Part shown: positions 1 through 60,676 of the stretch, piece by piece
Layout: every line of letters starts with the position of its first letter
Position numbering within the stretch: the first letter of the stretch is position 1
Origin: a virus
Taxonomy: Duplodnaviria > Caudoviricetes
Virus record (IMG/VR): IMGVR_UViG_3300044731_001504
Coordinates: 1 to 60,676 of that record
Reading direction: 5' to 3' (one strand)
Length of the DNA: 60,676 bases
Translations under genes and position numbers: made by a program
The notes under the pieces: generated by a model
Told to the model about the DNA's origin: nothing
The model's input: the letters and a program-made list of their open reading frames with translations, nothing else
Databases searched by the model: none

Positions 1-122
1 AATTCGCTGATTTCTCCCTTCATTGTAGAAGCGAGTATTCCTTTTGCGTTTTCAGCAATTACATCTTCCAAATTTTTCATTTGGATAATTGCCTCTTCAA
101 CTAATGAATTTTTTTCACTCAT
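1..122 (-). CDS. 5' part of a putative prohead core/scaffold protein (runs off the window edge)
   Basis: ATG at 122 reads MSEKNSLVEEAIIQMKNLEDVIAENAKGIL...; helical and acidic; lies downstream of the prohead protease as in T4 head gene order; TATTTAT motif upstream. Confidence 0.5.
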   Translation of the reverse strand, partial: MSEKNSLVEEAIIQMKNLEDVIAENAKGILASTMKGEISE

Positions 123-212
123 TTTTTTTATTTGTTTTTTCTTAATAAATATATTATATTTGACAAAAAATTAATTTTGCCAATATATTATCTCAAATAA
201 ATATATGAGGAA

Positions 213-250
213 ATAAAAAAAGGGGACAAAAAGTCCCCATTTATTTTTTT
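213..250. terminator. intrinsic terminator, probably bidirectional
   Basis: A-run, GGGGAC-aaaaa-GTCCCC stem, T-rich run. Confidence 0.75.
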
Positions 251-263
251 ATGTAAAATTTAT

Positions 264-479
264 TTATTCAAAAATTTCATCAATTTTACTTTCAGCAACT
301 GAAGTAATTCTCCAATCATAACTAAATGATTCGTAAGCCTTTGTAACTTTAGCCTCAACATCAGTTACATTATAACCTTTAACAAGTTTTTCTTCTCTTA
401 CTTTTTTAATTTTACCTGAGTTTTCATCTGGCAAATCATATTGAATTTTTGCCACAAAATATTTTTCGTCCATTTCCAT
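264..479 (-). CDS. DUF4494-like small protein
   Basis: YFVAKIQY...GKIKKVREEKLV...TDVEAKV...ITSVAESKIDEIF resembles the Bacteroidota DUF4494 pattern (from memory). Confidence 0.55.
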   Translation of the reverse strand: MEMDEKYFVAKIQYDLPDENSGKIKKVREEKLVKGYNVTDVEAKVTKAYESFSYDWRITSVAESKIDEIFE

Positions 480-513
480 AATTTATTTTTTTAGAAATAT
501 ACGATAGGTAAGA

Positions 514-1248
514 TTATCTATCAAGATATGCCGACAATTTTTTCATTAAATCTAATGATTTGTTTGCCGATTCTTCTCCACCTGATAAAGTTCTCACAGC
601 TTTCATTTTGTTTTCCTCATCAAGATTCTCTTCAAAATTATTCCTGTCTTCAGGATTTGTGAATAGATATGCACCAGGAGTTGACGGAGATGAAACAAGG
701 TCAAAACAAATTAATTCAAAATCATCTTGAACTTCATTTTGTTCACCTACCTTTTTTAACGACCCAACACCACGAGAAGAAATACCAAGAGTAACACCTT
801 GTCTTAAATAGTTTGCCGCTAAATCTCCTTTAGTTGAGCAGATTCCTCTTTCGTGAAATCCTGGTGATGTTAATAATCTCAATTTACCCATTAGGATTTT
901 ACCATCCCACCAAATGTCAGTAATGATATGAGCAACTCTATCCAAGTCAATTAAAGATGATTCAGGGTGATTTAATTCAGATAGTGAAACACCTTTTTGA
1001 ATCATCTTTTTATAATTCTCAGCCTCTCTTTTTAATATCTTTTCAGGATAAATTCTCCCGTTTCTATTTGGGGTATTATATTTTTGTAATACCGCATAGA
1101 ATTCAAATGGTTTTGAGTGGTCTAAAAAACTCTTTGATTCACGAATAATATCAGCATTCCCGTGTTCCTTTGGATTAATGTATCCCGCATCATACTCAAT
1201 CAAAATTCCTTTACCTACATGGCCGGGTTGTATAATAGAATAGTTCAT
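514..1248 (-). CDS. prohead maturation protease (T4 gp21-like)
   Basis: NRNGRIYP, ELNHP, GISSRGVGS (catalytic Ser) and FDLVSSPS motifs; near portal. Confidence 0.93.
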   Translation of the reverse strand: MNYSIIQPGHVGKGILIEYDAGYINPKEHGNADIIRESKSFLDHSKPFEFYAVLQKYNTPNRNGRIYPEKILKREAENYKKMIQKGVSLSELNHPESSLIDLDRVAHIITDIWWDGKILMGKLRLLTSPGFHERGICSTKGDLAANYLRQGVTLGISSRGVGSLKKVGEQNEVQDDFELICFDLVSSPSTPGAYLFTNPEDRNNFEENLDEENKMKAVRTLSGGEESANKSLDLMKKLSAYLDR

Positions 1249-1277
1249 AAACTTTTTATTTATAAATAAATATACAA

Positions 1278-1727
1278 CTAAACCATAACTTTATCGGATG
1301 TTTTCTTTGATATGTCAAAAAAGAAATATTTGTTGTTTATAAAGTTTTCTGAAATGATTGAGTTTGCAATTTTTTTCATTTCAGATTTAACATAATTTGA
1401 TTTGAAATCAAAATTTGATTTTGTGTAGAAAAAGCATTCTAAATTCATAAAAGATTTTTTTCCCATTGATATCCCACTTGACCTTAAATCCATATCACAT
1501 ATAAATTTTAGTTCAAATAATTCAGGAGAAATAATATCTGAAATGGTTAATTTAATTCTTTTAATTAAATAATTAATTACCCTTTCAGCGTTTTCAAAAA
1601 AATCTTTGGGTTCTACCCAACTTTGAATGTTTAAATAAATTGATTTTAAATTTTTGTAATCTACCGTCCCGTAACTCACTTTGAACGATTTAAATCCTGT
1701 GAGTTTTACACTCTTACCTTTTTTCAT
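1278..1727 (-). CDS. hypothetical protein
   Basis: 149-aa ORF co-oriented within the head cluster. Confidence 0.7.
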   Translation of the reverse strand: MKKGKSVKLTGFKSFKVSYGTVDYKNLKSIYLNIQSWVEPKDFFENAERVINYLIKRIKLTISDIISPELFELKFICDMDLRSSGISMGKKSFMNLECFFYTKSNFDFKSNYVKSEMKKIANSIISENFINNKYFFFDISKKTSDKVMV

Positions 1728-1796
1728 TAATTAACATAATAACCGAAGTTTATTTTATGTTAAAAATATAAGATATAAAAGTTATAAAACCAAAAA

Positions 1797-2504
1797 TTAA
1801 AGAGTATTAAATAATTTCTTTAATCTAACAAGATTAAGTTGGTTTGGAGAATCGTTTTTAATTCTTTCAATTGTCTCATCAATTTTTGTTTTTGTATCAG
1901 AATCACTATTGTCTTTTAGTTCTTCCAATTTCTCAATAGTCATTTCAGAGATAACTGAATATTTGTTTTTAATTTCTCCCTCGGATAAAGTAAGATATTT
2001 GTTTAAAGTTTTCAACTCCTGTTCAGAAAGTTCCATTAGGAAATTTTTAGTAGTATTCTCAGCAACCTCATATACTTTATCAAGAGGTAGATTTGCAGTG
2101 TCTTTTACTTTTTCTGTGGAAGTTATTGATTTAATTAAATTTTTCTTTGATTCTAAAATAGTTTCAAATAAGATATTATCAGTATCTAAAACATTATCAA
2201 TTTGTTTGTATGAATTTTCAGATAGTTTTGTTTTTCCAACCCAAGAATTAAGTTTTGATAATTTCTTATCATTTAAATTTAATTTCTCAAATTGTCTGAT
2301 ACACTCATCAATCAATGAATTTGCGTCATCTTTAGACATCCCTCTTTTTCTATCTAACACATCATAGATATAGAAAGCCTTAGCAATGTCCTTATCTTCC
2401 AAAACTAAACTTTTGAAAGTTTTAATTTCAGATTTAAAAGTATTATTTGACATTGACTCAACTAAAAACTTTTCAACTTTTGATTTTAAGATACCTATTT
2501 TCAT
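1797..2504 (-). CDS. hypothetical helical protein (possible prohead core component)
   Basis: 235-aa ORF directly after portal; TATTTAT upstream. Confidence 0.65.
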   Translation of the reverse strand: MKIGILKSKVEKFLVESMSNNTFKSEIKTFKSLVLEDKDIAKAFYIYDVLDRKRGMSKDDANSLIDECIRQFEKLNLNDKKLSKLNSWVGKTKLSENSYKQIDNVLDTDNILFETILESKKNLIKSITSTEKVKDTANLPLDKVYEVAENTTKNFLMELSEQELKTLNKYLTLSEGEIKNKYSVISEMTIEKLEELKDNSDSDTKTKIDETIERIKNDSPNQLNLVRLKKLFNTL

Positions 2505-2517
2505 ACTATAATAAATA

Positions 2518-4332
2518 TTAATCTTTTAGAAGATTACTTAACTTTTTTTCAATTTCTAAAAGAGAATCTGAACTTCTATCAAAATCAAAAAAATCATCAT
2601 CATTTTCTAATAAAATATTAAGTTCTCTTTCTTTTTTACTTTCAGGTGTTAATCCGGCAGGTTCAGGTTCGCCTCCTGGCGGGGGTGGTGGTCCACCAGC
2701 TTCAGGTCCCGCTTCAGGAGCTCCTCCAAGTCCTCCTGATGGTTCTCCACCTCCTTCAGGTGGTGTGGAGGTAGTACCTGAAGTGCTACCATATAATTTA
2801 TCAATATTATCAAACAAACCTGTGTGTTTAATAACTTCAGCGGTTGCTGCTAATTCACCCGCAACTGCTTTTTCAACACGTTGTTGCTGGATATCAAGTT
2901 TAATTTCCTCGTCAGAAAATCCAAGAATATTCTTTTTAGCCCAAGATATTGATGTTGGAGCAATTCCCTCAATCGCAGTAACCGCATCCTTATACAATGT
3001 GATTTTTTCTTTCCAAATATCAATTTTAAGAAGGTCTGCCTGTGTTGATGGATTAGTTAATGTTAAAGTGAAATTACTTAATTCATCTTCAAACCCTAAC
3101 AAAAATAAGTGGATAATCGCAATCTTATTTAATTCCGCTAATACACATTTTTGAATTCTGTTAATAGTTCTTGCAAAACGAATATCCAATAAAGATAAGT
3201 TTTTTCCGTCACCAACTACTTCTTCAAATCCTAAAAACGCTTTAGGGACACGAAGAGCCGTTAATAATTTCTTTTGGATATATTCAATATCCGCAATTTC
3301 TGATAGGTTTGTTGCACCAGGTAAAGTATCAATTGGGTTTGGTGCCGCTGGGTCTCTAACAGGAATAAAATAATCTTGGTCAACCGCCATTTGATTAAAT
3401 CTCATATCCACATTACCTGTCTTATTGTCGACAGTTTGAGACCTTTTAAATTTGTTTGCAACTCTTTGTACATATGGTTCAATATCTTTATCATCCATAT
3501 TACCGACAAATACTTTAAATACTCTTCTTTCAGGTGCTCTTGATGTTCTATAAATTAACATGGCATCTTCTGACAACAATAACTGTTTCCAAATACGACG
3601 AGCCTTTTCTAACATAGATGTTCCATATGGAAGTTTTCTATCGTCACCTAACAATCTAAAGTGAGCAATCTCCCAAGTATTGAATTCCATTTCTTTGTTC
3701 TTCCACGAAAATCTTAATCCTCTTGTTTCAACATCTGCATTTTCCAAATTAGATTTACCTTTCATTCCTCTTTCAACCCTTTCAATTTCAATATTCGGTA
3801 ATTGAGAACATCCAACAACTCCTTTTTCAGGGTCTAATCGTAGATAAACAAAATTATCACCATACTTGCAAACGTTTCTAATCCACATTTGTAAGTTAGT
3901 ATTAATGTCCATAGCATTATTGAACAAATCAGCCAATACACTTTTTATTCTTTTTGATTCAGAATAAATTTGTAAGGTATGTCCGTTTTGGTCAGGAGTA
4001 GTTGATTCCTCAGCATATATATCCAGAGCTGTTGATATTTCAGGAGTATACTCCATTGACTCATAGTCATAATACGATGCCAATCTTGTAGGTTCAAAAT
4101 AAACACCTTGTGTGTACAAGTTGTTCTCAATTTTCTGCCATTGATTGGCAAGATAAAAAGTTTGTTGAGCCTGTAATTTATTTAAATCATACTCACCTTT
4201 TGAGGTGGTTTTCAACAATTCGGTCTTATCAAACTTGTAAGTTGGGTAATCTTGTCCCAATAATGAATTAGGACCAAAGGTTTGTGATAACCTTTGCCAA
4301 ACTGTTAGTTTTTGATTTTGATTATTTTCCAT
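2518..4332 (-). CDS. portal protein (T4 gp20-like)
   Basis: PYGTSMLEKARRIWKQL, EDAMLIYRTSRAPERRVF, DYFIPVR, IDTLPG, DIEYIQKKL..ALRVP motifs; Pro/Gly-rich C-terminal tail. Confidence 0.95.
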   Translation of the reverse strand: MENNQNQKLTVWQRLSQTFGPNSLLGQDYPTYKFDKTELLKTTSKGEYDLNKLQAQQTFYLANQWQKIENNLYTQGVYFEPTRLASYYDYESMEYTPEISTALDIYAEESTTPDQNGHTLQIYSESKRIKSVLADLFNNAMDINTNLQMWIRNVCKYGDNFVYLRLDPEKGVVGCSQLPNIEIERVERGMKGKSNLENADVETRGLRFSWKNKEMEFNTWEIAHFRLLGDDRKLPYGTSMLEKARRIWKQLLLSEDAMLIYRTSRAPERRVFKVFVGNMDDKDIEPYVQRVANKFKRSQTVDNKTGNVDMRFNQMAVDQDYFIPVRDPAAPNPIDTLPGATNLSEIADIEYIQKKLLTALRVPKAFLGFEEVVGDGKNLSLLDIRFARTINRIQKCVLAELNKIAIIHLFLLGFEDELSNFTLTLTNPSTQADLLKIDIWKEKITLYKDAVTAIEGIAPTSISWAKKNILGFSDEEIKLDIQQQRVEKAVAGELAATAEVIKHTGLFDNIDKLYGSTSGTTSTPPEGGGEPSGGLGGAPEAGPEAGGPPPPPGGEPEPAGLTPESKKERELNILLENDDDFFDFDRSSDSLLEIEKKLSNLLKD

Positions 4333-4369
4333 ATTAAAATTTAATCACTTTCTTTCTTTTATAAATACA

Positions 4370-6127
4370 TCATCTTCTACTTCCAAACAACCATCCATAT
4401 TTAGCATAGTCTTCTCTTGTATGTTCCATAGGGTGTTGTTGATTTCCAACAATATATGATGGGACATAAGTGTTTTGACTTACTGATTTTGAAACATTAT
4501 CATTTTCAGCTACTGCCCAAGAATCCAACATTGTTTTGGCTTGTTCTGTAACTTTTGTTAATGATGAGAATGAATTTTCACCAACATAACAAGCCATTGC
4601 GATTGACATAATCAAGTCATCGTGTTGTCCTTTTTGGTGGTCAGGTCTTCCGTTAACGTAAACAAATGTGTTCATTTCATTCAGCAACCTTGAAGAATAC
4701 ACCTTAAACCCGTGTCTTAGATATTCTTCGTATGCTGCAATAATTTGAACTCGTTTAGAGTTGAAGTTAATTCCCGGTATTTTTTCCATTGACTTTGGGT
4801 CATACTTCCATCTATTTGTTGCATCTAACCCATCAATATATAAACTCTTATAACCAAGTTCCTGTAGTTTTCTTGAGGTGGTGACTCCCATACCACCAGT
4901 GATATCAACAACAATAAATGCCGAATACATTAATCCCCATTTATAACAAAGTTCTGCCAAAGTATCAGGAGGAAGTTTACCAATATATTCCGCAACCTGT
5001 TCTCTTGTTTCAAAATCAATTATTTGGAATGTGGAATAGTCCTCACTATCCCCACGACTAACGTCAACCCCCATAATATATCTATGCCCTTCAATTGGGT
5101 CTTTCCATATCCATAATCCACCACTAACCATCTTTCCTTGTGGTTCTCGAACCATATTAGTCCTAATGTCTTCAGTTATTCTACTGTCAAATACGTTATC
5201 ACCTGAACCCAAAAATGCACATTCCAACTCCTGATTAACTTTACGTTTGTCATATTTGAGTTTTTTAACCATCTTCTCATACCAATTTGAAGTTGGTTTA
5301 TATCCTTTGGAAATTAATGAGTTAATCTCACTGTAATCTTTTTGTTTTCCACCAAAATCAATTACCTCATCATTTAAGTGTTCTTCTCTATTCAAGAAAT
5401 AATGGATGATATCATCACATTTAACAAGTTGTAAATCTTTATTATATCTTGGGTCTTTATACCAAACCATAGGAGAAATTTTGAAATCATTCATTCCCTT
5501 TTGAGCTTGGTCAAAAATTTCATAATAGATTGGGTCATATCCATTAGGGGTTGAAATAACGATTACCTTACCCCCTGTGGATAAGGACGCCATACAAGCC
5601 GCCCAAAAATCTCCGTCGGCCTCAATATATGCCGCTTCGTCAAATACTAATATTGTTGGTGTATAACCACGTAATGCGTCAGTAGAAGTAGCGACTGCCT
5701 TAACTTCACATCCATTTGTTAATTTAAAATGTCTTTGTGAGTTTTTTTCAGTTGAAAAAGTAACCCCAACCCATTTTGGCCATTGGTCCGTAAAACCACG
5801 AACTTTGTTCGCCATTTCAACCGCAGTATCTAATTTGTTAGCAATAATAAGAACCTTTTCAGGTTTATTCTTTTTTGCAAAAACTAATTTTTTGGATGCC
5901 CATGCCGCGGTTACGGTAGATACACCAGCCTGACGATATTTTAATGCAATATTTTCATTAAAATTTTCGTAATCTTCAATTAACGTAACTTGGTCTGGGA
6001 ATAGTTCTAATGGGACATACTGAGAAACAGTATTATCATATGTTTGTAAATAAGTTTTCAAGGCGTATGGAGTGTCCTTCATACACCTTGTATACTCAAT
6101 AATTAGGTCTTCTTTAGTCATTGCCAT
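4370..6127 (-). CDS. terL: terminase large subunit (T4 gp17-like)
   Basis: Walker A LKYRQAGVST, Walker B LVFDEAA, ISTPNG, nuclease motifs MGVDVSRG and HDDLIM; adjacent to portal. Confidence 0.95.
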   Translation of the reverse strand: MAMTKEDLIIEYTRCMKDTPYALKTYLQTYDNTVSQYVPLELFPDQVTLIEDYENFNENIALKYRQAGVSTVTAAWASKKLVFAKKNKPEKVLIIANKLDTAVEMANKVRGFTDQWPKWVGVTFSTEKNSQRHFKLTNGCEVKAVATSTDALRGYTPTILVFDEAAYIEADGDFWAACMASLSTGGKVIVISTPNGYDPIYYEIFDQAQKGMNDFKISPMVWYKDPRYNKDLQLVKCDDIIHYFLNREEHLNDEVIDFGGKQKDYSEINSLISKGYKPTSNWYEKMVKKLKYDKRKVNQELECAFLGSGDNVFDSRITEDIRTNMVREPQGKMVSGGLWIWKDPIEGHRYIMGVDVSRGDSEDYSTFQIIDFETREQVAEYIGKLPPDTLAELCYKWGLMYSAFIVVDITGGMGVTTSRKLQELGYKSLYIDGLDATNRWKYDPKSMEKIPGINFNSKRVQIIAAYEEYLRHGFKVYSSRLLNEMNTFVYVNGRPDHQKGQHDDLIMSIAMACYVGENSFSSLTKVTEQAKTMLDSWAVAENDNVSKSVSQNTYVPSYIVGNQQHPMEHTREDYAKYGWLFGSRR

Positions 6128-6163
6128 ATCCAATAAATATAATCAGATATGGCAATAACTTTT

Positions 6164-7477
6164 TTAATCTTCTAAATCAATTCCGAGACTATCTAAAAAT
6201 CCAGAGATATCATCATCACCTGAATCCATATCTTTTGACTGTTTGTATTCTTCATACTGTTGTAATAAATCCATTGCGTCTCTAACAATTTCCTTCATTT
6301 CCAATTTTGCCCTATTGTTGTCCTTTGGGTCATCTGAAATCACCATTGACATCAAGTTAAGGAATTCTTTTGGTTTTTTAGAGTACAATAATTTCTTGAA
6401 CCAAGGATTAACCTTTGGATTTTCAAGTGCCTCAGCTGGTAAGACATTTCTTAAAGCCTCAACCACTTCAGGACCTATACGGATTTGCATAATCTCATTT
6501 TCAAAAGTATCGGTTTGACCATAAACTTCTTTGGAATATCCTGGTTCAGTGTTTCTAAACTGTTCTCTTGTTGGGGCTTCTTCAATCCCCTTAATAATTT
6601 CGTGAACTAAAATTGGGAAGATAATACCTTGAGCCACAATTTTTGTATCAGGAGCATCATCATCCTCTTGACCCATTTCACCATTTTCATCCTCTTCTTC
6701 ATCAGCATCTTCCAAATTAACACTACCCGCAACTCCTTGACCTGTTTGTGTCGCCATTTCAATGAAATCCTCCATAGTGAAATATGAAATGTCCAACATT
6801 GCCATTAATTTAACATACAATTCAGATAGTCTAGCATCTTTTCTATCAATTTGTGATTTAATAGATGGTTCTTGGAAATAGTAATGACCTTTTTTTGCCT
6901 CACCTTGAGTAATAGCATTTGTTAAATTTCTCATCTGAACGTGTTGTTGGAACTCCTCTTCCTCTGTTGGGAAATCGGGGTCAAACGCTTGCTCACCGTA
7001 TTTTTCAAAATCAGGAACATTCTTCCTTTCTTTTCTTTTATCAGGTTTTAGTTTAAAATTTGGGACTGAAAAATCCGTCTCTTCTTGACCTAAACTCAAC
7101 TCATATTGAAACCAATCTTTATCAATACCTGTTTTTTCAGCCGCGACTCTTAATGCCAAATCTTTAAGATATTTTTTATGTGGTGATTCTAACCTCATAA
7201 TTTCACGCACTGTTGAATACATTTGCATGAATAGAGCTCTGATTTCTGAAGTACCTCCTAAAGTTTCTCTCCCTGTTGATTGTCTCGCTTTTCTAACAAT
7301 ATCTGCAAATCTTTTAGATGCCATTCTTTCAACATCAGACACACCTCTTTTAAAGGCGGGATTTTTTGCATATAAACTTTCAGGAGAACCTAACTTTCTT
7401 TCAGTGTTTGGGTCCATCCTTTCAGGAAATCCTTCAGGATAATTAATCGGTGCTTCTTTAATATTTCTCTTCGCCAT
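6164..7477 (-). CDS. hypothetical protein
   Basis: 437-aa ORF with acidic insert, upstream of terminase. Confidence 0.75.
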   Translation of the reverse strand: MAKRNIKEAPINYPEGFPERMDPNTERKLGSPESLYAKNPAFKRGVSDVERMASKRFADIVRKARQSTGRETLGGTSEIRALFMQMYSTVREIMRLESPHKKYLKDLALRVAAEKTGIDKDWFQYELSLGQEETDFSVPNFKLKPDKRKERKNVPDFEKYGEQAFDPDFPTEEEEFQQHVQMRNLTNAITQGEAKKGHYYFQEPSIKSQIDRKDARLSELYVKLMAMLDISYFTMEDFIEMATQTGQGVAGSVNLEDADEEEDENGEMGQEDDDAPDTKIVAQGIIFPILVHEIIKGIEEAPTREQFRNTEPGYSKEVYGQTDTFENEIMQIRIGPEVVEALRNVLPAEALENPKVNPWFKKLLYSKKPKEFLNLMSMVISDDPKDNNRAKLEMKEIVRDAMDLLQQYEEYKQSKDMDSGDDDISGFLDSLGIDLED

Positions 7478-7479
7478 TT

Positions 7480-8289
7480 TTACTTATTTAAAATTTTGTT
7501 AATTGCTGACATAAATTCGTCTTTCTTTCTTTTCATATCAGACGCTTTAGCGGGTGCGGGTCCTTCACCTGGTTTAGGATTTCTTCCTGGGTGAGAAGGT
7601 CTTGGTCTTGTTTCAGTTCCGGGTTTAACTTTTGGTTTTGCCGGAGCAACTTCCGTTTCAGACATTTCACCTTTACCAAAAACCAATTTACCAATTGGTT
7701 TATTCATTTTTGTTTTTCCGATTAATGGAGCACTTGTCATCATATCTTTTGGTTTTGATTCAAGCAAAGATATAAAATCTTTTTTAGATATTCTCGCATT
7801 TAATCCGTTTGTTAACAATTTTTCAAATTTGGATTCTAATATTACCTCGTATGGATTCTTACCTTCTTTAACTGATTTTTTAACATCCATCACACATCTT
7901 TCATACTTATCCATATTTTTTCTTCCAACTGATGAAGTACAAATAGCCCAAGGGTTGTATTTTGATTTTTTCTTATTTTTACCTTCAGACATTTCACCAT
8001 CCTTGATTACTTTGTTTTTTGGAGCCGCTGATTTACCTGATTTTTGCAAAACTCTAATTCCACCACCTTGTGTTGGACTTACTTCACCATTTGCAACATT
8101 TACACCTTCTCCCTTTTTCATCATATCTGCAACTTCAGATGCTGTATAATCAGTAGTTTTTACAGTTTGTGTTTTAGTAGTCGCTTCACCTAAAAGCAAA
8201 GATAGTAACTGGTCAATTTGTGACTCAGTTAAACTATTAATTGTTTCTTCAGAAAATCCTATTTCTGATAATTTTTCATTAATTTTCAT
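7480..8289 (-). CDS. hypothetical protein (possible internal head protein)
   Basis: 269 aa; several (I/L)xE sites, NPWAIC...YERC module and a Pro/Lys-rich segment. Confidence 0.65.
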   Translation of the reverse strand: MKINEKLSEIGFSEETINSLTESQIDQLLSLLLGEATTKTQTVKTTDYTASEVADMMKKGEGVNVANGEVSPTQGGGIRVLQKSGKSAAPKNKVIKDGEMSEGKNKKKSKYNPWAICTSSVGRKNMDKYERCVMDVKKSVKEGKNPYEVILESKFEKLLTNGLNARISKKDFISLLESKPKDMMTSAPLIGKTKMNKPIGKLVFGKGEMSETEVAPAKPKVKPGTETRPRPSHPGRNPKPGEGPAPAKASDMKRKKDEFMSAINKILNK

Positions 8290-8683
8290 AAACTATATTT
8301 TTTTCAAACTCAAGAATTAAATCTCTTTCGTAAAGTTTATCTTTAACTTCTTTTTCGGACATTCCATAATGAAACACTAATCTTGTTGTATGGTCAAAAT
8401 CTATTTCATCATCAACTTCCCATCCTAATGCAATTACTTTATCAACTGCATCAAAAAAACAAAAAAAGTCAGAGTTTTGAACTAACTCCATTTTTAATTT
8501 AGAGTTCTTCAAAATCCCAACCTTTTCAACATATTCTATTCTCGGAGGTTTGGGATACCCATTTGCCGGTTTTGCATCCCAATCATCTCCGTCGCAATTT
8601 TTTTCATCGCCAAAAATGAACTCATACATAAAGTTCCCTTTATAGTCTGAACCAAGTTGGTTTATGAAAATTAAATTACCCAT
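8279..8683 (-). CDS. hypothetical protein
   Basis: 134-aa ORF overlapping both neighbours (translational coupling). Confidence 0.7.
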   Translation of the reverse strand: MGNLIFINQLGSDYKGNFMYEFIFGDEKNCDGDDWDAKPANGYPKPPRIEYVEKVGILKNSKLKMELVQNSDFFCFFDAVDKVIALGWEVDDEIDFDHTTRLVFHYGMSEKEVKDKLYERDLILEFEKNIVYEN

Positions 8684-9962
8684 TTATTTTACCGTCAGTT
8701 GATACTTTAAATTGTCTGTTATTTTTTTCAAAAACTAAATTTTGTTTGTTTGTTTTACCAACAAATTTTAATCCTTTAACATTTTCAGTCAATCTCTTAC
8801 TAACTTCAAATTGTTTTTTAGATTCGGATAATCTTTCTAATTCAGAAATTAATTCTTTTTCCTTTCTTAAATTTTGTTCATTTAAAAAAGTATTTTCACT
8901 TCCTTTCTTTTTGAAGTACTTTGTAAGAAGTTTGTCTACTTTAGACTCGGAGAATATTCCATCCATAATATCTTGTGGATTGTAACCCATACCTTTCTTC
9001 ATCATTTGTCCAACTGAATTTGTTGCAGTTCTTGATGCTAATTCAGGCCAACTACCTTCACCCATCTCACTTGTAGGTTCTTCAATTGGTTCCTCATCCG
9101 ACATAATATCGTCTTCAGTATTTGTTGGTTCATTATCACCCATATCCATATCTTCAATATCCTCCTCTTCAAATTTTGCCATAATATCATCCTTATCTTC
9201 TTGAGATAACTTGTTTAAATCAACCGCCGATAATATTGTATTAATAACATACTTAATATTTTTGTCAGTTAACTTGTCTTCATCAGCCAAGTCTCTCATT
9301 TTTTGTGTAACTTTACCTAATAATTTTTGGACTAATCTAAATGAACCTGGTGCGTGTTCTTCGTCGTCTCCATCAGGTTCCATTCCCGCATCAACAGGTT
9401 CATCACCCATTGGCATTTCATCACCCATTGGCATGTCGTCGGCTGGCATAGGTTCATCCCCCATAGCCATAGGGTCTCCCATAGGAGGTTCATTCCCCAT
9501 AGGTGGCGCGGGTGGGGTTGGAGCCATTGGCTCAGGAGCCGGAGGTGGAACATTTTCCACTTCAGGAAGTGCGTCTACGGGATTAGAATTTTTTTTTTGC
9601 TTCAGAAAGAATTTCTTATCTTCTGAAAACAATGAAATACCATCTTCGTTACCGTAGTTTTCATTCAATTCCTTTGCAATAATATTTAATCTCTTTAATG
9701 CTTGTGAGTATGAATCAAAATACTTTCTTTCTTGAATTGGTTCTCTATAATCTACAGAATTTTCATTAACTGATGACTTAATAATATAACCATTTCTCTC
9801 TTTTACGATATGGTACATATTACCATCGGCTAATACTTTACTATATTCTGACGTATGTTCATTAACATTTGGATTATTGCTATAGTTAGCAATTTCAATG
9901 ATTCTTTTAATCTTGTCTAATCCTTGAAGTTTCTCACTTCCTAATGGTCTTAAATTTGACAT
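8676..9962 (-). CDS. hypothetical acidic Pro/Met-rich protein (possible head core protein)
   Basis: 428 aa; PMGDE-type low-complexity repeats. Confidence 0.7.
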   Translation of the reverse strand: MSNLRPLGSEKLQGLDKIKRIIEIANYSNNPNVNEHTSEYSKVLADGNMYHIVKERNGYIIKSSVNENSVDYREPIQERKYFDSYSQALKRLNIIAKELNENYGNEDGISLFSEDKKFFLKQKKNSNPVDALPEVENVPPPAPEPMAPTPPAPPMGNEPPMGDPMAMGDEPMPADDMPMGDEMPMGDEPVDAGMEPDGDDEEHAPGSFRLVQKLLGKVTQKMRDLADEDKLTDKNIKYVINTILSAVDLNKLSQEDKDDIMAKFEEEDIEDMDMGDNEPTNTEDDIMSDEEPIEEPTSEMGEGSWPELASRTATNSVGQMMKKGMGYNPQDIMDGIFSESKVDKLLTKYFKKKGSENTFLNEQNLRKEKELISELERLSESKKQFEVSKRLTENVKGLKFVGKTNKQNLVFEKNNRQFKVSTDGKING

Positions 9963-9979
9963 ATTGTTTGTTTGTTTTT

Positions 9980-10390
9980 TTACGAGTTTAATCCGTTAAA
10001 TCCACCTAATGTTACGGAATTCATTTGTATTACATCAACATTTGCTCCGTTTGACCACACTGCGTGATTAACACTTGTTGCGGATACGGAAACATTTTGA
10101 TTGGCGTCATTACATACTATTTGGCAATAAACATAATTAGTACCTGCGGATACAGTTGTTCTTGAGTTATTACACAAAACACAACTATCGTATGGTCCTG
10201 ATGCAAAATTAATTGAGGCGGTTGGTGTTGTACCTGTTGTTATTCTGAAACACTCGGCTGCAACCCCTCCTGTTGATAATTGTAGTTGTCCATAATAGAA
10301 CTTTGCGTCTGTCAAACTTCCATCTACCGCTTGGTTAGATACGAATACTTGACCTGAACTACAACCTGAAAATGCGTAATATGTTGCCAT
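9980..10390 (-). CDS. hypothetical Cys/Ser/Thr-rich protein (possible virion surface protein)
   Basis: 136 aa, several Cys, few charged residues; TATTTAT upstream. Confidence 0.6.
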   Translation of the reverse strand: MATYYAFSGCSSGQVFVSNQAVDGSLTDAKFYYGQLQLSTGGVAAECFRITTGTTPTASINFASGPYDSCVLCNNSRTTVSAGTNYVYCQIVCNDANQNVSVSATSVNHAVWSNGANVDVIQMNSVTLGGFNGLNS

Positions 10391-10412
10391 TTATTTTTTC
10401 TTTATAAATATA

Positions 10413-11165
10413 TCAAATGTCACGATTTTCAATGGATAATTTTTTATCCATTAATTTATCTCTCATTTCTAATAACTTTTGAATATATCCGTTTCTTCGG
10501 AGATATTTGAAAACTAAATTACCTATTGAAAACTCACCCCCTTTTTCTAATCCTGACTGCCTATATCGTTTAATTTTTTTATAACATTTTTTCAATATTT
10601 CTTGTGAATTTTCCAAGTCCTCATTTTCAGCGTCAGCGATACACTCATCAACGATTTCCATCCACTGCTCTGCCTTTCTTTTTATAAGTGGCTTGTTGAT
10701 ATTCGCAGACCCTTTTTTTGGTTTAGATATGAATTCATTAGTCATTACTGAATATACCCCATCACTAAACGCTTCCGAATTTTCGTCCTGTAGATACAAT
10801 TCAACATCAAATCCTTTTATTTTAATGTCGTGTTTAAGATTAAAAAGTGTTTTTTTTAAATCAAATAGTTCTTCATATAATTCTATTTGATTATCTGGAA
10901 ATTGATTAAAATCCGCAATTAGATGTAAATCAAAATCAGAATATTCTGACCAATTATAATTAACTAAAGACCCCATTAAATAAATGTCAGACAATACGAC
11001 ATCCACTTTAACAAAATCTAAAAATTCTTTTGATATCTCCAATAACCTTTCTCTAATATCAGGTTTTAAGATTGCAGAATTTATATCTTCGTAGTTATCC
11101 CAAACTTTAGGATTTAAAGTATCTCTTAGCGTAAAACTATTTATGACTTTGCTTAAATTTGACAT
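10413..11165 (-). CDS. nucleotidyltransferase (pol-beta superfamily)
   Basis: hGS...SDFDLH (GS + DxD) and third acidic residue in DVELY. Confidence 0.8.
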   Translation of the reverse strand: MSNLSKVINSFTLRDTLNPKVWDNYEDINSAILKPDIRERLLEISKEFLDFVKVDVVLSDIYLMGSLVNYNWSEYSDFDLHLIADFNQFPDNQIELYEELFDLKKTLFNLKHDIKIKGFDVELYLQDENSEAFSDGVYSVMTNEFISKPKKGSANINKPLIKRKAEQWMEIVDECIADAENEDLENSQEILKKCYKKIKRYRQSGLEKGGEFSIGNLVFKYLRRNGYIQKLLEMRDKLMDKKLSIENRDI

Positions 11166-11185
11166 CTATAATAAATACTCAGTTT

Positions 11186-11428
11186 TTACAACTTTTTGTA
11201 TTTAAAAACTTTCGCAATATTTTTACTAAAAAAACTTCCTTGTGATTGAGCAGTTCTGAATGAAGTATATAATTGGTGAGGAACATCTTCATATTCATAG
11301 TTCATACCATTTTTAAATTCCACAACTAATTTTTTTGTTTCGGTATCATAATCAGTTTTTACTATATTTGTAGACTCAATCTCACAAATGATGTGAGTAC
11401 CTTTAATTTCTTCTTTTAGTATCGCCAT
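11186..11428 (-). CDS. KTSC domain protein
   Basis: STNIVKTDYD...LVVEFKNG..YEYEDVP...AQSQGSFFSKNI matches the KTSC pattern. Confidence 0.85.
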   Translation of the reverse strand: MAILKEEIKGTHIICEIESTNIVKTDYDTETKKLVVEFKNGMNYEYEDVPHQLYTSFRTAQSQGSFFSKNIAKVFKYKKL

Positions 11429-11504
11429 AACTTTTTTTTTCTAACATAGAATGATTTAACAATGTTGTGAATATTATTTAGTTGAATTTTGAAAATATTT
11501 GAAT

Positions 11505-11512
11505 TAAGTTTG
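11505..11512 (+). promoter_or_regulatory. Bacteroidota-type -7 promoter element (TAAGTTTG) for the Clp ATPase gene
   Basis: matches TAnnTTTG, 15 nt before the ATG. Confidence 0.6.
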
Positions 11513-11527
11513 TAAAAAATATAAGTT

Positions 11528-13576
11528 ATGACAGAACCATTGGATAATGACAAAAACAACAGTAACAAGGGTAAATCCGAATCTTCAACCACTCCAGCGT
11601 TGGACAATTTTAGTAAGGATTTAATTAAACTTGCAGAACAAGGTAAGTTAGACCCCGTTATTGGTAGAGAAAAAGAGATTTTGAGAATTGCTCAAATCCT
11701 ATCTCGTAGAAAGAAAAACAACCCGATTATCATTGGGGAACCTGGATGTGGTAAAACCGCATTGGCTGAGGGATTGGCTATGAAAATCCACCAAGGTGAG
11801 TGTCCTCGTAATTTGATGGACAAACGAATTCTGTCTTTGGATATGACATCAATTGTTGCAGGAACAAAGTATCGTGGTCAGTTTGAAGAACGTATGAAGG
11901 TAGTGATTGAAGAATTACAAGCAAACCCTGACATCATTGTGTTTATTGATGAAATCCACACAATTGTCGGAGCAGGTAATTCATCAGGTTCATTGGACGC
12001 ATCGAACATCTTCAAACCAGCACTTGCTCGTGGTGAGATTCAATGTATTGGAGCAACCACATTGGATGAATATCGTAAAAACTTTGAGAAGGACGGAGCG
12101 TTGGAGCGTCGTTTCCAAAAAGTAATTGTTGACCCATCTTCAGCTGATGAGACATTGGAAATTCTTAAAAACATTAAGGATAGATATGAGACATTCCATA
12201 AAGTTCATTTCACTGAAGAAATTTTGACCACTTGTGTTCGTTTGGCGGAACGATACATCACAGACCGAGAATTTCCTGATAAAGCAATTGATATCTTGGA
12301 TGAGGTAGGTGCTCGTAGTCAAGTTGAGATTAAAATGCCTGATGTTATTGAAGATTTAAAAGCTCAAGCATCTGAAATTAAACTACAAAAAATTCAAGTA
12401 GTTAAAAGTCAGAAATATGAAGAGGCGGCCGAGTTGAGAGATAAAGAAAGAAAAATCTTAACAAAACTTGAAGGTGAAAAGGAGAAGTTTGAATTAGAAC
12501 TTTTGGAGAAGAAGAAACAAATTCCAATTGAATTGGTTTATGAAGTTGTTTCAAATATGACTAAAATTCCATTGTCCAAACTTTCTTTAGATGATTCAAA
12601 GTCATTGGTTAATCTTGAAGAAACTTTATCAGGTAAAGTAATTGGACAGGATGATGCGGTTAAACGAATTTCAAAAGCAATTCGTAGAAATCGTTTGGGA
12701 ATTAAAGACCCAAATAAACCAATTGGTTCATTCATCTTCTTGGGTTCAACAGGTGTAGGTAAGACATACTTGGCAAAACAATTGGCCAAAGAAATTTTTG
12801 GAAGTGATGAAAGTCTAATCCGAGTTGATATGTCTGAATACCAAGAGAAACATTCCATTTCAAAATTGATTGGAGCACCTCCCGGATATGTTGGATATGA
12901 CCAAGGTGGACAATTGACCGAACAAATTAAAAACAAACCTTATTGTGTTATTTTGTTTGATGAGATTGAAAAGGCCAACAAAGATGTATTTTCATCGTTA
13001 CTTCAAGTATTGGACGATGGTCATTTGACAGACGGATTGGGTAGAAAAATCAACTTCAAAAATTGCTTAATCATTATGACTTCAAACTTGGGTATCAAAA
13101 AACTACAAGAGTTTGGTGCAGGTGTTGGATTTAGTACATCTCAAAACACATTTGCAATTGAGGAGAACAGAAAGAACCTTTTACAGAAAGAAATGAAGAA
13201 TTTCTTCAGTCCTGAGTTCTTAAATCGTATTGACGATATTGTAATCTTCAATTCATTGAAAGAGGATGAGATTGAAAAAATTGCAAACATTGAATTGGTT
13301 AAACTTAAAAATCGTTTGTCTGAAATGAAATACGATATCTCATTTGATGAGAATGTTATCAAGTATATTTCTAAAAACGGGTTTGATGAATTGTATGGGG
13401 CACGTCCACTAAAAAGAGCAATCCAAGACAAACTTGAGGACTTCATTTCAGATGAAGTGTTGAAGGGAACCATTGTTGAGGGAGGTCAATACACAATATC
13501 AATTAAAGATGATAATGTGACTCTTGAACAGAAAGAACAAGAAGTGAAAAAGACAAGAAAGAAAAAGGGAGAATAA
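11528..13576 (+). CDS. clpC: ClpC-type AAA+ ATPase lacking the Clp N-domain
   Basis: LDPVIGR, GEPGCGKT, KYRGQFEER, short UVR-type middle domain (QKYEEAAELRDKE), second Walker A GSTGVGKT, GYVGY pore loop, VGF ClpP-docking loop, GARPL. Confidence 0.9.
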   Translation: MTEPLDNDKNNSNKGKSESSTTPALDNFSKDLIKLAEQGKLDPVIGREKEILRIAQILSRRKKNNPIIIGEPGCGKTALAEGLAMKIHQGECPRNLMDKRILSLDMTSIVAGTKYRGQFEERMKVVIEELQANPDIIVFIDEIHTIVGAGNSSGSLDASNIFKPALARGEIQCIGATTLDEYRKNFEKDGALERRFQKVIVDPSSADETLEILKNIKDRYETFHKVHFTEEILTTCVRLAERYITDREFPDKAIDILDEVGARSQVEIKMPDVIEDLKAQASEIKLQKIQVVKSQKYEEAAELRDKERKILTKLEGEKEKFELELLEKKKQIPIELVYEVVSNMTKIPLSKLSLDDSKSLVNLEETLSGKVIGQDDAVKRISKAIRRNRLGIKDPNKPIGSFIFLGSTGVGKTYLAKQLAKEIFGSDESLIRVDMSEYQEKHSISKLIGAPPGYVGYDQGGQLTEQIKNKPYCVILFDEIEKANKDVFSSLLQVLDDGHLTDGLGRKINFKNCLIIMTSNLGIKKLQEFGAGVGFSTSQNTFAIEENRKNLLQKEMKNFFSPEFLNRIDDIVIFNSLKEDEIEKIANIELVKLKNRLSEMKYDISFDENVIKYISKNGFDELYGARPLKRAIQDKLEDFISDEVLKGTIVEGGQYTISIKDDNVTLEQKEQEVKKTRKKKGE

Positions 13577-13592
13577 TCTCCCTTTTTTTTTA
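13562..13592. terminator. bidirectional intrinsic terminator between convergent genes
   Basis: AAAAAGGGAGA-ataa-TCTCCCTTTTT. Confidence 0.8.
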
Positions 13593-14417
13593 TTACCAAT
13601 ATCTAAAAGATGAACTTTGTTGTGGGTCTAATTTATATTTCTTATTACCCAACTCCTGAATCATTTTCTTACCCATATCAATTCCATTAAAGACATCCTC
13701 AACAACCACATATTCATTTTTGGTGTGGTATTGATAGTATCCGATTGATATGTTTATACAAGAGAAGTCAAACTTTCTTTTCAAGGCATATACATCAGTA
13801 TAAGGATGAACCATATACTTCTTCCTGTCATTCATTCCTTCAGATAAGATTTTATCACAGGTGTTAAAGAAATCACTTTCTCTTTCAAATAACTTAGCCC
13901 CAAAACAAGTTTCAGTAATCATCCAATTCTCAGGTCCATCAAATTGAATTGCGTATCCCACATTTGAAAAGAATGATGGGTCAGCATATCTTGAGCCATG
14001 ACATCCAGTTTCTTCTGAAACAAAGAACGCGGCTTTAACCACATCCATCTCTTCCAAAATCTCCATACAGGCAAATACACCACATTTATCGTCACCCCCA
14101 ATACCTGTTGGTTCTCCACTATCATTATACGCCTTTAACGATAATTTTAACTCTCTGTGTGAGTTAGGTAACATTTCTTCAACAACATTGATTGTGTCAA
14201 TCTTGTGAACCGTATCGGTGTGACAAACAACACAAGGGTACATCTGACCTTCAGACACTTCACCTTTAACAGCATAAATGTTTAAATGTTCATCAACTGT
14301 AAATTCAATATTCTTTTCTTTGAGCCAATCAGCGATGTATTGAACCATCATTTCCTCCTGATATGTGTGAGTAGGAACTGCTAAAACTGACTTTAATAAC
14401 GACAAATCTCTGTTCAT
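13593..14417 (-). CDS. M20/M28-family zinc metallopeptidase
   Basis: HTDT, GGDDKCG, EETG, QFD and YHT metal-binding motifs; TATCTTTG element upstream. Confidence 0.85.
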   Translation of the reverse strand: MNRDLSLLKSVLAVPTHTYQEEMMVQYIADWLKEKNIEFTVDEHLNIYAVKGEVSEGQMYPCVVCHTDTVHKIDTINVVEEMLPNSHRELKLSLKAYNDSGEPTGIGGDDKCGVFACMEILEEMDVVKAAFFVSEETGCHGSRYADPSFFSNVGYAIQFDGPENWMITETCFGAKLFERESDFFNTCDKILSEGMNDRKKYMVHPYTDVYALKRKFDFSCINISIGYYQYHTKNEYVVVEDVFNGIDMGKKMIQELGNKKYKLDPQQSSSFRYW

Positions 14418-14453
14418 AATTTTTTATATATTCAACAAAGATAGGAAAAAAAA

Positions 14454-15518
14454 TTAATCAAACAATTCTGGATGGTATAAAAAATTAATGAAATCTTCAA
14501 ATCCCATTTTAAAATGTTGAATGCTTTTATACATTTCATTGTAAGCAACCACAATCTTACCATCTTCAAGCTTTTCAATCATAAAATTCGCCCTTGAATC
14601 TTTTTTTCCTTTTTCTTCAGGAAAATGATACCATCTATTAAACGTATAATTTAATTTTTCCATTAAATCATATAATTTATTTTCCTTTTCCATAGATTCA
14701 GGGTCAAAATCTTCTTCTATTTTATCAATCATCTTATCTAATTGCCTGCCAGTCCAACTATTAAACCCTTCACTATCAAAATTTCTATCTTCATAATATG
14801 CGTAATAATCATCACCATAATCATCTCCATCTTCTAATCCTTCTTCGTTGATGATTTCATGTAATAACGTTAAAATGTCTTCATTTTCATGCCCGTATTT
14901 TTCATATAATCTAATAATGTTACCAGCAGTTGTTACATATTTTCTTTGACACTGCATCTCCATTATTTTAAATTTATTCAAAATACCACATCCTTTTTGT
15001 AACAAATATTCTTTCATACCTTCAACTAAAGCTTGGTCGTGGTAATCGGAATACTCGTGAGCAATACTTTCACATTCATTTGGAAATTTAAGAAGTAAGT
15101 ATTGGGAAACTATTTCATCATTATCTCCTTGAATAAACTGAGTAAGTAATTTTTTATTAATTAACTTTAATATTTTTTTTAGTTTTTCAATATTTTCTTC
15201 TGAGAAATGTCTAATTATATACCCTTCCGCAAAATCTTGTTCTGCAGAATAATTGTCAAGGAAAACTCTGCCAGGATACCCTCCACCAACAGCAACATTA
15301 ATATAGTATTCATTATTATCGTAACTATAAGAATTACTGTCCTGTATCATTTTCAAGAACTCTTGTCTATCCATCATCAAATACATTATTGATTTAGATA
15401 AATCGTTCTCATTAATTTTTGAGAACTTTAAATTGTCATAAGAATAGTTAAAATCTCTAGCAAAATTGCTCTCATATTCACCATCAACAAACTTTTTTAA
15501 AGCTTCATATAACGTCAT
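14454..15518 (-). CDS. hypothetical protein
   Basis: 354-aa acidic, Tyr-rich ORF; TATTTAT upstream. Confidence 0.75.
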   Translation of the reverse strand: MTLYEALKKFVDGEYESNFARDFNYSYDNLKFSKINENDLSKSIMYLMMDRQEFLKMIQDSNSYSYDNNEYYINVAVGGGYPGRVFLDNYSAEQDFAEGYIIRHFSEENIEKLKKILKLINKKLLTQFIQGDNDEIVSQYLLLKFPNECESIAHEYSDYHDQALVEGMKEYLLQKGCGILNKFKIMEMQCQRKYVTTAGNIIRLYEKYGHENEDILTLLHEIINEEGLEDGDDYGDDYYAYYEDRNFDSEGFNSWTGRQLDKMIDKIEEDFDPESMEKENKLYDLMEKLNYTFNRWYHFPEEKGKKDSRANFMIEKLEDGKIVVAYNEMYKSIQHFKMGFEDFINFLYHPELFD

Positions 15519-15591
15519 AATTTTTTATTTATAAATACTTGTATATTCAAGAAGATATTTATATCTTTGTACCATAGTTCTTTGATTTAAT

Positions 15592-15974
15592 GGGGATGTT
15601 TTTGGCTTTGACAGGAATGAATTTGTCATAAAACGCACGTCGGGGCTAAGCTAACCCTGTAGAACTGGCTTAAACTGTAAACGGCAACGTTATCAACAAA
15701 CTTTCAGTAGCTGGATTAATCCGTACTGAAGAAGTAGCAGTAGCTTAATCTGAGATTAACCTACGAAGGGGTCGGCAGACATACAACCTTGCAACAGAAG
15801 TCGTAGCTGTGGTGTGGTTTCTACCCGAAAAGAAACAAAACCCTTGTTTGTCAGGTATGGAAGGGTAATCTAATCTGACTATTTTGGGATATTGAGAACC
15901 AATATCAACCTAAGCGTGTAGTGTTTTATGGTAGACATTTTTGGACCCGGGTTCGACCCCCGGCATCTCCACCA
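15592..15974 (+). ncRNA. ssrA: tmRNA
   Basis: 5' GGGGATG pairs with 3' CATCTCC-ACCA including the G3.U Ala determinant; GGCTTTGAC D-loop-like segment; T-arm CCGGG-TTCGACC-CCCGG; internal tag ORF 15683-15748; TATCTTTG upstream and terminator downstream. Confidence 0.93.
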
Positions 15975-15978
15975 TTAT

Positions 15979-16003
15979 AAAAGGGACTTTTTAGTCCCTT
16001 TTT
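15979..16003 (+). terminator. terminator after tmRNA
   Basis: AAAAGGGACT-tttt-AGTCCCTTTT. Confidence 0.8.
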
Positions 16004-16016
16004 ATATTTATACAAT

Positions 16017-16925
16017 ATGAATAAAAACACATTATTTACACTTGCGGGACATTTATCCAGATTCTGGAAAGAGGGGGATAATCCAATATCTTTTACTAAA
16101 GAACTTTTAAGTAATAAAAAATACAAAATATTTTTTGGTAAATTAAACGTTTCTGATTTGTTAATTGTTTCCATAATAATTAACGCTAAGAAAAAAGGAT
16201 TAAATCCTGAAGAAGAATATGAAAAATATGAGTTAAACGCATTTTCATTTTCTACAGTTTTGGTAACTGAGCACGAACCTGATATTCCGTGTGAAAGATG
16301 TGATGAGTCAGGTGAAATAACATGCACGAGCTGTAATGGTAGAGGAACTGAAGAGTGTCCTTATTGTTTTGGAAGTGGAACTCAAGATTGTAGCATTTGC
16401 GACGGAAATGGGCAAGAAGAATGTTCGGTTTGTGATGGGACAGGTTATGAAGACGAGGATGAACAATGCGGAACGTGTGATGGAGATGGTACTATCGACT
16501 GTGATACGTGTGATGGAAGTGGAAGGGAAGATTGTGGAACGTGTGATGGTGGAGAAATTAATTGTGAGACATGTACAGGTTCAGGGAATGAAAGCTGTGA
16601 TGAATGTGATGGAACTGGTTATATTGCCGGATATGATAAATTAGCAATTACACAAAGTTACTACGTTAGTTATGATTTAGAAATTAAAGATTTACTTGAA
16701 AGAAAACATCATCTATCTGAAATATCCCAAAAACTATATGATAAAATCATGGAGTCTCCTAGAACTTTTTTAGTTAATGATTATAATGGGATTATGGATA
16801 AATTTGAAGATAGTGCCGATAATACTATGTTTTTTGGTGAATTAGAAGAAGGTAATCCTTCTATAATGGCTAGAAGTAATGGTAAAGTACTTGACGTATT
16901 TAGTCTTACAGACCTTTTTGATTAA
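16017..16925 (+). CDS. protein with 10 DnaJ-type CxxCxGxG zinc-finger repeats (no J domain)
   Basis: CERCDESG, CTSCNGRG, CPYCFGSG, CSICDGNG, CSVCDGTG, CGTCDGDG, CDTCDGSG, CGTCDGG, CETCTGSG, CDECDGTG; no HPD motif. Confidence 0.8.
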   Translation: MNKNTLFTLAGHLSRFWKEGDNPISFTKELLSNKKYKIFFGKLNVSDLLIVSIIINAKKKGLNPEEEYEKYELNAFSFSTVLVTEHEPDIPCERCDESGEITCTSCNGRGTEECPYCFGSGTQDCSICDGNGQEECSVCDGTGYEDEDEQCGTCDGDGTIDCDTCDGSGREDCGTCDGGEINCETCTGSGNESCDECDGTGYIAGYDKLAITQSYYVSYDLEIKDLLERKHHLSEISQKLYDKIMESPRTFLVNDYNGIMDKFEDSADNTMFFGELEEGNPSIMARSNGKVLDVFSLTDLFD

Positions 16926-17542
16926 ATCTGAGTATTCAAAGAGTTGGACTCTCTTAAAACTTCTCTTTTAAAATCTTCACTAAACTCATCATTAACGATG
17001 ATTTCTGAAGGGGGCTCACTGAATACCCAATCCATACCTAACATTCCTATTAGATGATTGTCTCTATCGTAGATTGGACAGGCAACGTGTGATTGAGTAC
17101 CATAGGATGTTAAGAAAGCTCTTGTAGATATATCTTCAATTTTATTCAAATCTGTATAAAACATTTTTGAATCGACCATATGTCTAATATACCAATTGAA
17201 ATGAGACACCAATACATTTTGATATTTTTCAGATAATCTTTCAAGTCCATCTGAACATCTTTCGTAAGTCATTGTTGATTTTTGCATCGGTGACTCTGTA
17301 TAGAAATTTCCACCATTATGATATTGGATGATGAAAATCCTATCACAGTTATAAAGTCGTCTTAATTCTCTTAATGCAAAATGAACAATTTCATCTTTCT
17401 TTATACGGGCAATCAAACCTTCACGAGATTTCTTCTCTTTTTTCTTGTCTTGCCAACTCTTTAAAAAGCCGGAAGCAATTAAAGCCACAATGATAGATGT
17501 TATTGAGGTTATCCCCAATTCAATTAATTTCTGATAGTCCAT
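16922..17542 (-). CDS. N-terminal TM helix plus GAF-like domain; possible T4 gpT-like holin
   Basis: hydrophobic LGITSITSIIVALIA; CDRIFIIQYHNG and ACPIYD..HLIGMLGMD are GAF-like. Confidence 0.5.
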   Translation of the reverse strand: MDYQKLIELGITSITSIIVALIASGFLKSWQDKKKEKKSREGLIARIKKDEIVHFALRELRRLYNCDRIFIIQYHNGGNFYTESPMQKSTMTYERCSDGLERLSEKYQNVLVSHFNWYIRHMVDSKMFYTDLNKIEDISTRAFLTSYGTQSHVACPIYDRDNHLIGMLGMDWVFSEPPSEIIVNDEFSEDFKREVLRESNSLNTQI

Positions 17543-17550
17543 TCAGTATA

Positions 17551-17844
17551 CTATAACAAATTATAAATATAAGAATTTTCATTAATAGTTGTGGTAGAAA
17601 TACTTAAATCCAAAAATACAGGGTTTTGTTCCCCAAAATAACCACCTATAATGTTGTAGTCAAAAAATTCTTCAGCCTCATCCCAAGTCATTCCATCACG
17701 TTCTTGTAGTATCTGAATAATCTTGTCTTTTGAATACAGGATGCGTCTACCAACACCAAATTCATCGGTCACCCCAACTATTGCCGGTTCCAATCCGTCA
17801 AGTAAGATTGCGCCTTCAGCATATTCATTAATGTCCACTTCCAT
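17551..17844 (-). CDS. hypothetical phage protein
   Basis: LDGLEPAIVG...YSKDKII..L...MT..EAEEFFDYNIIG.Y.GE..P pattern, familiar from phage hypotheticals. Confidence 0.7.
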   Translation of the reverse strand: MEVDINEYAEGAILLDGLEPAIVGVTDEFGVGRRILYSKDKIIQILQERDGMTWDEAEEFFDYNIIGGYFGEQNPVFLDLSISTTTINENSYIYNLL

Positions 17845-18763
17845 AAATGTTCTTCAAATAATCTTTAATATGTAAAAAACTTTTTGCAATATCAAACCCT
17901 GCAAAATAATGTTTCAATTTGGTCAAATCTAATCTATATACTCTATCGTGACCCAATCTATCAGGAACAAACTCAATGGTTGCTTGGTTGCCAGGTAAAA
18001 TTTCCTGAATCATTTGAATGATTTCAATGTTCCTAAATTCAATGTTAGAACCAATGTTGTAAGTATCATTTATAATATGCTCGTTGAACATAAATTCAGC
18101 GATTATTCTAACATTATCATAAACATAAATCCATTCTCTTGATTGTTTTCCATCTCCATATACTGGAATTTTTTTACCATCCTTAATTGAGTTATAAATG
18201 ACAGGTAAAAACTTTTCTTTGAATTGGTGTTCCCCAAAATTGTTACAGGTTCTTGTAATCAAATAAGGCAGACCATATGTTCTATGACAAGCTTTAACTA
18301 ATAAATCTGCGGCGGCTTTTGACGCTGAATAATAAGAACTTGGATTTAATGTATGTTCCTCGTTAGATGATTTATTTTTGAATACAACTGATTCCATATC
18401 ACCATAAACCTCATCAGTTGATATTTGTATAAACTTCTTCAATGTCTTGTTCTGTCTCGCACATTCAAGAAGATTAAATGTCCCCTCCACGTTTGACTTA
18501 ATGAATGGTTTTCCATTCTTAATTGAATTGTCAACGTGAGATTCTGCAGCAAAATTTACAAGATAATCGTAGTCACCCAAATCCTCAGGTACCACATCGC
18601 ATATGTCTTTTTGTAAGAAGTCAATGTCGTGTTTTATATTGTTTATATCGGAACAATATGTTAATGAATCAATACATAAAATTTCACAATGGAAATTTTC
18701 TTTTAAATAATTAATAAACGCTGACCCAATAAATCCAGCACCTCCTGTAACAATAACTCTCAT
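17828..18763 (-). CDS. rmlB: dTDP-glucose 4,6-dehydratase
   Basis: VTGGAGFIGS, FAAESHVDNSI, ISTDEVYG, YSASK, DRLGHDRVY. Confidence 0.92.
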   Translation of the reverse strand: MRVIVTGGAGFIGSAFINYLKENFHCEILCIDSLTYCSDINNIKHDIDFLQKDICDVVPEDLGDYDYLVNFAAESHVDNSIKNGKPFIKSNVEGTFNLLECARQNKTLKKFIQISTDEVYGDMESVVFKNKSSNEEHTLNPSSYYSASKAAADLLVKACHRTYGLPYLITRTCNNFGEHQFKEKFLPVIYNSIKDGKKIPVYGDGKQSREWIYVYDNVRIIAEFMFNEHIINDTYNIGSNIEFRNIEIIQMIQEILPGNQATIEFVPDRLGHDRVYRLDLTKLKHYFAGFDIAKSFLHIKDYLKNIYGSGH

Positions 18764-18936
18764 ATTTTTTTAATTGTGTATTTATAACCTGAATCAGAAT
18801 TTAATTCAAAAATTTCTTTCATAGTATTCGCTTCTCCCTCATTTGAAAATTCTAATACTTCCCCGTGAGAATCTAATATAATGACGGGTAGAACTACCCC
18901 ATTCTTATTTTTAATATGTTTAACAATAACCCACAT
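18760..18936 (-). CDS. small hypothetical protein (58 aa, not in ORF track)
   Basis: MWVIVKHIKNKNGVVLPVIILDSHGEVLEF...YKYTIKKI; stop overlaps the rmlB start (ATGA). Confidence 0.65.
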   Translation of the reverse strand: MWVIVKHIKNKNGVVLPVIILDSHGEVLEFSNEGEANTMKEIFELNSDSGYKYTIKKI

Positions 18937-18974
18937 AACTTTTTATTTAAAGATAGAAATTCTCTTTAAATAAA

Positions 18975-21848
18975 TCAAATACCAATCCCTATATTTTTTG
19001 GGTGTACCTCTTTAATTTGTTTTTTACCTTTTGGAGTGTATAAAAGTATGTTTTCAAACTCTTTTCTTTTTTTATCGATTTCAACTTTATTTTGTGGTTT
19101 AACAATTAAAGTTTCAAAATTAATCTTTGGTGTGTTTTTAGTTTGCGTATTTGTGGTAACTTCAGTTTTTGGTTTGTTGTTAACTTTTACTTCAGGATTT
19201 GGATTAGTGTCTTTTTTTGTACCTGTTAAAATTTGAGCCGTAATTTTTCTAATATTACTATTGTTAGCAATTTTTGGAACTTTATTTACCACTTTTTGAG
19301 GTTCCTGTGGTTCAGTTATAGTTTTGTCGATTGTTTTAGGTTTTTGAGTTCCAGGTACTAAATTTTTAATTTTATTTATTTTTTCAGTGTTTGCAACATT
19401 TGTTACTTTAGGTATTACAATATTATTTTGTTTAAAACTAACTGTTTCATTAATTTTTAATTTATTATACCTTGGTAATGAGTATATGTACTTTTCAGTT
19501 CGTTTTTGTAATCCCGTGTCTCTAACTGAAGATGTTTTAGTGTGAGTATTTTTATCGTGCCAATTATACAAATAAGTAATATCATTAAAACTTTTGAAAT
19601 GTTCCTTTCCAGACATCTCAAGCATTGGCATTCCGTATGCAACATCATTAGCTGCCCTAATAAAATTACCCTCAAACATTAAATCACTTTGTTTAATATT
19701 CCTAAACAAAAACGCTTTGAACACTCTCATCGCAGAATATGCCCAAGTCATACTTCTAGGATTATCTGCGTTTGGACCGTGTTTAAAAGGAGATTTTTGG
19801 CCTCTATTATCTATCCATCTATATCCGGCAATCCATAAATTTGGGTCTTTAAAATGATTACTAACTTTTTCAACCACATTATTCCCATAGAAAGCATCAT
19901 CACCATCCAATTCAATTATAATATCGTCGTTATTAATCAAATTTTGATTATGTATTACTTCATAAAAATTTTGTGTTTTAAATTTTTGTACATCATTCCT
20001 AATGATTGTGAATCTATTATCTCCTGATGTTAATTTTTTTAGCATTAATAAACTACCATCTGTTGAGTTATCATCAACAACAATGACTTTAAAATTTTTA
20101 TATGTTTGGGATTTAATTGATGATATAAATTGTGGAATTTGCTTTGATGCATCCCACAAAGTTGACAAAATAACTATTTTTGGGATGTTTAAATAAATGG
20201 CGTTATTACTAAAATCATTTGTTTTAATTTTTATTTTGTTGATTAATACATCTGTTAAAATTAAACTTCCATTTTTGTCGTTAGTATATACCAATCCTTT
20301 TTTACCTTCAGACCAGTTTTGTAAATGTTCCGATAATTTATATTTATCAATATTTTTTTTATCAATAAGAGATATTTTAGAATTTAACTTATTTTCAAAC
20401 GAACTTTTCATATAAGTTAAATGGTGCATATAATGTTTTGATTTAAGGACTTTATTTTCTTCCATTTTTCTAGCAGGGTCACACAGTAAAGATGTCCTTA
20501 ATCCTCGTTTGAAAATCCTATCATTAATTCTATATACTGAAGGTACAAAATATGTGTCAATAAAAAAATTATTCTCATTATAATAATACGCAGCAATACC
20601 GTGATAACAGGTGTCCAAATTATTGGATATCATTTTATTAATATCTGACATTAATTCACGTTCATTATAATGCTCATCAGTGTCTAAAGGTAATACAAAA
20701 TCAAAATTTAATTCTTTCAATACACTTAACCCATAATTTCGTTTTTCAATCATCCCATCCAGTTTATCAACATCGTATTTTTCATAATTTAATACTTTAT
20801 TAATATAACCATTAGTCTTTAATTTATTTATTATTTCATCATTATTACTATGTTCTATTTCACCTGAAAAACTTTTTCTTTGATGTACAATTATAACATA
20901 GTCCACTACGTTTTTTATTGACTCTATTGATTTTTCCAAAAATTCAAGACCATAGAACGTGTTATATACCGCACCTACTTTAAATTTTCTAAAATTTTTA
21001 TTTTTGAATTTATCTGAGTTGTCAATCCTCCATTCACCAGTCTTAATCAATTTTTTTACTAATTCTTTCAAATTTTCTAAATTTTCAAATTCATAAATTA
21101 AATCACCAAAATAATTTCTTTTAGTCTTTTCACTTATAACACATTTCCCATTTATTAATGGATAAAAAATTCTAACTTGTTCTTGTATTTTTGAGTCATA
21201 ATAATTTAGATTAAGGACTATTTTAGATTGGGAAATGTAATCGTCTAATTTATCGTTAAAGACAGGATTTAATAATTTAAATTTACACTGACTAATTTGT
21301 TGTTGAGTCATAAGTGAAAATTCACCTATAACTAATAAATTAAAATGTTGGGATAAGTAATTTAAAATTTTACCCCTTCTTTCATTAATTGACCCATAAA
21401 AAATAATATCATAATTAGTATTTTTTGTTGGGATTTTCTTCAAAGATTCACAATACCCAAAATTTATTAATTTAACTTTTTTGAATCCAATTTTTTCTAA
21501 AAACCACTTATTATCAATATCATATTCCCAAATTTCATCACATTCATTTAACCATTTTAAAATTGTTTCAGTTCTTTTTTTTACATTAATGTTTTTTGTA
21601 GTTCTATTAAACCATAAACTTTTTTCATCGTATAATTGCTCTAATTGTAGTATTGCAATTTTTTTATTGGGATATTCTTTCCGATAATAAGTTATATCAT
21701 TTTCGGGTATGTTATATCCTATTATTACAAGATAGTTAGAATAGTTTTCATTACTCCCATATATCTCATCAATCATTTTCTTCGCATGAGAAAATGGATG
21801 ATTTACACCAACAGAATTCCTATTAATTACTGTTATGAGTTTATCCAT
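18975..21848 (-). CDS. multidomain glycosyltransferase (GT-B-like plus two GT-A/GT2 modules, Lys/Thr/Pro-rich tail)
   Basis: YDIIFYGSINERR...SKIVLNL...CVISE; LPLDTDE; VVDDNSTDGS and ELDGDD. Confidence 0.85.
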   Translation of the reverse strand: MDKLITVINRNSVGVNHPFSHAKKMIDEIYGSNENYSNYLVIIGYNIPENDITYYRKEYPNKKIAILQLEQLYDEKSLWFNRTTKNINVKKRTETILKWLNECDEIWEYDIDNKWFLEKIGFKKVKLINFGYCESLKKIPTKNTNYDIIFYGSINERRGKILNYLSQHFNLLVIGEFSLMTQQQISQCKFKLLNPVFNDKLDDYISQSKIVLNLNYYDSKIQEQVRIFYPLINGKCVISEKTKRNYFGDLIYEFENLENLKELVKKLIKTGEWRIDNSDKFKNKNFRKFKVGAVYNTFYGLEFLEKSIESIKNVVDYVIIVHQRKSFSGEIEHSNNDEIINKLKTNGYINKVLNYEKYDVDKLDGMIEKRNYGLSVLKELNFDFVLPLDTDEHYNERELMSDINKMISNNLDTCYHGIAAYYYNENNFFIDTYFVPSVYRINDRIFKRGLRTSLLCDPARKMEENKVLKSKHYMHHLTYMKSSFENKLNSKISLIDKKNIDKYKLSEHLQNWSEGKKGLVYTNDKNGSLILTDVLINKIKIKTNDFSNNAIYLNIPKIVILSTLWDASKQIPQFISSIKSQTYKNFKVIVVDDNSTDGSLLMLKKLTSGDNRFTIIRNDVQKFKTQNFYEVIHNQNLINNDDIIIELDGDDAFYGNNVVEKVSNHFKDPNLWIAGYRWIDNRGQKSPFKHGPNADNPRSMTWAYSAMRVFKAFLFRNIKQSDLMFEGNFIRAANDVAYGMPMLEMSGKEHFKSFNDITYLYNWHDKNTHTKTSSVRDTGLQKRTEKYIYSLPRYNKLKINETVSFKQNNIVIPKVTNVANTEKINKIKNLVPGTQKPKTIDKTITEPQEPQKVVNKVPKIANNSNIRKITAQILTGTKKDTNPNPEVKVNNKPKTEVTTNTQTKNTPKINFETLIVKPQNKVEIDKKRKEFENILLYTPKGKKQIKEVHPKNIGIGI

Positions 21849-22377
21849 TAAATTTAAAACAAATCATTAATCTACCTGAATTTATTGATTTACGATAAGG
21901 TTTATAACCAAGAGTCCATTTTGAAATTATATCATCGGTTATCATATGGTGTTCAATATCATTTGGGCAATCCCACATATAAGGGACTGTTAGAATACAG
22001 TATTTTGAAATCCTCTCAATCTCTTTAAATATCTCTGATTGATTTGGGGATAAATGCTCAAAAACTTGTAATCCAACAAAAACATCGTATTTTTTGTTTT
22101 CAATATTCCAAGGGACGTTTCTCGCATCCATTATATAGTTATTATTATTAATATTGTCCGGGTCAACAGTTTCAATCTCAAGAGCAATACTATCACTTCC
22201 ATCCATTAATGAAATCATATTAGTGCCTATTTCAATACCACTATTTGGTCTAATATTATTTAATTCATTTATTACATCTTTCATATAATTCCACCTTACT
22301 TCAGTAGAATTATTCCAATATCTAATATTTAATTTTTTAACTTTAGATAAATAATTTTTCTTTGATAATATTTCCAT
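21841..22377 (-). CDS. methyltransferase-like protein
   Basis: IEIGT, MDARNVPW..KYDVFVGLQVFEHL, ILTVP resemble the class I SAM-dependent fold; likely start MEILS. Confidence 0.55.
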   Translation of the reverse strand: MEILSKKNYLSKVKKLNIRYWNNSTEVRWNYMKDVINELNNIRPNSGIEIGTNMISLMDGSDSIALEIETVDPDNINNNNYIMDARNVPWNIENKKYDVFVGLQVFEHLSPNQSEIFKEIERISKYCILTVPYMWDCPNDIEHHMITDDIISKWTLGYKPYRKSINSGRLMICFKFNG

Positions 22378-22424
22378 ATTTATAACTATTTGTTTTTTTA
22401 GAAAATATATGTTAGATTTGCTCA

Positions 22425-22913
22425 ATGGACAGAGTATTAGTATTAAACGCAGACTTTTCTCCTTTAAATGTTACATCATTACAGAGGGGATTCAACTTGG
22501 TCTTCAAAGGGAAGGCTGAGGTGGTTAAAGCTGCGGATACTTTTATTGTTACTGACAAAAAAATATATGAACGTCCCATTATCATACGTCTTTTAAATTA
22601 CGTTAAATACGTTTACCGTAGGATACGTGTCAATAGACATAGAATATACAAAAGAGACGGACATAGATGTGTTTATTGTGAACATACCAAACAATTAACC
22701 ATTGACCACGTAATACCAAAATCAAAGGGTGGTAAAAACACTTGGGAAAACTTGGTTACCTGCTGCACAAAATGTAATTTAAAGAAGGGTGATAAAACTC
22801 CCGAACAAGCGGGAATGAAGTTATCAATCAATCCAAAAGAACCAAACATATTTGTGGAAGCAATGAATTCAGGTCTTGAAAAGGTATGGAAGGAATATCA
22901 AAATTCATTCTAA
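22425..22913 (+). CDS. HNH endonuclease
   Basis: RDGHRCVYC, TIDHVIPKSKGG..TWENLVTCC..CN..KG; TAGATTTG element directly upstream. Confidence 0.92.
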   Translation: MDRVLVLNADFSPLNVTSLQRGFNLVFKGKAEVVKAADTFIVTDKKIYERPIIIRLLNYVKYVYRRIRVNRHRIYKRDGHRCVYCEHTKQLTIDHVIPKSKGGKNTWENLVTCCTKCNLKKGDKTPEQAGMKLSINPKEPNIFVEAMNSGLEKVWKEYQNSF

Positions 22914-22916
22914 AAG

Positions 22917-22942
22917 AAAAGGGAGTCAATGACTCCCTTTCT
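22917..22942. terminator. bidirectional terminator
   Basis: AAAGGGAGTCA-a-TGACTCCCTTT between convergent genes. Confidence 0.75.
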
Positions 22943-23003
22943 ACAGGACTAGAATAAAACCCCCTATGAATTTTAATCGTTTATATTAATGGATTTCACT
23001 CCA

Positions 23004-24989
23004 TTAATCTTTTTGAAAAAGGTTTTGTTTAAACCCTTTTATTTTTTCGTCCATTTTTGATTGTATTCCATTAAGTGTCTCACAAACGGGTCCACTTAAC
23101 ATACTAATCAATTTTTTTGATGTGTCTGAATCTTGTAATTTTCCAGTTATAACTTCTTGAAAAGTTGATAAAAATCCATTATTTGAATCTGATGTTAATT
23201 TATTAGCATATGCCGTAGGAATTGCTTCGGCAATTTGAACCGCCAAATAATGACAATCAGTTATCATATCAGGGATATTATCCGCATCAATTTTATTTGA
23301 CACCTCATCTATAATGTGGATTGTCATTGGGTCAGTGGAATCCATTCCCAATTTCTTAACCAATATTTCATCAAGAGTTTTCTTAACAAACATCTCTTTA
23401 ATATCATCTTCATCACCAACCATCGCAGTTATAAACTTATAAACATTTCCTAAATTTTCTTGAATAATTTCTTTGTCATATTTCTTTGACATATATCTTT
23501 TGGTTTCAGATAATATTTGTTTTACTGATTCATTAATATTTTTTCTTGTTGGTTTTTCAATTGATTCGAGAATTCCAACAAATTTTGTTTCAATAATATC
23601 ATTTTCCAAAATTTCTTTTTTCTTTCTTTCCTTTGCTTCGGTCAATAACTTGTGAACATTGTTTTTGAAACTATAAGACTCTTGTTGTCTTTCTCTTTCT
23701 TCTCTATCTTTAGTACTTTCAGTAAAACAATATTTAACACTTTGTTGTTGATTTGGGTTATCAACATTAATAAACGCACATGGGATTGATGGGTTTTTAA
23801 ACACCCCACCAGGTGCAAAGAAATCATTTTCAATCATTCTAAATAATTTTCTTTTTTCACCTGACTCTTTAACGTTAGCACGATTACTTTCATAAACACC
23901 ACTCTTCCAACATCCTGCAACACCATCTTTAGCGGCACGTAATTGATTTGCATTAATGTCAGCACTTATTCTACCTTGTGAAGCTCCACATCCATTTCTT
24001 GCTCTTTTATCTCCATATCTTCCTGCAATAAAACAAGAAAATTCTCGGAACCATTTAATACATTCCTCATGTTTAACGGTATTATCAACATTAGATTGCT
24101 CAACTCCAGCAGCACCTTTTCTTGCAGCTTCGGCTCCCTGTACTTTAGGAGTATACACAACAAATGGGACACCTTCTTGAGGAGTCATCAATGGTTTACC
24201 ATCTTGTGTGGTAAATGGGAAGAAATTAAATGCTCTAGTGTCCCATTGAGAATTAAATTCATCTAAATCAGAATACGTTGGATTTGTTGTAACAGTTTCA
24301 GGTATTTCTTTAACTATTTTTTCAAAATTTTTATATAAATCCATCTCATCAGTGGCCAATTGACCACCTTGGGTTTTAATTTTTCTATTCATTTTGGCCA
24401 TTTCAGCATTCAATGCACTTTTCAAATATCCAAAATAAATAGACCTACCACCTATAGAAACATAATATTTAATGTTTGTAATTGCTTGGTTAACCATATT
24501 TGGGTCTTTAATCAAAAACTGACCAAGCATTTTAGTATAATATTGTAAATTTGCAGTTTCTTCAGTATCTAATAAGGTTCCAAGTTCTTGTTGTTGTTTT
24601 TTATTAGCCGAACTAAATTCTCTCATCTCTGTTTGGAAATCGGACCTATTCTTATTATAAAAATAATATACATCCTGTGTGTCATCTATATTACAAATCA
24701 TTCCATTTGATTGTGACATTCCCCCTGTTCTTGCAGGAGAAAAACTTGCTAAATTTTCACCTCCTCTTGATGACCCATATAATGTCTCCCCATTTCTAAA
24801 ATGAACAGAACATCGTGAACCACTTGGTTTTAAAAAAACTCCAATAACCGCATTTTGTTCAGTTTGTTCATCTCCCACTTTAAATCCTCCAGCAATTCTG
24901 TTTCCTGCAGAATCTTTAGTCATTAAGTTGGTAAATGATTCATTTCGATTAAAACCTGGATTACTTTGTTCAAAAATTTTTGTCTTCAT
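23004..24989 (-). CDS. large hypothetical protein
   Basis: 661 aa; starts MKTKIFEQ; internal LLTEA/ILEN/INES sites precede a helical C-terminal domain. Confidence 0.75.
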   Translation of the reverse strand: MKTKIFEQSNPGFNRNESFTNLMTKDSAGNRIAGGFKVGDEQTEQNAVIGVFLKPSGSRCSVHFRNGETLYGSSRGGENLASFSPARTGGMSQSNGMICNIDDTQDVYYFYNKNRSDFQTEMREFSSANKKQQQELGTLLDTEETANLQYYTKMLGQFLIKDPNMVNQAITNIKYYVSIGGRSIYFGYLKSALNAEMAKMNRKIKTQGGQLATDEMDLYKNFEKIVKEIPETVTTNPTYSDLDEFNSQWDTRAFNFFPFTTQDGKPLMTPQEGVPFVVYTPKVQGAEAARKGAAGVEQSNVDNTVKHEECIKWFREFSCFIAGRYGDKRARNGCGASQGRISADINANQLRAAKDGVAGCWKSGVYESNRANVKESGEKRKLFRMIENDFFAPGGVFKNPSIPCAFINVDNPNQQQSVKYCFTESTKDREERERQQESYSFKNNVHKLLTEAKERKKKEILENDIIETKFVGILESIEKPTRKNINESVKQILSETKRYMSKKYDKEIIQENLGNVYKFITAMVGDEDDIKEMFVKKTLDEILVKKLGMDSTDPMTIHIIDEVSNKIDADNIPDMITDCHYLAVQIAEAIPTAYANKLTSDSNNGFLSTFQEVITGKLQDSDTSKKLISMLSGPVCETLNGIQSKMDEKIKGFKQNLFQKD

Positions 24990-25001
24990 AAATAATAAAT
25001 A

Positions 25002-25721
25002 TTAGGGTTTGTTAATAACACCAGTTTTTGGGTCCCATTTATACCAAACTTTTGGTCTTCCTGATTCTTTGAATGACCCGTCAGTTTCACTTTCATAATA
25101 AGGTTTAAATGACACTGAACCATTACAGAAATATTCATAAACACCCGCATCTGATAAATCATCAAAAAATTCTTCAACATAAGATTTTTTGGATGGGTCG
25201 TATTTTCCTGATGTTAAATTTTTAAAACAGGGAGGAGTTGTATCTTTGTTTTCACAATCCCAAGCCTTTCCTAAAAATATAATCTTACCATTTTTATCTG
25301 TTAATTTATAATAGTCAAGAATATCATCATTTTCTTTAGCTTTTTTAGCAGAATCCTCATCTGAAAATGGGACTTTATAACAATCCTCAATTGCTCTTTC
25401 ATAATCAGATTTTGTAAAAGTATCCTTCATCCAATTACCACTATCATCAACTTTATCTCCAAACCAAGAAATAATTTTACCAACCGAATTGGTTATTATT
25501 TGTTCTATTTTAGAAACGCTAGGTATTTGTGTTTGTGTTTGTGTTTGTTGTGGGGTCTTTTTGAAATAACAGGTATCTCCTAAAGTAGGGTCAGCATATA
25601 TTTGACAATCTTTATCGGACATAAACTGAGTATCTGCAGTGAGTGAACACGCACTTATGGTCCAAGTAGAGTCTGGTTGTGTTTGAGTATTGGTAACAGT
25701 CCCTTCAATAATTAATTTCAT
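25002..25721 (-). CDS. hypothetical Cys-containing protein
   Basis: 239 aa; starts MKLIIEG; QT repeats. Confidence 0.7.
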   Translation of the reverse strand: MKLIIEGTVTNTQTQPDSTWTISACSLTADTQFMSDKDCQIYADPTLGDTCYFKKTPQQTQTQTQIPSVSKIEQIITNSVGKIISWFGDKVDDSGNWMKDTFTKSDYERAIEDCYKVPFSDEDSAKKAKENDDILDYYKLTDKNGKIIFLGKAWDCENKDTTPPCFKNLTSGKYDPSKKSYVEEFFDDLSDAGVYEYFCNGSVSFKPYYESETDGSFKESGRPKVWYKWDPKTGVINKP

Positions 25722-25733
25722 ATTCTTATAGTA

Positions 25734-27905
25734 TTACTGCGCTTTATATCCATCAAATCTCTTTCTTACGGAGTTATCATCACTAATAAATATCATTTCG
25801 TTATTACCATTTAATGATATTGTTCCTTCTTTACCTTTATAGATTGCTTTTTTATTTGTTTGGTCATATTCACTTATTTTATCATTTGTATTCGCATTAT
25901 TCCAAGCATTAATTAGCGTTCCATAACTATAGTTAGGACTTGTTGGGTTATCTGAACCTTCGACAGGACCCTCCTGTTGTCTTAGTAAAGTACTGTCGAT
26001 TTCAGGAGTTTCAATTTGCATTGAGTCTAGTGGAGGGATTCCCATTCTACGTAGTAGTGTATCACCTTCCATTTGAATTTCTTGAGAGGTGTTTTGAAAA
26101 GCCTCAGTGGCCTCACGTTGCGTTTCCTCCACCCAATCTTTAATCATTTTTTGGTAAGTCCCTCTCCAAAAATTAATAAACAAATCATAAAAAGTTCCAA
26201 ATGCGTAGGCAACCGGCCATGCCGTCTTTAAAATACTAAATTGATAATCCATTTCTTTTATCATTTTTGTAGAGTCATTAGGGTCAGGTACATTAATTTC
26301 AACCCAATTTCCAAATCCTTCACCCAATTCTTTTAAAATATTCGGCCCTAATCTTTCAAAAATGGGTTTAAAATCCCCATCATTTTCATCATAATATTTA
26401 TAATCTTTAGCCCACGGGTTTAAAGTTTTAAGAGTTCCAATAATTACTCCAAATAATGGTGCAATTACTAATTTTGTATATGTCCACCATACTACGTATC
26501 TATTAAATTTTAAAACTGGAAACCCTCGTTTTTTATAAAGATTTTTTAAATAAGGTCTTCCCTCCATCATTTTCTTCCAATCATCTATTTTTTTCACAGT
26601 TCCAGTAAAAAAATGACTTTCCATTATCTCTAAACAAATACCTATAGCTCTCAAAGAAGATTTAGTCGCTTCAACGATTACATTAGCAGATTTTTGTTTT
26701 TTAACACCTGTCCCCATTTTTTCCAACACCTCCTCATCAAAATTTTTAACCCATTTCAAACCTGAAGTTCTCATTAAGTCAAAAATTGCTGGAAAAAATG
26801 CAGGAAAATCAGGATGTTGTGGGTTACAGTGTTCTATCATTTCTTGAAAAGATGCAATAAATCTTTGTTGAGTTTCTAGGGGTAACGCTTCTAATTCAGG
26901 ATTACGTCTATAAATCCCAACTAACTCTTCAACAATTCCATTAAAATTTCTATCGTGAGGGGTTAAAGCGTCAAGTCTAGTAATAGTAGAAGTCAATTCT
27001 TGCCCTAATTCACTCATAATGTCTTCAATGTTTGTTTGGGTATTCATTCTATCAAAAAAAGCTTTACAAATACCTTCCCACTCATCTAACACTATATTTA
27101 ATTCACTATTAGAATCTTTACGTAGTAATAATGCGGTCTCAAATAATCTTGGAATGTCATACCATCTTTGAGACTTAGTCAATGGAGAATATTTCCAAGT
27201 AATTAAATATCTATACCACTCTAAGTCAGTAAAAGAAGAGGCTGGACCTGGAATTCTATTTCGTATCCTATTTATAATGTCACCTTCCTCTCTACCCATT
27301 AGACGAGCCAATTCATTTTGTTGTGTTTGTGCTAATTGTTCGGCCCTTCTCGCATTTTCCGCAGCTGCTAAATCAACCTGTCTGTTATATCTAGCAATCA
27401 AATCTTCCTCAAAAATTCTTCTTAATAAAGGATTATTACCTGTGATTCCATTTATTGCCTCATCTAATGTTTCAGCACCATCCGCAACTCTTCTTTGTGC
27501 GTTTTGCGCCCACACATCAAAATTGAAATTTGGGTCATTTTTTTGCATCTGTGTTGTAAACTCATCCATCGTCTTTTGTAAATAAGAAACCCCTTCATCA
27601 TCTTTAAGAGTTTTAATGAGTAATGCCATTTCATCTAAAATTTCACCAGAAATTTGACCGTATCTCCCGTTATTTAAATCATCTAATAATTTTGTAAATT
27701 CTTCCTGATACAATGTTTTCTTACCAATTTTCATTAACACTTTACCTGCTTCATCAGTTAACTCTGATTGTTTTGCAATTTTTTTTACAACATTTGCAAA
27801 ATATTCTCCAATAGACGAGATACCTGTATCTTCTTTTAATAAGATAGTAGGTAACCCCATAATTTGTCTTTGTCTATTTATTTCATTTAATATTTTTTTG
27901 TTCAT
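25734..27905 (-). CDS. large protein with hydrophobic segments
   Basis: 723 aa; leader MNKKILNEINRQRQIMG..LLKE; TM-like LVIAPLFGVIIGTL and AWPVAYAFGTFY. Confidence 0.75.
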   Translation of the reverse strand: MNKKILNEINRQRQIMGLPTILLKEDTGISSIGEYFANVVKKIAKQSELTDEAGKVLMKIGKKTLYQEEFTKLLDDLNNGRYGQISGEILDEMALLIKTLKDDEGVSYLQKTMDEFTTQMQKNDPNFNFDVWAQNAQRRVADGAETLDEAINGITGNNPLLRRIFEEDLIARYNRQVDLAAAENARRAEQLAQTQQNELARLMGREEGDIINRIRNRIPGPASSFTDLEWYRYLITWKYSPLTKSQRWYDIPRLFETALLLRKDSNSELNIVLDEWEGICKAFFDRMNTQTNIEDIMSELGQELTSTITRLDALTPHDRNFNGIVEELVGIYRRNPELEALPLETQQRFIASFQEMIEHCNPQHPDFPAFFPAIFDLMRTSGLKWVKNFDEEVLEKMGTGVKKQKSANVIVEATKSSLRAIGICLEIMESHFFTGTVKKIDDWKKMMEGRPYLKNLYKKRGFPVLKFNRYVVWWTYTKLVIAPLFGVIIGTLKTLNPWAKDYKYYDENDGDFKPIFERLGPNILKELGEGFGNWVEINVPDPNDSTKMIKEMDYQFSILKTAWPVAYAFGTFYDLFINFWRGTYQKMIKDWVEETQREATEAFQNTSQEIQMEGDTLLRRMGIPPLDSMQIETPEIDSTLLRQQEGPVEGSDNPTSPNYSYGTLINAWNNANTNDKISEYDQTNKKAIYKGKEGTISLNGNNEMIFISDDNSVRKRFDGYKAQ

Positions 27906-27922
27906 ACATATAAATATATTAA

Positions 27923-29878
27923 TTATTTAACTTTTAACCAATGATGGGTAACCCAAGTATTATCCCCAGATTTACTCTGTATTAATCTACCAGGTTCTTT
28001 TGGTTCAACATTTGAGTATTTTTTAAGATATTCAGGGAATGTAACCCATCCATCTTTTCTTAATTTTTGTATTTTTTTATCATCTAATTGTTCAAGACTA
28101 TCACTTAAAACCCAACTTTGTTCATCATATAATTGAGTACTATCAATTACAATTGGTTTAATACCAAGATTACTTAATGTGTCTTGAGTTGCTTTTTTCC
28201 AATAATCATAACTATTTTTTACCGCTTCAGGAATAATTTTAGTCTCCAATCCTTCATATAGTTCATTAACAATTTCAGGGGATTTTTCACGGTTCATTGC
28301 GATATTGATTGCAATCATTTCTTTAAGTGAATCTGGTATAATAGAACTTAATTCAGTTAATTTTGCCCTTTCATTATCATTTAATATTTCCGAACAACAC
28401 AAATCAACAATAAATCCAAGTCCCACTCCGGCACCCAACTGAAGTGTCACCTCTTTAGCCCATAATTTTTGTAAAAATTTAATATCCTTTAATAATTCAG
28501 GATGAGCTTTTGCCATTTCTTTCAGTCCTCCCTCTATTATTCCTTCCGCCTCCATAAACGCAACCATCTCATCAACTCCTTTATTTTTAAGTTGTTCACT
28601 AAATTCTTTAATCATTTGTTGTTTTGTAATATCATCATATTCCATAAACATTGTGAATAACTTTTGTTCGTCATCAGTTAGGTTACCACTTCGATACCAT
28701 GCAACATAGTCACCTATGCTTGAACTTGATGATAATCCACTATCACCCAATTTTTTTCCAAGAGACTTAAATACTTCATTATCAATCCCTCTAAAATATT
28801 TTGTTAATTTTAACCAAGGACAAAGTGCAAAAAATATGTTAAAAGCAACACCAATATTATTACCTTTTTGAAAGTCTCTATAAGCCATTACACCTCCAAT
28901 AATACCCTCAACTAATATTTCCAAAAGTACTGCCTCAGTTGCCCCGAAAAATGAACCTACAATTGCTGCCGTTACAGATGCACCAATAGCAATCCAAATT
29001 CCCCATTCATCAACAAAAATTTGCCAATCTTCTCTAAGTTCTACTAATTTTGGTGGTTCATAATATTTTTTTAAATCCCAAGAATAATACCCAAGAAATT
29101 TATAATAAAGTTCACGATTCATTGTTCCACCTAAATCACTAACTCCTTGACCAACTCCCATACCTTGAAATGAACCTGTTGATATTTTTTTACTACTTCC
29201 TTCCGTACTTCCCTCAGTAGGATTAACTCTTTGTCTCATTGATGAGAACCTATTACGATTAATTGTAAAGTGTAATACCGTTCCTTTTGGATATGTTTCA
29301 GTCACATATTTTATATAAGCGTTTTTTGTTTGCTCAGTTACCGGGTCCGGGTTTTTGTTAACATTTTCAACTTTATTGTCCAATCCCAAACCTAATTTAC
29401 CTGTTTTAAATTCAAAACTAGGTCGCATTGCATGTTTTAATAACCGGTCATATTCATCAAAGGTTCCATTAATAAAGGTTATATCTTCAACAAATGTTGG
29501 TAAATATAATAACGTGTTTCCAGCCCCTCTATAAGCACAATATGTTTCACCACTGATACCTTTTGGTATAGCATCAACTCCAACAACTTTTGAAGTTCCT
29601 TTTTCACCTCTAATTTCAACTTCTCCAGGTAAAACTGTGTATTCTTTAAATGGACAATAATTAGGATAAGTTTTGGCAATTTTATTTGCTTGGTCAATGT
29701 CGTGTTGTTTTAAACCCTGTTCACTATTTAGATAATCAGTATATCTATCAGCAGCACCTTGCTCAATAATAAATGGTTTATTTTTAATTTGCTCAAGATT
29801 TTCAGATAATGTGTTATTGGACTTATACCCCATTAACAATAATTGTCTTTGTAATATTTCAGATATATTTTGCTTCAT
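27923..29878 (-). CDS. large protein with hydrophobic helical hairpins
   Basis: 651 aa; leader MKQNISEILQRQLLLMGY..LSEN; WGIWIAIGASVTAAIVGSFFG, ILVEGIIGGVMA, LGAGVGLGFIV. Confidence 0.75.
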   Translation of the reverse strand: MKQNISEILQRQLLLMGYKSNNTLSENLEQIKNKPFIIEQGAADRYTDYLNSEQGLKQHDIDQANKIAKTYPNYCPFKEYTVLPGEVEIRGEKGTSKVVGVDAIPKGISGETYCAYRGAGNTLLYLPTFVEDITFINGTFDEYDRLLKHAMRPSFEFKTGKLGLGLDNKVENVNKNPDPVTEQTKNAYIKYVTETYPKGTVLHFTINRNRFSSMRQRVNPTEGSTEGSSKKISTGSFQGMGVGQGVSDLGGTMNRELYYKFLGYYSWDLKKYYEPPKLVELREDWQIFVDEWGIWIAIGASVTAAIVGSFFGATEAVLLEILVEGIIGGVMAYRDFQKGNNIGVAFNIFFALCPWLKLTKYFRGIDNEVFKSLGKKLGDSGLSSSSSIGDYVAWYRSGNLTDDEQKLFTMFMEYDDITKQQMIKEFSEQLKNKGVDEMVAFMEAEGIIEGGLKEMAKAHPELLKDIKFLQKLWAKEVTLQLGAGVGLGFIVDLCCSEILNDNERAKLTELSSIIPDSLKEMIAINIAMNREKSPEIVNELYEGLETKIIPEAVKNSYDYWKKATQDTLSNLGIKPIVIDSTQLYDEQSWVLSDSLEQLDDKKIQKLRKDGWVTFPEYLKKYSNVEPKEPGRLIQSKSGDNTWVTHHWLKVK

Positions 29879-29947
29879 TAAGACTTTTTTTATAAATACT
29901 TTGCCAGTATTAAAAAAAAATAGTATATTTGTGGAAAATTAAAAGAA

Positions 29948-30241
29948 ATGATTTACGAAATATCTGACATTATTGTTGTTACAGGACAGAAAGTTAAGAG
30001 AATTGAGTCCAGTGAGATTATTTACGACAAAAGAATTTATTATATGTCTGATAAGACATCTTATGCCGAACATCAAATATTAAGATGTGCAAATGAAAAT
30101 GAAATTCAAAAATTTTGTGAGAGGGAATTATGTCAAGCTGTGGTAGATTCTATCGGTGGTTGGTTTGACAATAATAGAGAATATTATGAAAATTATTTAA
30201 AAGAATTTAATGAAAGCTGTAAAAAATATGGAATTAGATAA
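29948..30241 (+). CDS. hypothetical protein
   Basis: 97-aa ORF; TATATTTG element upstream. Confidence 0.65.
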   Translation: MIYEISDIIVVTGQKVKRIESSEIIYDKRIYYMSDKTSYAEHQILRCANENEIQKFCERELCQAVVDSIGGWFDNNREYYENYLKEFNESCKKYGIR

Positions 30242-30545
30242 GAGTATTACTCTTACCTCTTTTAACCCCACTTTCCCATTTTGATTTGGTATCAATTGGA
30301 TTAGCCTTTCCACGATTTACTTTAACGATATCACTCCATTTTGTGTTTCCTATTTGATTTGCAGGTCCTCTTGCAACTCCAGTTTCCCATTTGGTAACTG
30401 TTGGGTATTTTGAACCTCCCCCTGATGAACCACCTGTATCTCCTCCGCCTGCAGATGATGGAGCGGCGTCACCTTCCTGTTCCGAAATTGATTTCGGTGT
30501 GTCAGTATATTTTTTGAAAATCCCTATTAATGATTGTATATCCAT
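30234..30545 (-). CDS. small protein with three KW...RG.xN repeats
   Basis: KWETGVARGPAN, KWSDIVKVNRGKAN, KWESGVKRGKSN. Confidence 0.7.
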   Translation of the reverse strand: MDIQSLIGIFKKYTDTPKSISEQEGDAAPSSAGGGDTGGSSGGGSKYPTVTKWETGVARGPANQIGNTKWSDIVKVNRGKANPIDTKSKWESGVKRGKSNTLI

Positions 30546-30850
30546 TAAAAAAATTCTGAACTTGGTAATCTATTTGGGTGAACCAAATAATATTCGTTTA
30601 AGAAATTTGTAAGCTCGTCTTCATCAACATCTAAAAAATCTTCATCATCATAATCTTGGTTATCCTCATCTTCGTCTGAAAAAAAATCAAAAGACTCGGT
30701 TATTAAGTTATAACCAAAGTCTTTTGCTTCTTTTAATGATATTGTATCAACTCTTGCTTCATTTTCAGAATCATCTGTGGTTCTAAAAGTAACCTCCAAT
30801 GTGTCAGAGTCTTGGTTGATAAAGTAACTTACAATCTCTGTAATTTCCAT
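30545..30850 (-). CDS. acidic hypothetical protein
   Basis: likely start MEITE at 30850. Confidence 0.7.
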   Translation of the reverse strand: MEITEIVSYFINQDSDTLEVTFRTTDDSENEARVDTISLKEAKDFGYNLITESFDFFSDEDEDNQDYDDEDFLDVDEDELTNFLNEYYLVHPNRLPSSEFF

Positions 30851-30851
30851 A

Positions 30852-31652
30852 TTAGTATTTTTGGAATCGTTTAAACATATCAAGTGTTTTATCTACTTGA
30901 GAATTTAATTTTGGTTTCCCTAAATCAATTTCTCTATCAAATTCGGGGTCTTCGTCGTCATTAAAAATCATTAATAAGTCAATATCTCCCTCATTGTCTA
31001 CAAATGGTTCTGATATCTCATCTTCACTATTAATTCCGTAATCGATTTCTCCGTATTTACCTGATGAGATAAAGTTATCAGGGTCTTCAACATTTGTAAA
31101 GAATTCCTCATCATATGATTCTTCCATATAACCTCTACCACATTCACAAATTTCTTCATACATTCCACATTCATTACATACACTTGATTCTTCGTACATT
31201 TCTTCAGGTTCATTAAGATACTTTTCAATATCGTACTTTCCAATTAAATGTCCTTTATCTTTTTTCCCACCAAATGAGTACATTTTTTCACCACTTGGGA
31301 AATCAACCTCATCTTCAAATTCAAGTTCATCATCAAGATTAGGTTTTTGGTATTTATATTTTTTACCTTTAGTTAATTTCTCTAAAGCAATTTCATCCAT
31401 TTCCTCTTTGTAATCACCACATTCATTACACTCTCCTGATGATTCTCTCATATAAATTTTATTATTATATTCAGAAACTTCACCATTTGATTTAACTGTG
31501 ATTCCACCTTTATCGTTTGCGAAATCTTGAACCATTAATGGTTGTGTGTTTGATGTCTCTTGTCTAACCACATATCCATCATATGGTTGTTTGTGCAAAT
31601 CAAGAATGTTTTGTCTTTCTGATTTGTCCACGTTTAAAAAATACGGTCTCAT
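30852..31652 (-). CDS. acidic hypothetical protein with CNECG motifs
   Basis: 266 aa; CNECG twice plus CECG; TATTTAT upstream. Confidence 0.7.
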   Translation of the reverse strand: MRPYFLNVDKSERQNILDLHKQPYDGYVVRQETSNTQPLMVQDFANDKGGITVKSNGEVSEYNNKIYMRESSGECNECGDYKEEMDEIALEKLTKGKKYKYQKPNLDDELEFEDEVDFPSGEKMYSFGGKKDKGHLIGKYDIEKYLNEPEEMYEESSVCNECGMYEEICECGRGYMEESYDEEFFTNVEDPDNFISSGKYGEIDYGINSEDEISEPFVDNEGDIDLLMIFNDDEDPEFDREIDLGKPKLNSQVDKTLDMFKRFQKY

Positions 31653-31675
31653 AATTTAATTTTTAATATAAATAT

Positions 31676-32308
31676 TTAGTGTTTGTGCATAAACCACTTT
31701 AAAATGGTAAGTGATAATCTCCTAATTTGACTATTAACATTTTCAATGGAAACCTCTTTTCCAATATTTTCCATATACTTAATTGTCCCACTAATCATTT
31801 CATTTTTCGCTTCATCGGCCAAATCTAACATTGTTGAACACATTTCACTTTCATCATTGAAAGGATGCATCTTTTTAATGTTCTCTTTTCCAGCGTATAA
31901 ATAAACCGAAGCTTGGAACATATTAACCCAACTACATTGTCTTAACGCTTCCAAAAATGAAGTTAACATTTCGGTATCAAATGATTTTAAAACATCTTTG
32001 TGTTTTTTTATGAATTCTCTTTGAGCTTTAAATTTGGATAAATCAGATTCATTGATTGAACTTTCCTCAGTCTTTTCCTCATCACAGTTATTATCACCTC
32101 TCTCAATTAAAATCCAAGCATCAGCATCTGATAACAAATCTAATGTTCTTCCATTTTTCCATTTAATTTCGTATTGAATAGTACCATCTGAAAAGTTTGT
32201 GAGACGAGTTACTATCCCTTCTAAACCGGGTGGCATTCCTCTTTCACCCTCCATATGCCATAGTTTAATTTTATCTCCTACGCAAAGTTTTTGATTAATT
32301 TTTTTCAT
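31676..32308 (-). CDS. hypothetical two-domain protein (SH3-like N-terminal part)
   Basis: GDKIKL..M......G.EG.V.......I.W.NG.TL.L....D.W pattern (DUF4314-like, from memory); INES site at the domain junction. Confidence 0.55.
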   Translation of the reverse strand: MKKINQKLCVGDKIKLWHMEGERGMPPGLEGIVTRLTNFSDGTIQYEIKWKNGRTLDLLSDADAWILIERGDNNCDEEKTEESSINESDLSKFKAQREFIKKHKDVLKSFDTEMLTSFLEALRQCSWVNMFQASVYLYAGKENIKKMHPFNDESEMCSTMLDLADEAKNEMISGTIKYMENIGKEVSIENVNSQIRRLSLTILKWFMHKH

Positions 32309-32350
32309 AACAATATAATTATAAATACTTCAATAATATTTATAATCATA

Positions 32351-32974
32351 ATGGAAATATTAATTAGTGAAAAACAAAAAGAAGAATTAATTATTGTTGA
32401 GTCAATTTCAAAAATTGGGTCTGTGATTAAGGATATGTCTAAAATTGGAAAGGATTCAATTAAAACTGCAAATGAAAACTTCAAATTTGACCTTAAAATA
32501 TTGGTAACATTTAGTGCCGGTATCGGGGGTATGATAGTTCCATTAAATGAATTTGTTAGAGGTGAATTCCCAACCTTAACTGAAACCAATTATTTATTAA
32601 TTACAGTGGCAGTTGCTATGATTTTAGTAACTGAACACACTGAAAATACAAAAAAGTTATTATCTGAAATTACCAAACAAGGTTTAACAAAAGAGTTCAA
32701 AAAAACTTTTGAGGTTGGTTCAGAATTGAAAGAATCCTTTTTAGGATTTATGGATAGTTTGAATTTGACTTTTTCAAAGGTTACCCAAATTATGGGTTAC
32801 GCATTTTTAATTCCAATTATTGATATATTGTTAAATCTATCTCAAGATAATTCTGTAACTAGTGTTAATGAAATCGTCTATAGATTACTACTTTCTTTGG
32901 GGTCTCATTATTCGGCAATTTTATTACGAGAAGTAATAACCAAAATCATCAATAAGTTCAGAGGAAATAATTAA
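32351..32974 (+). CDS. membrane protein
   Basis: several hydrophobic helices; likely start MEILISEKQ; TATTTATA upstream. Confidence 0.7.
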   Translation: MEILISEKQKEELIIVESISKIGSVIKDMSKIGKDSIKTANENFKFDLKILVTFSAGIGGMIVPLNEFVRGEFPTLTETNYLLITVAVAMILVTEHTENTKKLLSEITKQGLTKEFKKTFEVGSELKESFLGFMDSLNLTFSKVTQIMGYAFLIPIIDILLNLSQDNSVTSVNEIVYRLLLSLGSHYSAILLREVITKIINKFRGNN

Positions 32975-33891
32975 TAGCTGGATAATATATTACTCTTAAC
33001 TTTTTCAATCTCATCATCAGAAAGTCCGTGTCTTTCTTTATATTTTATAAACCATTTGTCCATAACATCAGACATTGGTTCTTTTTTTAGTTTTGATTTT
33101 CTCTTAAATCCTTTGAATTGAGCTTCAAGTTCGTGAGGTTGTGTGTAATAATCATAAGGTAATTCAGGTTCTTTATCTCTATCACTAAAATCACCTCTTG
33201 CAGATTGTCTCATATGAGTAAACTCGTGAGCAATTACATCATTTAATTCACCTATTAATTCTGAAAGATATGCCATCTTATTATCAGGATTATATCTAAT
33301 ATTAATAACCAATACTTCTTCATCAGGATAATATGAGCCGTCAATATAAATCTCATTAGAGTCAACATCCTCAACCATGTCTAATTCAACCGAATAATAA
33401 ACATCTATATTTGGGTGGTAATATTCTAAACTGTCTCCAAAATATTCAGGTAAGAAATAAACTCCCGTTTCGTTTTCTTTAAACACTTTAACTATATCTT
33501 TAACCGCATTTCTAACAGGTAATCTATCTTTTTTAGATTCTGTAATATTTTGTGGAATGTCTGAACAATTCAAAGATTTAACATTTATGGAATAATCCCC
33601 AAATTGACTAAATTGTTCTTTGATTACTGATATAATTCCTGCAATCATTTGCAAGTATTCCCTGTCATTAATTGCGTCTTTACCTGAATTACAAAAAGAA
33701 TTAATGTGAGTATAATATCCTTCATTTTTTGCCGCAATTTTATCAACCTCAACAAAAATATTATATTTCTCATTAAAATATTCTGAATTGATAACTTTAA
33801 AATAAACTCTAACTTTGGAGTTATCGTCTTCTTCCAAATTACCTTCCCATTTAAAATTTTTTCCAACAACTATGTCTTTTAAATCTTCCAT
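32971..33891 (-). CDS. protein with C-terminal HExxH zinc-metalloprotease domain
   Basis: IAHEFTHMRQ...YYTQPHELEA. Confidence 0.7.
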   Translation of the reverse strand: MEDLKDIVVGKNFKWEGNLEEDDNSKVRVYFKVINSEYFNEKYNIFVEVDKIAAKNEGYYTHINSFCNSGKDAINDREYLQMIAGIISVIKEQFSQFGDYSINVKSLNCSDIPQNITESKKDRLPVRNAVKDIVKVFKENETGVYFLPEYFGDSLEYYHPNIDVYYSVELDMVEDVDSNEIYIDGSYYPDEEVLVINIRYNPDNKMAYLSELIGELNDVIAHEFTHMRQSARGDFSDRDKEPELPYDYYTQPHELEAQFKGFKRKSKLKKEPMSDVMDKWFIKYKERHGLSDDEIEKVKSNILSSY

Positions 33892-33906
33892 ATCCTATAA
33901 ATACTT

Positions 33907-33941
33907 GAAAAAAATAAAAGACCTAATTTCTTAGGTCTTTT
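33907..33941 (-). terminator. intrinsic terminator
   Basis: AAAAGACCTAA-tttc-TTAGGTCTTTT with an A-run on the + strand. Confidence 0.75.
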
Positions 33942-34043
33942 GGTGTTATATATGAAGATACCCTACAAGTAGGGTGGGGGTATAATATAAATATACCCAA
34001 TATTAAAAAAATCTACTCTGAAAGTCCAATAAACTGAACTTTT

Positions 34044-34880
34044 TTATTTTAGTAAATTATAATACTCTTTAAAATGCTTAATTCTATCGGCCAATCCAAT
34101 AGTTCCTCCATTAACTCTTTTAGTTACTGCGGTTACAGTAGCGTCGTCAGCTCCTTTGTCACAAATAGACCAAAGTTTATTTGAATCAAAGAAAAATGCT
34201 GCAGATGCTAATGGGTATTTTGTCGCAACTAAATCAGGATTAGATACTGTATCTTCACCGATGAATTTTGCAAAGTTTGTATAGTTTTGTTTTCCGGTTA
34301 ATTGGATGTATCCTCTGCCACGGAATTTATAACCTTCTTTTGTTGACTCATCACCATTACCCATTCTTCCACCATAAACTTTTGATGCGATTTTTTCAGG
34401 ATTTCTAGCATACCCTTCAGCTAAGTTACCAGGAAAATATTTTGGGAATATCTTCTTTAACCCATCAGCTGAGTAATTCAAATTCTCTTGAACTGCCTTA
34501 AATCCACCTGACTCGTGACCACACTGAGCCAAGAAATGAGCTAATCTTAAAGGATTAGTAATATTGAATTTTTTAGCGGTGTCAGGAATTTGAGCAATCA
34601 CTGCATCAGGGACATGACCTTTTAAATTTTGTAATTTAAATTCTGAATTTGCCGGAATAACAACATCTTCTTTAACTACTTGAGTAGTTTGAGTTGCCTC
34701 GCCAAACATCTTTGACCAAGTTCCATTACCAACAATTCCGTCAGCAGTTAAACCATTTGCCGCTTGCCATTCTTTAACTTTAGCAGCAGTGCCATTACCG
34801 AATATGCCATCGGCAGTTAAACCTAATTTTGCTTGGAGTTTCTTAACATCATCTCCTGTTGAGCCTACTTTTAATAACAT
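34044..34880 (-). CDS. endolysin: peptidoglycan-binding domain plus GH19 catalytic domain
   Basis: LKVGSTGDDVKKLQ, ADGIFG/ADGIVG..TW; HFLAQCGHESGG, ENLNYS, FRGRGYIQLTG, TKRVNGG..GL.DR. Confidence 0.92.
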   Translation of the reverse strand: MLLKVGSTGDDVKKLQAKLGLTADGIFGNGTAAKVKEWQAANGLTADGIVGNGTWSKMFGEATQTTQVVKEDVVIPANSEFKLQNLKGHVPDAVIAQIPDTAKKFNITNPLRLAHFLAQCGHESGGFKAVQENLNYSADGLKKIFPKYFPGNLAEGYARNPEKIASKVYGGRMGNGDESTKEGYKFRGRGYIQLTGKQNYTNFAKFIGEDTVSNPDLVATKYPLASAAFFFDSNKLWSICDKGADDATVTAVTKRVNGGTIGLADRIKHFKEYYNLLK

Positions 34881-34943
34881 AATTTTTTGTTTTTATCATA
34901 AATATCATTAAAAACAAACAAATTATTTTGTATATTTATTATT

Positions 34944-36020
34944 ATGAATAAATCTTTTGTGTTATTAGAAGAAGTTGACCATATGATTCAGTCATTAACT
35001 GAGTCTAAATTATCAAGAGAGGAACATTTATTGAATATTGTTAATCTTTTAAAATATAATAAAATTAAATCAAAAAAAATTTCATTTTTATTACAGGATA
35101 TAAAATCTCAATCAGATGATATGACTGTAGATTTTGAATTACTTGAAAGAGGATTAAGAAAGACTTTAACTAAAAAGGGTAATAAAAAAGAAAATTGCGA
35201 ATTTTATTTTGACAGCGTTTGGAAATCTTTAAACAAAAGAAAATTTCAAGATGATGACGACGATTCAGAACAAGATGAGCCATCTATTCTCCCAAAGAAA
35301 GTTTTTAAAAGAGAATTATTTTCATTGCAGGTTGAGTTATTAAAATTACAGGAATGGTTATCTAAAACAAACAAAACTGTAATTGTTGTATTTGAAGGTC
35401 GTGATTCTGCGGGTAAGGGTTCAACAATCAAAAAGTTTACAGAGAATATGAATCCAAGATACTATAAAATTATTGCTCTTGGAATTCCAACACCTGATGA
35501 AAGAGCAAATTGGTGGAAAAGATATGAAGACCAGATTGAAAAGGGAAAAGTAAATTTATTTGATAGGAGTTGGTATAATAGAGGTTTAGTAGAACCTGTT
35601 ATGGGTTATGGAACTCCTGAAGAATACGAAGATTTTATGGAAAATGTTCAGGGGTTTGAGGAGTCATTAGTTAAGGATGGTGATTATCTATTTAAACTAT
35701 GGTTTTCGATTGATAAGGAGACTCAAGCTCAAAGATTTGAATTTAGACAAAAGTCCCCATTGAAGTATTGGAAATATTCTAAAAATGACGAGAAAATGCA
35801 AGAAGTATGGGATACATTTACTGAATATAAAGAAAAGTTATTTGATAAAACTTCAACGGTAAATCATCCTTGGGTTGTTTTGGATTCAAACGATAAGAAA
35901 ATTTCGGGATTAAATGCTATTAGATATATCTTACAAAATATACCATATGAAGGTAAAAATGAAGAATTATTAGATAAAGAGTTTCCTGAAGCTATGTCAG
36001 TGTTAAGACCAAAAATTTAA
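34944..36020 (+). CDS. ppk2: polyphosphate kinase 2 with a ~115-aa N-terminal extension
   Basis: FEGRDSAGKG (Walker A), FDRSWYNR..VEPVMG, PLKYWK.S..D. Confidence 0.92.
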   Translation: MNKSFVLLEEVDHMIQSLTESKLSREEHLLNIVNLLKYNKIKSKKISFLLQDIKSQSDDMTVDFELLERGLRKTLTKKGNKKENCEFYFDSVWKSLNKRKFQDDDDDSEQDEPSILPKKVFKRELFSLQVELLKLQEWLSKTNKTVIVVFEGRDSAGKGSTIKKFTENMNPRYYKIIALGIPTPDERANWWKRYEDQIEKGKVNLFDRSWYNRGLVEPVMGYGTPEEYEDFMENVQGFEESLVKDGDYLFKLWFSIDKETQAQRFEFRQKSPLKYWKYSKNDEKMQEVWDTFTEYKEKLFDKTSTVNHPWVVLDSNDKKISGLNAIRYILQNIPYEGKNEELLDKEFPEAMSVLRPKI

Positions 36021-36772
36021 GAAATATTTTCAGAGTTTAACTCCCCCATTATTTTTTCAATTTTATTTGTTGAACCTAATACTGTTTTATCTCTTGAGTC
36101 AATTGCAATTTTTTGTAATTCTTTTGGGTCAGTTTCTCCTTCCTTAACCGCTTCGTTTATATCATTTGCAAATCTTTGGAAAAATCCTGAACCATTCCAA
36201 GATGCATATATAAAATTAAACGTTAGTCCCTTATCTGAATTTACAATTTCTTTAGATTCTTGACTCAAATATTTATCAGATAATTCTTTATAATGAGGTT
36301 CCATTATTCTTACAACTAAATCCATTAATTTGTTTTCCAACTCTCCACCCCTATACCCGTGTTTCCAAACTTTAGGGTTTTTATTCTTGTCAATGATTGA
36401 CCAAAATTCAACACCCGGTTCTGAAGTATTTAAACGACCTCCGTGTATTCTATCAATACCAAACATTGTTTCACCTGACCTACCCATCTGTGGTTTATAA
36501 TGCCATTTAGGATTATAATACCCGCCCTCAAGTTTATCAATTACCATTTTTGTCATCTCTTTAAAATCAACATCAACCTTGGATAATGATTTTTTTTCTT
36601 TGACTTTTTTAAAAAATCTGTCAAGGATTTCCTCCCATGATAAATCTTTATCACCAAATAAAATCGCTTTCAATATGTCACCAAGTACTCCTTCATTAAC
36701 TAATTCTTTATTATCTATTTTAGATATTTCTCTAAATCTTGCAATTTCTTCTAATATTTTTTTTTCTTTCAT
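36017..36772 (-). CDS. lysozyme-like (GH108-like) protein with N-terminal leader
   Basis: LEGGYY...SGETMFGIDR resembles the GH108 EGGY..GET.xGI motif; likely start MKEKKILEE. Confidence 0.6.
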   Translation of the reverse strand: MKEKKILEEIARFREISKIDNKELVNEGVLGDILKAILFGDKDLSWEEILDRFFKKVKEKKSLSKVDVDFKEMTKMVIDKLEGGYYNPKWHYKPQMGRSGETMFGIDRIHGGRLNTSEPGVEFWSIIDKNKNPKVWKHGYRGGELENKLMDLVVRIMEPHYKELSDKYLSQESKEIVNSDKGLTFNFIYASWNGSGFFQRFANDINEAVKEGETDPKELQKIAIDSRDKTVLGSTNKIEKIMGELNSENIS

Positions 36773-36815
36773 CGTCAAAGTGATATATGATAAATATTTA
36801 TAAAAAAAGTAATTT

Positions 36816-37433
36816 ATGAATTTACGAGAAATATTAAGAGAAGAACTCAAAAAAGAGTTAAAACCAATGAAGTTAATGACAGAAACTTATGTTTCGGATA
36901 ACTTAAAATATCATTTAGAAAATAACTTACCATTAAGTGAAACTATTTTTAGAAGTGGTTCTAACTCACACATAAATTTAGTGAAAGAAGTTAGAGAATT
37001 ACACAGCGCAGGATTTATTAAATTAAATGATGAAGATAAATGGATAGTTGAAAGTAATTTAGGTGAAAAAGTAATTTTAAAAAATGGTAAGGAAATATTT
37101 TTAGATTTACCATTTGTAGAGGAATCTCTTAATGAAGCTGAATATCAGGGTAGAAAAGTTCAAGTTGGAAAACCTATGAGGAATTCAGGTGGTGGAAAAA
37201 AATATGTCGTATATGTAAAAAACCCATCAACTGGTAAAATTAAGAAAATTTCTTTTGGGGATGCTCATGGAGGATTAACTGCAAAAGTATCTAACCCTAA
37301 GGCTCGTAAAGCATTTGCATCAAGACACCAATGTGATAAAAAGAAAGATAGAATGACCGCTGGTTATTGGGCTTGTAGAATCAATCGTTATGGACATTTG
37401 TGGGGCGGTAAAACTTATCCAGGTTATTGGTAA
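36816..37433 (+). CDS. hypothetical protein with basic C-terminal domain
   Basis: KKYVVYV...KKISFGD...RKAFASRH.C....AGYW module after an LNEAE site. Confidence 0.75.
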   Translation: MNLREILREELKKELKPMKLMTETYVSDNLKYHLENNLPLSETIFRSGSNSHINLVKEVRELHSAGFIKLNDEDKWIVESNLGEKVILKNGKEIFLDLPFVEESLNEAEYQGRKVQVGKPMRNSGGGKKYVVYVKNPSTGKIKKISFGDAHGGLTAKVSNPKARKAFASRHQCDKKKDRMTAGYWACRINRYGHLWGGKTYPGYW

Positions 37434-37705
37434 TGGATACTCTACCATTCATACAAGAAAATTTAAGTGACAATATTAAAATTAGAACATTCAAATCTGA
37501 TGTTGAGTCAGGAGAACTGATGTGGCATAGAGACCGAGAAGATAGATTGGTTGAGATTTTAGAATGTAATAATTGGAAGTATCAGTCAGATAATACTTTA
37601 CCTTTAGAAATGAAAAAAGGGGATAAAATCTTTATCCCCAAAGGTGAATACCATCGTGTAATCAAAGGTGATGGTGATTTAGTTATTAGAGTTACTATGT
37701 TCTAA
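37433..37705 (+). CDS. cupin-fold protein
   Basis: WHRDRE...GDKIFIPKGEYHRV; TAATG overlap with the upstream stop. Confidence 0.75.
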   Translation: MDTLPFIQENLSDNIKIRTFKSDVESGELMWHRDREDRLVEILECNNWKYQSDNTLPLEMKKGDKIFIPKGEYHRVIKGDGDLVIRVTMF

Positions 37706-38657
37706 TCTGTGTAATACCTGGTATTTCATAAACAGATGGTTCTTGTTCTGTTACCACATCATCCATTTGTTGTTCCATCATTGGTTCATCCATCGGGTAG
37801 TCTCTACCAATTGTTGGTTGCTCTAATGATACTAATTTCTTTTCACCATATTCAAATCTTAATAGATATATTGCTTCTTTATTTGCCATATCTTCAGACA
37901 TACACTCACGATTAGTTTTATTCTTATCAACCTCTCCTTTAATCAAAACCAAAATTTCATATGGTAATCCCGATTCAATTGAGTCAATTCTATGGTCTTC
38001 CATATTCCAAAAAGACATAACCCTTTCATCGTAATTTTTGTAAGCCGCAACTTTTAATCCTGTGTTTTTATTGATACAATAAATCAATGCCCCTTCTCTT
38101 GTATATCTTGTGAAATAATTTGGTTCATACTGTGAAGTCGTACACCATTTTGTTGAACTTCCGTATTTCATTGATGATAGGTGGGTTAAAGGTCGTAGAA
38201 CTAACCATTCATCATTTTCAAGTAACTTGACAATTTCCTTTTCAAGCTCATTACCCATTTTCTTAATCTCGCATAATGAGTTCAATTTATTTAAATCTTC
38301 ATATCGTTTAATCGCAGTTAAATCAACTCCATTTAATAATTTCTGATTACTATTTGAAATAAACTCATTAATGGTTCTATATTCTTCTTCATTAAATAAA
38401 AATTCAAATCCTAGTATTGAATACATAAAACTTTCTCTATTATCAGAATATTTGTCAATTAAGTTTTGACCTCTATCTTTCAAATATGTTACTATCTCTT
38501 TAGAACTATGAGTAACTTTTTTATCCAATCTTTCTTTTTTAATTAGATTTACAATCATTTCCAAGTATTTTGGTTCAGGAAATAATGTTGTTAAAATATC
38601 GTACAATGTGATATCTAAAAAAGGGTTGTGTTGTTTAACTTGTTCTTTCTTTGTCAT
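37695..38657 (-). CDS. hypothetical protein (PcfJ-like YG..TKWC domain)
   Basis: WLVLRPLT..SSMKYGSSTKWCTT. Confidence 0.6.
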   Translation of the reverse strand: MTKKEQVKQHNPFLDITLYDILTTLFPEPKYLEMIVNLIKKERLDKKVTHSSKEIVTYLKDRGQNLIDKYSDNRESFMYSILGFEFLFNEEEYRTINEFISNSNQKLLNGVDLTAIKRYEDLNKLNSLCEIKKMGNELEKEIVKLLENDEWLVLRPLTHLSSMKYGSSTKWCTTSQYEPNYFTRYTREGALIYCINKNTGLKVAAYKNYDERVMSFWNMEDHRIDSIESGLPYEILVLIKGEVDKNKTNRECMSEDMANKEAIYLLRFEYGEKKLVSLEQPTIGRDYPMDEPMMEQQMDDVVTEQEPSVYEIPGITQIRT

Positions 38658-38659
38658 AT

Positions 38660-38791
38660 TCAAAATATATTAGTAAAAAATCTTATAATCAAACTTATTA
38701 TAAACAAAAAAATAATGGACATCACTGCGACAAATAATGATATTCCTATCGTAGTTGCGATTGATGCCCATTTATTAAATTTCCATTTCAT
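38660..38791 (-). CDS. small single-pass membrane protein (43 aa, not in ORF track)
   Basis: MKWKFNKWASIATTIGISLFVAVMSIIFLFIISLIIRFFTNIF. Confidence 0.55.
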   Translation of the reverse strand: MKWKFNKWASIATTIGISLFVAVMSIIFLFIISLIIRFFTNIF

Positions 38792-38827
38792 AAACCAATG
38801 GTATGAATGAAATTCTATATTGTCAAA

Positions 38828-39637
38828 TTACTGTTGAGATAATTGAATTGCTCTTACTAATCTTGTAATGCCAATTCCACCTCCAAATCTTGGGATAAAT
38901 GAATGAGATAAGAATTCATCTAATTCTTTGTTAACTCTTTCTTTACCAAATAGTTCATACAACTTATTTGCATATCCACCTTCAGAAATTGTATTGAAGA
39001 AGTTTCTCATTTCAACAGGATTTGTTGAGCGTTCTGCGGAACCTATTGTTTCCTGTCCCATTAAGATAATATCAATCTTACTGAATAATTTATCCCCGGC
39101 GTATTTCATATTCCAAAATGGTGAAGTTCTTTCAGGGAACATTGTAATAGCAACTGATTTACCTAATCCTGTAACCATCTTTTCCTCGTGTTCCGCAGTC
39201 AATATTTCAACATTATATTTTCTACATAAGTCATCATAAGTTAAAACGATTGGGGCAGGTAATCCCATAAATTGAACCAATTCAATTTCAAGGTTTAACA
39301 AATCTTGGATAGTTCCTTTCGCCTCAAATTCAAACATAGGGAAAATCTTTTCGTGTCTACCCTCAATTGGGTTAGGTTCATTTCTGTAGGATGTTGAAAT
39401 ACAGAATACACCTGGCCAAGATGGGTTTTTAAGTAATTCATACTCCAACCACATTTGTCCTGTTTGAGGTAATGGCCAAACAACATTGTCATAAGTGAAT
39501 GTTGATACTGTGTGAGGGTCTTCACACGCCGCTAAGATTGATAATCTTGATTGTACTGGAACTTCAATGAATCCCTTCTTCAAGAAAAATGCTCGTAGTT
39601 TCTGGACTACGTTGTGATAATTAATTGTGTCTTTCAT
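38828..39637 (-). CDS. class IIb aminoacyl-tRNA synthetase catalytic-domain paralogue (AsnRS/AspRS-like, no anticodon domain)
   Basis: motif 1 LRAFF..KGFIEVP, motif 2 SYRNE....RH..F.MFEFE, ETIGSAER, motif 3 GGGIGITRL. Confidence 0.85.
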   Translation of the reverse strand: MKDTINYHNVVQKLRAFFLKKGFIEVPVQSRLSILAACEDPHTVSTFTYDNVVWPLPQTGQMWLEYELLKNPSWPGVFCISTSYRNEPNPIEGRHEKIFPMFEFEAKGTIQDLLNLEIELVQFMGLPAPIVLTYDDLCRKYNVEILTAEHEEKMVTGLGKSVAITMFPERTSPFWNMKYAGDKLFSKIDIILMGQETIGSAERSTNPVEMRNFFNTISEGGYANKLYELFGKERVNKELDEFLSHSFIPRFGGGIGITRLVRAIQLSQQ

Positions 39638-39726
39638 TTTTTGTTTTTATTTGTTTATTTAATTTTTTCGGACAAAAAAAAATCACCTAAAAGGTGATTT
39701 CTTTATAAACTTTAGTTATTAAGTGA

Positions 39727-40050
39727 TTATTTTTCTTCATTTATATTTGTTTCTTCAAGTGGTTCTTCAACACTTGATTTATTTAGTTCAGCTTCCGCCA
39801 ATTGGTTTTTAGCTGAAGTAAAATTTTTAACACCCAAAAGACCTGCGCCAATTCCTGTAAATATAACAGACTGACTTATAATGTCAACACTTTTATCTAT
39901 GAACATTGCATTTATTACCCCCATAATAAATGCTAATCCACCAATAAAAACAATATAAATTCCCGAACTTGAAGTTGCGGAAGTTTTCCCATTAGAATTG
40001 GATGTCATTTCACCAAAGGAAAACTTTTTGATGTTACCAAGTAATTTCAT
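39727..40050 (-). CDS. two-TM membrane protein (holin-like)
   Basis: IYIVFIGGLAFIMGVINAMFI and VIFTGIGAGLLGV; likely start MKLLGN. Confidence 0.55.
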   Translation of the reverse strand: MKLLGNIKKFSFGEMTSNSNGKTSATSSSGIYIVFIGGLAFIMGVINAMFIDKSVDIISQSVIFTGIGAGLLGVKNFTSAKNQLAEAELNKSSVEEPLEETNINEEK

Positions 40051-40069
40051 AAACATCAGATTTAAAAGT

Positions 40070-40195
40070 TTATCTACCCTGACCTCTGTAAGCTTTGGGT
40101 TTCTCTTCTTTAGGACCGTATTTCTTTTTAATTTTACCTGTTTTTTTAGTCCCAAATGTTACTTTACCTTGTTTTGCGTTAACTGCTTTTGCCAT
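40070..40195 (-). CDS. small basic protein ending YRGQGR (41 aa, not in ORF track)
   Basis: MAKAVNAKQGKVTFGTKKTGKIKKKYGPKEEKPKAYRGQGR; ATG lies 2 nt after the upstream stop. Confidence 0.7.
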   Translation of the reverse strand: MAKAVNAKQGKVTFGTKKTGKIKKKYGPKEEKPKAYRGQGR

Positions 40196-40197
40196 AA

Positions 40198-41196
40198 TTA
40201 CTCAAATTTAATGTGAACATAGTTCCCTTTATGTCCTGAACCTTTAATGATATAAGGTGCAGATTTTAATTGTGGTAAAGTATCCATTAAACAATTATAT
40301 GTTTCTTTAGCTCTTGCTTTGGATAATTGTAAGTTACCAGTTCTATCATCATTATTACCAAACACATCATCGTATTCAGTAATTTCTTTCCATTTACCTT
40401 GATTACAATCGTTGTTTTTACATCCTGCAGGAATTCTTGATGTTGATGCTTCAACAGTTACTCTATTGATTTCACCACCATCCTGTAAAAACTTTTTAAT
40501 TGACTCCACAAAACTTGCTCTATGTAAATTTTTTGGTTTACTTTCGTTATCTTGGAAAAACTCCGCAATGTTATAAGACTTAGGTAATTTTAGATTATTT
40601 TTAGATATCCCAAAATCCTCTAAATTTAATTCCATTCCTGTTTCGTGAATTTTCAATCTGATACCATATTTCTTTTTACCTTCAAAATAAGATTGTTCGT
40701 AAAAAATCTCATTTCCTCTAACAGTTTTAACTGGATGTAAATCCTCATCAGCCGAGTCGTTAAAATCAGTTGATACGGTCATTCCAGCAATTACAGGTCT
40801 TCTTTTTTTCAACGAATAAAATATAATAGGAATTTGTTCATTTCCGATATTAACATTATCCTTAACCATATCGGCATAAGTAACTGAATTTTGCATATCG
40901 GAAGTTAAACCAAAATTTTTAAGGTCTTGGACTTTAGATTCAGGATTTTCAACTTCTTGGGTATTTTCAGTCCACTTAATTCCAATTTCATCCGATGATG
41001 GGAATTTAACTGACATATCAGGTTTAAGTTCTTGACCATCTTCCTTTTTTGCCAAATACATATTTTCACCATCAAAGTAAAAAATTTTACCAAAAAGAGA
41101 AAAATATCTCCCATTTTGTTTTTTTTCCTCACTTTCTTTTATTACTCTTCTTACAATTTTATGTAAATCAGAGTATGTTAATTTAACTATTCCCAT
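40198..41196 (-). CDS. leader-bearing protein with OmpA-like C-terminal domain
   Basis: leader VKLTYSDLHKIVRRVIKES; VEASTS...NLQLSKARA resembles the OmpA N..LS..RA motif. Confidence 0.6.
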   Translation of the reverse strand: MGIVKLTYSDLHKIVRRVIKESEEKKQNGRYFSLFGKIFYFDGENMYLAKKEDGQELKPDMSVKFPSSDEIGIKWTENTQEVENPESKVQDLKNFGLTSDMQNSVTYADMVKDNVNIGNEQIPIIFYSLKKRRPVIAGMTVSTDFNDSADEDLHPVKTVRGNEIFYEQSYFEGKKKYGIRLKIHETGMELNLEDFGISKNNLKLPKSYNIAEFFQDNESKPKNLHRASFVESIKKFLQDGGEINRVTVEASTSRIPAGCKNNDCNQGKWKEITEYDDVFGNNDDRTGNLQLSKARAKETYNCLMDTLPQLKSAPYIIKGSGHKGNYVHIKFE

Positions 41197-41209
41197 TATT
41201 TATATTTTT

Positions 41210-42109
41210 TTAAAACCCAAAAAATGTGTTATACAATGTATCTGCATTAATTTTAGATGGGTCACTTAAATTTAGAGAAAAATCTCTAGTTACGTCTTTA
41301 TCTTTAATATCTTTACCAGCAACAACTTTATTTGATGGTGGATTTGCATTAGTATTTTCATTACCATCATTTATATCGGCCTCAGATGGATTTTTAAGCA
41401 TTTCCACCGCTTTGGTAACTCCTCCTTTACCATAATCAATTAACATTTGTCCGGAGGCTTCGGCAACATTTAAGAAATTAGAGTTTGATTTTATTTGTTT
41501 GGCAAAATCCGCCACAAAATCTGTAATTGTTTTTTGGTCTAATCCAAAATCCGTAATTTTTGAAGGTTTGTTATTTGCCAAATTATAAAAATACTTAACT
41601 AATTTACCGTATTTTTGAGAATTGATTGTATCTGCTTGTTGCTGTGATATAAATTGCATATAATAGGCGTATCCATATAACGCAACTGCACTATATCCAT
41701 AATCAGGTATCTCTTGGTCTGTCCCATCTTTAGTTGCATTTTGAGTGTTACCTGATGAGGTTGCCACCGCAGCTGATGATGGTTTACTTTTATATGTGTC
41801 GGTCTGATATTGTTCCGGTACAGCATTACCTGGTCTCCATTTTCCGTCAACCCAAGCATTATATAGTTTTATGTTATCAGTTTCAGTTCCATTTGAACCA
41901 AATTCTTGTTTTATCTCAACCCAAGTTTTATTAATGTTTTCTTTTTTTGCAGAATCTTCAATTTCTTTTCTAACATATGAACCTTGTGGTACAGTTGCCT
42001 CATTTAGCATATTATTCCACTTTTGCTCCATTTCATATATAGTCTTTCCTCTATCAAATGACATTAATTCATATATTCTTGAGAATTCTTTTTTATCAAA
42101 ATTTTTCAT
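41210..42109 (-). CDS. hypothetical protein
   Basis: likely start MKNFDKKEFSRIYELM; MLNEA site. Confidence 0.7.
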   Translation of the reverse strand: MKNFDKKEFSRIYELMSFDRGKTIYEMEQKWNNMLNEATVPQGSYVRKEIEDSAKKENINKTWVEIKQEFGSNGTETDNIKLYNAWVDGKWRPGNAVPEQYQTDTYKSKPSSAAVATSSGNTQNATKDGTDQEIPDYGYSAVALYGYAYYMQFISQQQADTINSQKYGKLVKYFYNLANNKPSKITDFGLDQKTITDFVADFAKQIKSNSNFLNVAEASGQMLIDYGKGGVTKAVEMLKNPSEADINDGNENTNANPPSNKVVAGKDIKDKDVTRDFSLNLSDPSKINADTLYNTFFGF

Positions 42110-42189
42110 TAGGATATTATTTATTGATAAATATTTGCCAAAATGGAAAATATACTTAATCACAAATATTTATTAATAAAAACAAATAT

Positions 42190-42456
42190 ATGGAAAAGTT
42201 AATTAAGAAGTTGTTAAGAGAGATGTCTGAGGATAATCAACCCTCACCAATACATAGGTCAGGTAGATTAGATAAAGAATTAGTTGATGATGTAATCAAT
42301 AGATTACTTGATTCTGACTTTGGTAATGAATATGAAATGAAATTAAGACAACTTAACTCTGAATTTGAACCTACCAAACATAAAAGACCTAAAAGAGTAT
42401 ATTCACCTCTTCCTCCCAATATAAAAGTTATGCGCTCAATTTACCCTGAAGACTAA
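42190..42456 (+). CDS. hypothetical protein
   Basis: 88 aa, MEKLIKKLLRE leader; TATTTAT upstream. Confidence 0.65.
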   Translation: MEKLIKKLLREMSEDNQPSPIHRSGRLDKELVDDVINRLLDSDFGNEYEMKLRQLNSEFEPTKHKRPKRVYSPLPPNIKVMRSIYPED

Positions 42457-42458
42457 AA

Positions 42459-43067
42459 TTAAGATTTAGCAGGGGTTTGAGCCCCATAAGATTTACCAGG
42501 GGTTTGAGCTGGAGTTTGATTAGGGTCTTTAAATTTTGGTTTATTTCCAATACGTGTAGTTTTGTTTCTTCCTGCGTAACAAAAATTACTGTTTCTAATA
42601 ACTTTCTTAAATTCTTTATCGTCGGATGTTGCCTTCCATCCTTTCATCCCTCGTTGTAGATACGTTTCATAGGTGATTTCAACTTCAATAGATTTTCCGC
42701 TACTTTCGGGTCTAAACCATCTAAGAACATTACTTTCATTACAATCAATAATTACCATAACTTCACTATCTATTTCTCCGACTATTTCACCAGTTATTGT
42801 TAGTTTATTTACGTTATCAAATTCAATCCAAGCCGCGGCTTTGTCTCTTTGAAACTGTATAGTTTTATTCCCTTTTACATATTTAAAATATATAGTTTCT
42901 GGCAAATTTTCATCTAAATATTCATCAACCTTTTCTTCTTCAGATTTATCTTCTTCAGATTCTGATTGTTCCTTAATTAAATTCAAATATTGATTTTTAG
43001 ACGATTTAATATGACTCTCTAAAATTCTTTGTTTTTCATTCTCGTCTACATTAAAAAGATTTTTCAT
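42459..43067 (-). CDS. hypothetical protein
   Basis: leader MKNLFNVDENEKQRILESH...LIKEQ; TATTTAT upstream. Confidence 0.7.
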   Translation of the reverse strand: MKNLFNVDENEKQRILESHIKSSKNQYLNLIKEQSESEEDKSEEEKVDEYLDENLPETIYFKYVKGNKTIQFQRDKAAAWIEFDNVNKLTITGEIVGEIDSEVMVIIDCNESNVLRWFRPESSGKSIEVEITYETYLQRGMKGWKATSDDKEFKKVIRNSNFCYAGRNKTTRIGNKPKFKDPNQTPAQTPGKSYGAQTPAKS

Positions 43068-43138
43068 AGCTTTTTTATTATAAATAGTTTGATGATTTAA
43101 AAAAAATACATTATACTTTTACCAAAATAACTAAAAAT

Positions 43139-43564
43139 ATGAGTACAATTAAAAACGGTGATACTGTGACCGTAAATTACACAGGAAAATTAGAAGATGG
43201 AACTGTATTTGACACATCTTTACAAGAGGGTAGAACTCCTTTAACTGCAACTTTAGGTCAAGGTCAACTTATCCCCGGTTTTGAAAACGGATTAATCGGT
43301 ATGGAAATCGGTGAAAACAAGACGGTTGAAATTGAATCAAAGGACGCTTATGGTGATTATAACCCAATGATGGTAAACGAAGTTGAAAAAGATAAGTTTC
43401 CTGAAGGAGTTAAAGAAGGAGATATGTTACAGGGTATGAGCCCTCAAGGACCTGTTAACGTTAAAGTATTGGAAGTTAACGAGTCAACAGTTAAGATTGA
43501 CGCTAACCATCCATTAGCAGGTAAGAAATTATTCTTTGAACTGGAAGTAATTTCAGTTAACTAA
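43139..43564 (+). CDS. FKBP-type peptidyl-prolyl isomerase (SlyD/SlpA-like, no His-rich tail)
   Basis: VNYTGKLEDGTVFDTS, GQLIPGFE, AYG, DANHPLAGK. Confidence 0.92.
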   Translation: MSTIKNGDTVTVNYTGKLEDGTVFDTSLQEGRTPLTATLGQGQLIPGFENGLIGMEIGENKTVEIESKDAYGDYNPMMVNEVEKDKFPEGVKEGDMLQGMSPQGPVNVKVLEVNESTVKIDANHPLAGKKLFFELEVISVN

Positions 43565-43600
43565 AAAACAAAAAACCCCTCTTTTGAGGGGTTTTTTGTT
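43564..43600. terminator. bidirectional terminator
   Basis: AAACAAAAAACCCCTC-tttt-GAGGGGTTTTTTGTTT. Confidence 0.85.
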
Positions 43601-43608
43601 TATCCGTG

Positions 43609-44019
43609 TTACGCAATAAAAAAAGATGAGAAACTAAATTCTAATTCATTACCAAAAAAATTATATTTTTTCAGATTTTTTGGTAAATTCCTATAAAGTA
43701 AATCAATTTCTTTTTTTAGACTTTTATCAAATTTTGAAAGGTTTTCTTGGGCGTTTTTTTTCTTTTCACTTTCTCCGTAAGTATAATAGACAACTTCTAA
43801 ATAAACGTATCGGTTTCCTAATTCTGAAGCTCTATCGGCAATTTTTAATCCCCCTTCTTTTTCAATCAATTCTTTTGTTAAATACAAATCACAAAAAATT
43901 AAATACTCGGTGACATTAATTACCTTAACATCAACAATTCCTGGATTTTTTTTAATAAAATTTTTGATTACAAGTTCAATCCCGTATTCCTGTTCTTTTG
44001 TTAATGTAATGCTTTCCAT
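43609..44019 (-). CDS. hypothetical protein
   Basis: 136-aa ORF. Confidence 0.65.
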   Translation of the reverse strand: MESITLTKEQEYGIELVIKNFIKKNPGIVDVKVINVTEYLIFCDLYLTKELIEKEGGLKIADRASELGNRYVYLEVVYYTYGESEKKKNAQENLSKFDKSLKKEIDLLYRNLPKNLKKYNFFGNELEFSFSSFFIA

Positions 44020-44021
44020 AA

Positions 44022-44918
44022 TTAATCTACAAATTTAACATTAATTTTAACGTCATCAGGATTTAAAATTTTAGTTTTAACAAAAACTTCGCTAGCAAAC
44101 ATATTTTCAACTTCTTTCTTATTTGTATCACTAAAATTATAATGTTTATACATCCTTTTTGGTGATACTTCAGCGTCTATAACTAGTTTATCACCAACTA
44201 ATTCAACATTAGTTATTTTACAGTCAAAAGAAATCTTTGTATAGTCATTATCAATTACAAGAGACATAAAACTATAAAACGAAGAATTTAAAAAATTGTC
44301 TTTATAGTCCTCCATAAATTCGTTAATTCTACTGTTTTTGATTTTTTCTTCGTCAGACCCAGCAACCAAACTTTTCAAATCTTTACTCCTTAAAGTGGTA
44401 GTGTTATATATACCATCTCTTGTAACATTACTATATTGTTTTGCAGTTGCTCTGGAATATCTTTCAGATACAGAATACCATTTTCCATTTTTAAATACCA
44501 AAATAGGATACCATCCATAAGATGTGATTACATATTGTTCAACACCATTCCTGTCTTTTTGCCAATAACCTCTAACATTACTACCTTCAAACGGTATTTT
44601 AGCGTACGCATATTTTCCCGCACTTACATTTGTAACCTTTAATGCTGGAAAATTCTTTTCATTAACAAATTCTTCAGGTTTTATATTTTCATAATCACCA
44701 TTCTCACGATAATTTAATGTATATAAATAATAATATCTTTGAGCTTCCTTTGAATCCTTTCCAATCATTTTTAATCTTTTTTCCAAAAATTCAATAACAC
44801 TTTTTTTGGATTTCAATTCCTTTTTCTTTGACTGAATAAGTTTAAAGAGTAAAATAACTTCGGGAGATAACCTGTTGGTTAATTCCTCATTAAGTATTTT
44901 CTTAATTAAGTCCTTCAT
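44022..44918 (-). CDS. hypothetical protein
   Basis: likely start MKDLIKKILNEE just after TATTTAT; YVITSYGWYPI...YSRATAKQ module. Confidence 0.7.
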   Translation of the reverse strand: MKDLIKKILNEELTNRLSPEVILLFKLIQSKKKELKSKKSVIEFLEKRLKMIGKDSKEAQRYYYLYTLNYRENGDYENIKPEEFVNEKNFPALKVTNVSAGKYAYAKIPFEGSNVRGYWQKDRNGVEQYVITSYGWYPILVFKNGKWYSVSERYSRATAKQYSNVTRDGIYNTTTLRSKDLKSLVAGSDEEKIKNSRINEFMEDYKDNFLNSSFYSFMSLVIDNDYTKISFDCKITNVELVGDKLVIDAEVSPKRMYKHYNFSDTNKKEVENMFASEVFVKTKILNPDDVKINVKFVD

Positions 44919-44955
44919 ATGATATAAATATGACCAATTGTCGTATATTTGCAAT

Positions 44956-45474
44956 ATGAATATATTCTTTTTGGATTGGGACACAGAAAAATGTGCAAAA
45001 TATCATTGTGATAAACACGTGGTTAAGATGATACTTGAAACGGCTCAACTATTGTGTGGTGCTCATCATATGACCCACCAAGTACCCACCAAGTACCCAC
45101 CAAGTACCGACCAAGTAAACGACCAAGTACCGTACAAGTTATCACACAAAAATCACCCTTGTGCTATTTGGACTCGTGAGAGTTTAAGTAATTATCTTTA
45201 CCTATGTGAATTGGGTCTTGAGTTATGTAAGGAATATACATACCGATATGGTAAAAGACATAAATCCCAAGATGTTATTGAGTGGTGTATAACAAATAAG
45301 TTAAACATCGTAGATAAAGGTTTTACTGAACCACCCAAAGCAATGCCTGATGAATACAAAGTCGTTGACGTGGTTGAGTCATATAGAAACTACTATCGTG
45401 GAGCAAAGTCAGGTTTTGCAGTTTGGAAAAATAGAGAAGTTCCTAATTGGTATAGTCTTGAAAAAGTCAGTTAA
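44956..45474 (+). CDS. pyrimidine-dimer DNA glycosylase (endonuclease V-like family)
   Basis: MNIFFLD...CDKHVVKMILETAQLL, HKNHPC..W, EY..RYGK.H, AMPDEY, YR.YY; TATATTTG upstream. Confidence 0.8.
   Translation: MNIFFLDWDTEKCAKYHCDKHVVKMILETAQLLCGAHHMTHQVPTKYPPSTDQVNDQVPYKLSHKNHPCAIWTRESLSNYLYLCELGLELCKEYTYRYGKRHKSQDVIEWCITNKLNIVDKGFTEPPKAMPDEYKVVDVVESYRNYYRGAKSGFAVWKNREVPNWYSLEKVS
45075..45130 (+). repeat. 11-bp tandem repeat (CCACCAAGTAC x3 plus 2 degenerate units) inside the glycosylase gene
   Basis: ccaccaagtac ccaccaagtac ccaccaagtac cgaccaagtaa acgaccaagtac. Confidence 0.85.
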
Positions 45475-45494
45475 GTTATTATTATTTCAAAGTT

Positions 45495-45863
45495 ATGAAA
45501 TCAATAATTGCTGTTAATAATTTAGGGTATATTGGACTGAACAATAAACTCTTATGGAAATCCTCTCAGGATATGTCACACTTCATTAAGATGACAATAA
45601 ACCAACGATTGTTGGTTGGGTATAATACGGCTCAGGATTTACCAAAACTTATAAATAGAACCATTATAATTGATGATAGGGATGAGGTAGTTACAGATGC
45701 TGACTGGTGTATAGGGGGTAAAAAAACATATGAGAAATATGCACCTCATTTTACCGAGTTACACATTTCTCATATAGATAATGATGATATTGGAGATATA
45801 ATGTTTCCTGATTTCAAAAATTTAAATCCAAACTGCAAAATTTTTAATTATTACTTTAAATAA
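45495..45863 (+). CDS. dihydrofolate reductase (short form)
   Basis: IIAV...YIG..NKLLW...DM.HF...T, VGYNT, IGGKKTY, GDIMFP. Confidence 0.75.
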   Translation: MKSIIAVNNLGYIGLNNKLLWKSSQDMSHFIKMTINQRLLVGYNTAQDLPKLINRTIIIDDRDEVVTDADWCIGGKKTYEKYAPHFTELHISHIDNDDIGDIMFPDFKNLNPNCKIFNYYFK

Positions 45864-46427
45864 TTAAACTCCACCTGCCTTGATTCTATCTCTCAATTGG
45901 GTATTACGTTTTCCTGTTCTACCACATTTTGCTCTTTTCTTACGTCTACGTTGTTTGCGACTTCTTTTACGATAGTTAATTCCTTGTTCAGTAATTTCTT
46001 CACCTTCACTCTCATTTTCATCAGCAGCTAAAAGACCCGCTCCAATTACCGCAGCATCGTTTTTAAGTTCGTCAGGAATTTGTATTCCTCCAACAGATTG
46101 ACCCTGTAAAACATCACTTATTGCACTTTCTAATTCAGTAGTGGTACCCAAATTATTAAAAAAATCAAATACTTTATCTAATATACCTGAAGTATCGTTA
46201 TCAGGAACACACATAGGATTGTCGCCAGTGTTTACATAATCGCCAATATTAAATTGGGCTCCGTTTTGCTTTAATATGTCTTGGGTTAATGATATCATAT
46301 CTGAAATTTCAACTTTTGGTTGTACCTCAGGAGCCTCATTAATCATTTTTTTAGACTCTAAAAATCTTTTTTCCAATCTCTCATTTGCCTCTGAAAGATG
46401 TCTTCTTTTACTAAAACTTGTATTCAT
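45864..46427 (-). CDS. hypothetical protein with acidic body and Arg/Lys-rich C-terminus
   Basis: ...EITEQGINYRKRSRKQRRRKKRAKCGRTGKR. Confidence 0.7.
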   Translation of the reverse strand: MNTSFSKRRHLSEANERLEKRFLESKKMINEAPEVQPKVEISDMISLTQDILKQNGAQFNIGDYVNTGDNPMCVPDNDTSGILDKVFDFFNNLGTTTELESAISDVLQGQSVGGIQIPDELKNDAAVIGAGLLAADENESEGEEITEQGINYRKRSRKQRRRKKRAKCGRTGKRNTQLRDRIKAGGV

Positions 46428-46448
46428 TGTTTTTTTTATTTATTTTTA

Positions 46449-46697
46449 TTAATATCTACCTGTTATAAATATCTCAACTACTTCAGGAATTCTTGTACAA
46501 ATGTGTTTTTCTCCATTTGATTTTGTACAATCAATGTATGGAAGTTCTTTAATATACTTTTTAATCTCTTTGGGACCCTTCTTTAGCATATGGACAACAT
46601 AATCCCTACTATAAAGTTTATCAGGGTCGTACGACTCTTTAATCACTCTTTTAATTAGTGAAATTAATTGTGTTTCTATTAATTTTATTTTATTCAT
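46449..46697 (-). CDS. leader-bearing hypothetical protein
   Basis: MNKIKLIETQLISLIKRVIKES. Confidence 0.7.
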   Translation of the reverse strand: MNKIKLIETQLISLIKRVIKESYDPDKLYSRDYVVHMLKKGPKEIKKYIKELPYIDCTKSNGEKHICTRIPEVVEIFITGRY

Positions 46698-46700
46698 ATC

Positions 46701-47249
46701 TTAGTTTATTCTTATTCTAACAGTATATGATTTCAATGTCAGACCTTCTTTATTAAGATGAGACTCTATTTCATCAGTTTTAGTTTTAAATTCATCATTT
46801 TCCCCATATCCGACATTTGCAACTAACATTTCAATCAATGGGTCATCGCTATCCGCACCAAATTCACAAGTTGACCCTTCATACTCATTCTGTATAATTT
46901 TCTTTATTTTTTCACCAACCTCTTCCAAATATTCGTAATTTTTTTGTTGGAAACAAAACCAATAATTTTCTTTTATCCCTATGAATTTTTTAGCATCGTC
47001 TATTAAATTCTCAAATTTTTTAGTTCTTGGTGTGGGGAAAAAAAATCCTTGTCTTGGTCGGTCTATTTTAGGTGCAATACCGTTTCTATAATTTTCATCA
47101 TAAGATGGTGAATTCTTATCCATCTTAGCGCTATCAACATATAATGCCACATATTTACGCCCATCATGCTCAAGAAATCTAAAATCATATTCAGGATTTT
47201 TTGACCTCAATTGCATAAAATGTAATAAAGCTCTTTGTTGATTGTCCAT
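46701..47249 (-). CDS. hypothetical protein
   Basis: 182 aa; TATTTAT upstream. Confidence 0.7.
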   Translation of the reverse strand: MDNQQRALLHFMQLRSKNPEYDFRFLEHDGRKYVALYVDSAKMDKNSPSYDENYRNGIAPKIDRPRQGFFFPTPRTKKFENLIDDAKKFIGIKENYWFCFQQKNYEYLEEVGEKIKKIIQNEYEGSTCEFGADSDDPLIEMLVANVGYGENDEFKTKTDEIESHLNKEGLTLKSYTVRIRIN

Positions 47250-47294
47250 ATCAAATAAATATGTAAATAATTAAAACCCTTAGTTTTTGTTAAA

Positions 47295-47777
47295 TCAATC
47301 CATTCTTCTTATACCGGTCACATCACTATCTCTAGTTTCAGCATCCAAAACTTCAGTATTTACTAACTTACCGTCATATGGGCTTATAGTCCCTTCTTGT
47401 TCTTCAAAAGTATATTTATTAGCGGCAATCCCACTATTATCGGCATAAGATTCCATTTTAACTTTCCAAGTTTGTACCTGATAGACATCTTCTCTAATTT
47501 CCACCTCAACTTCATATAATGAAAATTCAGGTCTAATTAATTTAATCTCACTTTCACTATTTTGTAATTCATTAATATTTAATCTTATGACATTATAGAT
47601 AAAATCAATATCAATCAATGAACTGAATCCAATTTTTTTTAGAACCGACTTATACTCATCATACGTACTTTCCCAATCATACACCTCATTCCACGAGTCC
47701 TCTGTTTTTTTCAATATTTTCATGCATATTGCATATAATAATTTGTTTGGGGCAGTTTCTAATTTAGATTTTTCCAT
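47295..47777 (-). CDS. hypothetical protein
   Basis: 160-aa ORF. Confidence 0.7.
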   Translation of the reverse strand: MEKSKLETAPNKLLYAICMKILKKTEDSWNEVYDWESTYDEYKSVLKKIGFSSLIDIDFIYNVIRLNINELQNSESEIKLIRPEFSLYEVEVEIREDVYQVQTWKVKMESYADNSGIAANKYTFEEQEGTISPYDGKLVNTEVLDAETRDSDVTGIRRMD

Positions 47778-47798
47778 TGTATTTTGTTTTCAATTTTT

Positions 47799-48152
47799 TT
47801 ATTCTTCAGTAAAATATATTCCAATTAATTGGTCCATAGATAATCCAAGTCGCCTAAGACCTACTATTATCATAAATTCCTTTTCAGTTATTTCATTACC
47901 CAAAAAATCCATAAAGAAATAACGTTCTTTATGTTGTCTTTGATATAACCATTTGAAATTCCCAATGGTGATTAAATACATTGGTCCATAATTATTCAAA
48001 TATAAATTAAGTTGCCAACTTGTGATATAATCATCAAATCTCATTGGGACATCATACTTAGTTTGAACTAACTCTATTTTACCTGTAAGGTCAACATTGT
48101 ATTTATCCTTGATAAAACTTTTTAACGATGACTCTGTAATAATATATTTCAT
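47799..48152 (-). CDS. leader-bearing hypothetical protein
   Basis: MKYIITESSL; TATTTAT upstream. Confidence 0.7.
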   Translation of the reverse strand: MKYIITESSLKSFIKDKYNVDLTGKIELVQTKYDVPMRFDDYITSWQLNLYLNNYGPMYLITIGNFKWLYQRQHKERYFFMDFLGNEITEKEFMIIVGLRRLGLSMDQLIGIYFTEE

Positions 48153-48175
48153 TATTAATAAATACCTATTCTAAT

Positions 48176-48201
48176 AAAAAAACCCCAATTAAGGGGTTTT
48201 T
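48176..48201 (-). terminator. intrinsic terminator
   Basis: AAAAACCCC-aattaa-GGGGTTTTT. Confidence 0.7.
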
Positions 48202-48203
48202 AA

Positions 48204-48404
48204 TTAGTTAATACCTTCGTTGAATTTTGTTCTAATCTCCTCTAATTCCTCTTCAGTAAAATCGTCCTCATACTCAATATCTTCAATCCAAGTATCGTAA
48301 TCATCACTACGAGCAATTACAGAGAATTCTCTTCCATCTTCAGTTGTGCCGTCATACTTCTTTAGACAGAACATCAACATTTCATTTTCAAAATCTATAT
48401 TCAT
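48204..48404 (-). CDS. small acidic hypothetical protein
   Basis: 66 aa, strongly Asp/Glu-rich. Confidence 0.65.
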   Translation of the reverse strand: MNIDFENEMLMFCLKKYDGTTEDGREFSVIARSDDYDTWIEDIEYEDDFTEEELEEIRTKFNEGIN

Positions 48405-48406
48405 AA

Positions 48407-48685
48407 TTAGTCAAATCTACATTCGTTTTCTTCGCCTGTAATTTTTTCTCTGATTACACCAGAGTCGCGACAATCTTCCGCCAAACTATCATAAACATCA
48501 TCGTTCACGGCTTTCATATCCCACCAATTTTCTGAAATGTAATTTTGCATTTCTTCTTCGGTCATTCCATTAAGTTCGGGGTAGTCCTCAACATTAATTT
48601 CAACAGGTTCTCTAACAACCATCGTGTTGTAATACTCAACCATTCTAACTGAAATGGTCTTGGGTGTTTCGTTTGTATTTTCCAT
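48407..48685 (-). CDS. small acidic hypothetical protein
   Basis: 92 aa, Asp/Glu-rich. Confidence 0.65.
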   Translation of the reverse strand: MENTNETPKTISVRMVEYYNTMVVREPVEINVEDYPELNGMTEEEMQNYISENWWDMKAVNDDVYDSLAEDCRDSGVIREKITGEENECRFD

Positions 48686-48722
48686 AATATTAATTTTAAA
48701 TAATAATATGAAAAATAATTCA

Positions 48723-49490
48723 TTATCTCAAACTAAATTTAACGGGAATTGTCATTTTTAACGAAACAGGATTACCATTCATTTTTGCCGGAACAAATTT
48801 ACCTAACATTTTAACAGCATTCACCGCACACTCCCCAAATTTTTGACTTTCTTCACAGGGTCTAACTATTTCAATGTTTGAAACATCTCCATCCTTATTA
48901 ACCACAAATGAAACATATAACATACACTCCAATCCAAAATTCTTTTCTTGTTGTGGATATACAATATATTTTGCTAAATCTTCATATAAATCCCCATTAT
49001 ATTTTGGCATTTCTTGAGCATAAGTGAAAATCTGTTCAGTTTGTTTTTTAACCTCAACAACGGCATCATCAAATGGTTCATATACATTTGAGCTGTCATC
49101 AGAGTTATCATATCCGATTTTTTGTCTCCACATTTCATCAACACTTTTTAAATTATCAAAAATTTCATCGTCAGTAACTTCGATATCAGTAAATTTAACA
49201 TTAGAACGAAATGAAGATTTATTTTGAACCTCCTCAACTTTTTTTGGTTCAACAACTTTTTTTGGTTTTTCTTCAATAGGTTTTATGAAATATTCAGTGG
49301 TGGTTATTATCACTTCAGGTTTTATTAGTTCATTTGACCTCATTATCATTGGCAATGCAAAAATTAATGTGATAAAAGAACATGCCACAAATGTTGATAA
49401 CATTAATCGTTTTGGATAGTTCATCCGAAGTTTGTACGCCCCGTAATCCTTTACGCGACCATCAAAAATTAAATCAAGATACTTTTTCAT
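48723..49490 (-). CDS. tonB: energy transducer TonB (Bacteroidota-type)
   Basis: LDLIFDGR.KDYGAY.LR N-terminus, TM helix, EEKPKK linker, C-terminal EMP.Y.G...I.YP...VSFVV.KDG....PAKMNG.PV....IPVKF. Confidence 0.85.
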   Translation of the reverse strand: MKKYLDLIFDGRVKDYGAYKLRMNYPKRLMLSTFVACSFITLIFALPMIMRSNELIKPEVIITTTEYFIKPIEEKPKKVVEPKKVEEVQNKSSFRSNVKFTDIEVTDDEIFDNLKSVDEMWRQKIGYDNSDDSSNVYEPFDDAVVEVKKQTEQIFTYAQEMPKYNGDLYEDLAKYIVYPQQEKNFGLECMLYVSFVVNKDGDVSNIEIVRPCEESQKFGECAVNAVKMLGKFVPAKMNGNPVSLKMTIPVKFSLR

Positions 49491-49536
49491 AACCTTTTTT
49501 TCCTCTGTACATCTAAGAAGAAAAAAGGTTCATATT

Positions 49537-49887
49537 TTACCAATCAATTCCAGGACCAAATTTCCTTTCATCTTTTATTTCATTTTCAATAAGTTCAATA
49601 TTTGGTCCAAATACTGGACTTATTCTGGCTTCAATTTCAGATATTAAATCATCAAAATAGTAGTATGGGTAACTAATGTATATATCAATATAAACTTTTA
49701 ATTTTTTAGATATCTCAATACCTGAGACTTTAATTTTATCTACGGAATCCACCTGTTTAATTTCACCCATCATATCCATACTCCAATCTTCACTTTCTTC
49801 CTTAATATTTTTAAGTGCAATATCAATTGCTCGTTGAATTGGGGTATGTAATTTTGTTAATTGAGATTCGGTTATAAGATATTTCAT
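49537..49887 (-). CDS. leader-bearing hypothetical protein
   Basis: likely start MKYLITESQL at 49887. Confidence 0.7.
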   Translation of the reverse strand: MKYLITESQLTKLHTPIQRAIDIALKNIKEESEDWSMDMMGEIKQVDSVDKIKVSGIEISKKLKVYIDIYISYPYYYFDDLISEIEARISPVFGPNIELIENEIKDERKFGPGIDW

Positions 49888-49891
49888 AGAA

Positions 49892-51043
49892 TTAAGCTGT
49901 TGGATAATTTGGTGAACTTGTGGCAGAATTGATTTTTTTAGAGTTCTGAACATACTCATTTTTCCAATCGTTGTACATTGCGTCTAAATTAACCGTATAA
50001 TCTACTTTTTCTTCCTCATATTTACTACCATCAAAAACATCATCAACCATCGTGTAATTTGAAAATAGATAAACTAAATCATCATTAATTTTTCCATTTG
50101 ATAGGACATACATCACCCTATCTTTTAATGATTCACAATTTTCATCCAATTTTATAACATTAGATTCTATACTATATGGGCACCCCTCAAAAGAAATGGT
50201 TTTGTCTTCCATCGCTTTTTTAATTGAGGTAACAAAAGTATTTAAATCGGACGATATGGTTAAACCGTATTTGCTTAATATGTTAAATAATGTTTTAAAC
50301 CTAACAAACTGCTCATCAGTATCTCTTTGGTATTCTCCCCACATCAGATAGTTGTCGTTTGCCATTGATTGGTGTGGGAATGGGACTATACCACTATCAA
50401 TACGAACACCTTTATGTAAAATAATTCCGTTATTTGCAAACCAATTGTCAATTAAATGACCCAACTCGTGTTGGATTGTGTTTTTCCAATCTTCTGAATC
50501 TCCAATTTTATAATTGTCAACAAATAAAACTGAACTTAATCCACATATGAATATTTTTGGGCCATATGCACTGTCAGTTAACATTAATGTATCTGGCGAT
50601 TTTTCATTATAAGTGAAATCTAACTCAAAATTAACTTTATTAAATAAATCACTTTTCATTGATTCAATAACTTTAATTATATTTTCCTTACTTGTTTTTT
50701 TTCCATTTTTTTCTGATATCATAATAATTTTATCCAAAATTTCAGGATTTTTATTATAATCAAAATAATCAATATAGAATTGTTTCGCATCAGGTAAAAG
50801 TGATTGAGCATATTCAATTGGTTTTAAATCCCGAATTCTTTTTTCAACATACTCTTGTAAATCAAACTTGCATTTTCCTCTTTTATATACGTCAGTATAA
50901 GGGATTTTGTCAGACCAATTTTGTTCAATCCACTCTTGACAGGTTTGGGAAGGTTTTCCTTCTTCAACTTCTTTTAATATATGTGAATATAGACCTCTAA
51001 TATAATTTTTTTCAGACTCTGTTATAATAAATTTTTGTCCCAT
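49892..51043 (-). CDS. leader-bearing HExxH metalloprotease-like protein
   Basis: MGQKFIITESEK...ILKE leader; IQHELGHLID. Confidence 0.65.
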   Translation of the reverse strand: MGQKFIITESEKNYIRGLYSHILKEVEEGKPSQTCQEWIEQNWSDKIPYTDVYKRGKCKFDLQEYVEKRIRDLKPIEYAQSLLPDAKQFYIDYFDYNKNPEILDKIIMISEKNGKKTSKENIIKVIESMKSDLFNKVNFELDFTYNEKSPDTLMLTDSAYGPKIFICGLSSVLFVDNYKIGDSEDWKNTIQHELGHLIDNWFANNGIILHKGVRIDSGIVPFPHQSMANDNYLMWGEYQRDTDEQFVRFKTLFNILSKYGLTISSDLNTFVTSIKKAMEDKTISFEGCPYSIESNVIKLDENCESLKDRVMYVLSNGKINDDLVYLFSNYTMVDDVFDGSKYEEEKVDYTVNLDAMYNDWKNEYVQNSKKINSATSSPNYPTA

Positions 51044-51055
51044 ACTTTATAAATA

Positions 51056-51373
51056 TTAGTCACAACCATCAGTTCTATCTTCAAAAACAAATTCTATTCT
51101 ATCACTAAATGTTTCAGAACAATAATTGTGGATTACTTTATATATCGGAGAGGTGTTATCAAAATCAAAATAATCAAATAACTCATCTTGATGATATGAA
51201 GACCATATGCGAAAAGTTGTCCCCTCCAAAATCATTTCGTTCCATTCTTCAGGATTCTCCAAATAATTGCAAGGGTCACTATCATCCATTTCATCCTCCA
51301 ATAAATCCGCCATATGTTCAATCATAAGAGGGTCATTCAATCTTCGTCTAAATCTAATAACATTAACATCCAT
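51056..51373 (-). CDS. acidic hypothetical protein
   Basis: 105-aa ORF. Confidence 0.65.
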   Translation of the reverse strand: MDVNVIRFRRRLNDPLMIEHMADLLEDEMDDSDPCNYLENPEEWNEMILEGTTFRIWSSYHQDELFDYFDFDNTSPIYKVIHNYCSETFSDRIEFVFEDRTDGCD

Positions 51374-51380
51374 AGTACTA

Positions 51381-52319
51381 TTATAATAAAACTAACATAA
51401 CGTAAAATCTTCCATCGCTCAAAGGACCTACCAAAATTTTGGATTTATTTCCGTTTAACTTATCATTGTCTGGTTTTATATTGTTATCCCATCTATTCAT
51501 TAAATCATGATAATCAGGGTCAACAATAATTGAAAGATTTTGTGGGACTGATGTTTCACCAGGTTCTAATGTTAATGTAAGACTTTTTAAATTAAAATTT
51601 ATTTTATCGGTATTAATTGAAATTCCTTTTGTTTGATTTTTTACATTTTCTCTTAATTGCTCATAATTATTACCAGTAATTATTATTTTGTCCTCATCAT
51701 TAACTGTATTATTAATTTTGGGATTAACATCAATTTTATCGTTAGCATTATCAAAATCATAATTATATCTGTCTGATTTGTATCTATAAAAAATTTGTTT
51801 AAACTCTTTTTTAGGGTTTCCTCCACCATCGTAATAGTAAGAATTTATCTCCTCAATCTCTGTAATGTTAAATGACGGGTTTTTACTAGCAGCACTTTGT
51901 ATAATACTATCGGAACCATTATTTATAGAAGGGTCATTATTACCTGCCCTATATTTAACATTATCACCACATCCCGCACCTCTACTTGATAATCCATCCC
52001 AATTCTCATCACTTTCCTCTAAAGTTACACTCCATTTTACCGTCCACCCTTGAACTGAAACATCCACTTTTGTAGGTTTTATTTTTATACCCTGTTCATT
52101 TAATTCTTTTATTCTATTTTGAACTATTTCATTCATATTACCTTTTTTACTGAACGCATGTAAAGAATCACAATTATTATCAGTTATTGTATATGATGAA
52201 AAAACTATCATATCATTTGTATTTTCAGATTGTTCAACAATTAATGGTTTAACATCTCCCATTGTTGATTCCATCAATTTGTAAAATCTTTTTTTATAAT
52301 TTTCAATATTTTTAGACAT
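51381..52319 (-). CDS. hypothetical protein
   Basis: leader MSKNIENYKKRFYKLMESTMGDVKPLIVEQ; TATTTAT upstream. Confidence 0.7.
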   Translation of the reverse strand: MSKNIENYKKRFYKLMESTMGDVKPLIVEQSENTNDMIVFSSYTITDNNCDSLHAFSKKGNMNEIVQNRIKELNEQGIKIKPTKVDVSVQGWTVKWSVTLEESDENWDGLSSRGAGCGDNVKYRAGNNDPSINNGSDSIIQSAASKNPSFNITEIEEINSYYYDGGGNPKKEFKQIFYRYKSDRYNYDFDNANDKIDVNPKINNTVNDEDKIIITGNNYEQLRENVKNQTKGISINTDKINFNLKSLTLTLEPGETSVPQNLSIIVDPDYHDLMNRWDNNIKPDNDKLNGNKSKILVGPLSDGRFYVMLVLL

Positions 52320-52396
52320 AATAATATTTTTTTATATAAATACTTCTGTAAAATAAAAAACCCCCTCAATTGATAGATAGGTTTGTTTTTCACTAA

Positions 52397-53080
52397 CTAA
52401 TCAAAATTTTTTAACACTTCAATAACTTTATTAGTCAATTCATCATAATCCGCAAATATTACGGAATCAATAACATCGTGACTAGTTTCACTCACAACAG
52501 TGTGACCGACGGACATAAATGGAAAGCACCTAATTTGTTCAAAACAAAACATTTTATCTGAATAGTGAATATTTAATAAAATTTTTGATTTTCTAATTAT
52601 TTTATCTCTCTCTTCTCCAAATAACCCATTGTGATAACCAATAACTTTAACATTAATTCCTTTAGATGAAATTTGATTTACAATGTTTTCCCTTCTTCTA
52701 CTCATCCATCCAACAACACAAACATCATAATCATATATATTGTCAATATTATATGATATTAATTTTTCCTTGTACTCATCCCAAGCCTCCATTTTTATAT
52801 ATTTTGTCTTGAATATATTATGCCTATTTAATAATTCAATATTATACGTACTAAATGTCCATATTTCATAGATATGGTTTTGGGATAAACTATTATAATA
52901 CAAATAAGAATCACTAGTTTCTTCATCTGTTAATTGTTCGGTCATAAATAAAATATGTTTCTCATTACTCATTGAGTGCTTAACATGTATCGGATATTCG
53001 GCTTTAGGGCACAAGTCAGATTTTAAAAAATTATTTAACTCAATGAAATGAGGGTACTCCTGACTATAAACAATATTCAT
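52397..53080 (-). CDS. glycosyltransferase (GT-B C-terminal-like)
   Basis: YDVCVVG.MS.RR, FGEERD..I.KSKILLNIH, EQIR, VVSE; resembles the N-terminal module of 18975-21848. Confidence 0.75.
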   Translation of the reverse strand: MNIVYSQEYPHFIELNNFLKSDLCPKAEYPIHVKHSMSNEKHILFMTEQLTDEETSDSYLYYNSLSQNHIYEIWTFSTYNIELLNRHNIFKTKYIKMEAWDEYKEKLISYNIDNIYDYDVCVVGWMSRRRENIVNQISSKGINVKVIGYHNGLFGEERDKIIRKSKILLNIHYSDKMFCFEQIRCFPFMSVGHTVVSETSHDVIDSVIFADYDELTNKVIEVLKNFD

Positions 53081-53101
53081 ATAATGATAAATACCCTTGT
53101 G

Positions 53102-53132
53102 AAATAAAAAACCCCTCATTGAGGGGATTTTC
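53102..53132 (-). terminator. intrinsic terminator
   Basis: AAAAACCCCTCA-t-TGAGGGGATTTT. Confidence 0.7.
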
Positions 53133-53153
53133 AAAATATTTTTAAATTAATTA

Positions 53154-53456
53154 TTAATATTTAATACTCAAATGTCCAGGTATCATAGAATGATTACCTA
53201 TTTTTCGGTTCCCAACTATCTTATCTAGTTTTAGATATTCATTAATACTTAATGATTGAACTCTTTTTGGAAATACAATGTATTTTTCACTTTCATCTTT
53301 TTTAACTTCATATCTAAGTTCGTTATTAATCGCCTTAACCATTTGGTCAATACTTGAATTAACTTCAGATGACTTATCATCTTTTTTAGATTCATTTACA
53401 ATTTTTCCAATTAATCTAGTTAATTCGGATTCTGTTAATTTAACAACTTTTTTCAT
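53154..53456 (-). CDS. leader-bearing hypothetical protein
   Basis: MKKVVKLTESELTRLIGKIVNES. Confidence 0.75.
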   Translation of the reverse strand: MKKVVKLTESELTRLIGKIVNESKKDDKSSEVNSSIDQMVKAINNELRYEVKKDESEKYIVFPKRVQSLSINEYLKLDKIVGNRKIGNHSMIPGHLSIKY

Positions 53457-53496
53457 AATGGTGTTTTATAATAAATATATCACCAAACAAAAAATT

Positions 53497-53997
53497 CTAT
53501 ACCTCATCTTCAGAATGTTTCATAATACTTACAGGTTCCACAAATGTCCCCTTCAAATCAGACATTTCTTTTTTATACTGCTCAATGGTTTCAGCAGAAT
53601 AGATTGGAGCGAATAATGGACGATGACTAAACGGAACATTATCTCGGTTTTCCCAATCCACCAATTCTTTTTCCCATCCAGGAATGTGGGTTTCTATAAA
53701 CCTATAATTTTTCCATTTCTCCAAATCTTCTTTTGTTGGGACAAATTTAACATCTCCATAGTTTTCAATATCCAAATCAGGATTGTTTGTGTAAACATCA
53801 ACAACACCTTCGTCACCGAAATAACGATAACATAACTCCTGAACCGTATGCGGGTTTATATGTTTTTCTTTCCAGTTCCTTCCATAAGAACGAACATCAC
53901 AGATATAGAAATACCCATCCTCAAAAGAATTAATTTTGGAGTCAACTTCATTCTTTAATTTAATGAGCTCATCAAAAGTGTAGTTATCTAAATTCAT
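53497..53997 (-). CDS. hypothetical protein
   Basis: likely start MNLDNY directly after a TATATTTG element. Confidence 0.7.
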   Translation of the reverse strand: MNLDNYTFDELIKLKNEVDSKINSFEDGYFYICDVRSYGRNWKEKHINPHTVQELCYRYFGDEGVVDVYTNNPDLDIENYGDVKFVPTKEDLEKWKNYRFIETHIPGWEKELVDWENRDNVPFSHRPLFAPIYSAETIEQYKKEMSDLKGTFVEPVSIMKHSEDEV

Positions 53998-54069
53998 AGA
54001 GCAAATATAAAACAAAAAACCCCATCAAACAAATGAATGGGGTTTAAATTATTTTCTATACAATACTTG

Positions 54070-54441
54070 TTAAACCGGTAAAGGACAATATTTTGACCTT
54101 ATTTCATTCTCAACATTCGGCTCAAGTGTTGAATATCCAGAATAACCGCATTTACACGGGTCTTGGTCTGCACGTTTTACATATGCATAACCTGTCTCAC
54201 AATCAAAATACAAAACTTTCCCTTTCCATTCTTCACTATCTATAATTTCAAATTTAACAAGTTCTGTTCCTTCGTAATCAACTTTTTCCAAATATTCTAT
54301 AGTTAATACTCCCCAATCTTTTCTTTCTTGTTTGTACGGATTATAAAGTTTTGTTTTATAAATTCCTTCAGATTGTTCTTTTATAACTCTTTTAACAAGT
54401 TTAATCAAATCTGATTCTGTTAATCTTACAACTTTTTTCAT
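54070..54441 (-). CDS. leader-bearing paralogue A1 (FDCETG/CxC/SKYCPL family)
   Basis: near-identical to 54454-54825 outside three variable loops. Confidence 0.8.
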   Translation of the reverse strand: MKKVVRLTESDLIKLVKRVIKEQSEGIYKTKLYNPYKQERKDWGVLTIEYLEKVDYEGTELVKFEIIDSEEWKGKVLYFDCETGYAYVKRADQDPCKCGYSGYSTLEPNVENEIRSKYCPLPV

Positions 54442-54453
54442 AATTAATTTATT

Positions 54454-54825
54454 TTAACTTTGCAAAGGACAATATTTTGACCTTATTTCATTTTCAACAT
54501 TCGGCTCAAGTGTTGTGTACCCACCAATACCCAGACCACATCTGCATACTTCCTCGTCTGGTCTTTTTATATATGCATACCCTGTTTCACAATCAAAATA
54601 CAAAACCGCAGACGCCCAATTGGGATTTTTAATTTCAAATTTAACAAGTTCTGTTCCTTCGTAATCAACTTTTTCCAAATATTCTATAGTTAATACCCCC
54701 CAATTTGTTTCCTTTCTGTCTCGACTATAAATTTTTGTTTTATAAATCCCTTCAGATTGTTCTTTTATAACTCTTTTAACAAGTCTAATCAAATCTGATT
54801 CTGTTAATCTTACGACTTTTTTCAT
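54454..54825 (-). CDS. leader-bearing paralogue A2
   Basis: tandem duplicate of A1. Confidence 0.8.
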   Translation of the reverse strand: MKKVVRLTESDLIRLVKRVIKEQSEGIYKTKIYSRDRKETNWGVLTIEYLEKVDYEGTELVKFEIKNPNWASAVLYFDCETGYAYIKRPDEEVCRCGLGIGGYTTLEPNVENEIRSKYCPLQS

Positions 54826-54849
54826 ATTAATATTTTACAATAGTTAAGA

Positions 54850-55260
54850 TTACATTTCATCATCCCCATTAATATTGGGAGAATTAAAAAATTCATCAAT
54901 TAATGCAATTTCTTCTTTAGCTAGTCTATAAATTGTTTTCAGATTAGGACATCCATAGGTTTTAGATAATTTAAACATCTTCATAATGTTTTCTTTAGCG
55001 GCGTTATTCATTATATCTCCAATCTGAGAAATTTCCTCAGGTTTCACATTAAATTCTATTAAATCTTTTCTTACCTGAAGTATTTCGTATTCCATTTCGT
55101 TACAAAATCTTCTCGTACCTTCACCATGACGTGTAAAGATATGACCCGTTTTACTTGACGGAAAAGAATCATCAGGATAAGGTATTTCACCACCCTCTTT
55201 AATAACCTTTTTAATTAAACCTATCAAATCAGATTCGGTTAATCTTACAACTTTTTTCAT
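54850..55260 (-). CDS. leader-bearing protein with unrelated body
   Basis: MKKVVRLTESDLIGLIKKVIKE followed by a body with no visible similarity to A1-A3. Confidence 0.75.
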   Translation of the reverse strand: MKKVVRLTESDLIGLIKKVIKEGGEIPYPDDSFPSSKTGHIFTRHGEGTRRFCNEMEYEILQVRKDLIEFNVKPEEISQIGDIMNNAAKENIMKMFKLSKTYGCPNLKTIYRLAKEEIALIDEFFNSPNINGDDEM

Positions 55261-55294
55261 AATAATATTTTACAATAAATATATCAGATTTATT

Positions 55295-55660
55295 CTAAAT
55301 TGGTAACGGACAATATTTTGACCTTATTGCGTCTTCAACATCTTGTTCAAGTCTTGTTTGACCATAAGAGCTACACGTACAATCTATTTCAATTTTAGGT
55401 TTAACATATGAAAAACCTGTTTCACAATCAAAAAGCAAAAATTCATCTTCCCAATTTGTAATTTTAAATTTTACAAGTGTCGTATTTTTGTAATCAACAT
55501 TTTTTAAATATTCTAAAGTCATTTCCTCACCACTAAATTTTATTTTGGACCTGTCAGAATTATAAATTTTTGTTTTATATGTTGTATCAGATTGTTCTTT
55601 TATAACTCTTTTAACAAGTTTAATCAAATCTGATTCTGTTAATCTTACAACTTTTTTCAT
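55295..55660 (-). CDS. leader-bearing paralogue A3
   Basis: same leader, FDCETG, CTC, IRSKYCPL. Confidence 0.8.
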   Translation of the reverse strand: MKKVVRLTESDLIKLVKRVIKEQSDTTYKTKIYNSDRSKIKFSGEEMTLEYLKNVDYKNTTLVKFKITNWEDEFLLFDCETGFSYVKPKIEIDCTCSSYGQTRLEQDVEDAIRSKYCPLPI

Positions 55661-55687
55661 ATTAATATTTTACAATAAATATATCTG

Positions 55688-55738
55688 AAAATAAAAAGGG
55701 GGTAGGGGGGATTGGAACAACGGGGAAAAAAATTTTTA
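55688..55738. repeat. G-rich intergenic direct repeat, copy 1
   Basis: aaataaaaaGGGGGtaGGGGGGattGGaacaacGGGGaaaaaaattttta. Confidence 0.85.
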
Positions 55739-56017
55739 TTCCCTATCAGAATATTCAAGATACACCCCGATTTCATTTTTAATCCCAAGTTTTTTCAGGG
55801 TATCAAAAATTAGAGATTTAATATCTTGCCAAACTTCAATGTAGTTCATAATAAATGGTTCAAAGTCAATGAATAAAAAAACATTGTACCTAAAATTTTT
55901 TTCATCATCTCTATAATAGCTACGCATATCACGTTCAGTTGTCACCTCAACATTATTAAAACCAGGATATTTCTTATCCAAGATATGCGTAACAACAGTT
56001 TTAATATAATTCTCCAT
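55736..56017 (-). CDS. hypothetical protein
   Basis: 93-aa ORF. Confidence 0.65.
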   Translation of the reverse strand: MENYIKTVVTHILDKKYPGFNNVEVTTERDMRSYYRDDEKNFRYNVFLFIDFEPFIMNYIEVWQDIKSLIFDTLKKLGIKNEIGVYLEYSDRE

Positions 56018-56020
56018 ATC

Positions 56021-56434
56021 TTAACATTTTCCAGTATTATATACCTTAACATTGTGACCTCTAAACAATCCACCACCATATTTAAATAACATCTTAGAAA
56101 TAATCTCGTTATAGATATTCACGGTTCCTTCGTCAAACATATATCTCAATCTATTTTCGGGTGATGGTTCGGGAATAAACATAACCAAATCAAACGAATA
56201 CTGGGTGGGAATAATCTGATAATCACAATATCTTAATCCAGTCTTGGGAAAATCCTTTTCCATAAGAATCTTTGCCAAATATATCATATCTTTTTTAGAA
56301 CCAGTTATACCTGTTATGGAAATAATCTTCTCAGGAGTTATACCTAGTATATTGGATAATTTTTCCATTCCATATTTTTCCAATAATTGTCTAATGGTTT
56401 CACTAGCTTGGGATTCGGTTATAAGATATTTCAT
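56021..56434 (-). CDS. leader-bearing hypothetical protein
   Basis: MKYLITESQ. Confidence 0.7.
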   Translation of the reverse strand: MKYLITESQASETIRQLLEKYGMEKLSNILGITPEKIISITGITGSKKDMIYLAKILMEKDFPKTGLRYCDYQIIPTQYSFDLVMFIPEPSPENRLRYMFDEGTVNIYNEIISKMLFKYGGGLFRGHNVKVYNTGKC

Positions 56435-56450
56435 ATATCAATAAAAAGGA

Positions 56451-57326
56451 TTATTTCTTACAGAATCTATTTATATTCCACTCACCGCTTTTTGATTTGT
56501 TATAGTCCGCCAAAAACTTTCCATCTTTTGTGGAATGAATTCTATCAAAAGTACCAGCTCCTTTTTTACCAACAAATGTCACACCACAATATTGCTCAAC
56601 AGCTCTTTCCGTATTCTTATCGTAGAATGGTTCAGGAATAATTGTTTTTTCGGGTTCAATTGCCGTTGTGGTTATTACAGGCGGAGTTGTGGTTGTTGTG
56701 GTAATAATTGGCTCAACAACGGGAGAGGTTGTTTTGGTTGTTACAACAACAGGTTCCTCATAAACAGGTTTGATTGGAGGTTTAACAACTGGTAACCAAA
56801 GGTTTGCGAAGCGTTTATCCCATCCCCCATAGTCATGTCTCCATGAAGTGATAATATCTTTTAATTTAAAATCACTAAATATTTTATAATAAACGTCAGC
56901 ATCATTTTTAGTAATAGTAAGCGTACTATATCGGATAAAATTACTTGATTTGTATAAATCTGAAACATGAGGTTCTCCAATTGATGTAGAATAAATGAAA
57001 TCCATCATATATGCCGGCCAATTAAGCCAGTTACTCAAACTTGTATTCCCCACTAATTTTTTTTGATAATCATATTCATTACCTTCTGTTGAATACTCCA
57101 CGTCAAACCTAATGTTTCCATTTTTAATACTCTTGCCTTTCATACTGAATGAGCCATCAGACGTATTTTCGTTTTTTTTGTTTCTGGTGAAATAATCATA
57201 AAACATTTTTTGAACATTATAAATGTCCATTGCGGCTTTATATTTCTTTTTATCTGTATAAACCTTTTGTTCAGATAAAACTTGCTTAAGAGAGCGATAT
57301 TGTGATTCTGTAATTAGATATTTCAT
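56451..57326 (-). CDS. leader-bearing protein with Thr/Pro-rich linker
   Basis: MKYLITESQY...VLSEQ; VVTTKTTSPVVEPIITTTTTTPPVITTT. Confidence 0.7.
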   Translation of the reverse strand: MKYLITESQYRSLKQVLSEQKVYTDKKKYKAAMDIYNVQKMFYDYFTRNKKNENTSDGSFSMKGKSIKNGNIRFDVEYSTEGNEYDYQKKLVGNTSLSNWLNWPAYMMDFIYSTSIGEPHVSDLYKSSNFIRYSTLTITKNDADVYYKIFSDFKLKDIITSWRHDYGGWDKRFANLWLPVVKPPIKPVYEEPVVVTTKTTSPVVEPIITTTTTTPPVITTTAIEPEKTIIPEPFYDKNTERAVEQYCGVTFVGKKGAGTFDRIHSTKDGKFLADYNKSKSGEWNINRFCKK

Positions 57327-57346
57327 ATATTAATAAATATATTCAG

Positions 57347-57396
57347 AAATAAAAAGGGGGGTAGGGGGGATTGGAACAACGGGAAAAAAATTTTTA
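57347..57396. repeat. G-rich intergenic direct repeat, copy 2
   Basis: aaataaaaaGGGGGGtaGGGGGGattGGaacaacGGGaaaaaaattttta. Confidence 0.85.
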
Positions 57397-58350
57397 TAAA
57401 TTATTCTTAATCAAGTTATAATAAAACTTGCTAATATCATCAGGTGAAGTTATATTACGCTCCCTCAATCGTGCTCTAATATTTTCAATAAAGGCAACAA
57501 GATGAGATTCAGGAACGGTTTTATACATTTCAACGGGAATATATTTTTTATCAATTAATCCCATAACTTGCAGTTCCCTGATTTTCCGTGATGCAAAATT
57601 ATCGGCAGTTGTTTCAATTTGCTTCATAAACTTGGCGGTATCAACAACGGAGATTTCATCGTTATAAAATTCATTCATTTTTTCAATACCATATTTCTTA
57701 TACTGATACTGATGGGCAATTTCGTGAAATATAACAAACAAAGCAAATCCCAATGGACGACCAAGAATAACATTATTAATTAATACCCCGTTATGCAATG
57801 CCGCCCCAAGGGCAGCATATTTAAATTCAGAAAATTCTATTTTCTGACAACCTGATTTCTCAATAAAATTTACAACAAAATCAACCAATTCATCTGACAT
57901 ATTAAATTTTGATTTCAAGGTTTCAATAAAATCCCCAAGACCAGATGTTTCCTCATTAATAATACGTTCAACCAAATTTGATTCTGACAATCTTGATTTA
58001 GGAAGGCTACTATACCCTTTATCAATATAATTCCTCAAATAAGATTCAACCTTATCTGAAAAGAATTTAATAACCATTTCGGATGGGATGGAATTAATTA
58101 TTTTTAACTTTTCAATGGATGGATAATGGTCGTCAGGTGTTAAACTATTAAATCTAGAATCATATTTAAAATGAAATTCATACCCATGATTATATCCAAA
58201 TATTTCCCCTTTTTTATAAAGATATACCGTGGCAGTTATTTTATCGAGCCCGTTATCATACCTATAAATAATATCAAATGTGATACCAAGTTGTTTAAAT
58301 AGGTTTGATAATAATTCAACAGATTTATTTTCAGTTATAAGATATTTCAT
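57394..58350 (-). CDS. two-module protein with an internal leader copy and HExxH metalloprotease-like domain
   Basis: start MKYLITEN; internal RLSESNLVERIINEE; IFHEIAHQYQ...E..AD. Confidence 0.7.
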   Translation of the reverse strand: MKYLITENKSVELLSNLFKQLGITFDIIYRYDNGLDKITATVYLYKKGEIFGYNHGYEFHFKYDSRFNSLTPDDHYPSIEKLKIINSIPSEMVIKFFSDKVESYLRNYIDKGYSSLPKSRLSESNLVERIINEETSGLGDFIETLKSKFNMSDELVDFVVNFIEKSGCQKIEFSEFKYAALGAALHNGVLINNVILGRPLGFALFVIFHEIAHQYQYKKYGIEKMNEFYNDEISVVDTAKFMKQIETTADNFASRKIRELQVMGLIDKKYIPVEMYKTVPESHLVAFIENIRARLRERNITSPDDISKFYYNLIKNNL

Positions 58351-58426
58351 ATTCCAATAAATACAAAAAATTTCCAAAAATTTTTTTTCACATATGACCC
58401 TTCATTATCGTTGGGAGGTCATGTTC

Positions 58427-58687
58427 TCAAAATACAATATTTCCATATATCCTTTTATACTCATTAAGGTCATTCTTTAAATTGATAACATACTGACGAT
58501 AATCAATAACATCATCAAATCTAAACCTTTCATTCTCCTCCTCTCGTTGAAATAAGTTATCAATGGAATCATTAATCTCAGATAATATCTCCTGATATAT
58601 TCTTTCCCTATCAATACATTCCCTTAACTCTGACCTCAAGTCAAATACCTCACCTTCCAATTCCTGAATTCTTTCATTGTCTTCCAT
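58427..58687 (-). CDS. coiled-coil hypothetical protein
   Basis: likely start MEDNERIQELE. Confidence 0.65.
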   Translation of the reverse strand: MEDNERIQELEGEVFDLRSELRECIDRERIYQEILSEINDSIDNLFQREEENERFRFDDVIDYRQYVINLKNDLNEYKRIYGNIVF

Positions 58688-58694
58688 CACCCAA

Positions 58695-58937
58695 TTATTT
58701 AGTGTCAGAGAATGAATCTGTATTAATAAACTCAGACTCCAAATGTTTAATAACAGACCTAAGGGTCTGACCCTGCAACTCAGGGGTTTCCCTACTACGA
58801 ATGGCCAACGCAATACCCCCACATAATACAGATATAATATCATCCATATTCATATCACTCTTAGCCCTTATGTTATAAAAAAATCTATTGTCCCTTAATT
58901 CAACATCCACAATAACTGATAATTTAATTTCTTCCAT
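58695..58937 (-). CDS. hypothetical protein
   Basis: 80-aa ORF. Confidence 0.6.
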   Translation of the reverse strand: MEEIKLSVIVDVELRDNRFFYNIRAKSDMNMDDIISVLCGGIALAIRSRETPELQGQTLRSVIKHLESEFINTDSFSDTK

Positions 58938-59617
58938 ATATTAATCATAAAATAAAAAAACCAAATTCTCAAAATTTTTCCAAAAATTTATTTTTAATAT
59001 TTCCCCTCTTTATAAAAGAAGGGGTCATGTTTTAGAAAAAAATTTCCAAAAAATTTTATCGATGGGATTGTAGGGGTATTTTGACCAAAAAAACCCCTTA
59101 TATGGGGGGGATACGGGGGGAGGGGGTACCCCATAGTACAGGGTGGGGGGTGGTACCCCTACCTATAGGGGGGTATTAGTTATTCACAAGATACTAACAC
59201 CCCCATGTTCATAAGTTTATTTGTATTGTTTAATCTTACATTGCACACCACCCTTAACGGTGCTGTGGGGTAGAAAGTTTAGGTCCTTATTCATTTGACA
59301 AATATACGGCAACATTATTCCCCCACCAAATAAATGTTTACCTTATTGATGAGGGAAACAATTGTTAATAACTTTGTTTGGGGGTTTCATATTTCTGCCG
59401 TAACTTAGCTTGGTGCCTTATATATTTTTTTTATTGGACAAATCTTAGTGCTAAGGTACGACAAAGAAATTTAACATACAACTTTTATTTCAATTATTTT
59501 TGCCATAACTTTGCCCCGTAACTGTATGATGATATGGGGACCGAGTATACTCCACCCTGCCTTATATTTTTATAAGAAATATTTGTGGGGGTGAAATGAT
59601 TGCCGTATATTTGCCTC
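58938..59617. other. long noncoding region between divergent genes; candidate origin or early control region
   Basis: A/T tracts, G-run block 59104-59173, TTATTCACA at 59180, divergent TTGCCGTATATTTG elements. Confidence 0.45.
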
Positions 59618-60004
59618 ATGAGTTACACCATTGACACCCAAAGAAGCAAAGCCATCAGAAAGATGATGAAGAACAAAACCATCACCATCCCCACAAGTGA
59701 GTTCTCAAGCTATACTCTATCACATCTTGCATCTGATATCCAAATTAGATTTGTTAATGTGGATAATGGAATATTCTATGTTGACTATGGGGTTGAGGTT
59801 TCATATACCTTCGACCATGGTGTTACTGACTACGTTAAAAAAAGATTACCCATACTTGTTAGGAATGAAGTTAGAGCCAACTCAAAGGTTAGAAAGTTTT
59901 TTAAGTTATACCTTATGAACTTTGGGGTTAAGACAAGTCATATCAAATCAATTAAAATCAAGTCCAATGAAATTAAAATCAAGTCCAATGAAGCTAAGTC
60001 ATAA
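59618..60004 (+). CDS. hypothetical protein
   Basis: likely start MSYTID directly after a TATATTTG element. Confidence 0.65.
   Translation: MSYTIDTQRSKAIRKMMKNKTITIPTSEFSSYTLSHLASDIQIRFVNVDNGIFYVDYGVEVSYTFDHGVTDYVKKRLPILVRNEVRANSKVRKFFKLYLMNFGVKTSHIKSIKIKSNEIKIKSNEAKS
59951..59992 (+). repeat. perfect 21-bp tandem duplication
   Basis: ATTAAAATCAAGTCCAATGAA x2. Confidence 0.9.
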
Positions 60005-60380
60005 ATGTGATAAATACTCAATCAAGGAACTACGTCGTGTGGGGAAGTTGGTGATTAAAGCATCAAGGGAAATCATTGGTCACGGAAACAAACCAATCCC
60101 CAAGCTTCATATTAGAAACACCCTCAAGGATATGTATGGATTATATTGTTATTCCCATAAGATATTCATTAACCCATCACAATGCAAAAAGATGTCAGTC
60201 TTCGTTGGGGTTATCATTCATGAATACACCCACCACATTCAGAAGGGTCTTAAACAAAACTATGATGGTTCAGTTAAGAAGTATGGTTATTACGACTGCC
60301 CCTTTGAAGTGGAAGCAAGAGGTAACGCAAAGAAGTATAAGAAGAAAGTATGGAAGAAGGTTAAACAAGAATTGTCCTGA
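59988..60380 (+). CDS. small HExxH metalloprotease-like protein
   Basis: YGLY...IFIN...IIHEYTHHIQ...PFEVEAR. Confidence 0.7.
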   Translation: MKLSHKCDKYSIKELRRVGKLVIKASREIIGHGNKPIPKLHIRNTLKDMYGLYCYSHKIFINPSQCKKMSVFVGVIIHEYTHHIQKGLKQNYDGSVKKYGYYDCPFEVEARGNAKKYKKKVWKKVKQELS

Positions 60381-60606
60381 CATAATCTGACAACTTGGCA
60401 ATGGGTGCTTCGATATCCTTGAACAACTCTGTGAACTCAGGGGTAAATGTATAGTTTGTTAATATCTTTACATCCCCCTGATATCTTGTTCTCTCCACCC
60501 TATACTCCATCTTCCCCACCTTGATATCCTTATGGTACAAATAAACAAGGGTAAAATCACCCACCTTGTCAGACATTATTCTTAAATTGTTGATAATATT
60601 TTCCAT
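60361..60606 (-). CDS. hypothetical protein
   Basis: 81-aa ORF with ATG. Confidence 0.5.
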   Translation of the reverse strand: MENIINNLRIMSDKVGDFTLVYLYHKDIKVGKMEYRVERTRYQGDVKILTNYTFTPEFTELFKDIEAPIAKLSDYVRTILV

Positions 60607-60676
60607 CTGTTGATATGATTAGAGGGGATTGTTAATAACTTTATTTGTTAAATTTCTTGATTTTGTCAAAATGTCA

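What the first reader, a model, noticed from the sequence alone, without database searches (positions are those of the whole stretch)
40198..58350. Shared N-terminal leaders fused to unrelated domains: candidate large-scale capsid cargo-packaging system
Seen: leader family 1 (K.V.LTES(D/E)L..L(V/I)K(R/K)VIKE) starts the ORFs at 40198, 46449, 53154, 54070, 54454, 54850 and 55295. Family 2 (MKY(L/I)ITE(S/N)) starts those at 47799, 49537, 49892, 56021, 56451 and 57394. Shorter variants start those at 36816, 42190, 44022 and 32351. The bodies are unrelated (OmpA-like, HExxH proteases, Cys-loop paralogues, unknowns), similarity stops at an (I/L/V)xE site, and none has a hydrophobic signal peptide. 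Known: T4 internal proteins carry a short capsid-targeting leader that the gp21 protease removes after (I/L)xE, and they are injected with the DNA; a gp21-type protease is encoded at 514-1248. Inference: this phage uses modular capsid-targeting tags to load many different effectors for delivery at infection, far more than T4's few internal proteins.
Basis: partly seen in the sequence, partly recalled or inferred. Interest (0 to 1): 0.88.

Follow-up and report, generated by a model that had tools for sequence, protein, structure and literature searches.

The report
Shared capsid-targeting leaders on phage proteins
An uncultured giant T4-like phage puts the same short N-terminal tag, ending in the cutting motif of its head protease, on many unrelated small proteins, which most likely marks them for loading into the capsid.

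Summary
Thirteen minus-strand ORFs start with one of two related leaders: MKKVVRLTESDLxxLVKRVIKE in 7 and MKYLITE(S/N) in 6. Their bodies are unrelated apart from one paralogue trio. A profile of the 22-residue leader finds 6,841 protein-cluster representatives in public data. A strict DNA pattern for it hits at least 120 viral contigs but only one contig in 185,579 prokaryote genomes. Similarity stops at an invariant Glu (I-x-E). One body occurs behind three different leaders, always joined right after h-x-E. The phage and its relatives encode a T4 gp21-type (S77) prohead protease. In a scan of about 300 a-x-b residue pairs, LxE and IxE, the published gp21 cleavage motif, are the two most depleted pairs in leader-bearing bodies. 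This held in two data sets. Seven of the 13 leader genes carry the promoter-like TATTTAT that also precedes the head genes. The best reading (about 0.65) is a T4-type capsid-targeting propeptide system on an unusually large scale. Cleavage, packaging and injection are not shown. The evidence is weaker for family 2 and weakest for the four "shorter variants". This is a new variant of a known kind.

The parts
514..1248 (-). T4 gp21-type prohead core serine protease (Peptidase_S77), the presumed enzyme that removes the leaders
   Evidence: Pfam PF03420 at E 4.3e-24, 85.5 bits. At least 599 IMG/VR contigs encode relatives, the best 80 at 78-100% identity.
40198..41196 (-). Family 1 leader ORF, 332 aa. 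Leader MGIVKLTYSDLHKIVRRVIKE at nt 41134-41196. The body has an OmpA-like C-terminal domain.
   Evidence: Orthologues at 47-51% identity carry the canonical MKKIIKLNESDL..RVIKE leader.
46449..46697 (-). Family 1 leader ORF, 82 aa. Leader at nt 46635-46697.
   Evidence: HMM 46.8 bits.
53154..53456 (-). Family 1 leader ORF, 100 aa. Leader at nt 53391-53456.
   Evidence: HMM 47.8 bits. TATTTAT at -21.
54070..54441 (-). Family 1 leader ORF, 123 aa, 4 Cys. Paralogue of 54454 and 55295.
54454..54825 (-). Family 1 leader ORF, 123 aa. Paralogue of 54070 (72% identity in the body).
54850..55260 (-). Family 1 leader ORF, 136 aa. The body is unrelated to its neighbours.
   Evidence: Near-identical leaders sit on about 20 different bodies in metagenomes.
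55295..55660 (-). Family 1 leader ORF, 121 aa. Paralogue of 54070.
47799..48152 (-). Family 2 leader ORF, 117 aa, starting MKYIITE.
49537..49887 (-). Family 2 leader ORF, 116 aa, starting MKYLITE. The start has been revised to 49887.
49892..51043 (-). Family 2 variant ORF, 383 aa, starting MGQKFIITESEKNYIRGLYSHILKE. The body carries HELGH.
   Evidence: The same subtype, M(G/K)KFIITEEEK.., recurs in IMG/VR loci.
56021..56434 (-). Family 2 leader ORF, 137 aa.
56451..57326 (-). Family 2 leader ORF, 291 aa.
57394..58350 (-). Two-module ORF, 318 aa. It consists of a family 2 leader, an N-domain, an internal leader-like RLSESNLVERIINE (residues 120-133, nt 57952-57993) and a HEIAH domain.
   Evidence: Alignment A5. 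The two halves occur as separate leader-bearing ORFs in L194 and L193 and in P0005.
32351..32974 (+). Possible diverged family 2 leader (MEILISEKQ), unproven.
   Evidence: The G001 orthologue starts MKYLIKESQ. No HMM support.
36816..37433 (+). Possible short leader variant, unproven.
   Evidence: The G001 orthologue starts MNIKKLIKKVLTES. HMM 5.2 bits only.
42190..42456 (+). Possible short leader variant (MEKLIKKLLRE|MSE), unproven.
   Evidence: The G001 orthologue (MSKLNSQIKKAIKE|MSQ) lies beside the major capsid gene.
44022..44918 (-). Possible short leader variant (MKDLIKKILNEE), unproven.
   Evidence: HMM 2.7 bits. No G001 orthologue at E <= 1e-5.

Best explanation
The leaders are capsid-targeting propeptides of the T4 kind.

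Proposed mechanism (inferred):
- A late-expressed protein carries the tag at its N-terminus. The tag is a short beta-like stretch, KKVVRL, followed by an amphipathic helix, TESDLxRLVKRVIKE. Family 2 carries the minimal form, MKYLITE.
- The tag recruits the protein into the assembling prohead core.
- The S77 prohead protease (514-1248) then cuts after the L/I-x-E sites, LTE|S and/or IKE|Q.
- This frees the mature body inside the head, from where it can leave with the DNA at infection.
- Internal copies of the tag in multi-domain proteins would act as cleavable linkers, giving polyprotein cargo.

Shown here:
- the tag family and its protein-level conservation;
- its modular fusion to unrelated bodies;
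- its restriction to viral contigs of a clade that encodes S77;
- avoidance of LxE and IxE in family 1 bodies.

Inferred, not shown: binding to the core, cleavage, presence in virions, ejection, and any effector role.
For: 1. Protease. S77 is encoded in the window and in 3 of 4 related IMG/VR records that carry 5-10 leader matches each. The fourth record is a 37-kb fragment.

2. Leader logo. It was built from 201 copies in 149 proteins. L7 is 89%, T8 87%, E9 96%, I20 88% and E22 95% conserved, and positions after 22 are variable. Both conserved Glu residues sit in L/I-x-E. The T4 review PMC9026906 (passages read) gives that motif as the gp21 cleavage motif. PMC5694885 (passages) reports T4 Alt cut at ITE-6 and LTE-619. 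Those are the same tripeptides as in MKYLITE and RLTES.

3. Modularity. The HEIAH domain of 57394 occurs in three settings, with the junction always h-x-E|ET(S/E)G: behind a family 1 leader (P0005), behind MNLHENIRRILKE (L193), and behind the internal RLSESNLVERIINE in the window. The N-half occurs alone in L194.

4. Protein-level selection. The invariant residues L7, T8, S10, L12 and R18 use 3-4 synonymous codons each among 19 copies.

5. Scale and host range. 6,841 representatives score E <= 1e-3. That one is a 3.3-kb piece in a Bacteroidetes MAG.

6. Motif avoidance. In 130 family 1 bodies from 80 IMG/VR loci, [LI]xE is at 0.69 of expectation (CI 0.58-0.80). In the other 664 proteins of the same loci it is 1.19 (CI 1.14-1.22). 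Controls are equal between the two groups: [LI]xD 1.15 and 1.15, [LI]xK 1.13 and 1.13, Ex[LI] 1.12 and 1.16. The metagenome set gives 0.81 against 1.24. In an unbiased scan of 291 and 313 a-x-b pairs, LxE and IxE are the two most depleted pairs in both sets.

7. Shared promoter-like motif. TATTTAT occurs 72 times in the window. Of these, 34 lie within 35 nt upstream of a same-strand start, against 1.8 expected. It precedes the protease, TerL, portal and ORF 1797, and 7 of the 13 leader genes. G001 shows the same, including its scaffold-like gene.

8. A head-module protein shows the same boundary. Window 6164-7477 reads MAKRNIKE|APINYPEG and its G001 orthologue reads MKKEKLVKRLVSRLNE|APIGYEGP.

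9. A related pattern in another phage. The huge phage LR756508 has a run of small ORFs 3-7 kb downstream of its portal gene with analogous leaders, such as MKLTERKLRNLVKEVLKE and MKVTEEKLRKVIRREIKE.
Against: - There is no direct evidence of cleavage, packaging or ejection. No cultured phage carries the leader: tblastn against 50,697 phage records found nothing, and Flavobacterium phage immuto has 0 matches. No virion proteome can therefore be consulted.
- The 22-residue leader is longer than the T4 tag, and almost every position is conserved, polar ones included. That hints at a more specific or additional partner.
- Bodies are often acidic (pI 4.7-9.6), unlike the basic T4 internal proteins.
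- Family 2 bodies show no significant [LI]xE depletion: 92 observed against 88.2 expected, ratio 1.04, CI 0.88-1.24. A loose regex set of 'other leader-like' proteins shows none either (1.16).
- The G001 major capsid protein is certainly exposed to the protease, yet it has 9 [LI]xE against 4.6 expected. The scaffold-like protein is not enriched (11 against 11.0). Motif counts therefore do not simply track exposure.
- The two body sets used for the depletion test may share sequences.
- OmpA-like and Cys-rich bodies suggest action in the periplasm, which would need a particular ejection route.
Confidence: 0.65

Rival explanations
1. The tagged proteins are head-core or internal structural components, such as scaffold helpers, DNA-condensing proteins or filler. 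They would be recruited by the tag and then degraded or retained, not delivered as effectors. The tag may not be cleaved at all.
For: - Analogous leaders sit on small ORFs inside the head module of LR756508, and G001 has such ORFs beside its capsid gene.
- The capsid protein N-terminus MGALLESGLVGNIGLKHLKVIKE is identical in 74 of 79 relatives and echoes L(T/L)ES.L and (R/K)VIKE.
- 129 of 133 bodies have no recognisable enzyme domain.
Against: - The bodies are extremely diverse and fast-turning: 6,841 clusters, and 15 unrelated bodies in this window. That fits accessory cargo better than structural parts.
- Some bodies look like enzymes or binding domains: HExxH and an OmpA-like fold.
- Avoidance of LxE and IxE in the bodies argues that the bodies survive the protease rather than being degraded.
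Confidence: 0.15
2. The tag serves a process outside the capsid. It could be recognised by the phage's ClpB-like AAA+ protein (11528-13576), act as a timed degradation signal, drive oligomerisation, or target a compartment.
For: - Nearly every helix position is conserved, polar faces included, as expected for a specific protein-protein docking peptide.
- A ClpB-like gene lies next to the head module both in the window and in G001.
- The leader genes sit among accessory genes such as PPK2, TonB_C and GH19, not in the head module.
Against: - It does not predict that similarity ends at an invariant Glu in L/I-x-E.
- It does not predict the specific LxE/IxE depletion.
- It does not predict the match to the T4 Alt sites ITE and LTE.
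- No test for binding to the AAA+ protein was run.
Confidence: 0.12
3. The shared 5' ends are hitch-hikers on mobile promoter or terminator cassettes that shuffle genes. They would have no protein-level function.
For: Repeated intergenic cassettes precede several leader genes. One is a 66-nt repeat at 55674-55739 and 57332-57397. Terminator-plus-TATTTAT units occur at 48158, 52336 and 53087.
Against: - Invariant residues are encoded by 3-4 synonymous codons.
- 53 of 201 leader copies are internal and have no promoter in front.
- The leader is kept in orthologues whose bodies are only 47-51% identical.
Confidence: 0.03
4. The leaders are RiPP-type or secretion-type signals. They would guide a modifying enzyme or an export system.
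For: A conserved leader before a hypervariable, sometimes Cys-rich body (P0121, P0132) resembles RiPP precursor families. The OmpA-like body would act outside the cytoplasm.
Against: - The bodies are 60-360 aa and folded.
- None of the 40 window proteins scanned with Pfam, of 82 ORFs, is a RiPP enzyme.
- There is no hydrophobic h-region.
- The related genome G001 uses ordinary lipoprotein-type signal peptides on other ORFs.
Confidence: 0.03

Closest known systems
T4 capsid targeting sequences (CTS) of internal proteins IPI, IPII, IPIII and of Alt, removed by gp21
   Same: - A short N-terminal propeptide is shared by otherwise unrelated proteins.
- The phage encodes an S77 protease.
- The propeptide ends in L/I-x-E. 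The Alt sites ITE-6 and LTE-619 equal the tripeptides in MKYLITE and RLTES.
- The genes lie in plastic regions away from the head module.
- The review PMC9026906 (passages) already proposes the CTS as a general way for T4-like phages to load varied proteins.
   Different: - At 22 residues, the family 1 leader is slightly longer than the 10-19 residues reported for T4, and it is far more conserved.
- There are at least 13 tagged genes in a 60.7-kb fragment and 6,841 clusters overall, against a handful in T4.
- Internal copies occur in multi-domain proteins.
- Many bodies are acidic.
- Nothing has been shown experimentally.
- Homology to the T4 CTS was not tested.
Propeptide-bearing inner-body and ejection proteins of phiKZ, 201phi2-1 and SPN3US
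   Same: - Many head-internal proteins, some forming paralogue families, are processed C-terminal to Glu by a gp21-related protease.
- Conserved N-termini on diverged paralogues have been noted for SPN3US gp53 and gp54 (PMC5694885 passages).
   Different: - Those phages use the S80 protease and an S/A-x-E motif, and most of their propeptides exceed 100 residues.
- Here the protease is S77. The S80 score of 16.5 bits is below the cut-off of 23.4.
- The motif here is L/I-x-E and the tag is 7-22 residues.
Encapsulin cargo-loading peptides
   Same: It works alike in one respect: a short portable peptide directs unrelated cargo into an HK97-fold shell.
   Different: As I recall, encapsulin tags are usually C-terminal, bind the shell protein directly and are not removed. 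No encapsulin is involved here. This comparison rests on recall and was not tested.
Mobile regulatory cassettes and hyperplastic regions of T4-type genomes
   Same: Repeated terminator and promoter units flank the small variable genes. This could drive cassette shuffling.
   Different: Here the conserved unit extends into the coding region and is selected at the protein level.

Membership tests
T4-type CTS cargo processed by a gp21 (S77) prohead protease | The phage encodes an S77 prohead protease | tested here: met
   PF03420 at 4.3e-24 in the window. Present in 3 of 4 related records.
T4-type CTS cargo processed by a gp21 (S77) prohead protease | A short N-terminal propeptide is shared by otherwise unrelated proteins | tested here: met
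   There are 7 + 6 ORFs with 7-22 residue leaders. The bodies are unrelated except one paralogue trio. One body is found with three different leaders.
T4-type CTS cargo processed by a gp21 (S77) prohead protease | The propeptide ends in the cleavage motif L/I-x-E | tested here: met
   E22 is 95% and I20 88% conserved; E9 is 96% and L7 89%. The motif is as given in PMC9026906. This is sequence-level evidence only.
T4-type CTS cargo processed by a gp21 (S77) prohead protease | The propeptide is actually removed by the protease | not testable with these tools
   This needs N-terminomics or an in vitro assay.
T4-type CTS cargo processed by a gp21 (S77) prohead protease | The protein is present in proheads and virions and is ejected with the DNA | not testable with these tools
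   There is only indirect support: LxE and IxE are the two most depleted residue pairs in family 1 bodies. Family 2 shows no such depletion.
T4-type CTS cargo processed by a gp21 (S77) prohead protease | Expression together with the head (late) genes | tested here: inconclusive
   The promoter-like TATTTAT is shared with the protease, TerL, portal and scaffold-like genes and with 7 of 13 leader genes. The timing of this promoter class is itself inferred.
T4-type CTS cargo processed by a gp21 (S77) prohead protease | Sequence homology of the tag to the T4 CTS | not tested
   No T4 sequences were fetched. The tags are too short for a homology test. Only the published site names ITE-6, LTE-619 and LIE-9 were compared.
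phiKZ-type inner-body proteins (S80 protease, S/A-x-E, long propeptides) | An S80 protease and propeptides longer than 100 residues | tested here: not met
   S80 scores 16.5 bits, below its cut-off of 23.4, while S77 scores 85.5 bits. The leaders are 7-22 residues.
Sec, Tat or lipoprotein signal peptides | A hydrophobic h-region in the first 30 residues or so | tested here: not met
   The maximum 15-residue hydropathy in the first 45 residues is <= 1.4 for all 17 ORFs.
RiPP precursor peptides | A short core peptide and a co-encoded modifying enzyme | tested here: not met
   The bodies are 60-360 aa. No RiPP enzyme family was found in the 40 of 82 window ORFs scanned with Pfam.

The most novel reading that the evidence does not exclude
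An abundant, uncultured clade of giant T4-like phages, probably of Bacteroidota, uses one near-universal 22-residue tag. The tag serves both as an address for the prohead and as a protease site. With it the phages load dozens of fast-evolving proteins per genome into the capsid, thousands of families in all. Some are loaded as polyproteins that are cut into several cargoes. They are then injected with the DNA. On this reading a simple leader profile becomes a catalogue of the injected arsenal of phages that nobody has grown.
Probability: 0.4. Interest if true: 0.85.

Novelty: new variant of a known kind. Interest (0 to 1): 0.7.

Why it matters
If the reading holds, one short profile marks the proteins that an abundant group of uncultured giant phages carries inside its heads. 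Such proteins act first at infection. [quoted passage not shown] A catalogue of thousands of unknown tagged bodies would therefore be a rich source of candidate counter-defence and take-over functions.

The tag could also serve as a portable packaging signal. In addition, the unbiased recovery of L/I-x-E from residue-pair depletion shows a way to infer a prohead protease's specificity, and its substrates, from sequence alone.

Tried and rejected
- **Megablast** of 53000-58400 and **tblastn** of the 54070 ORF against 50,697 phage records found nothing.
- **Pfam and PHROGs** on 10 leader proteins gave 0 families each. Pfam on 10 further leader-like ORFs gave one sub-threshold hit. PHROGs on 10 head-module proteins gave only families of unknown function.
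- **PDB sequence search** with three bodies gave nothing meaningful.
- **ESM Atlas** for 40198 gave only a weak OmpA lead at 0.82.
- **Co-fold** of the protease (alignment of 40) with the 30-residue leader (alignment of 7) returned 'no answer', score 0.00. This is not evidence either way.
- **AlphaFold model of 57394** had pLDDT 59, and Foldseek gave no match with E <= 0.1. The HExxH 'protease' label therefore stays a motif-level guess.
- **Word-index search with the family 2 leader** returned only orthologues of 56021. Family 2's spread was instead judged from 80 IMG/VR loci.
- **[LI]xE counts in single head proteins** were not decisive. ORF 1797-2504 is enriched (11 against 4.6, P 0.002). 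The scaffold-like protein is not, and the capsid protein is enriched rather than depleted.
- **A third leader type** (E.I.R...MG[LVY]) was looked for. Only 2 window ORFs fit it, so it is reported in passing.
- **Literature.** 'LTESDL' occurs in 0 papers of the searchable library. 'Capsid targeting sequence' together with 'metagenom' gave 1 unrelated paper.
Supplementary Figure 1 of PMC5694885, which shows the T4 IP propeptides, could not be seen.

Full report
**What the window is.** The 60,676-base window is a whole IMG/VR virus record with about 31% G+C. It encodes a T4-type head module on the minus strand. This comprises a Peptidase_S77 (gp21-type) prohead protease at 514-1248 (E 4.3e-24), a T4-type portal at 2518-4332 (1.5e-77) and a T4-type large terminase at 4370-6133. 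The nearest cultured phages by portal are distant: Microcystis phage Mel-JY01 at 41% and Flavobacterium phage immuto at 36.5%.

The clade is abundant. At least 599 IMG/VR contigs encode relatives of the protease, the best 80 at 78-100% identity. G001 is 242 kb and estimated 82% complete. Relatives reach 304-321 kb.

**The observation.**
- A family 1 HMM scores the 7 ORFs at 46.8-57.8 bits. Nothing else in the six-frame translation exceeds 8.7 bits.
- The family 2 core K[YF][LI]I[TK]E occurs 6 times, always at an ORF start, against 0.026 expected.
- The bodies are unrelated by BLASTP except for the trio 54070, 54454 and 55295.
- None has a signal-peptide-like hydrophobic stretch.
- The four 'shorter variants' get no statistical support of their own. 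Two of them have G001 orthologues with clearer leaders.
- G001 has a hybrid, MKKFIITESQLEFIVKRYLNE, that links families 1 and 2.

**How far the leader reaches.** A profile of the 7 window leaders (30 residues each, alignment A1) was searched against 1.84 billion cluster representatives. It found 6,841 proteins at E <= 1e-3 and 64 at E <= 1e-10.

I examined 149 of the best 150. They hold 148 N-terminal and 53 internal copies. The logo is MKK[IV][IV][RK]LTESDLxR[LI]VKRVI[KN]E, with E9 at 96% and E22 at 95%, and variable sequence from position 23 on. Most internal copies are not preceded by Met, so they are real inter-domain modules rather than gene-calling fusions.

Pfam recognises almost nothing in the bodies. 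Four weak hits turned up in 133 proteins scanned. The 17 of the 150 left out were the window's own protein and 16 fragments of 30-55 aa.

In viral contigs the leader occurs in clusters, with 1-8 ORFs per locus in 7 loci. Records G001-G004 hold 8, 10, 5 and 8 matches. In G001 all 8 lie between 223.9 and 241.5 kb, about 30 kb from the head module.

A strict back-translated pattern matches at least 120 viral stretches. In 185,579 prokaryote species genomes it matches a single contig. That contig is a 3.3-kb piece binned with a Bacteroidetes MAG, and it looks like phage DNA. The refuting condition named in the finding, a leader profile that mainly hits non-phage sequence, is therefore not met.

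**Selection acts on the protein.** Among 19 leader copies, the invariant residues L7, T8, S10, L12 and R18 are each written with 3-4 synonymous codons. Orthologues of 40198 whose bodies are only 47-51% identical keep a canonical leader. This rules out a purely DNA- or RNA-level explanation.

**Modularity.** ORF 57394-58350 is a fusion of two cassettes.
- Its N-half occurs alone in L194, behind MIYLIRESQ.
- Its HEIAH half occurs alone behind a family 1 leader (P0005) and behind a different leader, MNLHENIRRILKE (L193).
- In the window the second leader survives as an internal RLSESNLVERIINE.
- In all three settings the conserved body starts right after h-x-E, as ET(S/E)G.
- AlphaFold places the N-terminal leader of 40198 as a low-confidence helix (residues 8-20) followed by a disordered linker. 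It places the internal leader of 57394 as a low-confidence helix between two domains.

**Link to the prohead protease.** The T4 literature gives L/I-x-E as the gp21 motif. It describes 10-19 residue N-terminal capsid targeting sequences that load otherwise unrelated proteins (PMC9026906, passages). It also reports that Alt is cut at ITE-6 and LTE-619 (PMC5694885, passages).

The two conserved Glu residues of the leader lie in LTE and I(K/N)E, and family 2 is essentially M-K-Y-L-ITE. Three of the four related records with leaders encode the S77 protease. The fourth is a 37-kb fragment.

A head-module protein shows the same boundary. Window 6164-7477 and its G001 orthologue have unrelated N-termini (MAKRNIKE and MKKEKLVKRLVSRLNE) and become alignable exactly after the Glu.

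**An unbiased test.** If the bodies sit in proheads with an L/I-x-E protease, they should avoid that tripeptide.
- In 130 family 1 bodies (16,777 aa) from 80 IMG/VR loci, [LI]xE is at 0.69 of the composition expectation (bootstrap CI 0.58-0.80). In the other 664 proteins of the same loci it is 1.19 (CI 1.14-1.22).
- The controls do not differ between the two groups: [LI]xD, [LI]xK, Ex[LI] and aromatic-x-E.
- The metagenome set gives 0.81 (CI 0.68-0.92) against 1.24.
- I scanned all a-x-b pairs with enough counts, 291 in one set and 313 in the other. LxE and IxE are the two most depleted pairs in both sets, with z of -4.8 and -3.5 in one and -3.4 and -3.5 in the other.

There are four caveats.
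- The two sets may overlap.
- Family 2 bodies show no significant depletion (1.04, CI 0.88-1.24).
- The window's own 13 bodies are too few to test (0.90, z -0.6).
- The capsid protein of G001 is not depleted.

**Expression class.** The heptamer TATTTAT occurs 72 times in the window. Of these, 34 lie within 35 nt upstream of a same-strand start, against 1.8 expected, and they serve 33 of 82 ORFs. These ORFs include the protease, ORF 1797, the portal, TerL, and 7 of the 13 leader genes. ORF 40198 has TATAAATA instead, and most of the rest follow a leader gene directly. G001 shows the same pattern, including its scaffold-like gene.

Other genes, such as the ClpB-like one, carry TAnnTTTG, the Bacteroidota-type -7 box as I recall it. 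That leader genes share a promoter type with head genes is observed. That this type is 'late' is inferred.

**What the bodies are.**
- 40198 ends in an OmpA/MotB-like peptidoglycan-binding fold, by Foldseek with best E 4e-3 and consistent top hits.
- 49892 and 57394 carry HExxH, but no family or fold could be assigned.
- The trio 54070, 54454 and 55295 has four Cys.
- The rest are unknown.
- Body pI ranges from 4.7 to 9.6.

'Effector' is therefore an inference from the T4 analogy.

**Verdict.** I put it at about 0.65 for capsid targeting plus S77 cleavage. I put it at about 0.4 for the full picture of large-scale delivery of effectors.

It is a new variant of a known kind. The CTS principle is established in T4, and the T4 review already suggests it as a general loading device. 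New here are the long and almost invariant tag, its use as an internal linker, its scale, and its home in an abundant uncultured clade. I found no paper containing the core leader motif LTESDL.

Noticed in passing
window-wide, for example 1249-1275, 4333-4369, 6128-6150, 55661-55685, 57327-57345: The promoter-like heptamer TATTTAT lies 11-35 nt upstream of 33 of 82 ORFs, with 34 of its 72 occurrences so placed against 1.8 expected. A second class of genes (ClpB-like 11528, 13593, 29948, 44956, 53497) has TAnnTTTG instead, which I recall as the Bacteroidota -7 box. No Shine-Dalgarno sequences are evident.
   Followed up: partly
window 25734-27905 and 27923-29878 (-); also L193 206-586 and 1272-1643: This is a further N-terminal motif type, E.I.R...(L/I/M)MG(L/V/Y), as in MNKKILNEINRQRQIMGL and MKQNISEILQRQLLLMGY. 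It sits on two large proteins (723 and 651 aa) here and on small ORFs in related contigs. One copy, MNLHENIRRILKE, replaces the family 1 leader in front of the HExxH body.
   Followed up: partly
window 30852-31652, 42459-43067 (-); P0102: This is another recurring N-terminal motif, (V/E)(D/S)E.EK.RI(L/K)..H, as in FLNVDKSERQNILDLH and FNVDENEKQRILESH. In P0102 it sits in front of three internal family 1-like copies.
   Followed up: no
window 34944-36020 (+): The polyphosphate kinase 2 (PF03976, 3.7e-71) has a 117-residue N-terminal extension containing ..HMIQSLTESKL... Its G001 relative is a 595-aa protein that starts MRNLLTEVSKMKNIMGLTE. An enzyme of known family may therefore also carry a leader-like N-terminus.
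   Followed up: partly
G001 189654-191504 (-), loci L114-L192: The major capsid protein N-terminus MGALLESGLVGNIGLKHLKVIKE is identical in 74 of 79 relatives that are only 72-86% identical overall. It echoes the L(T/L)ES.L and (R/K)VIKE parts of the leader.
   Followed up: partly
L011 (LR756508.1 149500-156500), ORFs 2905-3339, 3625-3909, 3899-4411, 5258-5524, 5571-5993, 6342-6884: A 484-kb uncultured phage has a run of small ORFs just downstream of its portal gene. All start with an analogous leader of the form MK(L/V/I).E.KLR..(I/V)...(I/L)KE. One of them is homologous to the ORF that precedes the protease in Microcystis phage Mel-JY01.
   Followed up: partly
window 55674-55739 and 57332-57397; 48158-48196, 52336-52364, 53087-53126: Intergenic cassettes are repeated upstream of leader genes. 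One is a 66-nt unit with a G-rich block (GGGGGTAGGGGGGATTGGAACAACGGG) next to the TATTTAT site. The others are hairpin-plus-promoter units. They may drive shuffling of leader-gene cassettes.
   Followed up: no
window 11528-13576 (+): A ClpB/ClpA-like AAA+ gene (682 aa) lies right beside the head module and is conserved in the same place in G001 (69% identity). This is unusual company for head genes.
   Followed up: no
window 1797-2504 (-) and 23004-24989 (-): Two proteins of unknown family are enriched in [LI]xE: 11 against 4.6 expected (P 0.002) and 14 against 6.1 (P < 0.001). This is as expected for core proteins that are cut into pieces. ORF 1797-2504 sits between the portal and protease genes, where I recall T4 has its prohead core genes 67 and 68.
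   Followed up: partly
window 32971-33891 (-) and 59922-60380 (+): Two further small ORFs carry HExxH (HEFTH, HEYTH) without a recognisable leader. HExxH bodies are therefore common in this region.
   Followed up: no
window 48723-49490 (-), 34044-34880 (-): A TonB C-terminal domain protein (PF03544, 4.7e-14) with its own membrane anchor, and a PG_binding_1 + GH19 lysin, lie among the leader genes.
   Followed up: no
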